The position numbers and the translations under genes were made by a program. A model generated the notes under the pieces. The model ran no database searches and was not told the DNA's origin. It saw only the letters and a program-made list of their open reading frames with translations. Source: Psammoneis japonica (lineage: Eukaryota). From it: DNA of 64,000 nucleotides. Positions within the stretch are counted from its first letter, which is position 1; every line of letters begins with the position of its first letter. Below are positions 1-64,000 of the stretch, one piece after another. The stretch spans positions 372,001 through 436,000 of the forward strand of contig QPGO01000049.1 in assembly GCA_008632985.1 (NCBI GenBank), written 5' to 3'.

Positions 1-307
1 CCGGCTTCTTCATACAAACATGCCCATCTGATTTGGAACTCATGATAAGCAGAGGGATCAGTTCTCTTTGCCAAATGCAAAGAATCTGACTTATGGCGTA
101 ACGAACTCCATTTCAGTCTCTTAACCATCTTCCCAAGCCATGTCTCCCTGTCATCTGCGTCATCCTATATCCCCTCACATTTCATACCTCATTGATCTAA
201 GAAATGCCAAAGCTTCTCTCGTCTTTACCGCACACAGTGAAATGATAACTCGTCCGCGCTGCCTTGATCTTCCGGCGCATAGGTTCCTGTCAAAACGAAA
301 AGTTTCA

Positions 308-1329
308 TCATTCATCCACAAGGTCTTCTTCCTTTACCAACGCATATTCTATAACGTCTTGCGCCTCCAACTCCGCGTCTTGCATTGTTTTGAAGATACC
401 AGACCATGGTGTCAACAAATCATAAATGACGACCCCAAGCATTGTGTACGTGCCAATCAGTAGAGACCAACAGACACTCAATTGAAAGTTGAGAAGAGTG
501 TTGTCGTTCAATTCACTGCTGCCAACGTCCGTCTCCAGCAAGAAGACAAAGAGCAAGGTTGCCGCCAACACAACCATATTACCATAGTGTGCTGGTGAAA
601 AGGTTGTTTGAATGGCCGCAATCAGGTCGGCACGGATATCCTTGAACCTGTTAACGGATCCGTACACTTCTCCGATAAAGGATGGGATCTGTTCTGCTGG
701 TGCCTCGTTGGACATGTCATTGAGGAGTAGCAAGAGTAATGAAATTTCATTGCGCTGGCGTAGCGTCACTGGAGTGACGCGGCGAGATTCGAATTGAGCC
801 ATTGTCTTGGAGACAAACGATGTCACGAGCTGAAGCCCTTTTGATTTGTAGGGTTCAGGAAATCCTTGAACTAAGAGTTGAATTTCATGAACCTCTTCGA
901 TTTGGCCGATTAGCATTTTGTGAATATTGATTTGACGGTCGTACAGTGTTTGAATAGTCATGGCCACCAATGTACCAAATAGAATGGAAACGCTAAGCGT
1001 CACGGGACCACCCAACACATCCTTCGTCACGGAACTAATGGTAGTGTCATCCCAAGCATACCCCGATGCGCTTGCTAGAAAGTCATGGAATACTCTATTG
1101 GTATCACGTACAAGAAAAAAGCAGCCGTGGCCAGAACCGGTGGCATTCCCCATGCAAACGCGTCCAGGTCTGGCGGTGGAAGTGTCTTGTGGTCGGATTC
1201 AGAAGCACTGTAATATTCTCGTTCAGCTGCTAGACGAAGAGGGGTTCGAACGTGAGAATATGGACCCCATGCACTAGTGATGGTGAAAGCGCTTAATACG
1301 ACAATAGTTGGAAGCTGCTGTCGTCTCAT
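308..1329 (-). CDS. Multi-pass membrane protein (DUF4239/bestrophin-like), probably plastid-targeted; apparent 1-nt frameshift near 1105
   Basis: The N-terminus MRRQQLPTIVVLSAFTITSAW-GP (signal peptide plus SAW, an ASAFAP-like motif) is in one frame. The hydrophobic body (SVSILFGTLVAMTIQTLYDRQ...VVIYDLLTPWSG) is in another, switching at ...AAFFLY/DTNRVFHDF. The family call is from recalled motifs only. Confidence 0.6.
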
Positions 1330-1422
1330 GGCTGTGCAATTCTTGTTGTCAGTCGACCCAACTTGGAAACCGTTTTGATGTGAGAAAGATCCAAAAGATA
1401 TGAGCACGTAGAAATCAGTACA

Positions 1423-1632
1423 TTGGGGGAAGTCTCCAGCCAGCTGCTGGCTGAAAAAAGTCTGCTCGTCAGTGCGTTTGGGGGTTTTGCAAGTACAAGT
1501 TTTACGTACGCAAAATAAGACGAGTCTGTCCAGCGTTCACCAAAACCCCCTAACGCACAGATTGACAGACTCTTTCAGTACAATTTCTACACAAAATTCT
1601 TCAGCCAGCAGCTGGCTGGAGACTTCCCCCAA
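1423..1632. mobile_element. MITE-like foldback element with perfect 33-bp terminal inverted repeats
   Basis: 1423-1455 TTGGGGGAAGTCTCCAGCCAGCTGCTGGCTGAA is the exact reverse complement of 1600-1632. Inner arms are also complementary (agtctgctcgtcagtgcgtttgggggttttg vs caaaaccccctaacgcacagattgacagact). CA flanks both ends. Confidence 0.8.
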
Positions 1633-1649
1633 CATTCTCTACGTGAATC

Positions 1650-3930
1650 CCAATCGGTGTTCCGCCTCGCCTCATCCCACTGCATTCGTTGTTACTCTGT
1701 ACACTCTACAACATAACAACTTCTGTACTGGAGCCCAACGACGACACTCTTCGACTGTCGACTTCGACTTCAATCTCATCTGCAACATCTCAGCAACTCA
1801 CATTTCGTTGTTGCAACAGAACACACCAGCCGCGGTCTCGCAATGGAAGCAAGACACAACCATGGCTCACACGGCTCTTTTTCTAAAGGTTCTTGCTGCG
1901 GCACTTCTCGGCACCTACATTGAAAAGACACTGTTGCCCGAAGCCCTGTTGGATTTCTTGACGGAACCCCCTCCGGCACTGCTGGACTTCCACGAGCTTT
2001 TGGCTTGTTGCTGCTCGTTCTCATTGTCGCCTCCTTTTGGACCGTTTCCTGTGGGCTCTCCTGTGGCAGTCAGCGTCAAAAATTCAAGGAAAAGGCAATC
2101 AAGGATGGGGAACAGAATGCAGAGGAGCTTCATTCCCCACCAAACCTCCATGTCTGGAGCAACACCCCAAACGCTCTCGCCTTTGACGCTGTCCAATGCA
2201 GCCACCAGCAAATTCTTGAAACCTTGCCTCAGTGTTTCTTGTCGGTGCCAGTGGCGGGTTTGGGATTTCCCTTCGCAACTGCTCTGAATTGTGCCCTTTG
2301 GCTCATTGCCAGAAGCACATGGGCAAAAGGACGTGCAGAGGGTGGGCCGGACAAGCGACACTCTCATCATCTTTCCTTCTGCATTTGGTTTGGCCTCGTG
2401 TGGAACGTGTTTGTGTCCTTCGTGACAATTGCAAACATTGTCGCGGGCAAAAAGGCTCTGTTTTGGCAACTTGGGCAGGGTGTTGTGCACGCTCTATAGA
2501 TCCACAGCAGCTGGAGCAGAGAGGCTGCAGGGTGAAGCATCCATTTTGAACGCCAATGCAAGCCAAACTGTCTGGTTGGTCCCTTGCACATTTTTGTCCT
2601 TTTTTCAACACCTTCTTTAGTCCTTCATAATTCTTTGGTTCTGTGAGTCAGAGAGATTCAGGATCTGAGGGCAGAAAGATGGTGAATGATGACAAGAAGC
2701 AAGGTGCACTTCTGCACCTTTTTTTGGCTGTTGCTGTGCATGGAAATGGAAATTCAAGACTTTTCTCAATTGCAACCCCCTCGGCCATGCTCCCTGAGTG
2801 CACGCTGTTGCACTTGACAACAGCGGTGCATTTGCAAGGAAACTCAGTTGGGGTCCCACCAGAAAAAGAGGAAGAGGGGAAGCGATTGACACATTTGTGG
2901 CCCACATGGTCAGGCAGGCATGCAAGATGCCCGCTCACTCTTGGTGCAAAGTCAAAGCAAATGGTGCTGTGGGCACCTCTGTCCAGCCCAACAGCAAGGC
3001 CACCCAGGCAAAAGAGCACAAAGAAATGCTGCACTGACAAGCAGCAAATGGCTGTTCAGTCAGAAGTGCTTCACACAATGGCGTTGATTGAAGTCACATG
3101 ATGCAGCTCCACGGAAAATTTGCAGGGTGTTTCACAGCTCTCAGCATCCCATGACAGCAACCACCAGCAGTGCAATCATGGGAACATCCAACTCCATGAC
3201 AATCAACCAAAAGCTGCTGCTGGGGGCATGAAGGTGCAGCTGTTGTGATGCACTGGTGGGCCACAAAATTGTCGCCCATCACTGGGCCAAAGATGTGGGG
3301 GGTCAATGTGGCACAAAAAGTGCTTTAACCACAACTCTGATGACAGGCAGACAGGCAGTGGGCAGACTGGTGGGTTGCTGTGTTGGGCAGATGACTCGCG
3401 ACTGATGAATTGCGAGTGGCGAGAAAAAGCAAAGCAGTCGATGAGTTGACAAACCGAACATCCAACAACTCATCTCTCACAATGAGGGAGTCTCACCCTC
3501 CAGCCCACAAAAGTGCCACAATTGCAAGGGGGATGAAAAATGTGTTGCGCAACAAGCTTCTGCTGCCACTCGCCACAAAATGAGCATGCAAACAGGAGCA
3601 AAAGAAGACAATCTCACCAAACCAGTTGTCAGTGATCAACCTGCATGAGGCCAACTCTGACAACACTCCTTTGGCTTCTCCTCCTCTGCTCCACCCCACT
3701 GTCAGAGTTGTGGCTCACACAGCATGGCTCTAGAAGGTGAGAGACAATGGAGAAATCATGCGCACTGTCGCCGAAGGGGGAGATCCTTGGGTGCCACTCT
3801 GTGATCTTCTGCCCAACAACCCTGATGACTTGATCCTGCACATCAACATGGTCCTCTTTCTAGACTTGCCGGTGCATGTGATCCTTTCTTTTTTATGTTT
3901 TGAAGTTTGTTGCGGCAGCGGTGGCATGAG
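1650..3930. other. TpA-depleted degenerate block, original identity not recognised
   Basis: TA is nearly absent and TG/CA is in excess. The overlapping ORFs are Cys/His/Trp-rich and Tyr-poor. Boundaries were estimated by eye. Confidence 0.7.
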
Positions 3931-4200
3931 TGACTGCTCGAGCAGCTAGCAGTAGAAGTAAACCCAGGTTCGTCCAGCGCTTTTTCACGACTGAAAACGC
4001 CATCAATGAAAAGAGGACGGACACGCGAAGCGTGTTGTTGTTGCGTAGGCCTACGGTAGCGTTGGGCGGTGTTTGTTGGGTGTTGGGTGGTGAGCATCAA
4101 CTTCCTCAATTACTTCGCAACATGAAACGAACTCGGAAAACGTCCTTGAAATCATCCGGATCTTCTGCATCTCTTCCATGATATCACCTCGCACCTTGAA

Positions 4201-5526
4201 ATGAGCCTTTTGAAGAGCTCTCGTCGCAACTCAAACTATCGTGCGGTTGAATCATCTCAGGATGAGAACTCCACTACTCTGTTGGCCACCAATTCGCAGG
4301 ATCACCATCCTCAACAAAAAGAGCTATTTCCAGTCACATCGATAGAACTGTTTTCTGACTTGGTCGTCGCCTCCGTTGTGGCGTCACTCTCGTATCAGAT
4401 TACCTTAGAAACGCCGGGCCTCGTTGACTGGCTGTGGTACTGGCTCCGGCTGTTCTTCATCTGGAACGTTTGGGGCGGCTGCTTATTTTTAAACGATGTG
4501 GTAGACTTGTATGGGTGGAAAAAATACGCAGAGGCAGCAGTTGGTATCAACGTGGCCGGGACCGTCTTTGCGCTGGCAGCGCTGGCAAAAACGGCATTGG
4601 ATGATAGCAATGCCGCCACGGCCGCCATTTACATACTCGCGCGGCTTTCCTTCATGGTACTTCTCGACGTTGAATCTGTCGGTCCTCGTGGCAGTCATGT
4701 CAGTGAAGAACGATATGAAAATTATAAAGGAGCAACCGGTAGCTTTCAGCTTATCACTGCTACAGAGTGCTGTCCACTCGTAATTGCACTACTGTGTTTT
4801 CGACATTTCGGCAAGTCTGCGATTCTTTTCGGAGGTTATTGCACTTGGGTTTTCTTTCTGATATGGCGCGGTTTGATTGCTCAGCGAGTGAGCGACATTT
4901 TGGCAGGCAGATACGATGACACGAGTCGAGAACTGATTTTCAACTCGGAACACCTTCGAGAACGTAACGATGTCATAACATTGGCAGTCTTCGGTCAGCT
5001 TTGTTTCGTAAGCCAATCTGGAGGGCAAGCAGATCAAGTGTCTTTCCGGGCGCTCGTTACCGCCATTAATTCATTCTCATTGTACTATCAAACTATTGGA
5101 CGGACGCAGCATATGCAAGAGTTTACAGTTGAGGAACACCCGCAGTTCCAGAACGCACAATTGGTGATATTCTGTATCATCTCGTCAATGGCAGTGCCGT
5201 TTGGTCAGATTGTACGAGATCAAAGCGAGACTATAGATTGGAAGATGAATCCACATGCTCTGCTGTTGGACTTGTGCGGTGCCTTTGTGGTTGTATTGGG
5301 ACTTGTCTGTCTTTTGTTGGATGCGACAGAAAGAGTCGTGGCCCGAAAGTATCGCGTAGCTCTTTTGCTCGGAACGGGCAGTCTCCTCATTAGCTTGGGT
5401 CACGTGGTAAAGATTGCACACAGTGCGGATGTGATTGTTCCGGTTGTCTATTTTACCTTGGCGGTGATCCATGGATGGGCTTCTCGCGGCAAGCAATCTC
5501 TACCTACCGCGCCGGTAGCCAGATAG
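4201..5526 (+). CDS. Low-temperature-requirement-A (LtrA)-like multi-pass membrane protein
   Basis: 441-aa ORF with ELFSDLVV near the N-terminus and HLRERNDVITLAVFGQ, resembling LtrA ELFxDL and HLxERxxLxxIIxLGE; many TM segments. Confidence 0.7.
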   Translation: MSLLKSSRRNSNYRAVESSQDENSTTLLATNSQDHHPQQKELFPVTSIELFSDLVVASVVASLSYQITLETPGLVDWLWYWLRLFFIWNVWGGCLFLNDVVDLYGWKKYAEAAVGINVAGTVFALAALAKTALDDSNAATAAIYILARLSFMVLLDVESVGPRGSHVSEERYENYKGATGSFQLITATECCPLVIALLCFRHFGKSAILFGGYCTWVFFLIWRGLIAQRVSDILAGRYDDTSRELIFNSEHLRERNDVITLAVFGQLCFVSQSGGQADQVSFRALVTAINSFSLYYQTIGRTQHMQEFTVEEHPQFQNAQLVIFCIISSMAVPFGQIVRDQSETIDWKMNPHALLLDLCGAFVVVLGLVCLLLDATERVVARKYRVALLLGTGSLLISLGHVVKIAHSADVIVPVVYFTLAVIHGWASRGKQSLPTAPVAR

Positions 5527-5854
5527 TTTGAGAAGAATGGAAGCGAACTGCGGCCTCGAATAGGTGTTCGCCACTCAATGCTACTAGAGCGGAGGCTTTT
5601 AGGAGCAGATCGTAGTTTGAGACTGCGTATGGAAGCCAAAAGATTCTGTTCACTAGTTCAAATTATTGTACTTCATCAACAATACTAGTGCTCTCGTTTC
5701 TGTTTACTTCCGAACAAAAACTCAGGAAAGAGAATGTACTTTGACTTTTCTGAAACGCAATTCGGGCAGCCTCATACCCCGTGAGGAATAAATAAATAGA
5801 TGCTCCCATGGACAAGACTTCCAAAGTGTTGTCCCGGTTGAAATTCATCTCTAT

Positions 5855-8800
5855 TTAAAACTGCCATAGCTCTTCGTCGAGAGCCAGCCGCGACCAACTC
5901 TTGGACACAATACCTGCATTGTAGAGATCGTCGTTCGATAGATACGAGAAGACTCCAAGAGCAACGGTTTTCGTTTGTGCAGGATTGCGTGGTCCAAAGA
6001 ATTGGAACCTCGCCTCCTCCTAGAACGCAACACACACACACACAAAATGCCAGATTAGACGCCTCACGTGTAAAATAGTTGACAGAATCTCGAATATCCG
6101 ACACTTACCTTGGAATCACCATGACGAAGTTTCCTCTTCTTCTTGCTTGAATGGGGATCAAAACCCAAACGAACGGCGGGTGTGCGGGGAGTGGCCAGAC
6201 GCGGAGTGATTTGTTGCGGTTGACGATGAAGATGTATCGATTGCTGATGTGGATTGAAATTTCCTCTCGCCGCAGAAAGCCCTCCTGCTCGACGCGGATC
6301 ACTTCGTGCACTCTGAGGCTTGTTTGAAACATAGCTAGGAGTGACTGCAGGTGGCAAACCCATTGGAGAGTATCCCATGGGCGGAGCCATGGGGTAGGGA
6401 GCCAATCCATAATGCTGCGACGACGCTGATTGCCCACGTTGGGCACTGTGTGGCGCCGGACTGGGCTGGATCATGGGAGGCATGCGCTGCTGCATGTGAC
6501 CAGCATCGCCCTGCTGGCTCTGAAGATTGGCTACCATTGCAGGAGACGGCATGGTCGTGGCGCGCATTTCAGTGAGAGATCGCTTCCCCTTCCACGCTTC
6601 ATCGGCGCTTCTCATGGCAAATTCTGCGCCCTTGTGGTCTTTAATTTTTCTCCGTTTGTCAATGAGTGCCTGCGATCCAACATAGTTGAGACATTCAACG
6701 CACTTGCATTTGCTTCCACACATGACCCCCGCTTGGAAACACTGAACAATGAAAACGGCGCACGTGAGCCTACTACCAACAACGAGCAAACCAAATTTTG
6801 TTTGATCTTGACACATCTTACCTCGCAATACTTCTTCAAACACTCCGAACGCTTACACCGACAACCCATGTTGTGTCCACTAGACGGAGACGCTGCACTC
6901 CTCCCGCTTCCGGGTGTATTTCTTGACACTATTCTTGGTTTGAACGCATTTGGATTCTTGGCCTTTGTATCCTTGATAGCCTTTGCACGAATCGCCTCCT
7001 GTAATATGGGTTCAAAGACAAATGTCAGTCACCAGGTTCCAAAAATGAAAATTTACAAATCACCAAGCAGCACTCACATGTTCTAGCGAGTTGTGACAAT
7101 CGGCACAATTGCATTGATTACAATACTTTTCATTCGCAAAGCATTCACAGTAAAGCTTCAAGCACTTTGACTTTTTACAATTGCATGCACTCTTTTTCTT
7201 TTTCGACGTTGGCGTTGCATTCTCCTTGTCCGTGTCGGGTGTCTTGAGAGACCTGGATGACATGGGTGTGTGCTTGCCGGCACTCGGAAAAGTGCTCGAC
7301 ACGTCCCGCTTGACGGGAGTCGCCAAGTCATACGAGGACGACGGTCTCTCGTATCCATGACTCGAGGTACCTCGAACCATGCTGTTGATACCCTCAAGGC
7401 TCTTTCTAGTTTCCACCTGTTTCATTCCCACATCTCCCAACTGCAACAACGCAACAGTGTGAGTAAATTGTAGCAATCCACAGAAAATCATGACGCACTA
7501 CAATCGATATCGCCTCTTACCTCAAGCCTCACGGATGGAGCTGAAGAAGCAGCACCAGAGGACTGTCCCATACTATCGTACCAAGACTGCTTTTGTTTGG
7601 AACTGTTTGACTTGATTGCCACGGGCGACGGTTTGAGACCCTTTGTGGCTGTAGAACCACCGCGTTTGGATGTAGAAGGAAACGACGAAGCCTGCTCCGA
7701 TTTTCCTGATCGAGGTGAAGCCATCAATGGTACCGTCGGTCCAAAACTGGCTCTGCAATAACGAAACGAACAAGTGACACGATAAGATCACGTTCTTCAA
7801 AACTACCAAAAAAAAACAATATCATTTCCAAAAACTCACGCCGCAGCATCCCGCCTCGACTCCATGGGCGACGGCGCTCCCTGCAACGGACTCATGTCTC
7901 CCAAAAAGCTCGAAAAGGGTGACGACGGCGAGGCACGCCGTTGCTGCAGTCCCTGCTTGGGCTCGAATTGAATTCCCGAATCATTGAGATTGGAAATGGG
8001 AAAGGGAGCCGCCTCGTCGCCACCAAACCCGACGGAAAGGACGGCCCATGGGTGAAAACTCGTCCAGCTTGGCCGCGTCCATGGTACCACCCGGAGTGTC
8101 CATTCCAAAGCTGCCATAATAGCCAATGCTGGGAGTGCCAGTGCCAAACAGAGGGGATCTCTTGTATTTCTGAAAATTGCAAAAGAAAAAGTGTGAGATG
8201 CCATTGCAATATGATTTGCGCACACAATGTCACTGTCATACATTCTTACCTTTGCAGAATTCTTGTCTGGAATGGGAGATCGAAACGGCGATCGTACAGG
8301 TGCGGCTGGGGGAGCCTTGTGTGGAGTCGTTGTTGTTGTTGTTGTCGCCATGGGCTTGCTTGCCTGTTTGGACTGTTGTTGTTGTTGTTCATTGGGCTGC
8401 GCAAAGGTAGTATCCACTTCTGGAAACCCCGGATCCTTCCACTGGTCAGGTGGTGGCAGCGAGTACTGTGGATACGACGACGGCGGATACGGCGGCGGTG
8501 CATAGGCATACGCATAGGTCGGTTGTTGTTGTTGTTGCTGCTGCCGCGGTGTTGTGGTTGCTCACTAGTGTTGCTTGGAGGATAATACATGTACCCGTGA
8601 TAGTAGGGTGGTGGATACGCCGACGAACCATACGCTTGTGGTGGTGGTGGTGACGATGCTTTTGGTTGCTTATTTCGTGACGGTCGCTTTCCTCGTAGAG
8701 GTGAATCGGCATCAAACGATCCGATATTGAGACAATCCGCCATGGCGGGTCCCAAATCGTCATGATGCTGCTCCTTGGCAAGCTCCGTCGCCATGTAGAG

Positions 8801-9409
8801 TGGATCGTTCATCATTATCATTGCATTCTTGTTGTTCTTGTCCGTCTATGTGATTGATAAGATTCGTACGTCACGTGAGTTTTGAGAACACACACCGATT
8901 TCCGTGACGATCGAAAAAGTAGCCGTTGCCCAAAGTGAATCGTGTTTGACAAGGAAGGCGGGAAACCCGATTAGAACGCACCGAGTATCAGAAAAAACAG
9001 AAAAGGCAAGAAGTGCGTGAGAACAAGGTCAAAAGTGAAGTTCAAAAGTGAAAGATCAGCATACATAAGAAGTAAACATTAAAGATGCATATGTTCGTCA
9101 TACGCATGCATAAGTCATCCATAGCTACTGTAAAACGCAAAACACAGTCAAACTACGCACCGGTTGACCCATGTAGTGTGGGTGAGCCGCATACGCCGCA
9201 CCGGCATGATGATGATGATGCATGGGACTCGGTCTTCGAAAGGGTGATCCTTGCCACTGACGTGCCGCTTCTGCCGAAGACTTTTCGAGCGGCCCCAACT
9301 CGGATGCAAATCCCTCCAATGATGGTGCCAATTCTCTCTTCATGGCCGGACTTGTTGTGGCCGACGATTGTGGGGGCTGAAAGTCTCGTTTCGATGCGTC
9401 TTGGGACAT
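5855..9409 (-). CDS. Multi-exon CRC (tesmin/TSO1-like CXC) domain protein, LIN54/TCX-like, with a C-terminal F-box-like motif
   Basis: Two CXC motifs: [32 protein letters not shown] and [34 protein letters not shown]. Exon 1 (MSQDASKR...GQP) splices in frame to [12 protein letters not shown]. The last exon reads [32 protein letters not shown] (stop 5855-5857). One unresolved frame change near 8550. Confidence 0.8.
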
Positions 9410-10559
9410 TGTATACAGCGCGTTTTTGTCGGCCCGCAGCTATAAATCGGGATTGCTTTTTTCAACAAGGTGTCGTCTCGTCCACACAGTGTATATCGTT
9501 GCTGCTTCTCCTGCAATGAAGTCTGAGTTGTTGATGAAATTTGTACTCCTCGAGCTCTTTGCGACTGCCGTTTTACTGCAATGCGGAGATCGCACCTCCG
9601 AAAAACTCGACAATACGTACTGTATGCACAATAGCGTTCTGACTCCAATCAGCTCTTCTTACGCAATGCCTCAATAACGTAAGAACAGACTAAGCAACGA
9701 CAAGAGCACGTGCGTTACTGCAATGACTTGTGTAAGCGCAAGTCCCCCCCAATGCAGAATATGTGACACGGCTTGACACACGCTGTGCTTGTCTTCAACA
9801 ACACCCGACCCCGCCCAACGATTCAACTATGTACAACGCCGAGACAACAATCAACACACACTCAACCAAGTACAGCTCGCCCCTCCCTTTGATTAGCAGT
9901 GTCGGCGGCGGCGTTGGAAAGCAACACAAGAGCGCCGCCGTTTTTAATGGAGAGAAGAGCTGGCTCTTGCTGGCAGACCTTCTTCTTGTAAAGCCTCAAA
10001 GCGCGCCCAAATCAATCACATCACTTGACTGCACTCATTCCCGCGCTCTCTCGTAAAGGATGCAAGCGAACGTCCTACAACAAATCATGGTACACCCTCT
10101 ACTGCCGCCCAAAAATGGCGCGGAAAGGAGTTCCAAACGCTCTCTGCTTGCGCGCACCCCGCCAGTTTTTTACACGACTTGAGTACGTCAACGGAAAGGA
10201 AGGTGTCATGTACTCTATAGTCATTAACATCATATTGACCGATTTAAAATTCTATGTAGAAATCTACATGGCCAATACTCAAAAGGGCCGATGCACATGA
10301 CCGTTGAACCCGTCACACTCGACTGGCACGCGCTTGCCACCCAAGTATTCAAAGCTATGCACATGAATACATAGGAAGAGGGTGTCAAGTCACTATCGGA
10401 AATGTCCATTTTGACATTTATTCAGAGATACAGTGAAAATACAACAAACACCAACGTAAATAAATCTCCGGACGATGTAATGTTACATTCGCATTTTTAT
10501 GCTTGACTTTGTCTTACCGGCGTGTGCTATGATTCGGAGAGTGCTTTCCTGGGAATCAA

Positions 10560-12200
10560 TGAAATGATGCATGCAAGAATGTATGTTTCAATGTAAAAGA
10601 GCAAAACCTGAATGGCACAGAAAAGAGGATGCAAACCTTGGAATTGCCAATGGCGCATCATGAATCAGAAGCAACCCATCCGTTGCATCCAAATCACCCT
10701 TGCCAGTTCAATTGTCAGGTTGTTGATCTGCGGACAATTTGTGATTTTGTTTCAAATGGTGTTGCTGCTGCACTGCCGCTGAAAGTCTTGTTTCTTTGCA
10801 GTGGCAAGAGAGAGTGGCGCGGGCTCTGTTGCATCATGGTCGCCAGCACCCCCATCTTTGAGACCACACATCACACTCAGTTTGTCTGTGTCATTGGCAT
10901 TCCTTGCAGCCAGGTGTTCTTGCACCATTGACCAGCTGAGTTGTGATGCATGGCTCCGTCAACTTGAGGGCGACACACGCAAGATTTGTTGGCGCTTGGT
11001 GGCTTGGATGCCCCAAAAGAACATGCTCTCATCCTCTTCCTTCAGTTGTTGCATTTTGCAGCATTTGCACAAAGACGGAATGCTCTCTCTTTCTCTCTCC
11101 CTCTGTCTGTCTCTCTGGCCTCTCCTTTTGGAAACAAGGCCCCCCCCAAATCACTCATCTGCCTCCCTTTCTCTCTCTCTCTCTCTCTGCTGCAGAGGGC
11201 TTTTGAACTTGACGCAGCAGCCAGCCAGTGAGAGAGAGCAAGGTTTGACACATGATCATTTCTTGCCAACACCCTTCAACTGAACACACTGCATCATGAG
11301 ATGCCAAAAGTGAGAAAGCCAACAATCTGTCACATGCCACCAGGCCAGAATGCAGTGTGAGCAAAACCTGCCTCTCTTTGTTCTGTGCGCAGCCAGTTGG
11401 AAGAAGTCCAACACACAGCTTGGTGGTGTCACAAACAAAGTTTTGCTGAGTGTGTCAGTTTGCTTTCTCTCACAATGAACAACCCCCCCCCCCCCCCCCC
11501 CATCGCCCTTTGTGGAAAGAGAGTGATCCAGACCTGTTGACACACACTTTTTTCTGAAGAAAGCCCGCTTGTCTTCTGGTGCAAGCACTGCGCAGCAGCA
11601 AGATGAGCAGTCATGCACCACTCTGCTGCTGGTGCTGCCAATGAAGTTCTGTGGCAGAGTTTTTTTTGTGTAAAACATGCACTGGTGTTTTGCTGATGGC
11701 TCTGCAAAGCCAAACCCAGGAAAGCAGTGCATGCAATGTGCGCGCACCACATCAGTGCAGGGCCACATGACTGACAAGGGCTGTTGCCCAGGCTTGTTGC
11801 AAACAATGGCATGCATGGCCAGCTCTGGTTGGGCGGCCAAATTGAGCGTGTCTGCCAGGACACTGACAGGCGTCAATGCAGATGCCTGGGCACGGTTGTT
11901 GGCGCAGTGCCAGCCTGGTGCAACTGCATGGCAGCACCCAGATGGTGGCTGTCCTTTCAATGTGGTGAGTGGGTGCCTGGTTCTGGACAGAGTGCAAACA
12001 CACGCACAGTTGTTTTGCATCCACAGCTGACATGGTGGCTCTGCGCATGACCAAAATGTGATCAGATTGTGGGCTTTGGCACAAGAAGAAAATGCTTGAG
12101 ACACAAATGTTGTAAACCAAGTCAGTTCATAACATCATGATGTGCTAAAATTGTGTTTGTAAAAATGGCTGAGGCTGTCACAACAAGGTCAGCGAATTTT
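10560..12200. pseudogene. TpA-depleted degenerate block, possibly a decayed ankyrin-like host gene; contains (CT)n and poly-C tracts
   Basis: TA is nearly absent. The + frame LLAQCQPGATAWQHPDGGCPFNVVS resembles diatom ankyrin-like repeats if Cys is read as Tyr (weak). Poly-C at about 11483-11501. Confidence 0.35.
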
Positions 12201-12490
12201 GAATTCAAAATGACGTGGACGTCGACATGACGTCATGATGACAACTTGTCGGAGGGAGAAATTCGAAAAGATTCTCAGTCCAACGTGCATGCAACGCAAC
12301 GTGCGTCAGTTCGGTCCGCACTGACATGCATGACACTTCGAGTGTCAACGGCATTGGTTGGCTTGACACAGACCTACTGTACCATACCGGGTACATCCAT
12401 TCCTACGACACTCGTGGAGATTCATTGCCATAAAACTGGATCGACAGGAATATTCGTTTGGTTGAATCATCTAACGATTGCACCGCCGTC

Positions 12491-14362
12491 ATGCTATCGT
12501 CCATTGGCGAGCACGAGGAGGAGTCGCAAAAGCAACAACAACGACACCACCTTCAGCCCGTTCACGACACGTACGAATACGATGAAACATCTTGTCAAAT
12601 CACAAAGGGCCGTCTCGATCTGGCCCGTTACAAGCAGTCGAATTCCTGCACACTAGACAAGGATGAGCTGGCGGCTCTGAGGGAAGAACAGCACCACTTG
12701 GCATGCGAAGATTCTCAGTTTTGTCGTGCCGCAATTGAACGCAAAGCCCGTCAGGAGGAAGAGGCGCGTAGGGAAATTACGATGATGAGACGCGACATGA
12801 TTCGAACCATGGTAAAGGCACGAACAGACACAAGTAACGATGGCGTGCTTGGAGTGCAGCCAACTGGATGGGTCAAGAATTCTCTCATTGCGACGAGTGC
12901 GCTTCCCACAGATGTTCTGGCGTCGTTGGAGGAAGAAAATGACCGTGCAGAGGCAAAAGAGCAAGAGAAGAATATCACCCAAGGACACGATGCTCTGTAC
13001 AAGCGGCGGTGTTCTCGTATTCACATTCTCGTCGCGCAGAAGTGTTTTGACACAGAGAATATAAATCACGTTCGCAAGCCGGATTTAAAAAAGATTCTAA
13101 AGGAGCTTGATAAGGAGCGACCGAAATACACCTTGCGGCAGGTCTTGTTGTCGCGCCGGTTTCATTTATACAAGCATCGCTTTGCAAATGCTCAGTACGA
13201 TCGCACACTTTTGTATCCAACGCTGCCACAGCCAGCCGAGATTGCAGCTGGTGCGTATTGCCATGAATGCACGGCCACTGAAAAGGAGCGATCACGTCCC
13301 GACGGACATCGCTTCATCTTGGCAGCCGACACGCAGTTTGGTATACTCATGGTAGGTGCACAAAATATTTTTGACTTCGATGTTCACTGCCGTCGCCATC
13401 ATACTCTTCCATAGCTCACAATCTGTCTCTTCGACGTCATCAACGCAAAGGACGGGTACGCCATGCAGAATCCCAACTGGTCCAATGAGATTGAAATTTC
13501 TCGCCAGGCCGTGTCCACCATTAACGCAATGACGGGTAGAGACCGGCCTTTGTTTGTGTGCGTGTGCGGGGACCTGGTTGACACAGAATCCTCCTTTTCG
13601 CGTGCCCTTGCCAGTTGGAAAAAGGTCATGAGTGGATGGGAGAGGAATCTTGTCTTTGAGCAGCAAGTCAAGGACTTTAAGCGCGTATGGTCAGGTCTTG
13701 ATCCGGACATTGCCTTGGTATGTCTTTGCGGGAACCATGATGTCGGAAACCGTCCGACGGCGCAGTCCATTGGACACTGGACGAGCAGCTTTGGAAATGA
13801 CTATTTTGCCTTTTGGGCGAACGGGACTTTTAATATCGCCTTGAACAATTGCTTGTTTTCGGATCCGACGGGAGCGCCCGACCTGTTCAAGGAGCAGCTG
13901 CTTTGGTTGGAGGAGAAGCTGGCCTACGCAAAAGCTAATGACGCTACTCATATCTTTGTCTACGGCCACTTTCCTTGGTTTTTAAAACACGAAGAAGAGA
14001 CCGATGATGAGGTGTCATCCTTCAGTGCAGTCCCAGAAGGATGGGGGCCGCCGGGAACGCGGTTTCCAGACGGATACTTTACGATTCCATATGAACAACG
14101 ACAAATGGCAATGATACTGTTCCAAAGGTATGGAGTCACAGCCTGCTTTTCTGGCCACTTTCATCAAAATGTTGTGACCAAAACGACATGGGGCATGCCC
14201 ATGATTGTAACAGGCCCACTATCAATGACTCTAAAGAGCGAAATGAGCGATGAATTGAGTGGAGGTGAACCTCATGGTGTCGGAATGCGCGTTGTAGATG
14301 TCAGGGAGAAGAATGTTTTCTCGCATACGTTTATGCTTCTTGGTGAAAACAAAGATGAATGA
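12491..14362 (+). CDS. Calcineurin-like metallophosphoesterase (CPPED1/CSTP1-like) with an N-terminal extension; one intron (approx. 13352-13450)
   Basis: Motifs ADTQFG, CGDLVD, GNHD, GHFP and SGHFH. GT donor at 13352 with in-frame AG acceptors at 13414 or 13450. Confidence 0.85.
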
Positions 14363-15021
14363 GACAGCGGTGGGATTATTGCAGATTTCAAACAGGTTGT
14401 AACGAATAGCTCTATGTTACGACATGATTTCATTGATCCTGCTAAACTAGACAACACACATTTTTAGCATGATTCATTGAGCTTTCCTAACTAGAGTGAC
14501 ACTACCATGATTTCACTGAGATTCCTACCATAACTGGTGCCTATTTGAAAACCCGACCAATTGGTCCATTCTGGTCCTGTCAGTTGAACGTCACGCATAG
14601 CGCCCCAACTTGAAGTTCGCTCAAGAGGGCGGAGGTCTCTGAATGCAATTCTTCAATTGCAAGGTGTCGGTGCTATTCGATGAAAAACTACAAAATGGCG
14701 TACTACAAAGAAAAGAAGCTAGCACGTTGTATAACCTTACAAGAACCAGATTCCAGATGAAACGACTTTTCTTTTAGTCGTCGCGCTCCTTGTTCACCAT
14801 CCGCCAATCGCTTCAAAATTTCAAAACTCGTAGGCCCGGTACTACCGGTAGAGGGAGCATGCCACCCCCATCATCTCGACCCTTTCTTCTTCCCAACACC
14901 TCTTCCGCATCAAGTAAACCGACACTTGTCGGTGGAGCGTTGGATCTAGAGAGACTAAGCATTGCATCGTGTTAAAGAGTGGTGCCTGCTATCCTTCGAT
15001 CCTTTGATTATTGCACGAGCA

Positions 15022-16266
15022 ATGGTGAAGCCACGAAAGTTCATTTTTCCTCATTACCTAAACAAAGAGCAACGAGAAATAACAAAGAATCTTTTGGAAT
15101 GGGGCATTGATGAACACTCAGGTAATGAACGCCACAGAGACTTTGGGGCAAAGTACCGAGGAGTGATTCAACAAGTCCAAGACGGAAACGTGTATGAGAT
15201 GACTCATAATCCTCAGAGACTTCCCCGCGAACCGGAAGATGCGATACGGATTATACTTCGAAGCTGTATCCAAGAAAAGAAGCGCTTCCGTATTCTCATC
15301 GACGAACTCGAAGGTGACCGTCGCCCCCCTTATTTTGTGTATCCGTCAAGATATGCCGATGAAAAGGACGTGGTTCTTGTAAAGCCACGATGGGCTTACG
15401 AAAACCTATCGAGACAGGACCTTGATCCGTTGGGTAGATTCAGTAAGGAAGAATGTACAAAGCAAGAATACTTTTCGTCCTGGGTGAGTACTCCAGACGA
15501 CCCCGAAATACAGGGCCTTGTGTTTGAGGCGCTTGTTGCGTCGCATGCCATTCACAATGTACCATGCTTTCATTGCTACGGGCGCAACTGCCTCCAATGG
15601 AATGGCGGTCCGCAAGTTTCGTGGGCTGACCTGGTCTGCACTCATTGCGATAGCGTATATGAGATCAAGTCCAAACACGATATGGAATCGATTGAAAGGA
15701 CGAACGAACGTGTTCTGCCAGGTGGAGACTTTAGGAACTTTCACAGCTTGTGCAAAGAGTCGAGAAAAGACGGGTGGAAACGCTTTATTGTGGTGGTAAG
15801 TCGCACGACATCTTCAACCCGTCCCACCGGCTCACGTAATGACCAGGACTGGTGCTGGATCGTCCAAATAGCAGAAATCGATAAGCTTATCCCGCAACTA
15901 AAGCCTTCGTGCTTTGCTAACCCAAAAAAGATGAGACCCAAATCTCTGGTTGTAAAGAAACAGCCGTCCGTGTTTTGGTTCCGTCTCCCATACGTCAAGG
16001 TTGATCAAAAGAAGATTGTCCACGAGCTTTTGGAAGAAGATATGCCAGGCATTACAACCCAAACGAAAGTCTCTGACGAAGAGTCCGATGAAGTAACTGA
16101 TACAACTACAAAGCAAGAGCAAATCGAGCCACTAGACTTGGACGCACTCAGAGAGAGTCTGCAACATGAGGCCGTCGACTGTTGGGAGGATCTTCTTGAA
16201 GACGATGACGACGAAGCGGCCGGGTCATCAGAGTCGTCTGAGGCACCCCAGCCTCTCTTGCCGTAA
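15022..16266 (+). CDS. Zn-binding PD-(D/E)XK-type protein resembling the DpnI/Dam-replacing-protein catalytic domain
   Basis: GLVFEALV...CFHC...ADLVCTHCDSVYEIKSK...GGDF parallels the recalled R.DpnI pattern ILTEDWV...CPNC...ADFYCxxCxExFELKSK...DGAY. Intron-less ORF with an acidic tail. Confidence 0.6.
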   Translation: MVKPRKFIFPHYLNKEQREITKNLLEWGIDEHSGNERHRDFGAKYRGVIQQVQDGNVYEMTHNPQRLPREPEDAIRIILRSCIQEKKRFRILIDELEGDRRPPYFVYPSRYADEKDVVLVKPRWAYENLSRQDLDPLGRFSKEECTKQEYFSSWVSTPDDPEIQGLVFEALVASHAIHNVPCFHCYGRNCLQWNGGPQVSWADLVCTHCDSVYEIKSKHDMESIERTNERVLPGGDFRNFHSLCKESRKDGWKRFIVVVSRTTSSTRPTGSRNDQDWCWIVQIAEIDKLIPQLKPSCFANPKKMRPKSLVVKKQPSVFWFRLPYVKVDQKKIVHELLEEDMPGITTQTKVSDEESDEVTDTTTKQEQIEPLDLDALRESLQHEAVDCWEDLLEDDDDEAAGSSESSEAPQPLLP

Positions 16267-16334
16267 TCTAGTAACGCAATAAAATTGTCGAATTTTACTG
16301 CTCGTTTGTCAGCTAAAAGGGCTCTGACTACGAG

Positions 16335-18295
16335 CTACGACGTTGTATTATCCGTGACAGCGAAAAACCGAACTGTGCTTTGGCTCGCAACAGCAACGCG
16401 ACTGCCATCTGAGGATAGGGAAATGGCGCCGTCGTCGAAGCCTGCAATGGGAAAGGAAGAATCAAAGAGTCGTATCCAGGATGTCCCCACCAGTCTATAG
16501 ATAATGGCTTGGTTCGCACCTGCCGATGGATTATTCATAACCACAATAAACTGACCATTCTCAGAAAGAGCATGGGACCAGCCCCACGAACCACCTACTT
16601 GTCCGTCACCAATAATATCATCTCCCAATTGACTCCACGAGTTTCCATCTTGGTTAAAAACTTGTACCAAACCACTGTTGAATCCATTAATGTTGGACAG
16701 CGGTTGGCCCACAGCTACCACCTGTCCATTTCCAGACATGGACACAGGAGTATTCCTGGCGTCACTTGCAATTTCAATAGTCTGCGCGATCCACAAATCT
16801 TGATCTTGATTGTATTGGTATACAGCAAGATCCACAACGATTGTGTTTCCGTCATTCGATATGGCCGTTCGAGTAAACGAATTACCCTGATTGGTTCTGC
16901 CAAAAGATGTCGTAATGGGATTCCCTCGTTGCGACCAGTCGTTGGAAACAAGGTCGTATACCCGAAATTCCGTTGTGCCTTCCACAGCGACCGTTGTTCC
17001 ATTCCGGGTGAGCGACACGGTCCATCCTTCAAAATTAATTGGGCTACCGAAGGGAGTCCAAACGTTGTTGATTAGGTCATAAACCTGAACCGAAAGAGTG
17101 CTTTCCACGGATCCGACCGCCATTCGATCCCCCAACAAGGACACAGATGCAGCTCCGTCTTGTGCAATGGCATTTCCAAGCACTGTCCATACTCCACCTT
17201 GCTGCTCCTCATAGACTTGTATAGATGCCGTTTCAACAACTGCGATGCGAGTTCCGTCTCGAGAATAAGAAAGCGGGACACTGCTTTGGTCGACTGTAAT
17301 TGTCACACTGCCAGCGTCCAATGTAGATAACAATGTTGGAGATGCTGACGGTGCAGGTGACGCGGTAGGAGTAGCTGTTAACGTTGGTGAAAGTGTAGGT
17401 ACCAGCAAACTTGAAGGTGCTGCTGTACTGTCACTTCCGCCACCACCACTGACACCTACAACTATACCCACAATCGCACCAATCACAACCAAACAGACCA
17501 CCGCCACAATGAGTTGTGTCCGTCGATCTCGAATGGTACATGATTTATCCACAACTCCTTCCACTAGTGGCGGCAAGTCTTCATCGATCGGCGGCAATGA
17601 GGAAGGATCCCCTTGTTCCGTCTCGTCTGTTACAATGGTAGCATCCAATGCAGGCATATCATTCTCTTCTCGCTGCATGTTGGGTGGTGGTGGTGGTTCA
17701 TCGTCGTCACCAAAGCCAATCTGAATAGTAGCAACCGATTGAGATTCTTCCAACGCACCCGGTCCACGAATGGCATATGCTCCAGGACGGATACCAGCAG
17801 TATCCTCGGGTATTCCGACGTTGCTAGTAGTTTCCATAGAAATGGGTGCCGACGACGATTCTGGAGCCGTTCGAGAGGACCTGGGGGGTCGACTGGCTCC
17901 GAACGTTCCAATCCATCCGCATAAGGATTGAGAGACGGCGTCTCGTTATTTCCTGAGCGAGATACTGTAGCATGATATTTTGTTGGTATGCCCAGTTTCT
18001 GTTGTGCTGGCATTTTTGGTTGCGAGTCATGAGATGTGACCGCTGCTGGCGTCTGTCGATGATGAAGTAGCATGTTGCTGAACACTTGCAGCGTCCTTTG
18101 TTGACGATAACCACGTCTGGTTGTAGCACCAGCGTTCTTTTTCGATTCCAATGCTCGTTGCCCTAGTTCCGCATCTTGCACATCTAGTCGATCAGAGTTG
18201 TTTGCAGAACGCCGCTGAGGCGGTTGAAGCGATGGCAGATTCGAATCATCTTCCACACCACCAGTACGTCTATAAGGCTTTCTTTTCTTGGACAT
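16335..18295 (-). CDS. Single-pass membrane protein with an extracellular FG-GAP-like beta-propeller; 5' structure uncertain
   Basis: 500-aa ORF 16335-17837: PGAYAI motif, TM helix LIVAVVCLVVIGAIVGIVVGV, PT/PS linker, then repeats such as VSMSGNGQVVAVG and WSQLGDDI. The upstream MSKKRKPYRR resembles exon 1 of the paralogue at 52319. Confidence 0.75.
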
Positions 18296-18649
18296 TTCAT
18301 CTAAATAAAAACAAAGTGGCCGTATGGAAAAGTCAAAAGGTTGTCCAAACAAACAGGGCGTCGATGCAATAGCATGGGTTGAGCTTATTGCGATGATTGT
18401 TGGTTGTTGGCGATGATGATGATTCTTGCTTCAAATTGAAAATGGCCTGTCTGTCTGTCACAAGTCAGGACCGTGTCTGAAGATCACCAACACCATCCCC
18501 CCAGCCAGCCAGGAGAGACGCTTGATCCATGGTGCTTGCAAGAGTGCCCACCGATGATCATGAAGTCAGCTTTGCCACGTTCTTCTCGTGTGAGTCGTCA
18601 TCGTGTCATTCTGCAAGTTTTTGTCGCAAATGTTGAGGTGGCTGCTGCA

Positions 18650-19700
18650 GAGCAGGAAAGCTAAAATGGATCTTTTTAGCTGCAGACACCGGCGCAAATT
18701 CTGCGAGGGGAAGTGAAAAATCTTCAAAAATGGAGATCTTGAAAATCTTGAACTCTGCAAAAAGCAATGCTGTGACAACAATGGCAAGCTTTCAATGCAG
18801 CGAGCCCCTTGCAGAGATCCAATTGTTGAGTTGCTGACATCATTGAATGAATCATGTTTTTGTTGAAAGTTTCAGCCGTTGATTCGTTTTTGGCACTGTG
18901 GAGGTCACTTTGTTGGAAAAAAGCCAAGCCATCTGTGCACAACTCCAAAAAACTCCAACAAGTTGCTCACAACATTTTGCAGCCACTGTTCCTTTTTTGC
19001 TCCTTTGTCCAAGAACAGAGCATCAGCATTCTTAAAATTGCCCATGACAAGAGTGCGCAACATTTCTGTTCCAGTCCAGAAGCACATCAATCAACCAATT
19101 GCTGTTGTTTGCAAGGTGTTTTTCTCAGGAAAGTCTTTCTCTGGCCTTGTTCACCTTGGATTCATCACACTTTCCAGCCAAGCTGTCTGGGTCCTGCTTG
19201 AAATTTTGCATTTGCAGTGGATCCGCTGATGTTGGCCTTGCCACAAAACTCCATTTTGTGCAGCAATGGTCCAAAACCGCACAAACATGTTGTTGGACTT
19301 CAAGGCCCATTTGAGCATTGACTTGTGCAGTGACATTGGGGTGGGATCTGCTGAACTGTCATCTGCTTCACCTTTTTTCTTTGCTGCCTTGGGCATGTTC
19401 CTTCTTGCACCAGGCAAGGAAAGTGTCAAACATTTCACAAAAGCTCCAAGGCAAGCAAGCAAATGCCATCTTGGCACCTCGCATGATGGCATCTTTGCAC
19501 TTTCACATGACATCCTGGAAGGACTTGAGCTTTCCATCCTCCTTGGGTTTGTTTGACACTAAAACATGCAACACAATCTTGTTGCTCATTCCAGTGTGCA
19601 TGAGGTCTTCTTTGCAACAATTGAAAAAGCGCACTTCATCATGCCAGACAGTCACTTGGAGGAGGTGGACTTTGATTGTTGGATGTCAAACAGGGCATTG
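18650..19700 (-). mobile_element. Degenerate Crypton-like tyrosine-recombinase transposon ORF
   Basis: Fragments KKKGEADDSSADPTPMSLHKSMLKWALKSNNMFVRFWT, ARPTSADPLQMQNFKQDPDSLAGKCDESKVNKARERLS and CFWTG resemble stramenopile YR/Crypton ORFs. TpA-depleted and frameshifted. Confidence 0.5.
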
Positions 19701-21000
19701 CTCAGTTGCAGCTTTTTCACACTTACAAGGCATCAAGCAGCTGCACTTGGGCATTGACCAACCACACAAACCACATCACATCACTGTGGTGTGGGCCCAA
19801 CTGAATTTGAGCACAGGAATCAGCCTTCTTTTTGATGTCAACACAGAGCTTCCTTGTGTAGAATCACACTGGCTTGCTTTGGTCCAGTTCTTTCTGAAAT
19901 GGTTTGAAGGATCAGCCCACATGGTTGAGAGCAGAGTGCCACCTCTGCAGCAAGGTGAGAGCATTCTCGCACCAAGAACTTTGTTGGGCTTTTTGTTGCT
20001 GCCTTTGCTTGAAGGTTCTTTCTTCACATTTTGCAAAGTCAGATGGTTTGTCTTTGGATGTCTCAAAAACAAATTGTGATCCCCCACATTGGAGAAGTGC
20101 CAGCATGTTGAATGAGGTGTGACAACACAAGCCTTCTGCCCATGATGCACAAGCACCCAATGGAGGACAGAGATCATGCACTTTGGTGCCCGAACAATGA
20201 AGCATGGCATCAGAAATTTTTGCAAGGTTTGCATCAGCACTGCAATCACATTGATGATGTCATGCTCCCTCTTTGTGACTTTCTCTTGTCCTCTTGTCGG
20301 GCATGGCTCTTTGACAAAGAAGTGGCTCATTTGCAGGTTGAGACTGCCTTGGTGCTGTGGCATGCACAGTCTTCAGACATTGGATGGCATCAAATTTTCA
20401 GTGGCCACGCTGCTCCCCCCATGAAATGGGCGGCAGTCAGAGCCCACTTGAGAAACTCCGGCTTGTTGTGACAGCATCAAGAGGAAAACAAGTGCCCTCC
20501 CAACTAGACAGCTCACACTGCTCCTTCATTTGGAAGTGCTGGTGGGAGTTGTTGGAAGACCACAATGGGTCTGTTCATGGATGTGATGCTGACACACCCA
20601 AGTCCTCCCAACACAGAATGGCAGAGGCTGAGTTGACTGCAATTTGCAACAAGAGGCAAGAGTGTCTTTCAAAGGACTGCAGAGTGTCATTGGGTGCTGA
20701 CGAGGAATGTCAGGAGTTTTGTCCACAACATGCACACAAAACTGGAGTTCAATGGGTTGACCCAGACTCAAAGAGAGCCTCAAGGAGGCAAGGTGCTTGG
20801 CACTTCATGGAGCATGCACCAGTGCCAGCTGCTCAACCTTCTTGTTCTTCTGCACAGCACTCCTTGTTGAGTGGTGTGCTGGAAGCCACTTGTGAGTCTT
20901 TGAATGCACTGTGCAGTCAGCACGACTCTCTGCAGTGCCGGAAAGCACCGGGAAGAGCTCTGTCATGTTGCTTCAGATGGAAACATGGCCCCGCACATTG
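19700..21000 (+). mobile_element. Degenerate 3' portion of a non-LTR (LINE, possibly Ambal-like) retrotransposon
   Basis: EDRDHALWCP (zinc-knuckle-like), IGWHQIFSGH and FIWKCWWELLEDHNGSVHG (cf. lW..RN..vHg at LINE C-termini). TpA-depleted. Confidence 0.4.
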
Positions 21001-21384
21001 CCTGTGCCATGGATGGAACCAAACCAGACAGTGCCAGTCTCTCAACCACTGCTGTTGAGATTCTTGCTTCCGCATGTCCCAACACCACAGAAATCAAAAA
21101 CAACAAGAATGGGCTTCAATTGGCTGCAATGATCAGGAACATCAAGGACCAACATTTGGAATGTGTTGTCGTTCAGACGAGAGAAGCAAGGCACAGCACG
21201 TTTCTACGACATGTACACTTCTGCGTGCTTGTCCCGAGCTGCATCGCATGGACACTGGCAGCTGGTAAGAGTGCACATAGTCTTTCTGGTGTCGAATTGT
21301 GATCACAAGAGCAATGACATTTATAAATCCCATTTTTCTATCAAATTCTTACAAATTACCAGAAAATTCCCCCCTATTTACGTA

Positions 21385-23068
21385 TTACGGCCATCCAATT
21401 TTGAGAAAGCTTCGGATTCGGCATCTTCCAATGGGGCACGCTCCACCTAGCTTGGTCAAGCAATCGTCATTGGCACACTCTTGGCAAAGCAACACGTGAC
21501 CACAAGGAACAACCGCGTGCGATCGTGTTCCCTCCAGGCAAATGACACAAGGTTGCTGATCCATGGGCGATCCAATCACTTTTTGGGCTCGAAAGAAACG
21601 GCATCGTTGAATCGGACAACCTAAAGAGTGACGGAAAAGAGGATATAAAGTGTAAGCTCCAAAGATAAACAAAATCAAAACAATGACCCGCAAGATATTC
21701 TTGCAAGTCAGACTTACATCCATCGAGTCGCACGAGGCAATCCATGTCGGCGCAGTCATGACACAACACCACGTGGCCACAAGGAACCAATGCATGAGAC
21801 AGTTGGCCCTCGAGACAGACACAACACGTATTAAGCGTCGCATGCAGCGAAGGTAACGGTGAAAACGAGTTGTCCGGGCAACGACGTTTTCGTGGTGGCA
21901 TCTTCTCTTGTTGCGTGTCGTCGTCTTCAACATTGTCTTGCTGTTCGGCTACTCCGCTCGCCGCAAGCAGTTCTTGAATGGGAGCCTCCAGATTGTAATC
22001 CATGGACGAGTAGTATCCTTGTCTGCGTGTTTCGGCGGCCAGCATGCTTGGCGTTAGTCCTTGTTTGTTCTTGTGCTGCGCACATCTGGGGTAGACTTTG
22101 AGCAGTGCTTGCAACTTTTTGCCAAGATTAAAGGTTCGTGCTCCCTTGACGAATGCATAGTGAATGGGCAAATTGCCGTTGCGGTCCTCGACTCGCACAC
22201 TCTTGGGATAGGATGCCACGAGGCATTGAATCATCACGAGACTGGCGTTTTCTTGCAGAGCCAAATGCAACGCAAGACGGCCGTCATGGTCTTGATGCGT
22301 GAGCGCATTGGGATAGGTGCTCAACAGCAACTCGAGAGAGGCTTGCTTGGCACGGGCTTGGACAAAGCAGTGGAGTGGCAATTGGCCATTTACGTCTGGA
22401 GTAGCAGCAGCAGCCAACAAGGGAGACGGCACCAAGTCACTTGTGGTTAGCAGCTGAACGACTTCGAGAGAATCGCAACCGGCAGCCACATGGAGTGGCA
22501 GCTTGAGAAGCAGAGCAAAATGAGAGAATATGATTTAGAATAAAACACCATCTCATACGATAATAATGGCTCAAAGGCTTCATCTTTTTCTCACCTGACA
22601 ATGCGAATTGGTTTCGACTCGCAATCCGTCGAGACCCGCCTGCGTCATTAGATGTCGAACAATGCTGCGCGAGAGTTTGTTTTGCACCGCCAGCACAAGC
22701 GGTGGTCCACTGACTCTGGTAGTATTCTTTTCTCGTTGTTGTTTTTCAGTCGCTGATTGAATCACCATGACAAAATCATTAGACCATACACGACGGCATT
22801 GTCCTTGACGAATCAAGTCTTGAACGACGCGTTTGTAGGGATAAACGGAAAGTAGAGTTTCAATCAATGCCAGGGGTGTCGAGGACGCTTGCAGCGCGAC
22901 AATGAGCGGGAGATCGCCATTGTCATCCGTAATGTTGACTTCGTTGGGAAACTGTTCCGCACGTCGGATGGCCAATTGGTAGAGTTTGGTTCGAATCAAC
23001 TTATGAAGCTGCGGTGTGGCTTCAGCTTGACTATTCGGAGCCGCCGATGCACCCGTTTTGCTTGTCAT
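21385..23068 (-). CDS. Ankyrin-repeat protein with two C-terminal RING (C3HC4_3-type) fingers; probable E3 ligase, spliced
   Basis: Repeats NGDLPLIVAL, NGQLPLHCF, DGRLALHLAL and NGNLPIHYAF. RINGs CCVCLEGQLSHALVPCGHVVLCHDC and CVICLEGTRSHAVVPCGHVLLCQEC...CPIGRC. Confidence 0.8.
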
Positions 23069-24599
23069 CGTCGCGAAACACACACCATGTTCTCACACCA
23101 CCACCTCATTATCATAAAAGAATTCGAACAAATTGTTCTTCTTTGCCTTGCAACACCAGTGCAATACTTCTTCTTGTTCACATGAGAACAACTGCCTATT
23201 CAACATGTTGACAACAACACAAACACGGAATCTCCCTCCGACCTTCAGAAAAAGAATTTGAAAAAACTCCAAAACAGATGCCATCACGTTCGAATGTGAT
23301 GTCATCTATGTAGCTTAGGTAGCTGAATATATATATAGACAAATTGGATCTTGCACAGAATTATGTACAGGGGTCGCCGATCTAGTGTTTAGTATTTATT
23401 ATTCCTACGATTACTTATCCGTTAGACATTATCGACGAAGAAATGTGACAAATGCATTTTTGGTAACTTTTATTCGAACATTTAGTGTGGTTTGAACTTA
23501 CGTCATCAATGACGTCATAGGAGTCGTTCTGGGCTTATGCTTGTGTCAGAATGCCTAACACCCCGTCGACGGCCTAATTAATTTATGTATTATGATGTCA
23601 TCAGCTTATAAAAGAAAATGTCCTACGTGTCTTTTCCTCTAACGGAATTTATTTATGGAGATAATAAACACTATGTTTACGGTCTATAGAATATATTTTT
23701 ATTCGTGAACAATTCGCGAAATAATAGAAAAAATAACACTAATGCCGCACGCCGCGCCGATTAGATCAGCGAGGCCTGTAGTACAGCATTGAACACAATA
23801 CAGACAAACAGACAACCGCGACATGCGAAATTTGAAATTGACAGCAAAAACATGAATGCAACATCATCTCGCGTTGACACTGTTGATCTCAACAACACAC
23901 TGCAGCAAGCAGCAACAACACAGCCCTGTCTTGTTTTTACCATGAAGGAGGATTCATTGGTGGGTGCGTGGTGTGGCTGCACTTTGAGTGCCGTGCTGGG
24001 CTGCCGCTGGGCAGCATGCTGCGAGTCTGGGATCCTCGCTGCTCTGGGCACCAACACACTGTTGACACAACAGGATCCCACCAATGCACACCACATTGCA
24101 ACCCAAAACTTGTCTCTGGGACCACCCATTGGCACCTTGGAAGATGTGGTGGATCCGCACGTGGCACTGGAACCAGAGTCGGAGTCGGAGTCGCTCTGTG
24201 CAAGCTCACCTGAAGAGTGCCCCGTGTGCCATGTGGTGGACACGATGGCTGGTGGTGGTGGTGGTGCATCAAATGTCCTTGTCTTTGCAGATTCAGCATT
24301 GCTGCTGCAGACACATCACCACCTGGAGCACAAGTCCCTGAGGATGAATGTGGTGAATCCATTGCACACCCAGAATGCCGCCGAGTGATCAAGACTCGAC
24401 GGGCTTGGAGGGAGTCATTTCCACGTCTGACAATTGGGAAGGCAGTGTGCCAGTTGTGATGTGGGAAGACCTGTTTCCACACATTGGAAGTCATCAACAA
24501 AAGCAATCTGTTTCATCGGCAAGCTTGCTGTCCCACAAGGGAAGATCCAATCCCAAGGCACTCAAGAATTTGCCTTGCCGGACTCCAGGTGTGTTGAAG

Positions 24600-27500
24600 T
24601 GGTGACAGGATGGATTTCAGAAGCAACTGAGGAGGGAGTTGTGTCTGACATGTGGAACAAGGGAGATGATTGCAACTTTCAAGCATGTCAGATTCATGAA
24701 AGTGGATGTGTGCATTGTCATGTGATGCAATGGTTGGCTGAGCTAGATCTGCTGGCTGGTTTCTGACAATTTATGCTCTTGCTTTCCCCACAGGTGAGTG
24801 CCAAAAATCTCAAGTGCAACACTCTTGCCTGCAATGCCACTGCTGCTGCCGCAGCTGCAGCTGCTGGCAGCAATCAACAAATGTCTGAGACAGACCCAAT
24901 GGAAAAGAACAGCGCCAAAGGCAGAACGATGTGGGCCTCTTGTGGGAGGTTGACTTCTTCACATTTCTCTTCTTTCTCAGACGCGGCTGTCAATCCATGT
25001 GGCATGATTGGACTGGGCAATGGAAGTGGTGGTGGCCTGTCCTTGATGGGAATCTTGCACTCCCCAATGTCTCCTTCAGCGCTGCACATTTTCTTCGTCT
25101 GTCATCACTTGCCCATGGTTGTGGAAAAAATCAATGGCAAATGGAAGGCCACATGGAATGAGTCGATTCTGGCAAAACCACCAAATCCAATGTCATGCAA
25201 GCCTGCAATGCCCATTGGGTTGGCACCGTCATGACTCACCCCATTGTTCAAACCCACAAAGACAAGGACACTGTCATGAACTTGTTGCATTCCATGGATT
25301 GTCTTCCCATTTTCATCGATGAAGAAACACGTCAAGCGCATTGTTGTGGGTTTTGCAAACAAGTCCTGTGGCCCATCTTTCGCAACATTGACTTGTTGGA
25401 TCTCTCAAAAGTGTTTGCATTTTTGGACCGACAATGATGGGACCAAAAATGTTGAGAGCAATTGGGGTCAATTGCTCCTTGGCAATTGGTGGAGTGCCTG
25501 CCAAGCTGTCAATCAGAAGTTTGTGGATTTGATGATTCAAGCCATTCAACCCAACAACATTTTGTGGATTCAGCCTGTGGAAGTGGTTTGAGCAAAAAGG
25601 CAAACATGCCGACAGATGGATGGAGGTCACTCGGAACATGCACATGGAGATGCATGGCATCAGGCAAATTCAATTTCACACACCGGAACCAAACAGTCAT
25701 TTCTCAATGCAGCCTGTGCCAAGCATTGTTGTCATTGTCATTGATGTCACAAATTGTGTAAAACGCTGCAGTCATTGTGCACCATTCAATTTCTCATGAG
25801 GTTGAAAAAAGCAGGCCATCATGGTCACTGAAAGCCATGGCCATTTTGGTGGTGAGTTGGTTCAAATTTCATCCGTTCATGCAAATCTCAAGTCATTCAC
25901 ATGAGCTCAACAATGCAATGTGAACAATGATGAACAAAGCACAAAATGTTTTATTTTGTTCAAAAATGGGCATGTGCAGTCCACATGAGTCTGGGACAAG
26001 TCATGGATGGTGTCCAGCTCTGTGGCAAATTCCATGTCAAGGGTTGCTGTGCTGCCACATGCTCATTGAATCATGACAAACCAAAAGGAACCACATTGAA
26101 AGAGATGAACGCTTGGATCACTTCCTGCAGGAAAACTGACAAGACTCAGGAATGGGGTGCATGGTCATTGTTTGCTGGCAGTGACCCAAGTCCAGGTGGA
26201 CTGCCTCGTCCATCTCCCAAACCTCCCCACTCCAACAAAAATCAAGATGGTGGCATCTGCATGCAAGCCCATCTCCCAAACAACCACAAGAAAGCACAAG
26301 GTCAACAATGATTGGATCAAGCCAACCAAAGCCAAGTAGAGACCTCTGTCAATCAGACCTGCAACCAAGTTGAAGAAATGCAATGTGAGAAGAAGACAAA
26401 CTCTCCCTCTTTGCCCAACACACAATCAAGGCACATCAGCTCAATGCAAAAGCCTGGACAGCACAGCAAAAAGATTGATGGAACAATGCACCATGATGGA
26501 AGAAATGCTCAGCAGTGAGTGTCCTCTGGAACCCACGACCATTGACTTGAATGACGACTCTCCTCAAGGACCAAGCTCCCCCCACCTCAACATGACAGCA
26601 CTCATGGTCAACCCACAAAAGAGCCAACAAAGGCACTTGCTGTCCACCTGACTGTGTGATGCCCACCCCAAGAACTCACCACAGTCACTCAAAGCTTTTC
26701 AAATCTGAGCAGTCTCTCCCTTGGGAAGACCCAGTGACACATGCAGCCAAAAAGCCACCAGCTGGCCAAGTGGCAGCCCCTTCGAAGGTTTTTGAATCCA
26801 AACCATCACACCTGTTGGTTGACTTGGTAGAACCTGCAGCCAAAACACCACCAGTGAGCCATGTGGCAGTCTCAACATTGGTCCACATGAATCAGAATGG
26901 TCATGCCAGTTGGCCAACTCAGTGGAAACTGCAGCCAAAAAGTCAATTGCTGACTGAGTGTCAGATCCCAGTGACACTCTGTCAGACAATGAGCTCATCA
27001 ATCTGATTCACAACATGACATCTCACTCTTCCTGATGCCTGTCAAAACCCATCATTTCCCTCAAGCCTGCAATGGAAGCAGTGGAACAAAATTGGGTTGC
27101 CCTTTCACAATGTTTCAACCTGAACCTTGAGGATGCCCTTCAAGCTCAAGGCACCTTGATCTTTGGTCATGGTTCCAAATTTTGCCCTCCACACTTGTCA
27201 GAGCCTCGGATCAAACTTCATCCCATGTGGACAAATGTCAAAGACATGCTCTTGAATGGAGCAAAATGCCCATTGGAACCTGTCACAAAGTCCAACCAAT
27301 CTCAGGACCTGCAGGAAGCACTGCAATGAGGCAATCACAAATCAGCAATCAAAAACATTGAGACATTGTGCCAAAAAAAACTGCACAACAAAGCACACAA
27401 AGGCTGGGAACTGCCTCTGCCAAAGGACAAGATCCATTGCCTCCAAAATGCTTCAATTGTCCCACTTGGCGTTGCCAATCAAGACACCATCAAAGAGAAG

Positions 27501-30250
27501 GGAAAAGTGGTGCCCTCTCAATGTGTCGCTCATGACCAATCCTTCAAGATTGGATCAGGTGCCTCCACAAACTCTCAAGTGCAATCAGAAGAGCTCACTC
27601 CATGTGTGCATGGCAACATGCTCCACCACCTTGTCCACTGCATTGTGTCCCTCTGACTCCACCACTCAACAACTTAAATCCTGATTCAAAAGATTGATTG
27701 CAAATCAGCACATCACTGGGGTCATCTCAACAGTGAAGCACCATCACAAGCAATTGCAACAGTGGGCGACCTTGCTCTGTCAGCTCTTTGACTCACCTTT
27801 GGTGGAAGCCCAAATCCAAATGTTTGGGGCAACATGTCTGAAACAATCTGCTGTGGGACATTGCCAATGACATCCTCCACTGCAATGCATGGGACCCCTC
27901 TTGCAAGCAAAACCCAATGCAAGACCACATTCCACAACCAAAATTTGAAGGCCCCAACATCACCATTGCCACAGCATGGGAGCTTCAGCAGATGCACCAG
28001 TCAACAATGACAAGAGGAAGGCAGATGTGTGCATTGATGACACCGTTGCAGTCACACATGTACACAGGTGGCAACAACATCAAACAAGAAGAAGGAGAGC
28101 AGTCTTGTCAGGCATGCACACCATTGGAAGACCAGTGCATCAAAAAAAAAGACTTGCCGCACAATGATCTGATGTGCCTCAAAAAGCCAATGGCAGAGTT
28201 TTGCCTTGAAGCACTCAAGATCATTCCCGGTTGGCTCCTGGACATGTGGCGTTTAAACATTCTTGCCCTGTCAGAACACAAATCCATTGCTTGGTCCAAA
28301 CAACTCCTGGATCTGATCAAACAAGGAGGCTGCACATTCAAGGAGATCAAATGTTTGATTGGTTGCTTCAATCATTTGGGCCACATCATTGCCCATGCCT
28401 GCCACTTCACAAGCTGCCTCTGTTGTGCAAGCTTCATCCATGTGAAGCCAAAGATGCCAAGCTTTGGGTTCACTTCCTCAAACAAGCCAAGAATGGCATT
28501 GGCCTTAACCTGGTCACATGTGCCAAACCATCTCACATCTGCCAATCCAGTGCATCCGAGCATGGCATTGGAGGACACAACATCTTCACAGGCAGAGCAT
28601 TCTGCTGGAAACTCCCAGAGCACCTCATCTGTGGTCTTGCCTTGAACACCAAGGAGTTTGTTGGTTGCATGGTGTGTGCATGGACCAATTTCCCTGAAGA
28701 AAACCTCCTGCCAGAACCCTGCATCCTCTTCCAAGGCAACAGCTTGACTGCACCAGGCTGGCTCTGCTGCAAATCTAGCTTCAAGGATGAGCAATGAAGA
28801 CCCCATGCAACCATCAGTCACCAGAAAATTTGCAAATGTTGTGATCAAAGCCCAGAGCCAGTCATTCAGTCAATGGTTCCTGGGAAAGACAAAAATCATC
28901 AGAAACTGCCTGTTGAGAGACAGCAACTCATCAGAACAGACACTCACCCACTTGCTTTGTCACATTATTCTCAAGCAGGTTCTTTAAATTTTTTGCATCT
29001 CACCATTGCCAAAAGAAGTTGTTTCATGGCCAACCTCCTTGATGCCAAAGTTGCCCATCAACAAGCAAATGCTGAAGACACCAACAAGAAGCAAGACACA
29101 GCTTTTTCCCACCAGGAGAAGTTTCTTGGCAAGATTGGACTTGGAAACAACCCATTCATGGACAACCTCACCATCTCCCAAAAACATCACTCTCTCAGAG
29201 CCTTTGCAGCAGCTGTCAGAGAAGGAAGATGCTCCTCTGAACGATTCAACACACTGGTGGCAGGGGCCATTTAGAGCCACCATTGACAATGTGGCACTGA
29301 CCAGGATTTGCAAAAGCAAGGATCCCAGACTTGACAAAGATGGACAAACATCTTGCCTTCCATTGCAACAATGCTGGGGATGCAAGAGCCAATGCGGTCA
29401 ACAGAAATGACAGCACTCCTCTGAGTCCTTGCCAGAAACCAAGCAACCTGCAAAGATGTGGCCACAAGCCAACCAACCATCAGCGCATGGTTTTTTGTGA
29501 TGCTTTCTTGTGAATCTTCAAGACTGCCAGTGATCAATGAACCAAGTCACTGACACACTCAAGAATCTCTGCTTCTTTTGAGACAACAGAGAGCTCCAGC
29601 ATTGCTTGGACCCAGACCCAGCATTGGCAGACACAACAACCATCACTTTTGAGTGTCAGAAGAATGAAGAACAATGCAACACAGTTGCCATGTTTAGAGT
29701 GAGTGACAACACCCCCTCTGCCCCATCAGAACATGGGCGGCAGCAGTCCACAGGGTCAACTTCTGCCCTGACACAACTCTGGACTTGCCAGCACACACCA
29801 TCTGCACCAATGGCAAGCTGTGGAGCCTGCAATTGTCCACCATCCTGACTAAGATGAGAGCAGCAGCAACAGCAATTGGAAAGGATTGTTTGGGATGTGA
29901 AGCACATGAGATCAGGACCCTTGTTTCTTTTGAATTGGAGCAGCAATGGCAATGTGCCCTGATGATGTGCCTGTTTGCTTGATTGTGCTTGTTGGCAGAT
30001 GGTCATTGGATGCATTCCTTTGACACATCTGCAAACAAGTGCAACAATTCAGCATCAACATCTCATCCTGCATGATCAAGAATCAACACTTCTTCACAAT
30101 CCCAGACCTCAACACAGAAGACCCAAGAACAAGAAATCATTGCAAAGCCCAAGCCACTCACAACAACATGCTTGGTCCACATCAAGCACAAAATTGGGGG
30201 CACAGCCACCATCATTTACATTCATGTGAGCAGCTTTGATGGGTTGCAAC
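24600..30250 (+). mobile_element. Heavily mutated Ngaro/DIRS-type tyrosine-recombinase retrotransposon (gag-like, RT, RNase H, YR)
   Basis: CGKFHVKGCCAATCSLNH (gag Zn finger); GHGSKFCP...HPMW; GNHKSA; PLGVANQDTI...HDQSF; KIDCKSAH; LTFGGSPNP; ADVCIDD at 28021-28041 (from YIDD); IIPGWLLD; ASEHGIGG (RNase H); FECQKNEE and the GAAMAM...WSLDAFL region (YR). Ends are approximate. Confidence 0.75.
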
Positions 30251-30319
30251 AGAAATTTTGAGTTGTTGAAGTGTGTGCATGCATTCAATGATGGCACATC
30301 AACTGCAAGACTGTTTGGT

Positions 30320-30885
30320 CACTGGGAAATGTTCACATCTAGGAATGAAAATTTCCCAGGCCTGACCAACAGGTCTTGACTTGCCTCTGTTCTTGCTTCT
30401 GACTGGAACTCATGACCCAACATGAGGACTTGTTTTGATGGTTCACAGTTTGTTGGTCCCATGAGTTGGAAGTTGTTCAAGCATGGGCATGTGAAATGGC
30501 ACACATGCTGACAGATGGACAGAGGCCATCCGGAACATGTGGAGACAGATGTGGCATTGGGTGAATTCAATTTTGTCTGCCAGAACTGAGCAGTCATTTT
30601 TCAATGATGGTGGTTGTTGTCAACAATGCTGACACAACATGCGCCATGTGTTCCAGTTCAAGATTCATTGGCATTCTCTTTGAAATTCCCCAAACCCACC
30701 CTGTGTCAATTGCTGGACCATCAGGTCACTGGGGAATCAACTGCCAGATTGTTGGGTCACCAGGGAATGTTCATGTCCAGGAATGAAAATTTCCCAGGCC
30801 CAAACAACAGTTCTTGACTTGTCTCTGTTCTTGCTTGGGACTGGAGCTTGCAACCCAACATGAGGACTTGTTTCAAGATGGTTCA
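30320..30885. repeat. Two diverged ~125-bp direct repeats (approx. 30320-30445 and 30760-30885)
   Basis: Shared core aggaatgaaaatttcccaggcc...tcttgacttg.ctctgttcttgctt...acccaacatgaggacttgttt...gatggttca. Confidence 0.75.
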
Positions 30886-31292
30886 TCACACTGGTGCATT
30901 GTGGGTGTGATGATCCTGCACGCAGGAGTGAAGATGTTGCCAACAGGGAACAGCACAGTTCTGAGCACTTTGGGTTTGTTCTCTTGAAAAACTTGTTTGG
31001 CTTGCTGTTTGATGTGAAGCCACACAGTGCAAATCTTTGCACAGCATTGAGGGCAAATGTTGACTCTGCTGGCACCATCTTTAATGACATCCTCTTCTCA
31101 GTGTGACTTGAATTCTTTTGCAGAAAACTTTTGAAACAGTCATCATTGGCAGTCTCAAGTCCAGTGCCTTTCAAAGAAGCAGGCTGAGGAAAGGTGCGAC
31201 CTGTTTGCAATTCAACCACTTGTTCCCTTTTGCATGTGGCCTTGTCAATGTTGTAATTCACTCTGGTCATCAGACTGACACACTGCAGCATG

Positions 31293-32448
31293 ATGAGTGG
31301 AAAAGATCCGCATTGTCTCAGTCATGGCACGGGTGCTCTCAGTCATGCGTGTGGTGTCTCATCATTGACGCCGGGTTCAACGTGGATTCTACACAGGGTC
31401 AGAATTCTAAATTTTTGATCCCAGTCATCTTGAATCTTGTTGTCACTTGTTCACAATCCCTGGATTGAAGGAACTCATCCTGCCATGGCACGTGGTCTCT
31501 CTCTGCTCTGCCAGCAGAGGGCTCTAGTCCCACCATGAATTGTTCCAACAAGGCATCCATTGAGTCCTGCAAAGATTCACCTTTGAAGCAAAAACCAAGC
31601 GCCTGTCATCATCATGGTCTGGAAGAAATCAATGAAGACATGCAGCCAATCTTTCTGCCCGCCATCACTGGTGCATCAGGAGTGAGTCCTCAAAGGAGGA
31701 GAGAACCTGCGTGGTCATGTGTGGTGCTCATTTTGTTGTTGTTCATCGCTTCTTTGTTTTGCTGTGCATGAAAGATTTTGGAGGGTGCAGAGCCACGCGA
31801 GGGCACAGCTGATGTTTCCAGGAATGCAGGAGAACTTCAAGACATGGCCAAATCCAAGCAAGATGTGCCATGGCTTGAGAACAATGATTGCAATGTACAA
31901 GCAACGAAGGACATAAAGGCAGCACCAAATTGCAAGAAGAAGGCCAGCTCTGTGGACGTCGAGGTCGCAGACAATTCAGCTCGCAACCAGTGGCCAACAT
32001 TGCATGAACGGAAGGTGGCTGCAGCAATCAAAACAGACCAGAAGAAAAAGGTCAGGAATGCACGTTCAAGGGGCACAGAAGACAACAACGATGTGGGATC
32101 CATCTCGCTGTCTCCGCCGCAGAGGTCTTCATTGCCGGCGCACCAGGACCAGAACTCAGCAGCAGCTTTGCATGATTCGATGCAAGACCCCTGTCAACGC
32201 AAGGAGGGACCGCAGGCACAAGCACAAGGGTCAGTGCTCATGCCATTGTGGGTCCTGAAGCTCCCACAGATGAATCCACTCTCCATGATGACAGTCAAGA
32301 CGCAATCACGATTAACTCAGAACAAGCTCCACAGACGGTTGTCGCACACGCGGTCACCAATGAGGATGTGGCCAATGAAATCCGTGAAAAATTGCACTGC
32401 AAAATGAGACAAGAAGTGCTTGATCAAGCTGTCAATGCCAAAGCCGTG
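31293..32448 (+). pseudogene. Truncated, hypermutated duplicate of the promoter and 5' part of the beta-propeller gene at 52076-53232
   Basis: Collinear with 52076-53232. Differences are dominated by TA->TG/CA and CG->TG/CA; it is frameshifted and ends at ...VNAKAV. Confidence 0.9.
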
Positions 32449-33131
32449 CAACTGGCCACACCTTGCAGGCAGAGCTGTGATGTTGATTGCACCATGATTT
32501 TCGGACATGACAAGAACACCCAAAATTGTGTTCTTTAAATTGCCTGAAGAAATCTTGCATGTTGGCCAATGGACAGTGAGTGCACTTTTTAGAACAGTGT
32601 TTTGCAATTTGTTAGGTGTTGGCCGCAGGGCATGGTTGGGCAATAGGAGTAGAAAAAATGTCATAGAGAGTACATGCTTGTGTAGTTAGCACTAAAAAGA
32701 AAACACACGAGCGCGCAGTCTGGGGCGCAGCGCAGCGCAGCACCGGCGCTCACATCAGGAGCACAGGCGCTTGCACAGCATCGCAGTGAGCCGCACGCAC
32801 GTTGAAACTTGAAACGGCCGTTTCTCGTTTCTCCCGCACCACAAACATCATCAACACGGAGCACCTGCAACAATGGCCGTCGCCGCTGAAAACGAGCATT
32901 ATCGATGTTGTGTTGATACCATTGGACCTGCTGTTGTCAACCCAAAAACTGATTCATAATGAAAACAAATGAGAATATTCTCTTGAGCCGAAATGTGTTT
33001 CTTCATTCTCACATTATTCTCAGTGAGTGAATCAAATCACAAATCACTCCACGGTATTTTTTGGTTTTCTCAACTTCTTGTTCTCCTTTAATCTTTGTCC
33101 ATATTTCCATAGGAAAATGTCACATCATGCT

Positions 33132-33334
33132 GAGCGGCTCAAGTTGATGCAATATCATGCGGGCTGCTCAAGTTGATACCATTTCAAACGGGGCGGTTCA
33201 AGTGGATACCTACACCTTACTGGGTGACTCAAGCGGATACCAATGCCTTGCTGGGCAGCTCAAGTGGATACCTGCACCTTACTGGGTGACTCAAGAGGAT
33301 ACCAACACCTTACTGAGTGACTCAAGTGGATACC
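33132..33334. repeat. Minisatellite: seven degenerate ~30-32-bp units, consensus approx. GGGTGACTCAAGTGGATACCAACACCTTACT
   Basis: A (C/T)TCAAG..GAT core recurs seven times head-to-tail with no unique spacers. Confidence 0.85.
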
Positions 33335-34019
33335 ATTATTGAATATTATATGGAGTGGTCCAAGGGTGAGGAGTATTTTTCATTTTAAAATCTACAATCT
33401 ACCACTTTTGGGAAAGTCCCGATATAAAGGGCAGACGAGGTTGCTCTCGTCTCTAATAATTACGAGCAACTATACCGAGGTAGCTGACTGCAGCGGCGCC
33501 TTGGTAATTTTTTTCTGCAAGACGGCCTACGAGAGCCAAGGGGTTGCTCCCCGGCGAGACTGAGAGTGGTACCTCCAAGGAAGGGGGTGCCACTCGACGT
33601 GCTATGACCCGAATCTCAGTTAGATAGGGTTCGCCTGCCCTCAAAGGTGGTGATTGGTTGCTTTCAAGGAATGCAGTAGGATAGAAGGATAAAATAGCTG
33701 GATTCAATTGATCTACAGTACAGAATGGTTATCGAAATTCCTGGATGGTCATGCGGAGTAGGACGTCTAGACGCCTCTCCTCCTGTAGACGCTTATCCAT
33801 TTTCCACATCAAATGAACGGAACCATCAACCTTGCACTCTCTATCAACACTCTGTGCAAAGTGTCAGCCATGATTCTCAGCAAAACCCGTGACTTCTCTT
33901 CATAATCACACAAATGCATTCGTCGCAGCCGTCTCCGCCATGACGGCAATCAACAACAACGACGATATGACAGGGGATGACGCAGCGGCGGCGCACGGCG
34001 TCGAAGAGGAACCTGATCT

Positions 34020-35007
34020 GATAATTTCAAGCATGATATTGGTGACAAGACTCTCTTGGTGGATTTGGCCAATCTTACAAAGTTTGATGCGAGTGACAAC
34101 AAACTCTTTGGGGCCCTTCCTGTGGAGTGGCTGAGTTGCGAGAAGCTCGGTTTCCTGGTCCTTCACGGGAATGATTAGAATAGAAGTCTTCCGGCCATTC
34201 CCGAAGAAAACAATGCGCTTCTGCTCTTGGCGTTGCATGATAATAAAATTGAAGGTCCGATTCCCGATTCGATTTCAAGTCTCAGGCTGTTGCGCCACTT
34301 GAATTTGAGCTCCAATTCTCTTTCCGGTGACTTGCCTCTCTCGATGGGAGAAATGGAGGACCTAATTTATCTCTTTTTGGCTGAAAATGATTTCAATCGT
34401 GGACCTATCCCAGACTTTTTCCGTCCGCTGACAAATCTCACTGAGTTGTCATTGAAAAAGACAAGGCGAAACAGGCCAATTCCTGATTGGATTGGCACCG
34501 ACTTGAAAAAACTCCTTTTGCTGGATCTTGATAGTAATGACTTGACTGGTCCAATCCCAGGGAGCCTCGGAGAAATTAATACGTTGCTTTATTTTTTGCT
34601 CAACCACAACAAGTTGAACGACACGCTACCAGCTTCTATTCAAAGCCTCCCGAACCTACGTGAGTAGTGTTTTTGGTTGTTGTGGCTAGCCCCCTTGGTG
34701 ATTTGAATGCCGGGATGTGACTCACAAGTATCGTCATCTTCTTTCTACTCATAGGTCTTTTGTTGATTGAGCGGAACAACATGACAGGCTCTGTTGGAGG
34801 CCTCTGTAAAGGCACGTTCAGGAGCTAAGTGCCGACTGCGGTGGAGCCAGCGTTGAAGTAGATTGTTCCTGCTGTACATTATGTTGCGAGGATGGTGAGA
34901 CCTGCAACGATAACAAAATGCTTGCAAACTCGGACCCCAACTGGGAGAGCAGATTCAACCGAGTTGTGTGGGATTTCAGAAGTGAGCTGGACGATGTGTT
35001 TTAGTTA
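34020..35007 (+). pseudogene. 5'-truncated LRR receptor-like gene fragment, not TpA-depleted
   Basis: Plant-type LRRs (LHDNKIEGPIP, LNLSSNSLSGDLP, LDLDSNDLTGPIP); intron from about 34661; C-terminal ADCGG...VDCSCCTLCC. In-frame TAG near 34176 and no obvious 5' part. Confidence 0.7.
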
Positions 35008-36029
35008 TAACGAAGTATCTTGTAGATGCGCATACCTACATTTTAAATTAGTTGAAGGCGAACTGAATTTGTTAATGGACTATATGACGAAACCCAATTC
35101 AGCGAAAGGAGTGGTCATCAAAAATTCCTATCAGGAACGCGACTTGCACCATTTTCAGTCTTCAAACACCGTTCATCGTCACGGACAGTGGTCTCCTCGT
35201 GAAGTCGTCAAGCTTGCGGTTTTCCCGCTCGTTACAAACACAGCTACGGTACAACAGGGGCAAAAACAAGTTGTTCTAGTGCGACTATGCCCATGCCACC
35301 CTAGACTACGACAACAACTAATCCAGCACATCCATCTTGTGGATGCGTCAGGGAAAAAAGGACTAGACTTTCCATGCCTACAGGCTACTTCCTAGCATGC
35401 TCTCTACTTCTACTCTCTACTCTACTACTAGAGTAGAGAGTAGCTAACCTTACGGTACTTCTCTACTTCTACCCACTCTAATAGTGGCTATGACTCACTC
35501 GACTACCGCTGAATCAAGCGCGCGAACCTTGCGAGAAGCCGCCCGTGCGACCACCGATTTGGTCCCAAACTCCCGCGCGGGAGCAGCGGTCTCTGATCCT
35601 TCCATAGGAGTACAGTAGACAGGTCTACGCAGTTCTTAAGTACATGAGACAAACAGAGCGCAATGACTAGCATAAAGATGGTCTTTCATAGCGTCCTAAA
35701 TGATTTGCCAGTACAAACTTCACGTGAAGCTACAATCCACAACTCCCGCGCGGGACCCTGATTAGCTCACAAATTGGATTTTGTTCCTAAACAAAGTGGT
35801 CGCACGGGAGTACAATGATGGACCAAGATGGACCACTACCGAGGATTTCAACGTAGCCGTTTACGGTGGCAAATCGCAAAATGTACCGGGCGACGTTCAA
35901 TTTCTACGCGGTCTTTTTGCGGAGGACCAAAACGCGATCTGCTCGAGATCAATTCACTTTTCTCCTCACAACGCTCTCAAAAATCGAGAAACTACAAAAG
36001 TACACTCACTTCCTCTCAAGCCTTTCACC

Positions 36030-36521
36030 ATGAAGCTCTCTACCATCTTCTCCATCGCCGCCATCGCCTTGGCTACTCCCAACCCCGTCTCGGCTAACTT
36101 TGCCATGTACGAGGGAACTATCTTGATGACGAGCGAAACCGATGCGGAACTCACCGCCTCCGACACCCTCTACCTCGACATGACTGTCAAGGATGCCTAC
36201 AACGAGGCTCATACGGGTGGTGACTTTACCGCCGAGGTTGCTGTCGTGAGCGACCTCGATCTCGTAAGCCGCCGTGCTCTCAACGAGAACGGAGAGCGCA
36301 AGCTCCCTAATAGTGGAGGCTGGGCCGGTGTCGTTCAGGTCGGAGGACAGTGCTACTTGTGTGGTGGTGGTCGCCGTGCCCTCAAGGGAGGAGAAGAGAA
36401 GCGCCGTCAGCTCAACGACGCCGTTGTGGGAGCACTCTTGTGCAACAAGCTCGCTACCGGCTCCAACAGCAAATTCCATGGTGTTTCTGACTGCCAGGTC
36501 AGCCTGATTCTTGTCGAATAA
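36030..36521 (+). CDS. Small secreted protein (163 aa) with RxL-type processing motifs
   Basis: Signal peptide MKLSTIFSIAAIALA; RRAL twice, ERKL and RRQL; CYLC; strong C-ending codon bias. Confidence 0.8.
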   Translation: MKLSTIFSIAAIALATPNPVSANFAMYEGTILMTSETDAELTASDTLYLDMTVKDAYNEAHTGGDFTAEVAVVSDLDLVSRRALNENGERKLPNSGGWAGVVQVGGQCYLCGGGRRALKGGEEKRRQLNDAVVGALLCNKLATGSNSKFHGVSDCQVSLILVE

Positions 36522-39510
36522 GCCCCGCCTCTTCGTTTAGAGGTTGGTTAGGACCCTCTATGGATATGGATTCGAGCGCGATCGGTACCCCGTGGATGGT
36601 GTCCCTTTTTGTAGTGGTGTGCTCATTGGTTCTCCGGTTGGAAACTGCCAGCACGGATCGGAGGTGATTTGTCACAACGTAACTCTTTTAGAACCGCAAT
36701 GAATAATGTGCTGTGTGTGACATGCTCGTTGCTCTTGTACTCTTGATGGCTTCGCCGCTTCGCTGTACAATAGTTACGATATTCTTACCTGTTGCGAGAC
36801 TCGTGGTTTCCTCTCAACACCGTCATCGCGTAGGCCTCAAAGCCATCAAATTCGTATGAGTCAGAAACATGTTTTTGCAATGATCATCGGTGTCACCATG
36901 CTAGTTTATGCATCATTCTTTTCAAGTTGAAAAGATTCATGAGTGCGGATGGGGTGCGTTTGGAGTTTGTTGGCGCAAGCACCCGTTTGCATGTCAAAAT
37001 GTCGCTGTCGTATCTATTCATAATTGAGCGAATCCTTTGAGAGTCCTGCCTTGATCAACTGGTTCAAGACCACTACCTCGTTCTATCGATTTGTCCCAAA
37101 GCTCTTTTACTACAGTTTTGACAATTCTTGGAATATTCCTAGCGACATGTACGACTGATCAAGACCGGCATGCCTGTTTTGCGGCGTAATCGAGTAAAGT
37201 CTTCATCTATCCACTCAAGTCATCTAGAGAGAGATAAGAGTATCGCTCCAGACCGTCTCTTGCGTTGTTATGAGCAGTATGATGTGTTGTCATTCCAACC
37301 AAGATTTTGTCAGTTCACAAAAAATCAAAAAATCAAAAATCAAAAATCAAAATCCTGCTGAATCTTTCTTGGGCTGACGGCCAGACGGCTGGATTCAAAA
37401 TTCAAAATCTTACACGAAAATGAATGTTCGCAAATGATCAGTCTCCCTCTTCTCCCCAACAACAACAAAAACGATCACACAAAAACAGACCCGTGACAAC
37501 GGCAAAGACAGTCTCCCACGATGATGCAAGAGACCCACAGCGAGTGGGTGGGAAGCTCTGGGCCTTCAGGGGCTTGTCCAGATGCAATGAATCGTCGACA
37601 TGATCAGCTGCCGCACCTGGAAGAGGCTCGGCATTGGGTGACGGGCAACAGACACAGAAACAACGGGACGAGACGAAGGCAAATCATCTTGGGTGGACTT
37701 GTAGCTGCTCTTGCTATTCTCATTGGTGTTTCCGTGCGTGTCTCCACAAGAGCCGATCGCAACAGCACTCACACCGAGAAACCACCAAACGAGCGGTGCC
37801 AATCGGTGCTCTCTTACTTGGATGGCTGTTCAGACCCGCAAAAACTCCGCACCAAGGGACCCCCGAATGCCGCGTCGTGCTGTGGATGGCAAACGATGAC
37901 CCCCTTCAATGCAACATTCCAGTCAACCCGCTCGAGCAGCACTTTCGCCAGAGGCATGTCCTCGTCCTCTTTTGCTGCCGCATGCCATGGGCGGAGAGCA
38001 ATGGAATGATCAGTTCAACTTTTTGAGAGACAGGAATGAGTGCTTTTGGCATGTCAGACAGGCGCGCAAAGATGCACATTGTGCACCTTCTGGAATGACA
38101 TGTGACGACAATCAAAAATTCGGACAATTGTCAATGGCAAGTTCTGGTGTGAATGAAGGAGAAGGATCCTAAGCCCGAGCGACTTGAGCTTCATTGCATC
38201 TTGCACTGTCAAGTTTGGGAAGCGATCTGTTTTCTCAAACCCGCCTTTTCCATTTCTTGATGTGCAACCGACAGAAGACAACAATTTGAGAGGAAAAATT
38301 CCATCGGAGCTTGGCCTTCTTACAAAGCTCAATTTCTTTTGGACACCGAACAATGACAACATTGCAGGCACCACACCAGATGAACTCCAAGAACTGACAG
38401 ACATGGATGCATTCAATGTGGACAACAACAAGCTGCATGGCACAATCCCAACTTGGATTGGCTCATGGAGCCAAGCAACAATGACAAGCTTGCAGCACAA
38501 CAAATTCTCATCCTCGCCACCCACGGAGTTGGGGCTCCCAACATTTATGATGAGACTTCAACTCAAGGCAATCAATTGACTGGCGCAGTTCCTCACAGAG
38601 TGAAAGGCATGAATGACTTGCAACGTCTGTTGCAGGAAGAAACAAGTTCAAGGGAGAAATTGAAACGTGGCTGCCATCAAATGCGGAAGAGCTGTCAGGT
38701 CTCACTTTGAACGACAACATGTTCAGTGGATTGCTTCCTTCAGCCCTGGGCAACCTCTCGTGCACGGCGCGACTGCATCTGGAACACAACTCATTCACCA
38801 GTGACCTTCTGCCTTGAATTCTCTCAAGCATCTTCAAGCTGTGTTTCTGCAGCACAACCAGTTTGAACAAAGTCTTGATGACAACTTTCATTTTATGAAA
38901 AGACAGACACTCCGCGTCATTGATGCCAGCACAAACAATTTCTGCAGAAAGTTGCTGCCAGAGTGGCTGTCACACAAGATGTTGAAAACCCTTGCTCTCC
39001 ACAATGTTTCTCTCAGTGGTGCACTTCCTGTTGATGTGGCCAAAAACACAGTGCTGGATGCCTGTCGTGACCAAAAACACAGTGCTGGAATGCCCGTCGT
39101 TGAACGCGAACGCGATTGAACATGGCATCCCCGCGTCGATGTCAAACCTCAAGTCCCTCTTTCACCTGGATCTGAGCACCAACGAGTTTTGAATGGTGAC
39201 CTGCCAATGTCGCTCGGGGATGTGGTGGAGCTCACTTGTTTGTCTGTTGCTGAAAACAACACAGATGCTGGTCCATTGGTGCCACAATTCTTGGAGGCAC
39301 CGACGAACTTGAAAGAGCTTTCATTGAGACAAACGAATGTCAATGGACCGATTCCTGCTTGGTTGAGGAAATTCAAAGCTCTTTCCCTTCTGGATCTTGG
39401 CCGTGATGATTTTGCAGGTGAGTTCCCTGCAAGTTTGGGCAAGCTCCCTCTCGAGCACTTGCTGCTCAACCACAATCATCTCAACGGCACCCTGCCACAG
39501 TCGATCCAAG

Positions 39511-42500
39511 TGCAGTGTGCCTCGCTGCTGGACAACACGGCCAGACCGTGCATGAGCCTCTTGTGCATGGCAACGCAGTGTTGTCAACGTGCACCTGGGG
39601 AAGCACGACCACAGGAGGGCGTGGCTCTGGGTCTCAGGCAATTCCAGAAGGATGCCAAGAGAGCATCCATGTGAAGCACACTGGCCCGTCATCTGGCCCA
39701 CGATGGCAGTGTGATTCCACACGATGACATCACTCGTGCATGGCGCATGATGGCTTGATTCGCACGATCCACAATGCGAGTGCACGATCGATTTGATGTG
39801 ATCCAAATGCGAACGAACAGGGATTTGACAAGATTCCCTGTTCGCACGATCCCACTTTTCTCTGCTCCAAACTGGCTCACAATTTTCACAATGACAAAGT
39901 CACAACACATCTTCTTTTCAGCACCTGGTGCATGCACAGGGCACAGTGGTGTTGCTCCCGCATGTTGTGCAAGGTGACGAAATCTGCAGAAACGAAACTG
40001 CGAAATGTTGGCAGGACCGACAAATCTCAAAACAACCATGAAGAAGCGGATTGAGCCGCCGACTCCGTTCGCACAGCCGGAGAAGAAAGAGCTGCAGCAG
40101 GGCAAGTGCCAGACATTCAAACTGCGTGACAACCCCGCTGATCCGGACAGTCCAACGCACGAGATGGGCATCCCGCACCTTTCTGCGGCTGCATGCGAGA
40201 CACTCCCAATCTTTCTGCGCAACGTGGATCGCGTGCACGAAGGAAAAAACATGACGACCGGGCCAGCGAAATTTGCCCTCATGCGCGACCCACTGCAGGG
40301 CGATGCTCTGACGTCATTCAATGATGCCGCTGACAAGCAGGCATCCCAAACCAATGCCACGTGTGCAGCATGCGTCGCGAAGCTAAAGGAAAGTGTCTTC
40401 CCACATGGGGCAGTGCCATTGCAGAAGCGTTGTCTGAGGCGCTTCATGTGCAAGCCCGCAGAGGTTTCTGCTCGTGACTGCGTCACGAGGGCTGTTGAAA
40501 TTGACAGCTGTGTCTCCAAGTTTCCACCCGTGACGGAGGATGGAGAAGCACCGGCGCCATCACCTGACGACAAACTGCGCGATGTGTTTGAGTGCGGTGT
40601 GCTGAGCGCATGGCAGAAGTTCATGACGCCACAGAATTTTGACCCGTTGGCGCATGCTGTTGCCGAATTTGTGCAGTTCTGCGAGCGCATCGAGCAGGTC
40701 GAGCTTGCCGAAGGTAACCTGGACCAACATGCTAAGATTCCACGCAAGCGGGGACGTAGAACGGACAATCTTGAGTCGTTGATCACGTGCCCTGTGTGTG
40801 CACTGGGCGCTGAAAAGAACATGTGTTGCGACTTTGTCGTTGTAAAAATTGTGAGCCAGTTTAGAGTGGAGAAAGTGGGATCGTGCGAACAGGGAATCTT
40901 GCCAAATCCCTGTTCGTTCGCATTGTGGATCGTGCGAATCAAGCCATCACGCGCTGTGCACGAGTGATGTCATCGTGTGGAATCACGCTGCCATCGTGGG
41001 CCAGACGACGGGCCAGTGTGCTTCACACGGATGCTCTCTTGGCATCCTTCTGGAATTGCCTGAGACCTGGAGCCACGCCCTCCTGTGGTCGTGCTTCCCA
41101 GGTGCATGTTGACAACACTGCGTTGCCACGCACAAGAGGCTCACACACGGTCTCGCCGTGTTGTCCAGCAGCGAGGCATGCTGCACACTCCCCCATGATC
41201 AGGGCCGTCAAGTGACAGGATGTCTTGCTGGTGACAGGGTGCAATCTGCCGCAGATTGCATGCATCCATCAGCGCTCCGTTCTGGGTGCGCAACACGCCG
41301 TTGTCACACACACGGACAACTCTGGCGGGTCCTGCACAGCTGTCAGAACTGTGTTTAGAGGATTGTTCCTGTCTGACAAGCACCAATTGCCCTGCGGCAC
41401 ATTGATGCTCCTTGCGTTTCTGATTTTCACGCTTGTTGTTCAAGTGGACAAGCTTCTGCTTTCTGGTTTCCATGTGCTTCCACTTGGCACGATGGGCAAC
41501 AGACAAAACCGCATCACGTCCGAAGACCAATTGCGCGGGACTTGCACGCGTGGTCGCATGTGCCGCAGCTCTGACAGCGAAGGCTGCTGAGGAGAGGATG
41601 CCACTCCATGGGTCATCTTCGTCCAGCTCCACATCCTGCACTGAAAAGGAACGCACCATGTCACCAAGTGTCTGGCGCACATGCTCCACTGTGGCATTCG
41701 CCTGTGGATTCCGTTCACTTGTGGGTTTCTTCAAAATCCCACAGTCATTTTTAATCATCTGGCCAAATTCTGCCACAAATTCTGTCCCACGGTCATGTGC
41801 CACCTGGGTTGGCCACGGATGTCTGCACAGCCACGTTTGTTCCACGACGTTTGCCACGACGTCTGCGCGTTTCACAGACACTTCTTCAATCTCGAACCAC
41901 CCGGTTGCTGGGTCAATCATTGTGACTGCCCATGATTGCAAAGTGTCCTTTCTGCGTCTTTGAATTTTGTGTGGCCCCATCACATCTGTGCACAGAGTCT
42001 CCCATGGAATTGTCTCTGCGACCTTTTCTGGCAGCTTCCCATGACGCTGCATTCGGCGTTTTGTCTTCTGGCATCGATCGCACTTGACGCACGTAGAATG
42101 CACAGTGGACCTCATGCCAGGCCAGCAGAAGTGCTGGGCAACAGATGTTTCCGCACGTGTCTCACCTGGATGACACAGTGTCTCGTGGCACCATTCAGCC
42201 AGCGGAACCTGCAATGACTGTGGTGCTGCGATTTTGTCCTTGTGACAGATTGACTGTCGTGATGCCCCTCCCCCACGACATGCACGAATGGAGCAGTCGG
42301 ACGAGTCCTTGGCTCGTGAGAGCAGGCGCTTGTCCTTTTGTTGTGCTTTTTGAATGCGCTTGAAGCCAACAGGCAGAGATGCCTCATCTTGCACGTCTGC
42401 ATTAAAAGCTTCATGCAAAGGACGACTCGATGGAGTGTCTTTTACATCCGGATTGGCCTCGGAAGGCAAGCTGGGTGCTGGTCGAAGGCGACTGAGAGCG

Positions 42501-45500
42501 TCAGCGACTGGGTTGTGGGTGCCCTTGACATGGCGTAATTTGGGACCGCATTCTTCGCATGTCAACCGCCAGCGCATGACGCGCTCGGCATTGAATGCTT
42601 TGTGCATGAGATTTTTATGATCAGCACATGCAATCACACGATGACCAAGGAGAACTGTTCGAAATTCTTTCAACGTCTCCACAATGGCGAGCAATTCTCT
42701 CTCCGTTGTTGTGTGATTTAATTGCGCACTGTTGAGCTTTCTGCTGTAGAAGGTGACAGGTTTATCATCTTGGGATGTGACTGCTCCCAATTGACATTTA
42801 GAGGCATCGGCATGCATCTCAAAGGGTTTGTTAAAATCAGGATGTGACAACAAAACATCATCCGATGTCACCCGTTTGATGGTTTCGAACGCCTCGTCTT
42901 CAACGGACGTCCACTCCCACTTGACAGTCTCGCTTGCGAGTCGTGTCAGCGGAGCCAAGACTTCAGAACGTCTGATCCACGTGTCACGGTGGCAGTTCAC
43001 CATGCCAATGAATGAGCGCAGGTCGTGTTCATTGGTTGGGGTCGCGATTCGCTTGGTGGCGTCGACTTTGTTGGGTGTTGGTCGCACTCTGTCTCTGTTG
43101 ACCAAGCAACCCAAGCATTCTAATTGGGTTTGACAGAAGTGAGATTTAGTTGCGTCAACTTTTAGTCCTGCTTTCTGGACCCTCAATGAAGCTTCTTCAA
43201 GTTTGTTGAGGTGATCTTCACAGGTGCCTTTCGTCATGACGAGAAGGTCATCTAAGTGTGTTCAAACGAACGACAGATCTTCAAATGAGCCTGACATGCA
43301 CTCTTGGGAAATGTCTGGCGAATCACATGAAAGGGTTTGTTAAAATCAGGATGTGATGATAAAACATCATCCGATGTCACCCGTTTGACGGTTTCGAACG
43401 CCTCGTCTTCAACGGACGTCCACTCCCACTTGACAGTCTCACTTGCGAGTCGTGTCAGCGGAGCCAAGACTTCAGAACGTCTGATCCACGTGTCACGGCA
43501 GCAGTTCACCATGCCAACAAATGAGCGCAGGTCGCGTTCATTGGTTGGGGTCATGATTCGCTCAATGGCGTCGACTTTGTTGGGCATTGGTCATGTTCCG
43601 TCTCTGTTGACCAGATGACCCAAGCACTCTAATTGGGTTTGACAGAAGTGAGATTTGGTTGTGCCAACTTTTGGTCCTGCTTTCTGGACCCTCAACAAAA
43701 CTTCTTCAAGTTTGTTGAGGTGATCTTCATGGGTGCCTTTCGTGCACACGATCCACGTTGCGTAGAAAGATTAGGAGTGTCACGCATGCAGCCGCAGAAA
43801 GGTGCGGAATGCCCATCTCGTGCGTTGGACTGTCCGGATCAGTGGGGTTGTTGCGCAGTTTGAACGTCTGGTGCTCGCCCTGCTGTGGCTCTTTCTTCTC
43901 CGGCCGTGCGAACGGAATCGGCGGCTTAATCCGCTTCTTCATGGTCGTTTTAAGATTTGTCGGTCCTGCCAACATTTCGCAGTTTCGTTTCTGCAGATTT
44001 CGTCACCTCGCACAACATGCGGGAGCAATGTTGCTGTGCCCCATGTGTGTGCCAGGCGCTGAAAAGAAGATGTGTTGCGACTTTGTCGTTATAAAAATTG
44101 TGAGCTAGTTTAGAGCAGAGAAAGTGGGATCGTGCGAATGGGGAATCTTGCCAAATCCCCATTCGTTTGCATTGTGGATCATGCGAATCAAGCCATCACG
44201 CGCCATGCACGAGTGATGTCATCGTGTGGAATCACACCACCATCGTGGGCCAGACGACGGGCTAGTGTGCTTCACACGGATGCTCTCTTAGCATCCTTCT
44301 GGAATTGCCCAAGACCTGGAGCCACGCCCTCCTGTGGTCGTGCTTCCCAGGTGCGTGTTGACAATGCTACGTTGCCATGCACAAGAGGCTCACACACGGC
44401 CTCGCCGTGTTGTCCAGTGGCGAGGCATGCTGCACACGACCCAACGGAACACCCAGAAGTCGTGCATGCCACACGGGACCAACTGTGGACATCATGCGGA
44501 GGATTGCCGTCAGCTCAAGCACCACGTGAAACGTGTCAAGACTGGACATTCCAATGACGGAGGCAGCAAGCCCAATGCAAAACCTCGGAATGAGGAAGAC
44601 ATCAATGCTCTCATCGGATCAAAGGTCGAGGAGTTCTTTGCCAATGCTCAGAAAAAGCGCAAGGCACGTGAGGAGGAGCTCAATCACTTCCGCGACCTCA
44701 ACTTGAGTGATTCTGAAGATTCGGACACCTGAGAAGGGGGCCGACACAATGCAGGCAGTTTTAACACATTGGATGAATGCATGAATGAACAACTGAATTA
44801 CCGTCATACACGTGTTGTGGGCCAATCCCGCAAATGAGTTAAAAAGACTCATCTTGCTCCAATCTTGTTTGCAGCTGTGAACACCAAACATGGCAAGGGC
44901 AAGACTCAAACCATTGAGGCACTGCCAGATGGTGGCGCCAGCAGTGCTCTGCTCGACAGTCGACACTGCAAGCATCTGCAAAGCCATTCAATGGCTGAGA
45001 CAAACTGGACCATGGTGGCAGGCTCGTTCAGTGCGTCCAACGACTGCACCGTTAAATTTCGGTTGCCAGAATTGTCCGAAACTGCAGAACTTAAACATGC
45101 CGTCCACGTGCACAACGGAAAGTTGGGCAAGCACGACATGATCATTGGACGTGACATTCTGGAGACACAAGGCATTGATGTTGTCTTCTCCAAGCAGATG
45201 ATGGAGTGGCCATTGGTCAATGGAGAAGTGCCAATGAGGCACGTAGATGCTGCGGTAGAAACCTCCTTCTATCTTCAAGATCCAGAAGCCTCATCTTCGG
45301 AAACCGACCGGATTTCACGCATTTTGGACGCCAAGCACGCGCCGGCCTGCCTCGAGGACATAACGCGAGGGGCAATGGGACTTTCTACAGTTCAACAAAA
45401 CGACCTTTTGGCACTGTTGAAACGCCATGAGTCCTTGTTTGATGGGACATTGGGAGAATGGAAGGGAGAACCCTGCCACATCCAACTCAAGGAGGGTGCA

Positions 45501-48462
45501 GAACCGTGCCACACTCATCCACACAAAGTGCCTCGTGCGTGCGAAGCTACGCTGTGTAAAGAAGTAGAACGCCCAGCGCGCATCGGTGTTCTCAAATGCG
45601 TCAACCAATCCCAATGGGCAGCTCCATCATTTGTCATGCCGAAGAAAGACTTGACGGTGCGCTTTGTCAATGATTTCAGAGAGCTGAATGAACGGATCAA
45701 GCGATTGCCTTGTCCAATTCCTCACATCCAAGACATGCTGCTTGAGCTTGAAGACTTTGTGTGGGCTGCATCGCTGGATTTAAATGTGGGCTGTTGTCAC
45801 ATCCGGTTGGATGCTGATGGCAAGAAGCTCTGCATGCTCATCTTCCCGTGGGGCAAGTGTGAGATGCAGGCATTGCCCATGGGATCATGTGGTTCACCAG
45901 ACATTTCCCAAGAATGCATGTCAGGCTCATTTGAAGATCTGTCGTTCGTTCGAACGTGCTTAGATGACCTTCTCGTTGTGACGAAAGGCACCTGTGAAGA
46001 TCACCTCAACAAACTTGAAGAAGTTTCATTGAGGGTCCAGAAAGCAGGACTAAAAGTTAACGCAACTAAATCTCACTTCTGTCAAACCCAATTAGAATGC
46101 TTGGGTTGCTTGGTCAACAGAGACAGAACATGACCAACACCCAACAAAGTCGACGCCACCAAGCGAATCGCGACCCCAACCAATGAACACGACCTGCGCT
46201 CATTCATTGGCATGGTGAACTGCCACCGTGACACGTGGATTAGACGTTCGGAAGTCTTGGCTCCGCTGACACGACTTGTGAGCGAGACTGTCAAGTGGGA
46301 GTGGATGTCCGTTGAAGACGAGGCGTTCGAAACCGTTGAACGGGTGATGTCGGATGATGTTTCATTGTCACATCCTGATTTTAACAAACCCTTTGAGACA
46401 CATGCCGATGCCTCTAAATGTCAATTGGGAGCAGTTGTGTCCCAAGACAATGTACCTGTCGCCTTTTACAGCAGAAAGCTCAGTGGTGTGCAATTAAATT
46501 GTGCAACAACGGAGAGAGAATTGCTCGCCATTGTGGAGACGTTGAAAGAATTTCGAACGATTCTCCTTGGTCATCGTGTGCTTGCATGTGCTGATCATAA
46601 AAATCTCACGTACAAAGCATTCAATGCCGAGCGCGTTATGCGCTGGCGGTTGACATGCGAAGAATGCGGTCCCAAATTACGCTGTGTTGAGGGTGCCCAC
46701 AACCTGGTCGCTGACGCTCTTGGTCGCCTTTGGCTGGCACCCAGTTTGCCTTCCGAGGCCAATCCAGATGTAAAAGACACTCCATCGAGTCGTCCTTTAC
46801 ATGAAGCCTTTAATGCAGATGCGCAAGACGATGCATCTCTGCCTGTTAGCTTCAAGCGCATTCAAAAAGAACAACAAAAGGACAAGTGCCTGCTCTCACG
46901 AGCCAAGGACTCGTCCGACTGCTCCATTCGCGCGTGTCGTGGGGGAGGGTCATCACGACAGTTAATCTGTCATAAGGACAAAATCGCAGCACCACAGTCA
47001 TTGCAGATCCTGCTGGCTGAATGGCACCACGAGACACTGTGTCATCCAGGTGAGACACGTGCAGAAACATCTGTTGCCCAGCACTTCTGCTGGCCCAGCA
47101 TGAGGTCTGTGGTGCATTCTACGTGCGTCAAGTGCGATCGATGCCAGAAGACAAAACGCCGAACGCAGCATTGTGGGAAGCCACCAGAAAAGGTCGCCGA
47201 GATAATTCCATGGGAGACTCCATGCACAGATGTGACAGGGCCATGTAAAATTCAAAGACGCGGAAAGGACACTTTGCAATTGTGGGCAGTCACAATGATT
47301 GACCCAGCAACTGGGTGGTTCGAGATTGAAGAAGTGTCTGCAAAACGCGCAGACGTCGCAGCAAACGTCGTGGAACAAACGTGGCTGTGCAGATGTCCGT
47401 GGCCAACCCAGGTGGTTTATGACCGTGGGACAGAATTTATGGCAGAATTTAGCCAGACGATTAAAAATGACTGTGGGATTTTGAAGAAACCCACAAGCAA
47501 GCAGAATCCACAGGCGAATGCCACAGTGGAACGTGCACACCAGACACTTGGTGACATGGCACGTTCCTTTTCAGTGCAGGACATGGAACTGGACAAAGAT
47601 GACCCATGGAGTGGCATCCTCTCCGCAGTGGCCTTCGCTGTTAGAGCTGCGGCACATGCGACCACGCATGCAAGTCCCATGCAATTGGTCTTCGGACGCG
47701 ATGCGGTTTTGTCTGTTGCCCATCATGCCAAGTGGAAGCACACAGAAACCAGAAAAACAGAAGCTTGTCCACTTAAATGACAAGCGTGAAAATCAGAAAC
47801 GCAAGGAGCACCAATGTGCCGCAGGGCAGTTGGCACTTGTCAAACAGGAACAATCCTCTAAATGCGGTTCTGACAGCCATGCAGGACCCGCCAGAGTTGT
47901 CCGTGTGTGTGACAACAGCACGTTGCATGTCCAGAACGGAGCGCTGACAGATGCGTGCAATCTACGGCAGATTGCACCCTGTCACCAGTGAGACATCCTG
48001 TCACTTGATGGCCCTGATCATGGGGGAGTGTGCAGTGTGCCTCGCTGCTGGACAACACGGCGAGACCGTGCATGAGCCTCTTGTGCATGGCAACGCAGTG
48101 TTGTTAACGCGCACCTGGGAAGCACGACCACAGGAGGGCGTGGCTCTAGGTCTTGGGCAATTCCAGAAGGATGCCAAGAGAGCATCCGTGTGAAGCACAC
48201 TAGCCCGTCGTCTGGCCCACGATGGCAGTGTGATTCCACACGATGACATCACTCGTGCATGGCGCGTGATGGCTTGATTCGCACGATCCACAATGCGAAC
48301 GCACGATCGATTTGATGCGATCCAAATGCGAACGAATGGGGATTTGACAAGATTCCCCATTTGCACGATCCCACTTTTCTCTGCTCTAAACTGGCTCATA
48401 ATTTTCACAACGACAAAGTCGCAACACATCTTCTTTTCAGCGCCTGGTGCACACATGGGGCA
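39511..48462 (+). mobile_element. Full-length Ty3/gypsy LTR retrotransposon (outer element), inactivated
   Basis: LTRs 39511-39943 and 48031-48462 (TG...CA); 4-bp TSD CAAG (39507-39510, 48463-48466); PPT GGGGGAG before the 3' LTR. gag ~40005-40787 plus 44439-44732 (CxxHG...H....C knuckle). pol ~44865-47990 in PR-RT-RH-IN order (ALPDGGAS; CLDD; ADASKCQLG; HPGETR...CDRC; DRGTEF). Stop at 46131, frameshift near 47755. Confidence 0.95.
40788..44434 (-). mobile_element. Internally deleted copy of the same gypsy family nested antisense inside gag of the outer element
   Basis: LTRs 40788-41185 and 44037-44434, both lacking the same ~34-bp segment; 4-bp TSD CACG (40784-40787, 44435-44438). A short gag start (43975-~43735) is fused to the RT end; ~400 bp of RT/RH is duplicated; RH-IN runs to about 41230. 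Confidence 0.93.
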
Positions 48463-49220
48463 CAAGATCTGTCCACGCTCGGCAAGTCGTCCATGTGAGA
48501 TCCTTGTTTTGCAGGTTTTGCTTGAGCATTTCTTACACACAAGTGTTTGTTCCTTTTTGCAGAGGTTGCATTCTTGAGTGAGAATGACATCGCGGGCAGC
48601 GTTGGATCACTTTGCAAGGGAACAAGCCTTGCCAACAATCTAGAAGAGTTGAGCGCGGATTGCGGTGGAGAGACACCCAAAGTCACTTGCCCCTGCTGCA
48701 CGGTTTGCTGTCAGGATGGAACAGACACTTGTGATTCCACCAAGACACCAGCCAATCACTGGGTTTCCACTTGCAATCGAGGCAAGTGGGACTTTCAAAA
48801 TGATTTGAATGAAATTTTTTAGTCTGAGCATGAAAAGATGCAGACAGTGTGAATGCACGCCATGAATCATCCCAGTGCACAAGTTGAGACCTTTGCACAG
48901 TGATGGCTGCCACCAAGTGTCCAATGGATGCCTTGCATCATGGCTCAGCTCACCTCTGCAGCAGCTCTCTGGCTGGCAGAGAGCACCATGGACTTTGAGA
49001 AACCTGAAGAGCAGGGAGGGCGGTGAAGTCATGGCAGCACCGTTGCACTTCTTTTGCAGAGCTCAAGAAAATGTCAGTGCTGACCTGACTTAGAAATGAC
49101 AAGTGCGCAAGCTCTTTGCCTCAACACCGTGTTGCATCTCTCAACATCTCATCACAACCGGTGGTTGCAAAGCAAGAAACAAGTGGAGCAAGTTGACAGT
49201 GACTGAAAGATCACCAGAAC

Positions 49221-50810
49221 ATGTCATCAACAGGAGGAGGAGATGCATCGTCGACACAAGAAGCGATGAATTTGTTGGCCGAGTTGCTTCAGGAGCATCA
49301 GCAGCACAAACAAATGCTCGTGGATCTCAAGGCCAAAGAACGTGCGGCAACTCTAGTTTCTGTCCCGATGCTTCTGAATCAGGTTTGCAAGGCGCTGCGT
49401 GCCATGGGTTTGCTGGTTCGATTGTTTGGAGAAAATCTGGCCAATGTTCGTGATTGACTTCAACATGGGTTGGCCAAACAACAAGTGCGCAGTGAAAGTG
49501 AAGGTGCACAACAGCAAGAAGCTGCTGCCAAAACTTGGGTCGTGGAGGAGGAAGAAGGGCAGGTTACAAAATGCATGAGAGCATCTCAAGAACTTGTCAA
49601 GGCAAGGCAGAAAATTGTGCTGTTCTCTTTGGAACTGTCCAAGAGTTGTCTTGCCAAGGAACGGATGATTTGTCCAGGGGCAAAGCAAAAGCGTGCACAG
49701 AAACAGCTGGAGACAACAACTGAAAATGACGCAGGCATTGCAGAACTTGATCGAGTCAATGAGGGCTGTCTGAAGCTTCACAAACCACAATGTCAAGTGA
49801 CATTGCAGAGATTGCAACATGGGGATGAACGACCGCTTTCTGCCATTTGTGCCACCTCTGATGCTTGCCCAGTTGCCACGGGTGGTTGGAGCGGGTCGGT
49901 CAAGTTGTGGGATGGTTCGTCTTTGCAGATGAGTTTGATTGGTCACACATCCATGGCTCATGAGGATCAAATCACAGGTGTGGCCATTGCGTCGTCATCG
50001 CAGTCGAACAACCAGCCAGCGGCAACAGCATCCATTGACTTGACAGGGAAGTTGTTCAAGATTGCAGAGAATGACATTCACATGGAGACTGAAGATGATG
50101 ACAAGAACAAAAACAATGACGATGGCACATCATTGCTCTGCCACAGTTTTGAAGAGGTTGCTCATCTCAAGGGTCACGCAGTGCGCTTGTGCAAGGTGGC
50201 ATTTCATCCCACCCATGCATGTGTTGGGACCTGCAGCTGTGACCACAAGTGTCATCTCTGGGATGTGGAAACTTCAAAGATGTTGCTGCTTCAAGATGGA
50301 CACTGGAAGGAGATGTGTGGCATTGGTTTCCATCCCGATGGGTCTCTGTGCACCGCTGCTGATTTAGGAGGTGTCATTCAAGTTTGGGACTTGCGAACCG
50401 GCAAGTCGTCGCAAGTTGATTGGTGACTTTTTGGGTCACACCAAGCGGGTGCTTTGCTCTGACTTTTCACCCAATGGCTTTCATTTGGCAATGGCCGGTG
50501 ACGATGGGACCATCAAGGTGTGGGATTCACGAAAGAGAAAGAAACTGTCATTTGCAAACATTCCTGCTCATTCCAATCTAATGTCTCAGCTACGATGCAA
50601 TGTTTGCTCCGGAGGGGAGTCTCCAGTGTCTGTGAGTTTTGATGGGACAGCCAAAGTGTGTGGTCCGCGCGAGACCACAAGATGCTTTCCTCTCTCTGAG
50701 GACACAAGGGCAAGGCAATGGGAATTTATGTTGTGGGAGCAAGCACTGGAGCCATTGTCACCAGTGGATGTGACAAGACCATCAAGTTTTGGAAGCAGCG
50801 GGAACACACA
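49221..50810 (+). pseudogene. PRP4: Hypermutated copy of the U4/U6 snRNP protein Prp4 gene (SFM domain plus WD40)
   Basis: VSVPMLLNQVCKALRAMGLLVRLFGENLANVRD* (PRP4/SFM motif, Arg->TGA); GDERPLS; LKGHAVRLCKVAFHP; LLLQDGHWKEMCGIGFHPDGSL; FSPNGFHLAMAGDDGTIKVWD; IPAHSNLMS. Stops and frameshifts; TA almost absent. Confidence 0.85.
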
Positions 50811-51233
50811 GAATCTGGAAATCACTTGATTTCCATGCTTGGCTCCTTCGCCATTCGTGCACATGAGGGAGGCACAAAAAAAGGCAGAGGACAAGAATTG
50901 GAAAAAATCCACCCACACACTCTCTAAAGATTGTGGCACTTCCTGTGCTTCTTTCACAACATCTCCTTCCGACATGTTCAATGTGCTCCATGGCACGAGA
51001 TGCAGAAAGGAGGAAATTGCATTTTCCAACTGCTCTCTGCTGTGGAGAGACTCTCTCTCTCTCTCTCTCTCTCTCTAGAGCAGAGAGAGCAGAGATGTCA
51101 TGGAGAAGCATGAGCAAATTTTCCAAAACTGTTGCACACAAATGACGATGCAAAGCATGTGACAAACCAACAGATGGACACATGTGTGTCTCTGGTGAGA
51201 TTCCGGGTGCCGGATTCCATTGATCTCTCCCAC

Positions 51234-52075
51234 AAGAATCAAGATGGCATCTGCACGCAAGCCCATCTCCCAAACAACTGCAAGAAAGTACAAGATGAAC
51301 AATGATTGGATCAAGCCGTCCAAAGCCAAGTGCAGACCTCCATCAATCAGACCTGCGACCAAGTCAAAGAGGTGCAATGCAAACAGATGAACTCTCCCTC
51401 TTCACCCAACACATGATCAAGGCATCAGCTCAATGCAAAAGCCTGGACAGCACAGCAAAAAGATTGATGGAACAATGCACCATGAAATGCTGAATGAGTG
51501 TTCTCCAGAACCCACAACCATTGGCTTGAATGATGGCTCTCCTCAAGGACCAAGCTCCCCCCACGTCAACATGACAGCACAGTGGGCGACCTTGCTCTGT
51601 CAGCTCTTTGACTCACCTTTGGTGGAAGCCCAAATCCAAATGTTTGGGGTGAGCCTGACACATCTGAAACAATCTGCTGTGACATTGCCAATGACATCCT
51701 CCACAGCAGTGCATGGGACCCCTCATGCCAGCAAAAACCCAGTGCTGCAAAACCACACTCCACAACCAAAATTTGAAAGCCCCAACATCACTTTTGCCAC
51801 AGCATGAGAGCTTCAAGCAGATGCACCAGTCAACAATGACAAGAGGAAGGCAGATGTGTGCATTGTGACACCATTGTGTGGTCACACATTGCACACACAG
51901 GTGGCAACAACATCAAACAAGGAGAAGGAGCAGTCTTGTCAGGCATGCACACCATTGGAAGACCTGTGCATCCAAAAAAAGACTTGCCATGCAACAATCT
52001 GATGTGCCTCATAAAGCCAATGGCAGAATTTTGCCTTGAAGAACTCAAGATCATTCTCGGTTGGCTCCTGGACAC
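51234..52075 (+). mobile_element. Second, deleted fragment of the Ngaro-like element
   Basis: 51234-51580 matches ~26238-26600 and joins directly to sequence matching ~27760-28245 (junction atgacagcac|agtgggcgac). Confidence 0.85.
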
Positions 52076-52318
52076 ATGAGTGGAAAAGATCCGCACTGTT
52101 TCAGTCGTGGCGCGGGTGCTATTACTGCAGTCGTACGTGCGGTGTCTCATCATTGACACCGGGTTCAACGTGGATTCTACACGGGGTCAGAATTCTAAAT
52201 TTTTGATCCCAGTCATCTTGAATCTCGTTGTCACTTGTTCACAATCCCCGGATTGAAGGAACTCATCCCGCCATGGTAGTCTCTCTCTACTCTACCGGTA
52301 GAGGGCTCTAGTCCCACC

Positions 52319-54603
52319 ATGAATCGTTCCAACAAGGCATCCATGACGTCGTACACAGATTCGCTTTTGAAGCGAAAACCAAGCGCCTATCGTCGTCATG
52401 GTCTAGAAGAAATCAATGAAGACATTCAGCCAATCTTTCCACCCGCCGTCGCCAGCGCATCTGGAGTGAGTCCTCAAAGGAGGAGAGAACCTGTGTGGTA
52501 ATGTATGCTGCTCATTTTGTTGTTGTTCATCGCTTCTTTGTTTTGTTGGCATGAAAGATTTCGGAGGGTGCAGAGCCACGCGAGGGCACAGCTGATGTTT
52601 CCAGGAACGCGGGAATACTTCAAGACACAACCGAATCCAAGCGAGATGCACCGTGGCTTGATTTTCACGAGAACAATACTCGCAACGTACAAGCAACGAA
52701 GGATATGAAGGTAGCACCGAATTACAAGAAGAAGGCCAGCTCCGCGGACGTCGAGGTTGTAGACAATGCAGTTCGCAACCAGCGGCCAACATTGTATGAA
52801 CGGAAGGTAGCTGCAGCAATCGAAACCGACAAGAAGAAAAAGGTCAGGAATGCACGTTCAAGGGGCACGGAAGACAATAATGATGTAGGATCCATGTCGC
52901 TGTCTCCGCCGCAGAGGTCTTCATTGTCGACGCACCAGAACTCAGCAGTAACTTTGCATGAATTCGACACAAGACCACCGCCGCAAGGAGGGACCGCAGG
53001 CTCAAGCACAAGGGTCGGTGCTCATGCCATTGCGGGTCCTGAAGCTCCCACGGATGAATCCACTCTCCGGGACGACAGTCAAGACGCAATCACGATTAAC
53101 TCAGAACAAGCTCCACAGACGGTTGTCGCACACGCGGTTACCAATGAGGATATGGCCAATGAAATCCGTGAAGAATTGCGCTACGAAATAAGACAAGAAG
53201 TGCTTGATCAAGCCGTCAATGCCGAAGCTGTGAACGTTGTAGTGTCTACCGGGAATGATGGAAATCCGTCTGATAGTGACAAAGCGGCTGAAGAAGGGCG
53301 TTTTTGGAAACGCAAATCATTTATCATTTCTTCAATCATCATACTCATTGCAATTGTGGGGGCAGTGGTTGGGGCGGTGCTTGGCAGCAGTGGTGGTAGC
53401 GGAGAGTCACCATCCGCGACGGTATCTCCTACATTTAGTCCGGCTCCCACATCTACTCCCGCACCTTCGCAAAGTCCAGCAACCGTAACCGTCTTACAAA
53501 CGATACAGGGTGCTGAGGAGGGGAGCAGGTTTGGTGGAGATGTTGCTGTCTCGAGAGACGGCGGCACAATTGCAGTGGGTGCCAACCAGGGCAACACAGT
53601 AACTGCCTATAGACGGAGTGATTCTCAGTGGAATCAAATCGGTCAAGTGCTTCGTGGCAGCGGCGGAGAGTTCGGGCACCGGGTGCATATAAATAGTGAT
53701 GGTACCAGAGTCGCTGTTGGTGCAAGGGTGTTTGGAGAAGATAAAGCCGGCCAAGTCCAGGCATTTGAGCTCAAACAGCCCGAGGAAGTCGAGTGGTTGC
53801 CACAGGGTGGACCAATCAATGGTAGTGAACCTGGTGATGAATTTGGATGGGAGGTGGCCGTATCCGATAGCGGAGGGACAATGGCTGTGACAGCCAGACT
53901 TGGTGATCCTTCCGGCAGGCTGGACGCGGGATACGTGCGGGTTTACATTTGGAGGAGCAATTGGACACAGCTTGGTCAGGACCTGGAGGGCGAGATCGCA
54001 CTTGACTCATTCGGTCGTTCTGTAGCGCTTGATGCTACCGGGCGTCGAGTCGCCGTAGGTATCATACATGCCGGAGGTAGCTTTGGGAGTGTTCAGGTTT
54101 TTGACTACGTTGGTGAGAGTTGGATCCAGGTGGGCCAAGACATAAATGGAGAGGAGTTTGAAGCTTGGCACGGAACGAGCGTTGCACTTTCCAAAGATGG
54201 CTCCGTTTTAGCCATCGGAGCCGGTGGAAGCGACGCTGCCGGGACCAACTCCGGGATGGTCCGAGTCTTTGAACTTTCTGGAAGCAGGTGGGTTCAGCGT
54301 GGCTCGAATATCCTTGGGCGAGCACCTTTAGGCAAGCTTGGTGGCGGACACTTGAGCTTGTCTGATGATGGAAACCTTGTTGCTGCTGGAGCTCAAAACC
54401 TACAAAAAGAAATCGGCGCCGCTTACATCTTTCGGTACGACGATGCTGTTTCCGATTGGGTGCAGACTGCTGAGGTCACCGGAGACAAAGAGAAAGACGA
54501 TTTTGGTGAGTCGATTTCTCTCTCAGGCGATGGATCGGTTCTTGCTGTAGGGGCACCGGACAATGGAAATGGATACGTTCGGGTGTTCCAGGTAGAATAT
54601 TGA
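52319..54603 (+). CDS. Intact single-pass membrane protein with an FG-GAP-like beta-propeller; one 5' intron ending at about 52557
   Basis: Exon 1 MNRSNKAS... splices into the 632-aa ORF: VGAHAI motif, TM IISSIIILIAIVGAVVGAVLG, PT linker, repeats FGGDVAVSRDGGTIAVGA, FGRSVALDATGRRVAVG and FGESISLSGDGSVLAVGAP. Normal TA and Tyr content. Confidence 0.9.
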
Positions 54604-55248
54604 TGTTTTCTTGTTTCAGGGGTTCGCGCTCAGGAGGCGATGGTTCTTCTCCCAGTTCTTCTCCATTTGTTGGGCGATGGAAGGCGGTGCCCCCATATGC
54701 ACGTTTCACGAGTACTATTATTTGTTGCACGTTTGCGCCTTTCAAAAGTCAAAATTCCTGATCGTCAATTCACGTTGACGTGGAAATGTTCTACCACAGA
54801 AGGCACTATGATAGCTACCACCTCGTAAAAGAAACCAAGTTATGCATGCATGTCTCCCTATGAATATGTCCATCTTTTTCAACCAGTTGAGTGGCTGTCT
54901 CTTGGGTCTTCAACACCTTTGTCCAACACGGGCGAGAGAGTCGACGTGGGGCGACAGCGCAGAGTAAGTGTCGTTCGGTATGCGACCACAATCATGCAAA
55001 ACATCATGATCGCTACCACCGCAGTAACGGAGGTCACTTTAATCTCCATCCAGTCCAGGACAGAAAAATTGCCAGTGGCTAATATTTAGGTGGGGGCTGC
55101 ATGATTCTCACGATATCCTTATGGGTTTCGGAGTGATACGTCGGTACAACAGAATCTCACTGGTTCCTTTTCGTAAAACTGTAGCTTCTGACATGATGTT
55201 AAATTGCGCGATTTTTCTTCAGCTGCCTACTCATGTGTCTTTTCTCAA

Positions 55249-55745
55249 TCAAGGGGAAATATCAACTCCGCCGACACCAACTTCAATGACATCATCTTCC
55301 TTGGGTGTCTTGCCTTCTTGCGATTTCTTCTGTGGGAAAACTTTAAAATAGTCATCATCTGCAGTCAAAATTGTTAATATAGGGCTCTTTGTTCTTGAGT
55401 TGAAGCTAAGAACTTGAAGCATGATCACTACTTACCAACGCTGGCACCCTCTGAAGCATATGTTATACGCAAGCCATCCAAAGGTATTCCCTTCCCGGGA
55501 TGAGTGTCAAGAGCCCGACACACCATGACAAACTGGTCCTTATCCATATCCTGACCACTAGTAGTCAGTTGAAGCGAACGGAGTTCCTCATAGTTCAAGA
55601 ATCCATCGCCATCCTTGTCAAAGTGCTCAAAAAGGGCGCGGACTCGATCTCGGAATTGTTCTGAAAAATCTTGCTTATCGGACTGAAAGATAGCAGTCAC
55701 GTCACCATCCATTTTCGAATCTGTTGTCTCTTGTCGTTTACTCAT
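55249..55745 (-). CDS. Small EF-hand protein, two exons
   Basis: FEHFDKDGDGFLNYEEL is a canonical EF-hand. GTAAGT donor near 55435; exon 2 reads DYFKVFPQKK...GVDISP*. Confidence 0.8.
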
Positions 55746-56951
55746 GTGAATGTGATCCTATGGACTGTTTGTTCAAGTCGTTAGTCACTTATTTTCGGTC
55801 ATGCTCTGGTAGTAGACCGGTCTTCTCCCTTCGTGATTTTTCGTGAGTTTGGGTTTGCTTGCGTTGTCACCTAATGAATACGTGTGGATTAGACCCTGTC
55901 CAAACACTATCATACGTATGATCATACCTGACGTCATAGCGCCTAAAATGAGCCTCTTCGAAAAAATTAGTGGTTATTAGCCCTATGCATGACGTAATTT
56001 TAGGCCATACCAACTTTCATGAGGATGTTTGTTCTCGCGAGAACAGACTTCCTCTGAAACATCATACCCCAACATCATACCCCACCGACGAAACACGAAA
56101 ACAACCGATATGCATCGTTTTTTGATACGTCCAAAGCGCATGTGGCTGTATATTATATGAGGCAACCACATAAGACCATGCATGAGCCGCTTGTTGTCTT
56201 TGGGGGGCTTTGTGTGCCATTCTGGACTCTTCTGACACAACCATTTTGCCAAACATGTCATGCTCTCTTACGGACAACTGATTTAGCCATAAGTTATACA
56301 TAAGCATGATTTTTTTATCAATAGGTGTCCTTTGTATGGCTTATTGTCGCCTTATGGTTGCGTTTTCGTCGTCATGGTCATGTCGCTCTCGTCGTGTTGT
56401 TATCGCTGGTTCATTCATGTTGTATCTGGTGTTGCTTCGCGTACTGTAAGTTTGAATCATTCGATTAATGTCTATGAGGTACGTACTATCATACGTACCG
56501 TACGAATGTGTTTGGACAGAACATTACGTACGTACGGGTATGACCTATGACGTCATCATAAAAGCCTGCGTGACGTGGGTATGATAGTCTTAGGGCCCTA
56601 CTGTAGGGCCCTACCGGTACAGACGGTGCATGGGGGGTCGCAAAAATGCCATGCTTCATAACCTTTTCAGGACGCCTGGCTTTGGTACGTTTGCCCCGCG
56701 CAATTGAACTAAATAAATCGCAGCGAACCATACCGTGGGACCGCGACTTGATTGCGCGTGAGCGAGTGGAGCGAGCGTTGAGTTTTTCAATTTTTCACGG
56801 GAGGCAAAATCAATAAGGGTGAGTTCCTATCCTTGGTTCTATCCTTCTTTGAGTCTCTACCGGTTGGTGGAGGACCTACCCTTCCATTTTCTGCAACGAT
56901 TTTGACCACTTGATTCTATAGTTAATATTTCCCAGAGGTTATTGAGAAAGG

Positions 56952-59362
56952 ATGCGCATGCGAATACGATTACCTCGCCAGCTATCTTTCTGCATGAAGA
57001 TATTGGTTGTTGCAGTTGCTTTGCAAGTCATTTGGTCAGCATGCAGACTCCCAAGTGGCATAACCGACGGAATGAGACCATCGATTCTTGAGCGACGTCA
57101 TGGAACTCTGTACAATCCGAAACCACAATTTGTAGTCATGGACTTGAACGGCAATGCGACAATACTTGATGGTGTTGACCTTCCCCTGATTCACGACGAT
57201 TTCATAGATGATAGAGAGCCGTGGATAAATCGGGACGACGACGCAGAGGAAGAAGAGTGTACGCTCATGTATGACTGGCAGACAAAACCTTATTCAACAT
57301 GCAACACAATGCACGAAAGTTCATTTTCTTATCTTGATGACGGTAGCGATGCATTTCTTATGGTGGCTTCGGGAGCGCACCGTATCGTATCTCGCTTGGA
57401 TGAATCGGCTGAAACACGGTGGGCTCTCAAAACTCCGCATGTGAAAAGCCCATTGGGGTCTTCAACCTTGTTTAATGGAGGGATTGATGCCACAATTTCA
57501 GAAAAGCTAACGTCGTCACAAAATGTGGCGAGTATTTTCGGCTTTTGCGGCGCTTCGTCTCTCTACGAATGGTCAGATGAAGGAGCATTAGTCGACACCT
57601 ATGTTGGTTTGAATAGAGGAGAACGTTTGCATGCGGCTCTCGATGCTGCCAGGGGACTTGCCGACTTTCACAAGCTTGGAGGGGGCGCACGTTCGCCGTT
57701 TTTACACAACGATCTTGGGTCCGATCAATACGTTAAACTCCATGGAAGGTATCAGTTGAACGACTTTAACTGCGCAAGAATACTGAAATGGAATAAGAAG
57801 AAAAATGAGATTTGCATGTGGACGAAAAACCCACATCCTGATAGAAACAGAGCACCTGAGGAGCAGGAAGGATCAACAACAAATGTCGATGGATACGCCG
57901 TTCTTGACGAGAATACTGATACATACGTTCTTGGAAACATTTTCTACCAACTTTTGATGAACAAACGCAAATACGACGACATGAAAACAAGAAACGCTGC
58001 GGAACTAATATTGGCCGGGATGTTCCGAATCTCCCTGGGGCGTTTGAGACTAGCACGGATGTTGTCGTAGTTGCTCTCAGAACAGCCATGCGCATGTGTC
58101 TTGTTCTTGATCCCGGAAAGAGAGCAAAGTCATCAGAAGTGGCCGCCTATCTCGAGGAAGAAGTGAAAAAGCTTGATCAGGAGAGTAGCGATCAGTTGAA
58201 TCGACCCTGGGAGGTCCCGAATGAAGCTCCGTACAATCCGAAGCCACAATCTGTATCCATGGGCTTGGACGGCGATGTCGCAATAGTTGATGCTGTCGAC
58301 ATGCCCCTGATCAACGACGATTTCAGAGAAGACAGCGAGCCGTGGATGAATCGTGACGACAATGACGAGGAAGAAGAAGAATGCACGATGATGTATGACT
58401 GGCAAACAAAACCGCATCCAACATGCAACACAATGCACGAAAGTTCCTTTTCCTATCTTGATGATAACGACGTATTTCATATGGTGGCTTCTGGCGTGAA
58501 TCGTGTCGTATACCGCCTGGATGAATCGGATGAAACACGATGGGCTCTCAAAACTCGGCATGTAAAAAGCTCGTTTGGGTCTTCAGCAATCTTGAATGAA
58601 GTTATTGACTCCGCAATTTCAGATAAGTTATCGTCTTCGCAAAATGTTGCAAGTATATTTGGCTTTTGCGGCGCTGCGTCTCTCTACGAATGGGCCGATG
58701 AAGGAACACTAGAAGACAATTATATGGATTTGAATCGAGGTGAACGTTTGCATGCGGCTCTTGATGCTGCCAGGGGACTTGCCGATTTCCACAATCTTGG
58801 AGGGGGTACGCGCTCACCGTTTGTACACAACGACCTCGCGACCCGGCAGTACGTCAAACTCCATGGAAGGTATCAGTTGAACGACTTTAACTGCGCGAGA
58901 ATACTAAAATGGAATAAGAAGAAGAATGAGCTCTGCAAATGGATGAAGAACCCACACCCTGGGAGAAACAGAGCACCCGAGGAGCAGGAAGGAGCCAAGA
59001 CACATGTCGACGGATACGCCGTTCTTGACGAGAACACTGATACGTACGTTCTTGGTAACATCTTCTATCTGCTTTTGATGAATAAAGGCAAATACGATGA
59101 CATGAAAACAAGCGATGCTGCCAAACTCATTGTGGCTGGAGACGTTCCCAAGCTTCCAGAGTCTTTTGAAGCAAGCAATGATATTGTGGTAGCTGCTCTC
59201 AGGACAGCCATGCGTATGTGTATTATTCTCAATCCCGAAAACCGACCAAGGTCATCAGAAGTGGCCGAGTATCTCGAGAAGCAAGTGAAGAAGCTAGAAC
59301 AAGAGAGTAGCGAACAGTTGAATCGACCCTGGAAGGTCCCGAATGACGAGAACACGGAATAG
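56952..59362 (+). CDS. Signal-anchored protein with two tandem protein-kinase domains (PKDCC/VLK-like); 1-nt frameshift at about 58017
   Basis: Each half has WALK, HNDL, LNDFN, RAPEE and DTYVLG. Adding one G to the GGG run at 58017-58019 restores AGDVPNLPGAFE, matching AGDVPKLPESFE in the second half. Confidence 0.85.
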
Positions 59363-59605
59363 TCATGTCATGCTTGGAATACTGTCTTCGCTATGCCGCT
59401 AGTTTTCTGAATTCAAACTCTGGGCTCAGCCAGAATCGTGATCATTCTCGTTCTTTGCATGTTTAAGCCGGGTTGATCTTTTTTTGATGTCTTCGTTCCC
59501 CAGAAACAAGAAGAATTTCAACAACGACAAAGAGTTGAAAAGTATGTGTAGCAAATATTTTTAATTTTAATGTAGCTAGCACTTTTATTTATCCGGTTCA
59601 CATCT

Positions 59606-61274
59606 CTATGAACCCTTCTTCAGAAATTCCAGACCAGATGTAACTTTAGCAGACGAAATTATATCGCCTTCTTTGATGTCGCTCAAGTAATCGGCACCCT
59701 CAACGACGTATCCAAAGCTGGCAAAAGGGTAGATTACAAAGAAATCGGCGCGAACACGACGTTAGAGGATTCAGCGTCAACGGATGCAAGTTAAAGATCT
59801 TCCCAAAACTTACCAAGGGTAGCGACCGTCTAAGACGTTCTTTCCCGCCGGAGTCAAATCGGAATCAAACAAGAGCCAGAAGAACTGGCTGCTTCCAGAA
59901 TTGGCATCGTACTCCTCCCTTGCCCATCCCATGGCACCATAGCTCGAAAACGGGAGCACAGTCGCTTGACCACCCCTTCCCTCATCCTCAATTGTTGTCT
60001 CATAGAAGGGACCTTCATCACCCTTGACGAAAATTTCCAACGGTATCAAGCGCTCCCCGTGCTTACCTGCCCCCACGCTCTTGGAAGGGGATGCGACATA
60101 CCCTTCAGCCTCTCCTTCTGGGTCGCCAGTCTGGACAACAAATCCATCACTACGTTGGATCTGCATGTTGTCATAGAACCCCTTGTTGACAAGTTCGACG
60201 AAATTTCCACCCGTAACAGGAGCTAGGACAGGCGTTGATGGGCAGAAAACGTCTCATTGAGGCAACAAGACACGGGGCGTGTACAGCTCTGAAAAAAATT
60301 CACTCACCTGTGTAACCGTCTATGATCATTGTCATTTGAGCATCGGGAAAGTTTTCTCCATTCACTCGAAAAGGCCCGCCGTCTGCTTTCTTAAACTTCA
60401 TCACGACGGTTGCTCGTCCACCTTCCAACTGAGGCAAATCACTGTAGTCGCTGGGAACGGGTGTCTTGTAGCCAGCAGGAACCATTTGTTCTTCAAGAGT
60501 TGTGAGTTGTTTCTGCAACTCATCCTGAGCCTTGTATGCCTTGTCCAAGGCAGTACGTTCCTGTTCGGATCCTTGGAATGCATCTGCCGAATCTTTGAGT
60601 GCGGCGTCAAGTGGACCGAGCGTGTCTGCCATTTTTTCGAGAATCGAAGTGCACACCTTTCCATCGCGACAGGAAGGAATCATTTTTGATGCTTTGGAAT
60701 TGATTGCGGTCCTTGATTTCTTAACATCATCCAGGGCAGCAGACTTTCGCTTAGAAGCAATGTCCAGCCGAATATCTTCCACCGATTCCTGAAGCTTTCG
60801 AACCTATGGCAAAGGTACAAATCAAAGTTTGAACTCTCATCTATCATCTATCACCAATTCAATGTTTTGCCTACATCAAATTCAAACGGGCCTTACCTCT
60901 TTGTTATTGATTGGGAGACCATATCGAAGCAACGACTCGGGGTCTTTATTGACACGACTGCCACTTCCCGATGCCATTTCTTTTGCGTTCGCCACACATG
61001 TCAAAGGCGTCTCAACGTTGTACGAAATTGCCGGTCCAGCCAACGAAGCAGGTGACGCCCATAGAGCACCAGCGACAAAGGCTGCACCAATGGCATTTGT
61101 AACGTGCAGTTTGATCGGATGGTTCCGCCAATAACCCTCGTCGCCTTGATTGTCACCACGAGATGATGCCGAAAGTTCTGTGGAAACATCAGCTCTACAC
61201 GGCGCAATGCAGCTTCCTGGGACAAACGCAGATGCAGGAGCAATCAGTAGCACTGAAAGGATGACTTTCTTCAT
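59606..61274 (-). CDS. Plastid cyclophilin-type PPIase (CYP37/CYP38/TLP40-like), four exons
   Basis: MKKVILSVLLIAPASAFVP (ASAF motif) with a lumenal ASLA signal; KDPESLLRYGLPI; LPQLEGGRATV; IDGYT|APVTGGNFVELV; FVVQTGDP; NSGSSQFFWLL; LDGRYP. Confidence 0.9.
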
Positions 61275-61559
61275 ATTTGAGAGTCTCAAAGCCACTTTCT
61301 CCAATAAATTGCTAAACAAGTAGCCTGTTTGCAAATGCAGCGGCAATATATCGACACTTGTCACTTCCTGCAAAAGATTTTGTGATTTGTGAAGATGCGC
61401 TCCTCATGTTGAGCTGATGTGTTGCGTAGAAGTTGTACGGAAGCCTACGCAAGCTGACCACTGACTGACTCACGTCACTGATGACACGGACGCACGAAAG
61501 ATTTTTTTGTACGACTGCGACGACTCGCACGACGCGCACAGTCTACAGCACTGCACTCC

Positions 61560-63110
61560 TGCCTACCTGATGATGGAGATCCTTGCATTTACCGGCATGT
61601 GGGAATGTGGCACATCCACTGAGACCACACACACTGGGAGATTCATGATCCCAGTGTGATTGGGAGCACTGTTGGCTGGTGAACAGTGCAGCGGTGTTCC
61701 GTTGAGGATGCCACCCACGCAACATGATCTGTGGCTGGTGACGGCCACTGAGGGCACCCAAGCGATGAAAGAACAAGATCCGAGTGAGTCAGAGGGTTTT
61801 GGCAAGAGCATCACTGCAGTTGGCTGCAGTGTCTGGTTTGATGAGATCTTGTTTGACCCAGTCTTGCAACACAAACAAACACAAACCCTCAACTTCAAGT
61901 GCTGCCACACCTTGTTTGTGCCCTCCAATGCCGGTGTGCCAGCTGGCTTGCCCCCATGCTTGTTCCTGCACACTCAATGGCGAGCATGTGGCACACAGAA
62001 GGGTGCAAAGGCTGGCCAAGGTCAGTGCCACTGGAGCTGCAGCAGCCATGCCATGGCAGCAAAGAACAACTGGGCTCAGAACTTGGCTCAAGAACAGCGC
62101 CAGAGAGGATCTGGGACAGAAACATTGCCTGCGAGGCAAGATGTTGCCCTCAACTGATGCACAGACTTGATTTTGCACTTTTGGGGGATGAAAGTGGAAA
62201 GTTTGTTGCATTCAGAGGAATGAGCTTGGCACATGTGGGCAAGCAAGAGAGGGGTTTTTCAGGGCTGGCAGGAGGAGCAAAATGGAACAAGGCATTGCCA
62301 GTGTGACAAGCCAGGTGTCAGAAGAAACATTTGTCACACACACAACATTGTGCAGAAAAACAGTGCCGGGTCTTGCATGGAAATGCTGGCTCATGCACAG
62401 CAGATAAATGATTGTCAAATGATGCTCAAGATTGAGCATGAATTCATTGGTTTTTTTCAAGTGCTTGTTGACGATCACAGGAAAAGAGAGCTCAGCTGAC
62501 CAACAACTTGGTCTCTCTACAAAAAGAAAAAGTGTCCAACCCAACCATGTGTGCTGCCTGCTTGGCACTTGCTTGCCATTCAACTTGCACCAGCAGCCTT
62601 GTGGCAGAGAGCAGAGGGGGCATGTGCACAAGGGTTGCCAGCATGGCAAGACAAGAAGATCCGGTGTGCAGCAGCATTCACAAGTGGCGGTGCAAAGCTG
62701 GCACATGATGTGTGGCTGTGCTCAAGTTTGGGGGGCTTGAAAACAGAGTTGAGGGATGCAAGAACTCATCCAAGGCCAACCAAACATTGGTGTGGGCAAG
62801 AAGTGGAGAAATGCTGACAGTGCTCTCTGGCCTTGATGAGCCATTGTTGCTGCAGCACCTGGCTCCTGTTTTGCCATGCCAGCCAGCGCATCATGAGTGC
62901 TGCCAGAGCTGCGAACAGCTTCAACTTCCTGCCCAACAACCCAAAGCTGGCAGCACAGAACTCTCAACACAACATCCTGTCTTGTCTGTGCTGGCCATTG
63001 CTGCTGTGACAGCCACACACAGCAGCAGGCTGGGGTTTTGAAGCAGCTTTGCGGCACTGAGGACTTGCAGACTGATTGAGCTGGATGGCCACAGCATGCA
63101 ATCTCTGCAC
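61560..63110. other. TpA- and CpG-depleted degenerate block, identity not recognised
   Basis: TA is almost absent and CG is rare; Cys/His-rich ORFs appear in many frames. Confidence 0.7.
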
Positions 63111-63711
63111 CCTTACAAGGAAAATGGTGAACCTCTTGTTTGTGTTCCATTTTGGACGGAGAAGCAACCCAAACCAGAAGAATCAACAATCCGTCACCAA
63201 GCTGGAAGCGGACAGAATTACACGTGGAAGTTCATGTTGAAGTTTGTGTCGCGCTTGACAAGCGCGGAAAGGTCGGTGAGCCAATTTTCGAAAAGGGTGC
63301 TGAAACTCCCTCCAACGTCCAACGACAAATGCGCCAGCACCACCATGACGAAACAAAACCAACGAGTGGGAGCACCAATAGCAACCCAATTTGCAGCGCT
63401 CACCATGCATCATTTTGGGGCGTACCAGCTCTTGTCACTGGCAAAATGAAACGGGTTGCGAGCCGTTGTGTCACTGCTGAAGTGTCGGCATCATGTTTGT
63501 CTTTGTCCGTCAGGTTGTCGATGTGATGTGATGGCGTTCTCATTTTTTGAGTCGCGGAGCTGTCGTGGAAAGCTGCTTTCTCAAAAAAGAAAACGATACG
63601 CTTCCAGGTACAAATCACAGACAAAACAAGTGTTACAGTAACACAAGAGAGAAGATAGGAGAAACAAGAAGCAAAAAGAAGTACTCAGGAAGAAATGAGA
63701 TGAGAGAAACA

Positions 63712-64000
63712 GCAGCAGCAACAAGATCAAGAATGGGATCCAGAAGGTCCGGTGGCTGGTGCTTTTGCCATTCAACATGGACAAGCTATTCCAAGAGCAG
63801 GACAAGATCCAGATAGTGTTACATTCTTTTCGGAACCATCCAGCAGCAACACGACGCAAAGTGCTTTTGTTGTTCAAGCGGAACTTGCGCAAGTAACCGA
63901 CGAGGAGGCTGCTCGACTTCAAGAAGAAATTCGTCATTTACGCCAAGTAGTTCCTCCCTTGGCGGAAGCACAAGTGGTGGAACCCGTGAATACCACAGAA
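63712..64000 (+). CDS. Partial N-terminal region of another membrane receptor-like gene, running off the window
   Basis: Open frame QQQQQDQEWDPEGPVAGAFAIQ...FVVQAELAQV...LAEAQVVEP, with the GAxAI motif seen at 16335 and 52319. Start unresolved. Confidence 0.45.

Follow-up and report, generated by a model that had tools for sequence, protein, structure and literature searches.

This locus raises the question of whether TpA dinucleotides are removed from parts of a diatom genome, and if so, from which sequences and by what process. The 64-kb stretch of DNA analysed here (hereafter the window) contains a duplication that a sequence-only reading had interpreted as the start of an intact gene and its hypermutated counterpart. 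We found this duplication to be real, with 1031 identical positions, 111 substitutions (93 of them transitions) and 29 gap columns in alignment columns 109-1279. The unmutated partner, copy B (52076-53232, + strand), has normal TA and CG content and does cover the start of an intact host gene, comprising ~630 nt of upstream sequence and the first 176 codons. This gene (52705-54603, + strand) has an ORF of 632 aa whose N-terminus is of low complexity; it also encodes a hydrophobic stretch that is probably membrane-spanning, and FG-GAP repeats (Pfam FG-GAP_2, E = 1.3e-16), and its tyrosine content is 1.7%. Copy A (31293-32448, + strand) is a dead, truncated duplicate of the same region that ends after the equivalent of codon 176.

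We tabulated the differences between the two copies by dinucleotide context. The six example strings quoted in the sequence-only reading were all present at their coordinates, and its description of the changes was borne out by the counts. The 31 TA sites of copy B correspond in copy A to 15 TG and 8 CA (together 23/31), with five kept and three changed otherwise, while 41 of its 75 CG sites became CA (24) or TG (17), 31 were kept and three had other fates. In the reverse direction, the 172 TG/CA sites of copy B yielded only one TA and five CG in copy A, which retains six TA versus 31 in copy B. Per site, differences affected 26/62 TA bases and 44/151 CG bases versus 35/916 other bases (Fisher p = 7e-18 and 7e-20, respectively). 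The change is both directional and specific to the dinucleotide.

Although hypermutation was described correctly, its extent had been understated, as about half of the window carries the signature: observed/expected (O/E) values for TA are below 0.25 in 46% of its 500-nt segments. The signature fills sharp-edged blocks that include Ty3/Gypsy elements and remnants of dead WD40 and leucine-rich repeat (LRR) genes. The largest domain depleted in TA and CG (23833-32611; TA O/E 0.05, CG O/E 0.20) has 29 TA in 8779 nt and contains copy A. Pfam matches were absent for 20 of the 21 ORFs scanned in it, and the remaining match was sub-threshold. Two of its repeats recur in 51245-52074 (26251-26601 with 51245-51580, and 28144-28244 with 51974-52074). 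By composition, another depleted domain spans 48666-52082, its end lying no more than ~10 nt from where copy B starts, and the normal-composition domain holding copy B begins at 52092. The depleted domain contains a frameshifted WD40 (Prp19-like) pseudogene (49458-50826; Pfam WD40 matches split over two frames, E = 1.7e-14 and 3.4e-10), and within this remnant the ORF at 49575-50426 has 0.0% tyrosine. Further depleted domains were found at 2050-3850 (TA O/E 0.06, CG O/E 0.31), 10542-12191 (0.07 and 0.25), 18394-21168 (0.04 and 0.21) and 61596-63188 (0.03 and 0.17). A weak MAPEG-like remnant overlaps the first of these domains at 1924-2496 (E = 1.2e-4; 22.7 bits vs a cut-off of 23.4). Composition also delimits a depleted stretch at 37999-39976, in which Pfam matches mark remnants of LRR genes (38157-38576 and 39120-39671).

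Across the depleted blocks, TA O/E is 0.03-0.07 and TG/CA O/E 1.8-1.9, and CG O/E in the old blocks is 0.17-0.34. Host genes are TA-poor too, with an O/E of about 0.57. TA accounts for 3.86% of dinucleotides in normal DNA and 0.31% in depleted DNA, and CG for 5.67% versus 1.50%; the combined share of TG and CA is higher in the depleted compartment (22.3% vs 15.0%). Taken together, YpR steps amount to 24.5% in the normal and 24.1% in the depleted compartment, with GC content the same in both (0.481 vs 0.486).

To place the changes against an outgroup, we turned to the nested or inverted Ty3/Gypsy copies at 39978-48664 (TA O/E 0.09-0.36, CG O/E 0.8-1.0) and to conserved tyrosine (TAY) columns, defined as having tyrosine in at least 70% of 40 Gypsy homologues. 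Cysteine or histidine has replaced conserved tyrosine at 20/21 positions in the RNase H-integrase ORF of copy 1 (41141-43237, - strand; 698 aa, 0.1% tyrosine), at 10/10 in the reverse-transcriptase ORF of copy 2 (44991-46133, + strand) and at 12/14 in its RNase H-integrase ORF (46212-47780, + strand). Overall, 3/45 are kept, 30 are cysteine and 12 are histidine. The homologue consensus YIDD, the catalytic YxDD motif of reverse transcriptases, has become CLDD in the copy 2 reverse transcriptase. In the same comparison, most other conserved residue classes are 80-100% kept, and changes in the less-kept ones (Ile, Thr, Lys, Asn and, in places, Val and Met) are mostly compatible with hits at TpA. 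Tyrosine makes up 2.95-4.9% of all 120 homologues listed versus 0.1-0.6% of the Gypsy ORFs in the window, and among 73 related Gypsy loci of metagenomic origin, 71 have a TA O/E of 0.57-1.06. As 42 of the 45 conserved tyrosines are now cysteine or histidine in the window, the outgroup fixes the direction of change.

The two Gypsy copies differ at 153 of 1871 positions. Of these differences, 76 lie in 38 TG<->CA doublets, 15 are TA versus TG/CA, 35 are CG versus TG/CA, and only 27 (1.4%) fall outside these contexts. The doublets show that the copies were hit independently; the host tandem gene pair has just two among 227 substitutions. At the 14 conserved tyrosine positions mutated in both copies, the product is the same in eight and different in six. 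This agrees with the ~8/14 predicted for independent hits when cysteine accounts for ~70% of them. Each Gypsy copy has lost roughly 73-86% of its inferred ancestral TA while total divergence outside these contexts is 1.4%, a speed well above background substitution and CpG decay, with rates inferred from two repeat pairs within one 64-kb window.

The Gypsy copies also separate TA loss from CpG decay. Decay driven by 5-methylcytosine explains the loss of CG to TG/CA and its confinement to silenced repeats, but TA lies outside its reach. The Gypsy copies have lost most of their TA at a CG O/E of still 0.8-1.0, which makes the two processes separable and excludes CpG decay as the sole cause of the context-specific changes. 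TA loss is well ahead of CpG decay. Judging from composition, the blocks lose CpG to TpG/CpA through ordinary deamination of 5-methylcytosine, which is distinct from TA loss and proceeds more slowly.

Individual hits are strand-symmetric and independent of one another. Read along copy A, the TG and CA products fall into 35 runs versus 33 expected (runs test, p = 0.74). Flanking bases do matter: surviving TA in the depleted domains comprise 4 RTAY, 31 mixed and 33 YTAR, compared to 383, 685 and 184 in normal DNA (chi-square p = 1e-13), and those in the Gypsy region comprise 3, 38 and 49 (p = 1e-22). Hits thus follow a graded preference of RTAY over mixed over YTAR flanks. TG<->CA doublets occur in every flank class (12 RxxY, 22 mixed, 8 YxxR), and at the level of the strand, TAY is a preference only. 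At tyrosine codons, histidine versus cysteine showed no significant dependence on the preceding base (Fisher p = 0.73). Over-correction by Vsr-type very-short-patch repair converts CTAG to CCAG/CTGG and would concentrate losses at CTAG/CTWGG contexts; it was ruled out, as CTAG is enriched among surviving TA (11.8% vs 3.7% in normal DNA).

The sequence-only reading knew of no description of TpA erasure. One exists, published in 2026 for the unrelated alga Bigelowiella natans (bioRxiv 10.64898/2026.01.13.699255), and it is the one previous report of the signature so far. In the literature searched, we found no report of TpA hypermutation in diatoms. Mettrop et al. describe mutation-accumulation lines of B. 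natans that acquired 231 mutations in two viral regions integrated in the genome; 230 were A->G or T->C, and all of these lay at TpA (bioRxiv 10.64898/2026.01.13.699255). Both systems make the same changes at TpA, giving TpG or CpA depending on the strand, in discrete regions, which in B. natans are of foreign origin and mutate far above background. TpA-poor, CpA+TpG-rich clusters in B. natans are enriched in reverse transcriptase and transposase domains, and the sharp domains in our window likewise carry Gypsy reverse transcriptase, RNase H and integrase. The systems differ in host (a rhizarian versus a diatom, diatoms being the best named relatives of the proteins in our window) and in target: the proven B. 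natans targets are a nucleocytoplasmic large DNA virus (NCLDV) and a virophage insert, where depletion is only partial (Rho TpA 0.45), whereas roughly half of the window is driven to an O/E of 0.03-0.07, in Gypsy elements, repeats of no assigned class and dead copies of host genes. The words CpG, trinucleotide and flanking do not occur in the available text, while the window shows CpG decay and the preference of RTAY over YTAR. Finally, the B. natans evidence is mutation accumulation in real time, and ours is comparative only.

Fungal repeat-induced point mutation (RIP) resembles the signature as a defence by dinucleotide-context transitions across repeats that destroys coding capacity. However, RIP changes C to T at CpA and creates TpA (PMC3318451), whereas in the window TpA is destroyed and CpA/TpG is created. 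RIP also mutates both duplicates, and here copy B is spared. With TA depleted rather than in excess and the direction opposite, we rejected RIP itself. A separate TpA-erasing process opposite to RIP, as the sequence-only reading proposed, is upheld by the asymmetry between copies A and B, the Gypsy outgroup, the mass balance and the independent hits. Its label of a reverse RIP fits the chemistry and not the targeting. A process that, as in RIP, selects targets by homology rather than chromatin, with unchanged chemistry, could draw on the fact that all mutated DNA is repeated or duplicate-like (Gypsy, copy A, shared repeats, WD40 and LRR remnants). We nevertheless consider it quite unlikely. 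Copy B, partner in the 1.15-kb duplication, has at most one TA hit, the adjoining block stops no more than ~10 nt from the start of A/B homology at 52076 with no spill-over, and a host tandem gene pair of 81% identity is unmutated, so targeting does not look homology-induced. Moreover, the stretch 32722-33500 has normal TA at 15-30 times k-mer depth, and the main B. natans target was single-copy (bioRxiv 10.64898/2026.01.13.699255). Editing of RNA or cDNA during retrotransposition (ADAR-like A->I on dsRNA or APOBEC-like on cDNA), so that elements arrive mutated, would suit LTR retrotransposons as the clearest targets, with copies hit independently and block edges coinciding with element edges. 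APOBEC3 and ADAR likewise cause deaminase-driven, context-dependent transition hypermutation of retroelements and viruses, directed against mobile elements, and ADAR prefers a 5' U (cited in bioRxiv 10.64898/2026.01.13.699255). But the substrates of these enzymes are single-stranded cDNA or dsRNA, and the resulting tracts are strand-biased, one template strand giving one product, whereas the hits in the window are strand-random and unclustered and extend to copy A and the WD40 and LRR remnants, which are host sequences. The B. natans changes also arose in situ in integrated DNA (bioRxiv 10.64898/2026.01.13.699255). We therefore rejected APOBEC/ADAR editing of retroelement intermediates and regard any such route as very unlikely.

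Two further alternatives would deny that TA was mutated at all. The sequencer or polisher might misread a base that is modified at the TpA sites of silenced DNA, the true sequence still being TA; a palindromic modified site misread per strand would give random TG or CA in the consensus. This is highly improbable. Exact 31-mer contigs of a public run (X1) carry copy A with two and zero differences over 275-301 nt at depths of 50-68, B-like contigs have depths of 56-62, and one contig spans the domain edge at ~32611. The presence of copy A at the depth of copy B argues against a base-calling artefact, although the run is possibly the assembly's own sample, with its platform not on record, and hence no independent confirmation. 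In addition, near-complete conversion extends over kilobases, the totals for GC and YpR add up as they would after real substitutions, and CpG decay, which is real, follows the same block pattern. That the elements always avoided TA, for example under selection against a TA-directed nuclease or RNA decay, is scarcely credible. The low TA of host genes is in its favour, but a host gene fragment (copy A) lost its TA after duplication, catalytic and conserved tyrosines were destroyed, which selection for function would not allow, and the related metagenome loci do not share the depletion. An alternative concerning chemistry is that in silenced DNA the thymine of TpA is modified, for instance oxidised by a TET/JBP-type enzyme to 5-hydroxymethyl- or 5-formyluracil, mispairs with G and becomes C on either strand. 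5-formyluracil mispairs with G, 5-hydroxymethyluracil in dinoflagellates occurs preferentially at TpA, and exactly the same strand-symmetric outcome and palindromic flank dependence are predicted. The excess of cysteine over histidine at tyrosine codons is compatible with adenine and thymine models alike. No thymine-modifying system of diatoms was found in the literature searched. We consider this alternative unlikely.

Taken together, a real in-situ process very probably converts TpA to TpG/CpA, changing A:T to G:C at one or the other pair of the palindromic site, within separate stretches that have sharp borders. These stretches are LTR retrotransposons, unclassifiable repeats and dead host-gene copies, and expressed genes are spared. 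For the chemistry, the B. natans authors propose an ADAT2 homologue (bioRxiv 10.64898/2026.01.13.699255). In the window, adenine in 5'-TA (better 5'-TAY) of DNA may be deaminated to hypoxanthine and then copied as G, a reading to which we give roughly even weight. The natural substrate of the tRNA adenosine deaminases TadA and ADAT2/3 is A34 after the invariant U33, a 5'-UA context, and early TadA-derived adenine base editors preferred YAC, so this context fits the TA (better TAY) preference observed. We know of no established natural activity of TadA or ADAT on double-stranded chromosomal DNA. The process would be directed by whether an element lies in silent or methylated chromatin, rather than by duplication itself; alternatively, copy A could have been carried by a mobile element and mutated along with it. 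The changes suggest a role in genome defence, with elements killed by Tyr -> Cys/His and other missense changes.

The fullest version of this reading, which may equally well prove right or wrong, is a dedicated diatom mutator that acts on silent chromatin or whole elements and converts 5'-TA (best RTAY) to TG/CA in double-stranded chromosomal DNA. It would be ~ten times faster than CpG decay and would inactivate a new silent retrotransposon or dead gene copy before ~1-2% neutral divergence. Its enzyme would be a natural, context-specific A:T to G:C editor of double-stranded DNA. If so, the occurrence of the signature in a rhizarian as well would imply that the system is either old within the SAR supergroup as a whole or arose more than once. 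As dead host gene copies are also hit, the target range is wider than foreign or mobile DNA.

The window alternates between two kinds of DNA. In 1-kb profiles, one kind has observed/expected (O/E) values of 0.01–0.1 for TA, 0.06–0.3 for CG and 1.8–1.9 for TG/CA, and the other, which is gene-bearing, has TA at about 0.5–0.7 and CG at about 1. A two-state model on YpR steps delimited seven depleted domains with sharp edges, at 2050–3850, 10542–12191, 18394–21168, 23833–32611, 37999–39976, 48666–52082 and 61596–63188, which together make up 23,111 nt. The domain at 23833–32611 contains copy A, a dead and truncated duplicate (31293–32448) of the start of an intact gene (copy B, 52076–53232). A further stretch of 8.7 kb (39978–48664) is poor in TA (O/E 0.09–0.36) and retains CG (O/E 0.8–1.0). 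Across the whole window, the TA O/E is below 0.25 in 46% of overlapping 500-nt windows (292/636).

Compared with normal DNA, depleted DNA has less TA (0.31% vs 3.86% of dinucleotides) and less CG (1.50% vs 5.67%), and more TG and CA together (22.3% vs 15.0%). The share of YpR dinucleotides is 24.5% in normal and 24.1% in depleted DNA. This mass balance fits conversion of one dinucleotide into another and not a differing native composition. As the AT-to-GC and GC-to-AT fluxes cancel, GC content remains flat, at 0.48–0.49 in both kinds of DNA; for composition statistics, the window is a case of flat GC content alongside extreme dinucleotide content. On the + strand of 23833–32611, CA outnumbers TG (1088 vs 909) and A outnumbers T (2492 vs 2092), an excess that may go back to the composition of the ancestral sequence or to a process that was locally strand-biased.

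The sequence-only reading held that TA and CG in copy B had become TG or CA in copy A, and alignment of the pair with tabulation by dinucleotide bore this out; the six strings it had put forward as examples were all found exactly in place. The alignment spans ~1.15 kb, and its core (columns 109–1279) has 1031 identical positions, 111 substitutions (93 transitions and 18 transversions) and 29 gap columns. The 31 TA sites of copy B correspond in copy A to 15 TG, eight CA, five TA and three other dinucleotides, and its 75 CG sites to 24 CA, 17 TG, 31 CG and three others. These fates centre the changes on two dinucleotides. In the reverse direction, the 172 TG/CA sites of copy B correspond in copy A to TA once and to CG five times. 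Counted per base, TA positions differ between the copies at 26/62 and CG positions at 44/151, compared to 35/916 for the remainder (Fisher p = 7e-18 and 7e-20, respectively), so that TpA, as had been proposed, is changed above other contexts. Along copy A, TG and CA products follow each other without clustering (35 runs vs 33 expected, p = 0.74), from which it follows that hits were single and strand-random and did not form processive tracts on one strand.

Copy B covers the upstream region and initial 176 codons of an ORF (52705–54603) that is intact, encodes 632 aa and has FG-GAP repeats (Pfam E = 1.3e-16); copy A is a truncated fragment. The duplication is patchy and includes repeat sequence, as 26251–26601 resembles 51245–51580 and 28144–28244 resembles 51974–52074. 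At the locus of copy B, the depleted state stops at 52082, within ~10 nt of the end of the repeat and the start of the homology with copy A at 52076.

Contigs built from sequencing reads also carry the mutated bases. In exact 31-mer contigs of the public run X1, copy A was matched over 301 nt with two differences and over 275 nt with none, at a k-mer depth of 50–68, which indicates that the reads are accurate, and a contig of 305 nt with one difference spans the block edge near 32611. Contigs resembling copy B had a depth of 56–62, and this equality places both copies in one genome. These contigs argue against a base-calling artefact, though not as independent proof, since the assembly may have been built from this very run. 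In run X2, a smaller run from the same sample, tentatively labelled 'DNA?', the region 31462–32448 yielded only contigs resembling copy B and none matching copy A. If this run were a transcriptome, copy B would be expressed and copy A silent.

The direction of change could be fixed with an outgroup, for which we used proteins of the Ty3/Gypsy copies that occupy 39978–48664. These copies are nested or inverted; the domains they encode are RVT_1, RNase H and integrase, with Pfam E-values as low as 1e-27. Tyr is encoded by TAY only, so conversion of TA to TG or CA necessarily gives Cys or His. The Gypsy ORFs of the window have 0.1–0.6% Tyr, 4–5% Cys and about 4% His. In all 120 homologues of the Gypsy polyprotein listed, Tyr lies between 2.95% and 4.9% (median 3.9%), with medians of 1.3% for Cys and 2.6% for His, and host genes in the window have 1.6–3.3% Tyr. 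At the 45 conserved-Tyr positions of the three window ORFs, taken from columns with Tyr in at least 70% of 40 homologues, we found Cys 30 times, His 12 times and Tyr three times. Most other conserved residue classes were retained at 80–100%. Ile, Thr, Lys and Asn were retained less well (25–75%), as were Val and Met in places; most of the replacements (Ile to Val, Thr or Met, Val to Ala, Thr to Ala, Lys to Glu and Asn to Asp) are expected from TA hits within or across codons. At what we take to be the catalytic YxDD motif of the reverse transcriptase, the window has CLDD where the consensus of the homologues has YIDD. By this comparison of conserved Tyr and other residues, the elements were once normal and have since been mutated, and did not evolve to avoid TA. 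The process erasing TpA that the sequence-only reading had proposed is supported.

The two Gypsy copies also record how often and how fast sites were hit, as repeat pairs allow the speed of the process to be measured. Of 1871 aligned positions, 153 differ between them. Half of these (76) lie in 38 adjacent TG/CA doublets, the pattern left when a single ancestral TA is hit twice independently, once on each strand; 15 are TA against TG/CA, 35 are CG against TG/CA and only 27 (1.4%) lie elsewhere. Both copies are mutated at 14 conserved Tyr positions; the product is the same in eight and different in six (counted manually), and independent hits with Cys at ~70% predict about 8/14 with the same product. 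Estimating the ancestral TA number at about 105 in 1871 nt (2 × 38 + 15 + 14), one copy has lost ~86% of its TA and the other ~73%. With non-YpR divergence at 1.4% and CG decay at only about 15% per copy, we infer that TA is lost about two orders of magnitude faster than background and ~10 times faster than CpG decays.

Duplicated sequence in the window was not always affected. A host tandem gene pair (56952–58070 and 58088–59362, the second kinase-like) is 81% identical and has normal TA and CG, with two TG/CA doublets among 227 substitutions. Duplication alone would then not draw the mutator, unless the two genes have diverged too far or enjoy protection. At 32722–33500, which includes a 31-nt tandem repeat (33134–33335), k-mer depth in run X1 is 15–30 times that of the neighbours and TA content is normal; this stretch is multi-copy, yet not depleted.

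Loss of TA depends on the flanking bases. In normal DNA, TA is flanked as RTAY at 383 sites and as YTAR at 184, with 685 mixed sites (R purine, Y pyrimidine). The corresponding numbers among surviving TA are four, 33 and 31 in the depleted domains (chi-square vs normal p = 1e-13) and three, 49 and 38 in the Gypsy region (p = 1e-22); ATAT is absent from the survivors, and TTAA, CTAA/TTAG and CTAG are enriched. Between the Gypsy copies, the ratio of TA/TA to TA/mutated to doublet is 0:1:12 (RTAY), 4:7:22 (mixed) and 10:14:8 (YTAR), which corresponds to per-copy losses near 0.98, 0.9 and 0.6. These losses fit an additive per-strand model with an A before a pyrimidine hit ~4–5 times faster than an A before a purine, as do the 30:12 ratio of Cys to His and the TAY-directed product seen in 16 of 22 polarised mixed-flank events (counted manually). 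A strict model that confines hits to the A of 5'-TAY is rejected as absolute, since 12 of the doublets have RxxY, 22 mixed and eight YxxR flanks, and the TAY rule remains a preference. Whether Tyr codons became His or Cys showed no significant dependence on the preceding base (p = 0.73). The preference for RTAY over YTAR concretely limits which enzyme could be responsible.

Most of the blocks are unclassified, since 67 of the 74 ORFs from depleted or neighbouring domains that we scanned had no match in Pfam. The seven ORFs with matches comprised a sub-threshold MAPEG hit (1924–2496), a weak PII-like hit, three LRR hits, with LRR fragments at 38157–39671, and two WD40 hits. Among them are remnants of host-type genes. 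The WD40 hits are the two frames of a Prp19-like gene inside a depleted block, at 49458–50826 (E = 1.7e-14 and 3.4e-10); with its split over two frames and the lack of Tyr in its main ORF, it has the look of a defunct copy of a gene for an essential splicing factor. Stop-to-stop ORFs within depleted domains, e.g., at 19315–21055, 11259–12134, 27842–28642 and 39692–40969, reach 426 aa and contain 0–0.6% Tyr and 4–10% Cys. Because erasure of TA removes TAA and TAG, only TGA is left to stop translation and hypermutated junk keeps long ORFs, which gene callers will report as Cys/His-rich proteins without Tyr. The best named relatives of a bestrophin-like ORF (308–1153) come from Seminavis robusta and Amphora coffeaeformis, at 48% and 44% identity, respectively; judged by these relatives, the organism is diatom-like. 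An LtrA-like ORF, looked up in the Protein Atlas, led only to clusters dominated by fungi and was of no use for placement.

The chemistry is opposite to that of fungal RIP, and, unlike RIP, the process spared one partner of a duplication. Chemically, it may be a deamination of adenine or a modification of thymine, and its targets may be chosen by silent chromatin or the identity of the element, or by duplication. The sequence-only reading knew of no earlier description, but priority for the signature goes to a 2026 preprint on the chlorarachniophyte Bigelowiella natans (Mettrop et al., bioRxiv 10.64898/2026.01.13.699255). According to its text, two integrated viral regions took 231 of 302 nuclear mutations in mutation-accumulation lines, at a rate ~1000 times background; 230 of the 231 were A to G or T to C, all such changes falling at TpA. 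It further describes 124 clusters poor in TpA and rich in CpA and TpG, and its authors propose an ADAT2-like adenosine deaminase. The preprint text is silent on diatoms, CpG, trinucleotides and flanking context, on the last of which its supplements may hold data. In the literature on diatom TpA or dinucleotide hypermutation and on A-to-G genome defence, we found no report from a diatom, and this preprint was the single description of the signature, making one rhizarian alga the only prior report of A:T to G:C hypermutation as a genome defence.

The defining chemistry is common to both. The window differs in its diatom-like host lineage, in what is hit (LTR retrotransposons, repeats of no assigned class and dead copies of host genes), in near-saturation over about half of its length, and in the accompanying CpG decay and flank preference. 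Given the priority of the preprint, the window belongs to a very recently recognised kind of case and is not categorically new; it remains striking and experimentally tractable. The process is then not a curiosity of a single species, and besides viral inserts it targets LTR retrotransposons and dead host genes. A natural editor of adenine (or thymine) in dsDNA would be of interest to genome-defence biology and to base-editing technology.

In metagenomes, a search with a single Gypsy protein gave 44 pattern matches, none of which was confirmed, and an alignment query retrieved 73 related loci, of which 71 had a TA O/E of 0.57–1.06. The other two, with a TG/CA O/E of 1.5–1.75, may represent hypermutated elements of other origin and provide a weak lead to similarly mutated elements elsewhere. 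Contig L052 (1044 nt) has a TA O/E of 0.27 and is heavily frameshifted, and contig L037 (1073 nt), with a TA O/E of 0.29 and TG/CA at 1.75, carries His or Cys at five of seven conserved Tyr columns.

Follow-up and report, generated by a model that had tools for sequence, protein, structure and literature searches.

Two nested, dead gypsy-type retrotransposons in DNA probably depleted of TpA by local hypermutation in a diatom-like nuclear genome

Two sister gypsy-type retrotransposon copies, one nested in the other, have lost the tyrosine of the YxDD catalytic motif of reverse transcriptase (RT) in different ways, which raises the question of what happened to the tyrosine codons of this locus. 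The locus was analysed within the window, i.e. the whole stretch of 64,000 nt under study. The outer element reads CLDD at 45957-45968 on the plus strand (TGC TTA GAT GAC, Tyr to Cys) and the inner element reads HLDD at 43247-43258 on the minus strand (reverse complement CAC TTA GAT GAC, Tyr to His). Both motifs reported by the first-pass annotation were exact in position and codon, and the six inner/outer peptide pairs that it quoted (LNHTTTE/LNCATTE, LRHVKG/LRCVEG, EWCHE/EWHHE, CRHPWP/CRCPWP, GPHKI/GPCKI and VAHDRG/VVYDRG) are present in the translations. Since YxDD is intact in neither copy, they are gypsy members by descent, but dead. We consider it highly probable that they are two nested dead Ty3/gypsy-type elements lying in locally hypermutated DNA, in which TpA was turned into TpG or CpA, in a diatom-like nuclear genome. 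The parts of the two elements are as follows.

39510-39945, plus strand: outer gypsy 5′ LTR, 93.6% identical to 48030-48464
39946-40780, plus strand: outer element leader and start of the gag-like ORF, interrupted by the nested insertion
40781-44437, minus strand: nested inner gypsy copy, internally deleted and rearranged
40787-41188, minus strand: inner 3′ LTR, 91.5% identical to 44036-44437
41144-43261, minus strand: inner pol (Pfam)
42821-43234 and 43330-43743, minus strand: inner RT piece of 414 nt, present twice
43739-44035, minus strand: inner gag-start fragment
44036-44437, minus strand: inner 5′ LTR
44438-48029, plus strand: outer element, rest of the interior
44838-46130, plus strand: outer RT ORF (Pfam)
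46131-46133, plus strand: in-frame TGA of the outer element, from CGA
46134-47777, plus strand: outer RNase H-integrase ORF (Pfam)
48030-48464, plus strand: outer 3′ LTR

Direct LTRs bound both elements, as for an LTR retrotransposon of the Ty3/gypsy type, and the Pfam domains in 41144-43261 (minus), 44838-46130 (plus) and 46134-47777 (plus) follow the gypsy order with the integrase after the RT (RVT_1, RT_RNaseH(_2), Integrase_H2C2, rve). Pfam gave no match for the outer gag-like region (39978-40964) and, at E up to 0.01, listed no protease family in the window's own ORFs; the homologues carry retropepsin-like families. There is no clear target-site duplication at the ends of either element, and the flanks are themselves hypermutated. 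The element family is highly repeated, with a summed word depth, which is not a copy number, of 10,800-55,900 over the element versus 50-160 in the flank.

The direction of change was read from homologous pol proteins, a column being counted as conserved for Tyr when at least 70% of 60 homologues carry it; the polarity obtained in this way rests on homologues only 50-57% identical. At 20 such columns the inner pol has 1 Tyr, 10 Cys and 9 His, and at 23 columns the outer pol has 2 Tyr, 17 Cys and 4 His, while conserved Arg was retained at 29/31 and 32/35 positions, respectively. As the Tyr columns became Cys or His while the Arg columns stayed Arg, the ancestral codons were TAY and not CGY, which bears out the ancestral Tyr proposed by the first-pass annotation at the Cys/His sites. 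Tyr accounts for 0.14% of the inner and 0.41% of the outer pol, versus 3.84% pooled across the 60 homologues, and it lies at 2.9-4.9% in 120/120 homologues among the matches listed. The other pol replacements are also those that TA loss predicts (Ile to Val, Thr or Met, Thr to Ala, Lys to Glu, Val to Ala, Leu to Ser or Pro).

These columns bear directly on the possibility that ordinary methyl-CpG decay alone was at work, Cys and His descending from ancestral CGY (Arg) codons deaminated on different strands. CGY does yield TGY or CAY in one step, and CG↔TG/CA changes are common, with 72 of 228 events. However, it is at the conserved Tyr columns that Cys and His are found, Arg being retained, TA survives in some copies at polymorphic sites, and in a two-class model CpG decay can supply only 0.1-2.5 of the 5, 11 and 45 TG↔CA doubles. 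Together with a duplicate pair described below (copies A and B), which lost 23 of 31 TA one way, the Tyr columns and the model contradict CpG decay as the sole explanation, and we give it almost no credence.

Comparison of the copies with each other shows when, and on which strand, the changes occurred. Between the inner and the outer pol (2142 aligned nt), transitions make up 171 of the 181 differing positions and 41 adjacent TG↔CA double differences are found, whereas placing the same changes at random 2000 times gave a mean of 2.4 and a maximum of 8; in a three-way RT alignment one site shows all three states, TA, TG and CA. The 14 Tyr columns common to both copies were resolved alike in 7 cases and differently in 7. 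The two LTR pairs differ by 5 and 11 TG↔CA doubles, 5 and 5 TA↔TG/CA and 10 and 5 CG↔TG/CA changes, and by only 2 other (non-YR) changes each, in 435 nt and in 402 nt; given the rearrangement of the inner copy, its two LTRs may stem from different insertions. The alike and different resolution of Tyr and the TG↔CA doubles between LTRs of one element demonstrate that the changes arose in DNA, after integration and on either strand, as the first-pass annotation had supposed in proposing that each copy mutated independently. The elements have no TG versus CA strand bias, and a restriction of the changes to one strand, which the first-pass annotation had named as a refuting outcome, is not what the copies show. 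Given that 78-91% of the TA sites were converted while the LTR pairs show two non-YR changes each, this suggests a TA conversion rate several hundred-fold above background, an indirect estimate from small counts.

These observations also bear on an ADAR-like A-to-I editing of the element RNA (or cDNA), fixed by reverse transcription. A to G changes in which the edited base tends to have a U on its 5′ side are typical of ADAR, according to the main text of a preprint on another alga (bioRxiv 10.64898/2026.01.13.699255). Editing before integration is nevertheless contradicted: replacement of Tyr by Cys, a sense A to G change, occurs alongside replacement by His, a sense T to C change, so that the changes are not of the sense strand only, the LTRs of one element are not identical, and the flanks are not spared, a leucine-rich-repeat remnant, a PRP4 pseudogene and the fragment 31293-32448, none of them ever retrotransposed, being changed alike. 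We regard it as barely conceivable.

The depletion extends beyond the element ends. TpA observed/expected is 0.17 in 39511-48462 versus 0.4-0.9 in ordinary 1-kb windows, and the 1490 nt of 38894-40384 are without a single TA. Six sharply bounded blocks make up 48% of the window; they are given here with the host sequences that bear on them.

1900-3900, no strand: TpA- and CpG-poor block with a MAPEG-like ORF at 1924-2496
10500-12150, no strand: TpA- and CpG-poor block
18500-21250, no strand: TpA- and CpG-poor block
23900-32450, no strand: block with TpA 0.01-0.10 and CpG 0.06-0.34 over 24001-32000
25162-25588: trehalose-phosphate-synthase-like fragments, in block 23900-32450
31293-32448, plus strand: paralogue copy A, hypermutated, homologous to 52076-53232
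about 37800-52000, no strand: block of ~14 kb holding both elements and their flanks, TpA observed/expected 0.00-0.31 per kb
38157-39509, resuming at 48465-48822, plus strand: leucine-rich-repeat gene remnant, insertion site of the outer element, Tyr-free and almost TA-free
49260-50673, plus strand: PRP4 (U4/U6 snRNP WD40) pseudogene carrying a single in-frame stop and, near 50410, a frameshift
52076-53232, plus strand: paralogue copy B, unmutated, upstream region and 5′ part of the FG-GAP gene
52555-54600, plus strand: FG-GAP gene, intact
61500-63250, no strand: TpA- and CpG-poor block

In the block at 37800-52000, CpG observed/expected ranges from 0.14 to 0.67 over the flanks and from 0.64 to 1.03 within the elements, and GC is 0.49-0.55 across the elements. 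Repeat-derived DNA is joined no more than about 60 nt away from the block edge near 52012. The PRP4 pseudogene has retained 0/5 conserved Tyr and 16/28 conserved Arg, and transversions are also present. Among related metagenome loci, 79/80 have a TpA observed/expected of at least 0.51, the median of all 80 being 0.78.

Only one member of the pair A/B is mutated, which makes the pair an in-window control. The 31 TA of copy B appear in copy A as 15 TG, 8 CA, 5 TA and 3 other, against a single change the other way round, and 41 of the 75 CG of copy B are TG/CA in copy A, compared with 5 such cases in the opposite sense. Tandem duplicates in ordinary DNA (57100-58224 and 58221-59346, 1.1 kb, 83% identity) have a normal spectrum, with 103 transitions among 188 differences, 1 TG↔CA double and 27 TA kept in both. 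The process acts on whole DNA blocks and is not specific to transposons. The earlier idea of a TA mutation acting on the copies after insertion holds, and its restriction to transposons does not, since whole blocks were changed, host pseudogenes and a truncated duplicate of a gene among them.

A fungal-type, homology-triggered (RIP-like) process would instead mark any duplicated DNA, and both the high word depth of the element family and the block around copy A, which stops where the homology to 52076-53232 stops, would fit it. The asymmetry of the pair A/B (TA 23:1, CG 41:5), the untouched tandem duplicates and a direction opposite to that of RIP, TpA being destroyed and not made, make it quite improbable. 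Under hypermutation of blocks, the targeting probably follows silent chromatin rather than transposon sequence as such, and silencing would be the mark of the blocks.

Modified bases miscalled in the blocks, or another sequencing or assembly artefact, could in principle also produce block-limited changes. Contigs built from sequencing runs (word depth about 55-60) reproduced the hypermutated flank with few differences, 7 over 448 nt and 2 over 362 nt, although these runs are probably the source sample and not independent material. A second version of the flank in the run contigs has, among the 29 differences shown, CG (10) or TA (5) where the window has TG/CA, and 1 in the opposite sense. Strand-dependent miscalls would split words at every site and leave no clean contigs, the PRP4 copy has a frameshift, a stop and transversions besides, and one unrelated metagenome contig (L030) carries the same TpA-loss signature, so that an artefact appears very unlikely.

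The loss of CpG in the same blocks is a distinct matter. CpG to TpG/CpA changes are frequent, so G:C to A:T changes are not rare in these blocks, and we read them as a second, methylation-type process, slower in the elements. The stops are made by CpG decay, e.g. CGA to TGA at 46131-46133. In the model, each element copy lost 0.78-0.91 of its TpA and 0.10-0.20 of its CpG; the TpA:CpG loss ratio is about 12:1 (log terms) in the elements and about 2:1 in the pair A/B, which indicates that the two losses are not locked together. Possibly TpA is lost in episodes, or its loss levels off at contexts that resist it.

A single chemistry for both steps would be offered by a TET/JBP-type dioxygenase with the same targeting, oxidising the thymine of TpA to 5-hydroxymethyl- or 5-formyluracil, which mispairs with G and gives T to C. 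5-Formyluracil is mutagenic and 5-hydroxymethyluracil occurs in the DNA of some protists; enzymes of this class that also acted on the 5-methylcytosine of CpG would cover both self-complementary YpR steps, TA and CG are both lost to TG/CA in the same blocks, and an A to G change cannot be told from T to C on the opposite strand by sequence alone. The uncoupled extents of loss in the elements fit two processes better than one, and we consider the dioxygenase unlikely.

Most of the surviving TA are Y-TA-R, and R-TA-Y has almost vanished. Relative to 18,521 TA in 79 related loci, the 88 left in the elements are 2.27-fold enriched in Y-TA-R and only 0.12-fold represented in R-TA-Y (chi-square p = 3e-12); a comparison of the blocks with the rest of the window agrees with this result, and 12 of the 15 TA kept in both pol copies are preceded by a pyrimidine. 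The process prefers R-TA-Y and spares Y-TA-R.

In the mechanism that we propose, an A:T to G:C transition at TpA, on one strand or the other, gives TpG or CpA, and DNA is hypermutated after integration, each copy independently, until about 80-90% of its TA is lost. The sequence itself shows the polarity of the changes, their timing relative to integration, their occurrence on both strands, their confinement to blocks and their preferred context. Because all Tyr codons are TAY, Tyr turns into Cys or His, and codons for Ile, Thr, Lys, Val and Leu that contain or follow TA change too. With TAA and TAG stops removed, long open frames persist even in these wrecked copies, and ordinary CpG to TpG/CpA decay, as in methylated DNA, supplies stops more slowly in the same blocks. 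The process may also serve genome defence or the killing of TEs, which is a statement of purpose.

Dense, transition-only, dinucleotide-specific changes in sharply bounded blocks of repeated or foreign DNA, with leakage into neighbours, resemble RIP of ascomycete fungi. RIP converts C to T, chiefly at CpA, with new TpA, a higher AT content and new stops as the outcome; here, in contrast, TpA is destroyed, GC stays near 0.5, TAA/TAG are removed and one of two paralogues is hit. Deamination of 5-methylcytosine in methylated repeats likewise turns CG into TG/CA, as in these blocks, but at CpG it cannot give Tyr to Cys/His or TA loss and is the slower companion here. Clustered, deaminase-type transitions inactivating retroelements recall the APOBEC3/ADAR footprints in animals. 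These enzymes act on cDNA or RNA before integration, strand-specifically and with flanking host DNA untouched, whereas in this locus the changes reach both strands, both LTRs and the flanks.

The closest parallel comes from Bigelowiella natans, a rhizarian, whereas the present window is from a diatom-like stramenopile. As described in the main text of the preprint, its mutation-accumulation lines show A:T to G:C only at TpA, in two integrated viral regions (giant-virus and virophage DNA), with a rate near 6e-7 per site per generation that exceeds background about 1000-fold and is seen in some lines but not in others, and genes of its TpA-poor, CpA+TpG-rich clusters are enriched for reverse transcriptase and DDE domains (bioRxiv 10.64898/2026.01.13.699255, 2026). 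Shared by both are A:T to G:C changes at TpA, giving TpG or CpA by strand, their confinement to discrete regions, and a rate far above background, which for the present elements is the indirect estimate given above. B. natans was caught live, with partial depletion (Rho TpA 0.45, viral region) and almost no G:C to A:T in the region, its targets being integrated viruses; here an end state near saturation (0.0-0.3) is seen in LTR retrotransposons and host pseudogenes, CpG decay accompanies it and a flanking-base preference is visible. The terms diatom, CpG, retrotransposon and tyrosine do not occur in the preprint's main text, which identifies no enzyme (bioRxiv 10.64898/2026.01.13.699255). In the literature we found no diatom report of the TpA to TpG/CpA signature, B. 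natans, an unrelated alga, being the one earlier report.

By analogy, and as proposed for B. natans, the chemistry may be adenine deamination in DNA by an ADAT2/TadA-like deaminase. Tentatively, and at somewhat less than even chances, diatoms may have a chromatin-targeted TpA eraser, the same system as in the rhizarian, that prefers R-TA-Y and acts on any DNA in a silent block. Its pace would exceed that of methyl-CpG decay and would be hundreds of times the background. If this is true, it would be an old genome defence of the stramenopile-alveolate-rhizarian lineage with a polarity opposite to fungal RIP, preserving GC content and open reading frames while every tyrosine is replaced, and a DNA-acting adenine deaminase, as a candidate, would probably underlie TpA erasure.

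A further motif named in the first-pass annotation, CIDD, was located at 28030-28041 (plus strand) in an RT-like remnant of the 23900-32450 block. Pfam listed nothing on this ORF and 10 of its relatives, Ngaro/DIRS being an earlier label only. At E up to 0.001 the search gave 262 relatives of the ORF (27842-28642), with a common xIDD motif, and 12 of 30 homologues have Phe, not Tyr, before IDD.

The window carries a plus-strand gypsy element (the outer copy) and, nested in it, a minus-strand copy of the same family (the inner copy), whose limits were obtained by comparing the window with itself:

39510-39945 and 48030-48464, plus strand, LTRs of the outer element, 93.6% identical
40781-44437, minus strand, inner copy, interrupting the outer element
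40787-41188 and 44036-44437, minus strand, LTRs of the inner copy, 91.5% identical

The Pfam domains follow the order RVT_1, RNase H, integrase zinc finger and rve expected for Ty3/gypsy elements; the inner copy has an internal deletion and a 414-nt reverse transcriptase (RT) piece present twice. No target-site duplications were recognised for the elements. The family is highly repeated (summed depth of 10,800-55,900 over the element in 4175 run contigs, this depth not being a copy number), and a search for closer, unmutated relatives gave a best protein match only 57% identical, while a degenerate 28-nt RT pattern had no match in the metagenome contigs.

The first-pass annotation had proposed that TA was converted to TG or CA in the retrotransposon copies, eliminating Tyr codons so that the RT motif YLDD became CLDD and HLDD. 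CLDD (TGC, 45957-45968) and HLDD (CAC, minus strand, 43247-43258) were indeed found in the outer and inner copy, respectively; a third variant, CIDD, lies at 28030-28041, and all six quoted inner/outer peptide pairs are present in the translations. In order to assess the ancestral state, both copies were aligned with 60 homologues (P0001-P0060, 50-57% identical), and we scored those pol columns in which at least 70% of the homologues share a residue. The inner copy kept one of 20 conserved Tyr (10 Cys, 9 His) and the outer copy two of 23 (17 Cys, 4 His), whereas conserved Arg was kept at 29/31 and 32/35 columns, respectively; the ancestral codons were therefore TAY and not CGY, in support of the Tyr ancestry that had been claimed. 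Consistently, Tyr makes up 0.14% (inner) and 0.41% (outer) of residues vs 3.84% in the pooled 60 homologues, the content being 2.9-4.9% in all 120 homologues listed. Further replacements in excess were Ile to Val, Thr or Met, Thr to Ala, Lys to Glu, Val to Ala and Leu to Ser or Pro, as expected if a TA that lies within one codon or spans two becomes TG or CA.

Each copy was supposed to have mutated independently, and this agrees with the 14 columns at which both copies have lost Tyr: they carry the same residue at seven and different residues at seven, the outcome predicted for independent choices. At integration the LTRs of an element are identical, both having been copied from a common template. 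The LTR pairs now differ by TG<>CA doubles (adjacent pairs of differences) and TA<>TG/CA changes (5+5 and 11+5), with only two non-YR changes each, so that the changes must have arisen after integration, in DNA, a timing to be read with the caveats that the inner copy is rearranged and that neither element has a recognised target-site duplication. The five copy-to-copy alignments (3689 nt) comprise 75 TG<>CA doubles, 72 CG<>TG/CA and 34 TA<>TG/CA changes, 34 other transitions and 13 transversions. The number of doubles greatly exceeds chance: the pol pair has 41, whereas placing the changes at random 2000 times gave an average of 2.4 and never more than 8. In a two-class model the per-copy CpG loss is 0.10-0.20, enough for no more than 0.1-2.5 doubles where 5, 11 and 45 are observed; the excess implies a TpA loss of 0.78-0.91. 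At one site of a three-way RT alignment each copy has a different state, TA, TG or CA. Within the elements TG and CA occur in balance, and a search for strand bias found none. Two TG<>CA doubles separate the putative primer-binding sites just inside the 5′ LTRs (39946-39975, and 44005-44035 on the minus strand), which means that a functional site as short as this was also hit independently.

The signature extends beyond the transposons. The window is a mosaic with six sharply bounded blocks of low TpA observed/expected, covering 30.9 of 64 kb and holding 167 TA vs 1261 in the other 33.1 kb; CpG observed/expected is also down to about 0.1 in most blocks. Besides the elements, the block at ~37800-52000 holds two gene remnants:

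block ~37800-52000, LRR gene remnant, interrupted by the outer element
block ~37800-52000, PRP4 copy, a pseudogene with a stop and a frameshift

The closest named relatives of the PRP4 pseudogene are from raphid pennate diatoms, for which reason the genome is termed diatom-like. Of five conserved Tyr the pseudogene retains none, the columns now reading 2 Cys, 2 His and 1 Ser; of 28 conserved Arg it retains 16, with 4 Cys, 4 Gln, 2 His and 1 stop among the others. Depletion goes further in the flanks (TpA 0.00-0.08, CpG 0.14-0.67) than in the elements, so the block probably predates the element insertions. Thus the process that had been attributed to transposon copies stands, and its scope must be widened from the transposon to the block. 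Pfam searches with 84 ORFs of the other blocks returned only weak matches, both to host-gene remnants. One is a MAPEG-like ORF (1924-2496, plus strand) whose E value of 1.2e-4 falls just short of the Pfam threshold; the other consists of fragments of Glyco_transf_20 (trehalose-phosphate synthase) that lie in two frames (25162-25588, plus strand; E = 1.2e-8 and 0.014). In ordinary DNA, by which we mean the rest of the window, the ORF at 4150-5523 (plus strand) is intact and encodes a bacterial-type LtrA (low-temperature requirement A) domain.

The hypermutated flank is matched, with few differences and a word depth of ~55-60, by contigs from two runs made on a single sample, which is probably that of the source. 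The same runs contain, at similar depth, a second version of the PRP4/LRR flank (48670-52000) which is 11-14% different and less mutated, and could be either an allele or a paralogue. The interpretation of coverage was confined to those parts for which a second contig version exists. Among the 29 flank differences in the 40 rows listed (the comparison has 633 further rows), the second version has CG where the window has TG/CA in 10 and TA where the window has TG/CA in 5; one goes in the reverse direction, two rows form one TG-to-CA double, and the others are 5 transitions and 6 transversions. One run contig (depth 58.6) joins 52120 to 54731, omitting 2610 nt, an alternative form without most of the FG-GAP gene.

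The window itself provides the cleanest control, a pair of 88% identical paralogues, one in a block (copy A, 31293-32448) and one in ordinary DNA (copy B, 52076-53232), the latter comprising the 5′ part of an intact FG-GAP gene together with the DNA upstream of it. The 31 TA of copy B correspond in copy A to 15 TG, 8 CA, 5 TA and 3 other dinucleotides, with one change in the reverse direction, and its 75 CG to 24 CA, 17 TG and 31 CG, with five in reverse. The edge of the block around copy A coincides with the end of homology to B, and that of the block adjoining copy B lies at most ~60 nt from the junction with repeat-derived DNA. As TAs are retained also in the non-coding DNA upstream of the intact gene, the protection is not just purifying selection on the protein. 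The pair belongs to a segmental duplication (26230-26601/51227-51580 and 27759-28244/51579-52074, plus the A/B pair) in which repeat-derived DNA and the first 1.15 kb of the FG-GAP gene region are present twice, the copy at 26-32 kb having ~3 kb extra between the shared parts; its gene part is hypermutated only in the truncated copy. Duplication alone was rejected as the trigger on the basis of a negative control in ordinary DNA, the 83% identical tandem duplicates of a kinase-like gene (57100-58224/58221-59346; PK_Tyr_Ser-Thr in 57920-59359), in which TpA and CpG are normal. Their substitution spectrum is normal too, with 103 transitions among 188 differences, one TG<>CA double and 27 TA present in both copies.

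The bases flanking surviving TA were compared between 88 TA of the elements and 18,521 TA of 79 related, unmutated loci. Y-TA-R was 2.27-fold enriched and R-TA-Y reduced to 0.12-fold (ATAT 0, ATAC/GTAT 1, GTAC 2), the chi-square p of the comparison being 3e-12; blocks and the rest of the window gave an agreeing picture. A pyrimidine precedes 12 of the 15 TA retained in both pol copies, including the TTA of C/H-L-DD. R-TA-Y, the most depleted context, has a pyrimidine after TA, as do the Tyr codons TAY. A preference reaching beyond the dinucleotide points to an enzyme and not to unspecific chemistry, and it constrains that enzyme.

These results show that TpA is converted to TpG or CpA at the DNA level, after integration, strand-symmetrically, within blocks and depending on context, and that a slower CpG decay accompanies the conversion. 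From the conversion of 78-91% of TA sites, set against only two non-YR changes per LTR pair, we roughly infer that TpA sites change several hundred times faster than background and, in the elements, about ten times faster than CpG decays. The blocks may represent silent, methylated chromatin, where an adenine deaminase acting on DNA would provide the chemistry and defence would be the function; oxidation of thymine instead of adenine deamination is a live alternative. A full-text literature search, in which subscription journals are thinly covered, found no report of TpA hypermutation in diatoms. A DNA mutator that is specific for a dinucleotide, and is neither RIP nor methyl-CpG decay, would add a new class to the genome defences of eukaryotes, and the only report of one so far is a 2026 preprint on a chlorarachniophyte. 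Of the 302 new mutations in mutation-accumulation lines of Bigelowiella natans, 231 were located in two integrated viral regions, almost all of these being A:T to G:C and 100% at TpA, at ~6e-7 per site per generation and in some lines only; the genome has TpA-poor clusters enriched in reverse transcriptase and DDE domains, and an ADAT2-like DNA adenine deaminase was proposed (10.64898/2026.01.13.699255). The signature is the same as in the window, and the main text of the preprint mentions neither diatoms, CpG, retrotransposons nor tyrosine (10.64898/2026.01.13.699255). The first-pass observation is confirmed and its reading supported, its novelty being tempered by this precedent. The saturated end state in a diatom-like genome would extend the process to a second major lineage and to retrotransposons; the window also adds what could not be learned from the live B. 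natans experiment, namely the flanking-base preference, the block limitation with its paralogue control and the coexistence with CpG decay.

The process also alters reading frames. The combined frequency of TAA and TAG drops in the blocks from 16.1 to 3.9 per 1000 triplets and that of TGA hardly changes, resulting in long ORFs in all six frames. A TGA at 46131-46133 splits the outer pol where the inner copy translates Arg and other family contigs read C at 46131, i.e. CGA, and a stop just upstream of HLDD in the inner copy corresponds to Arg in the outer copy; these stops are due to CpG decay and not to the TpA process. Gene finders will call such hypermutated copies proteins and LTR-divergence dating of insertions will be badly wrong. 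Other genomes can be screened for the process simply by looking for Tyr-free, Cys- and His-rich 'proteins'.

The CIDD motif falls within the limits of an element remnant, the ORF 27842-28642 (plus strand), but in another frame, so a frameshift separates the two. A representative search with this ORF found 262 relatives with a common xIDD motif, the first residue being Y in 17, F in 12 and C in one of 30 relatives; Pfam, consulted for 10 of the 262, listed no family for any of these, and a search for longer relatives found none. The remnant kept Arg in none of six conserved columns (3 Cys, 1 His, 1 Trp, 1 Ser). Among 80 related gypsy loci from metagenomes, TpA observed/expected was at least 0.51 in 79 (median of all 80, 0.78). 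The single locus with the signature (L030:4-1176; TpA 0.19, CpG 0.04) is a 46% identical gypsy relative with an open frame on a 1518-nt contig of an unrelated data set; the signature is therefore rare in the clade and not unique to the genome of the window. Its nine conserved Tyr columns read 3 His, 2 Cys, 3 Tyr and 1 Phe, and it has the CRHPWP and GPH motifs in common with the inner copy.
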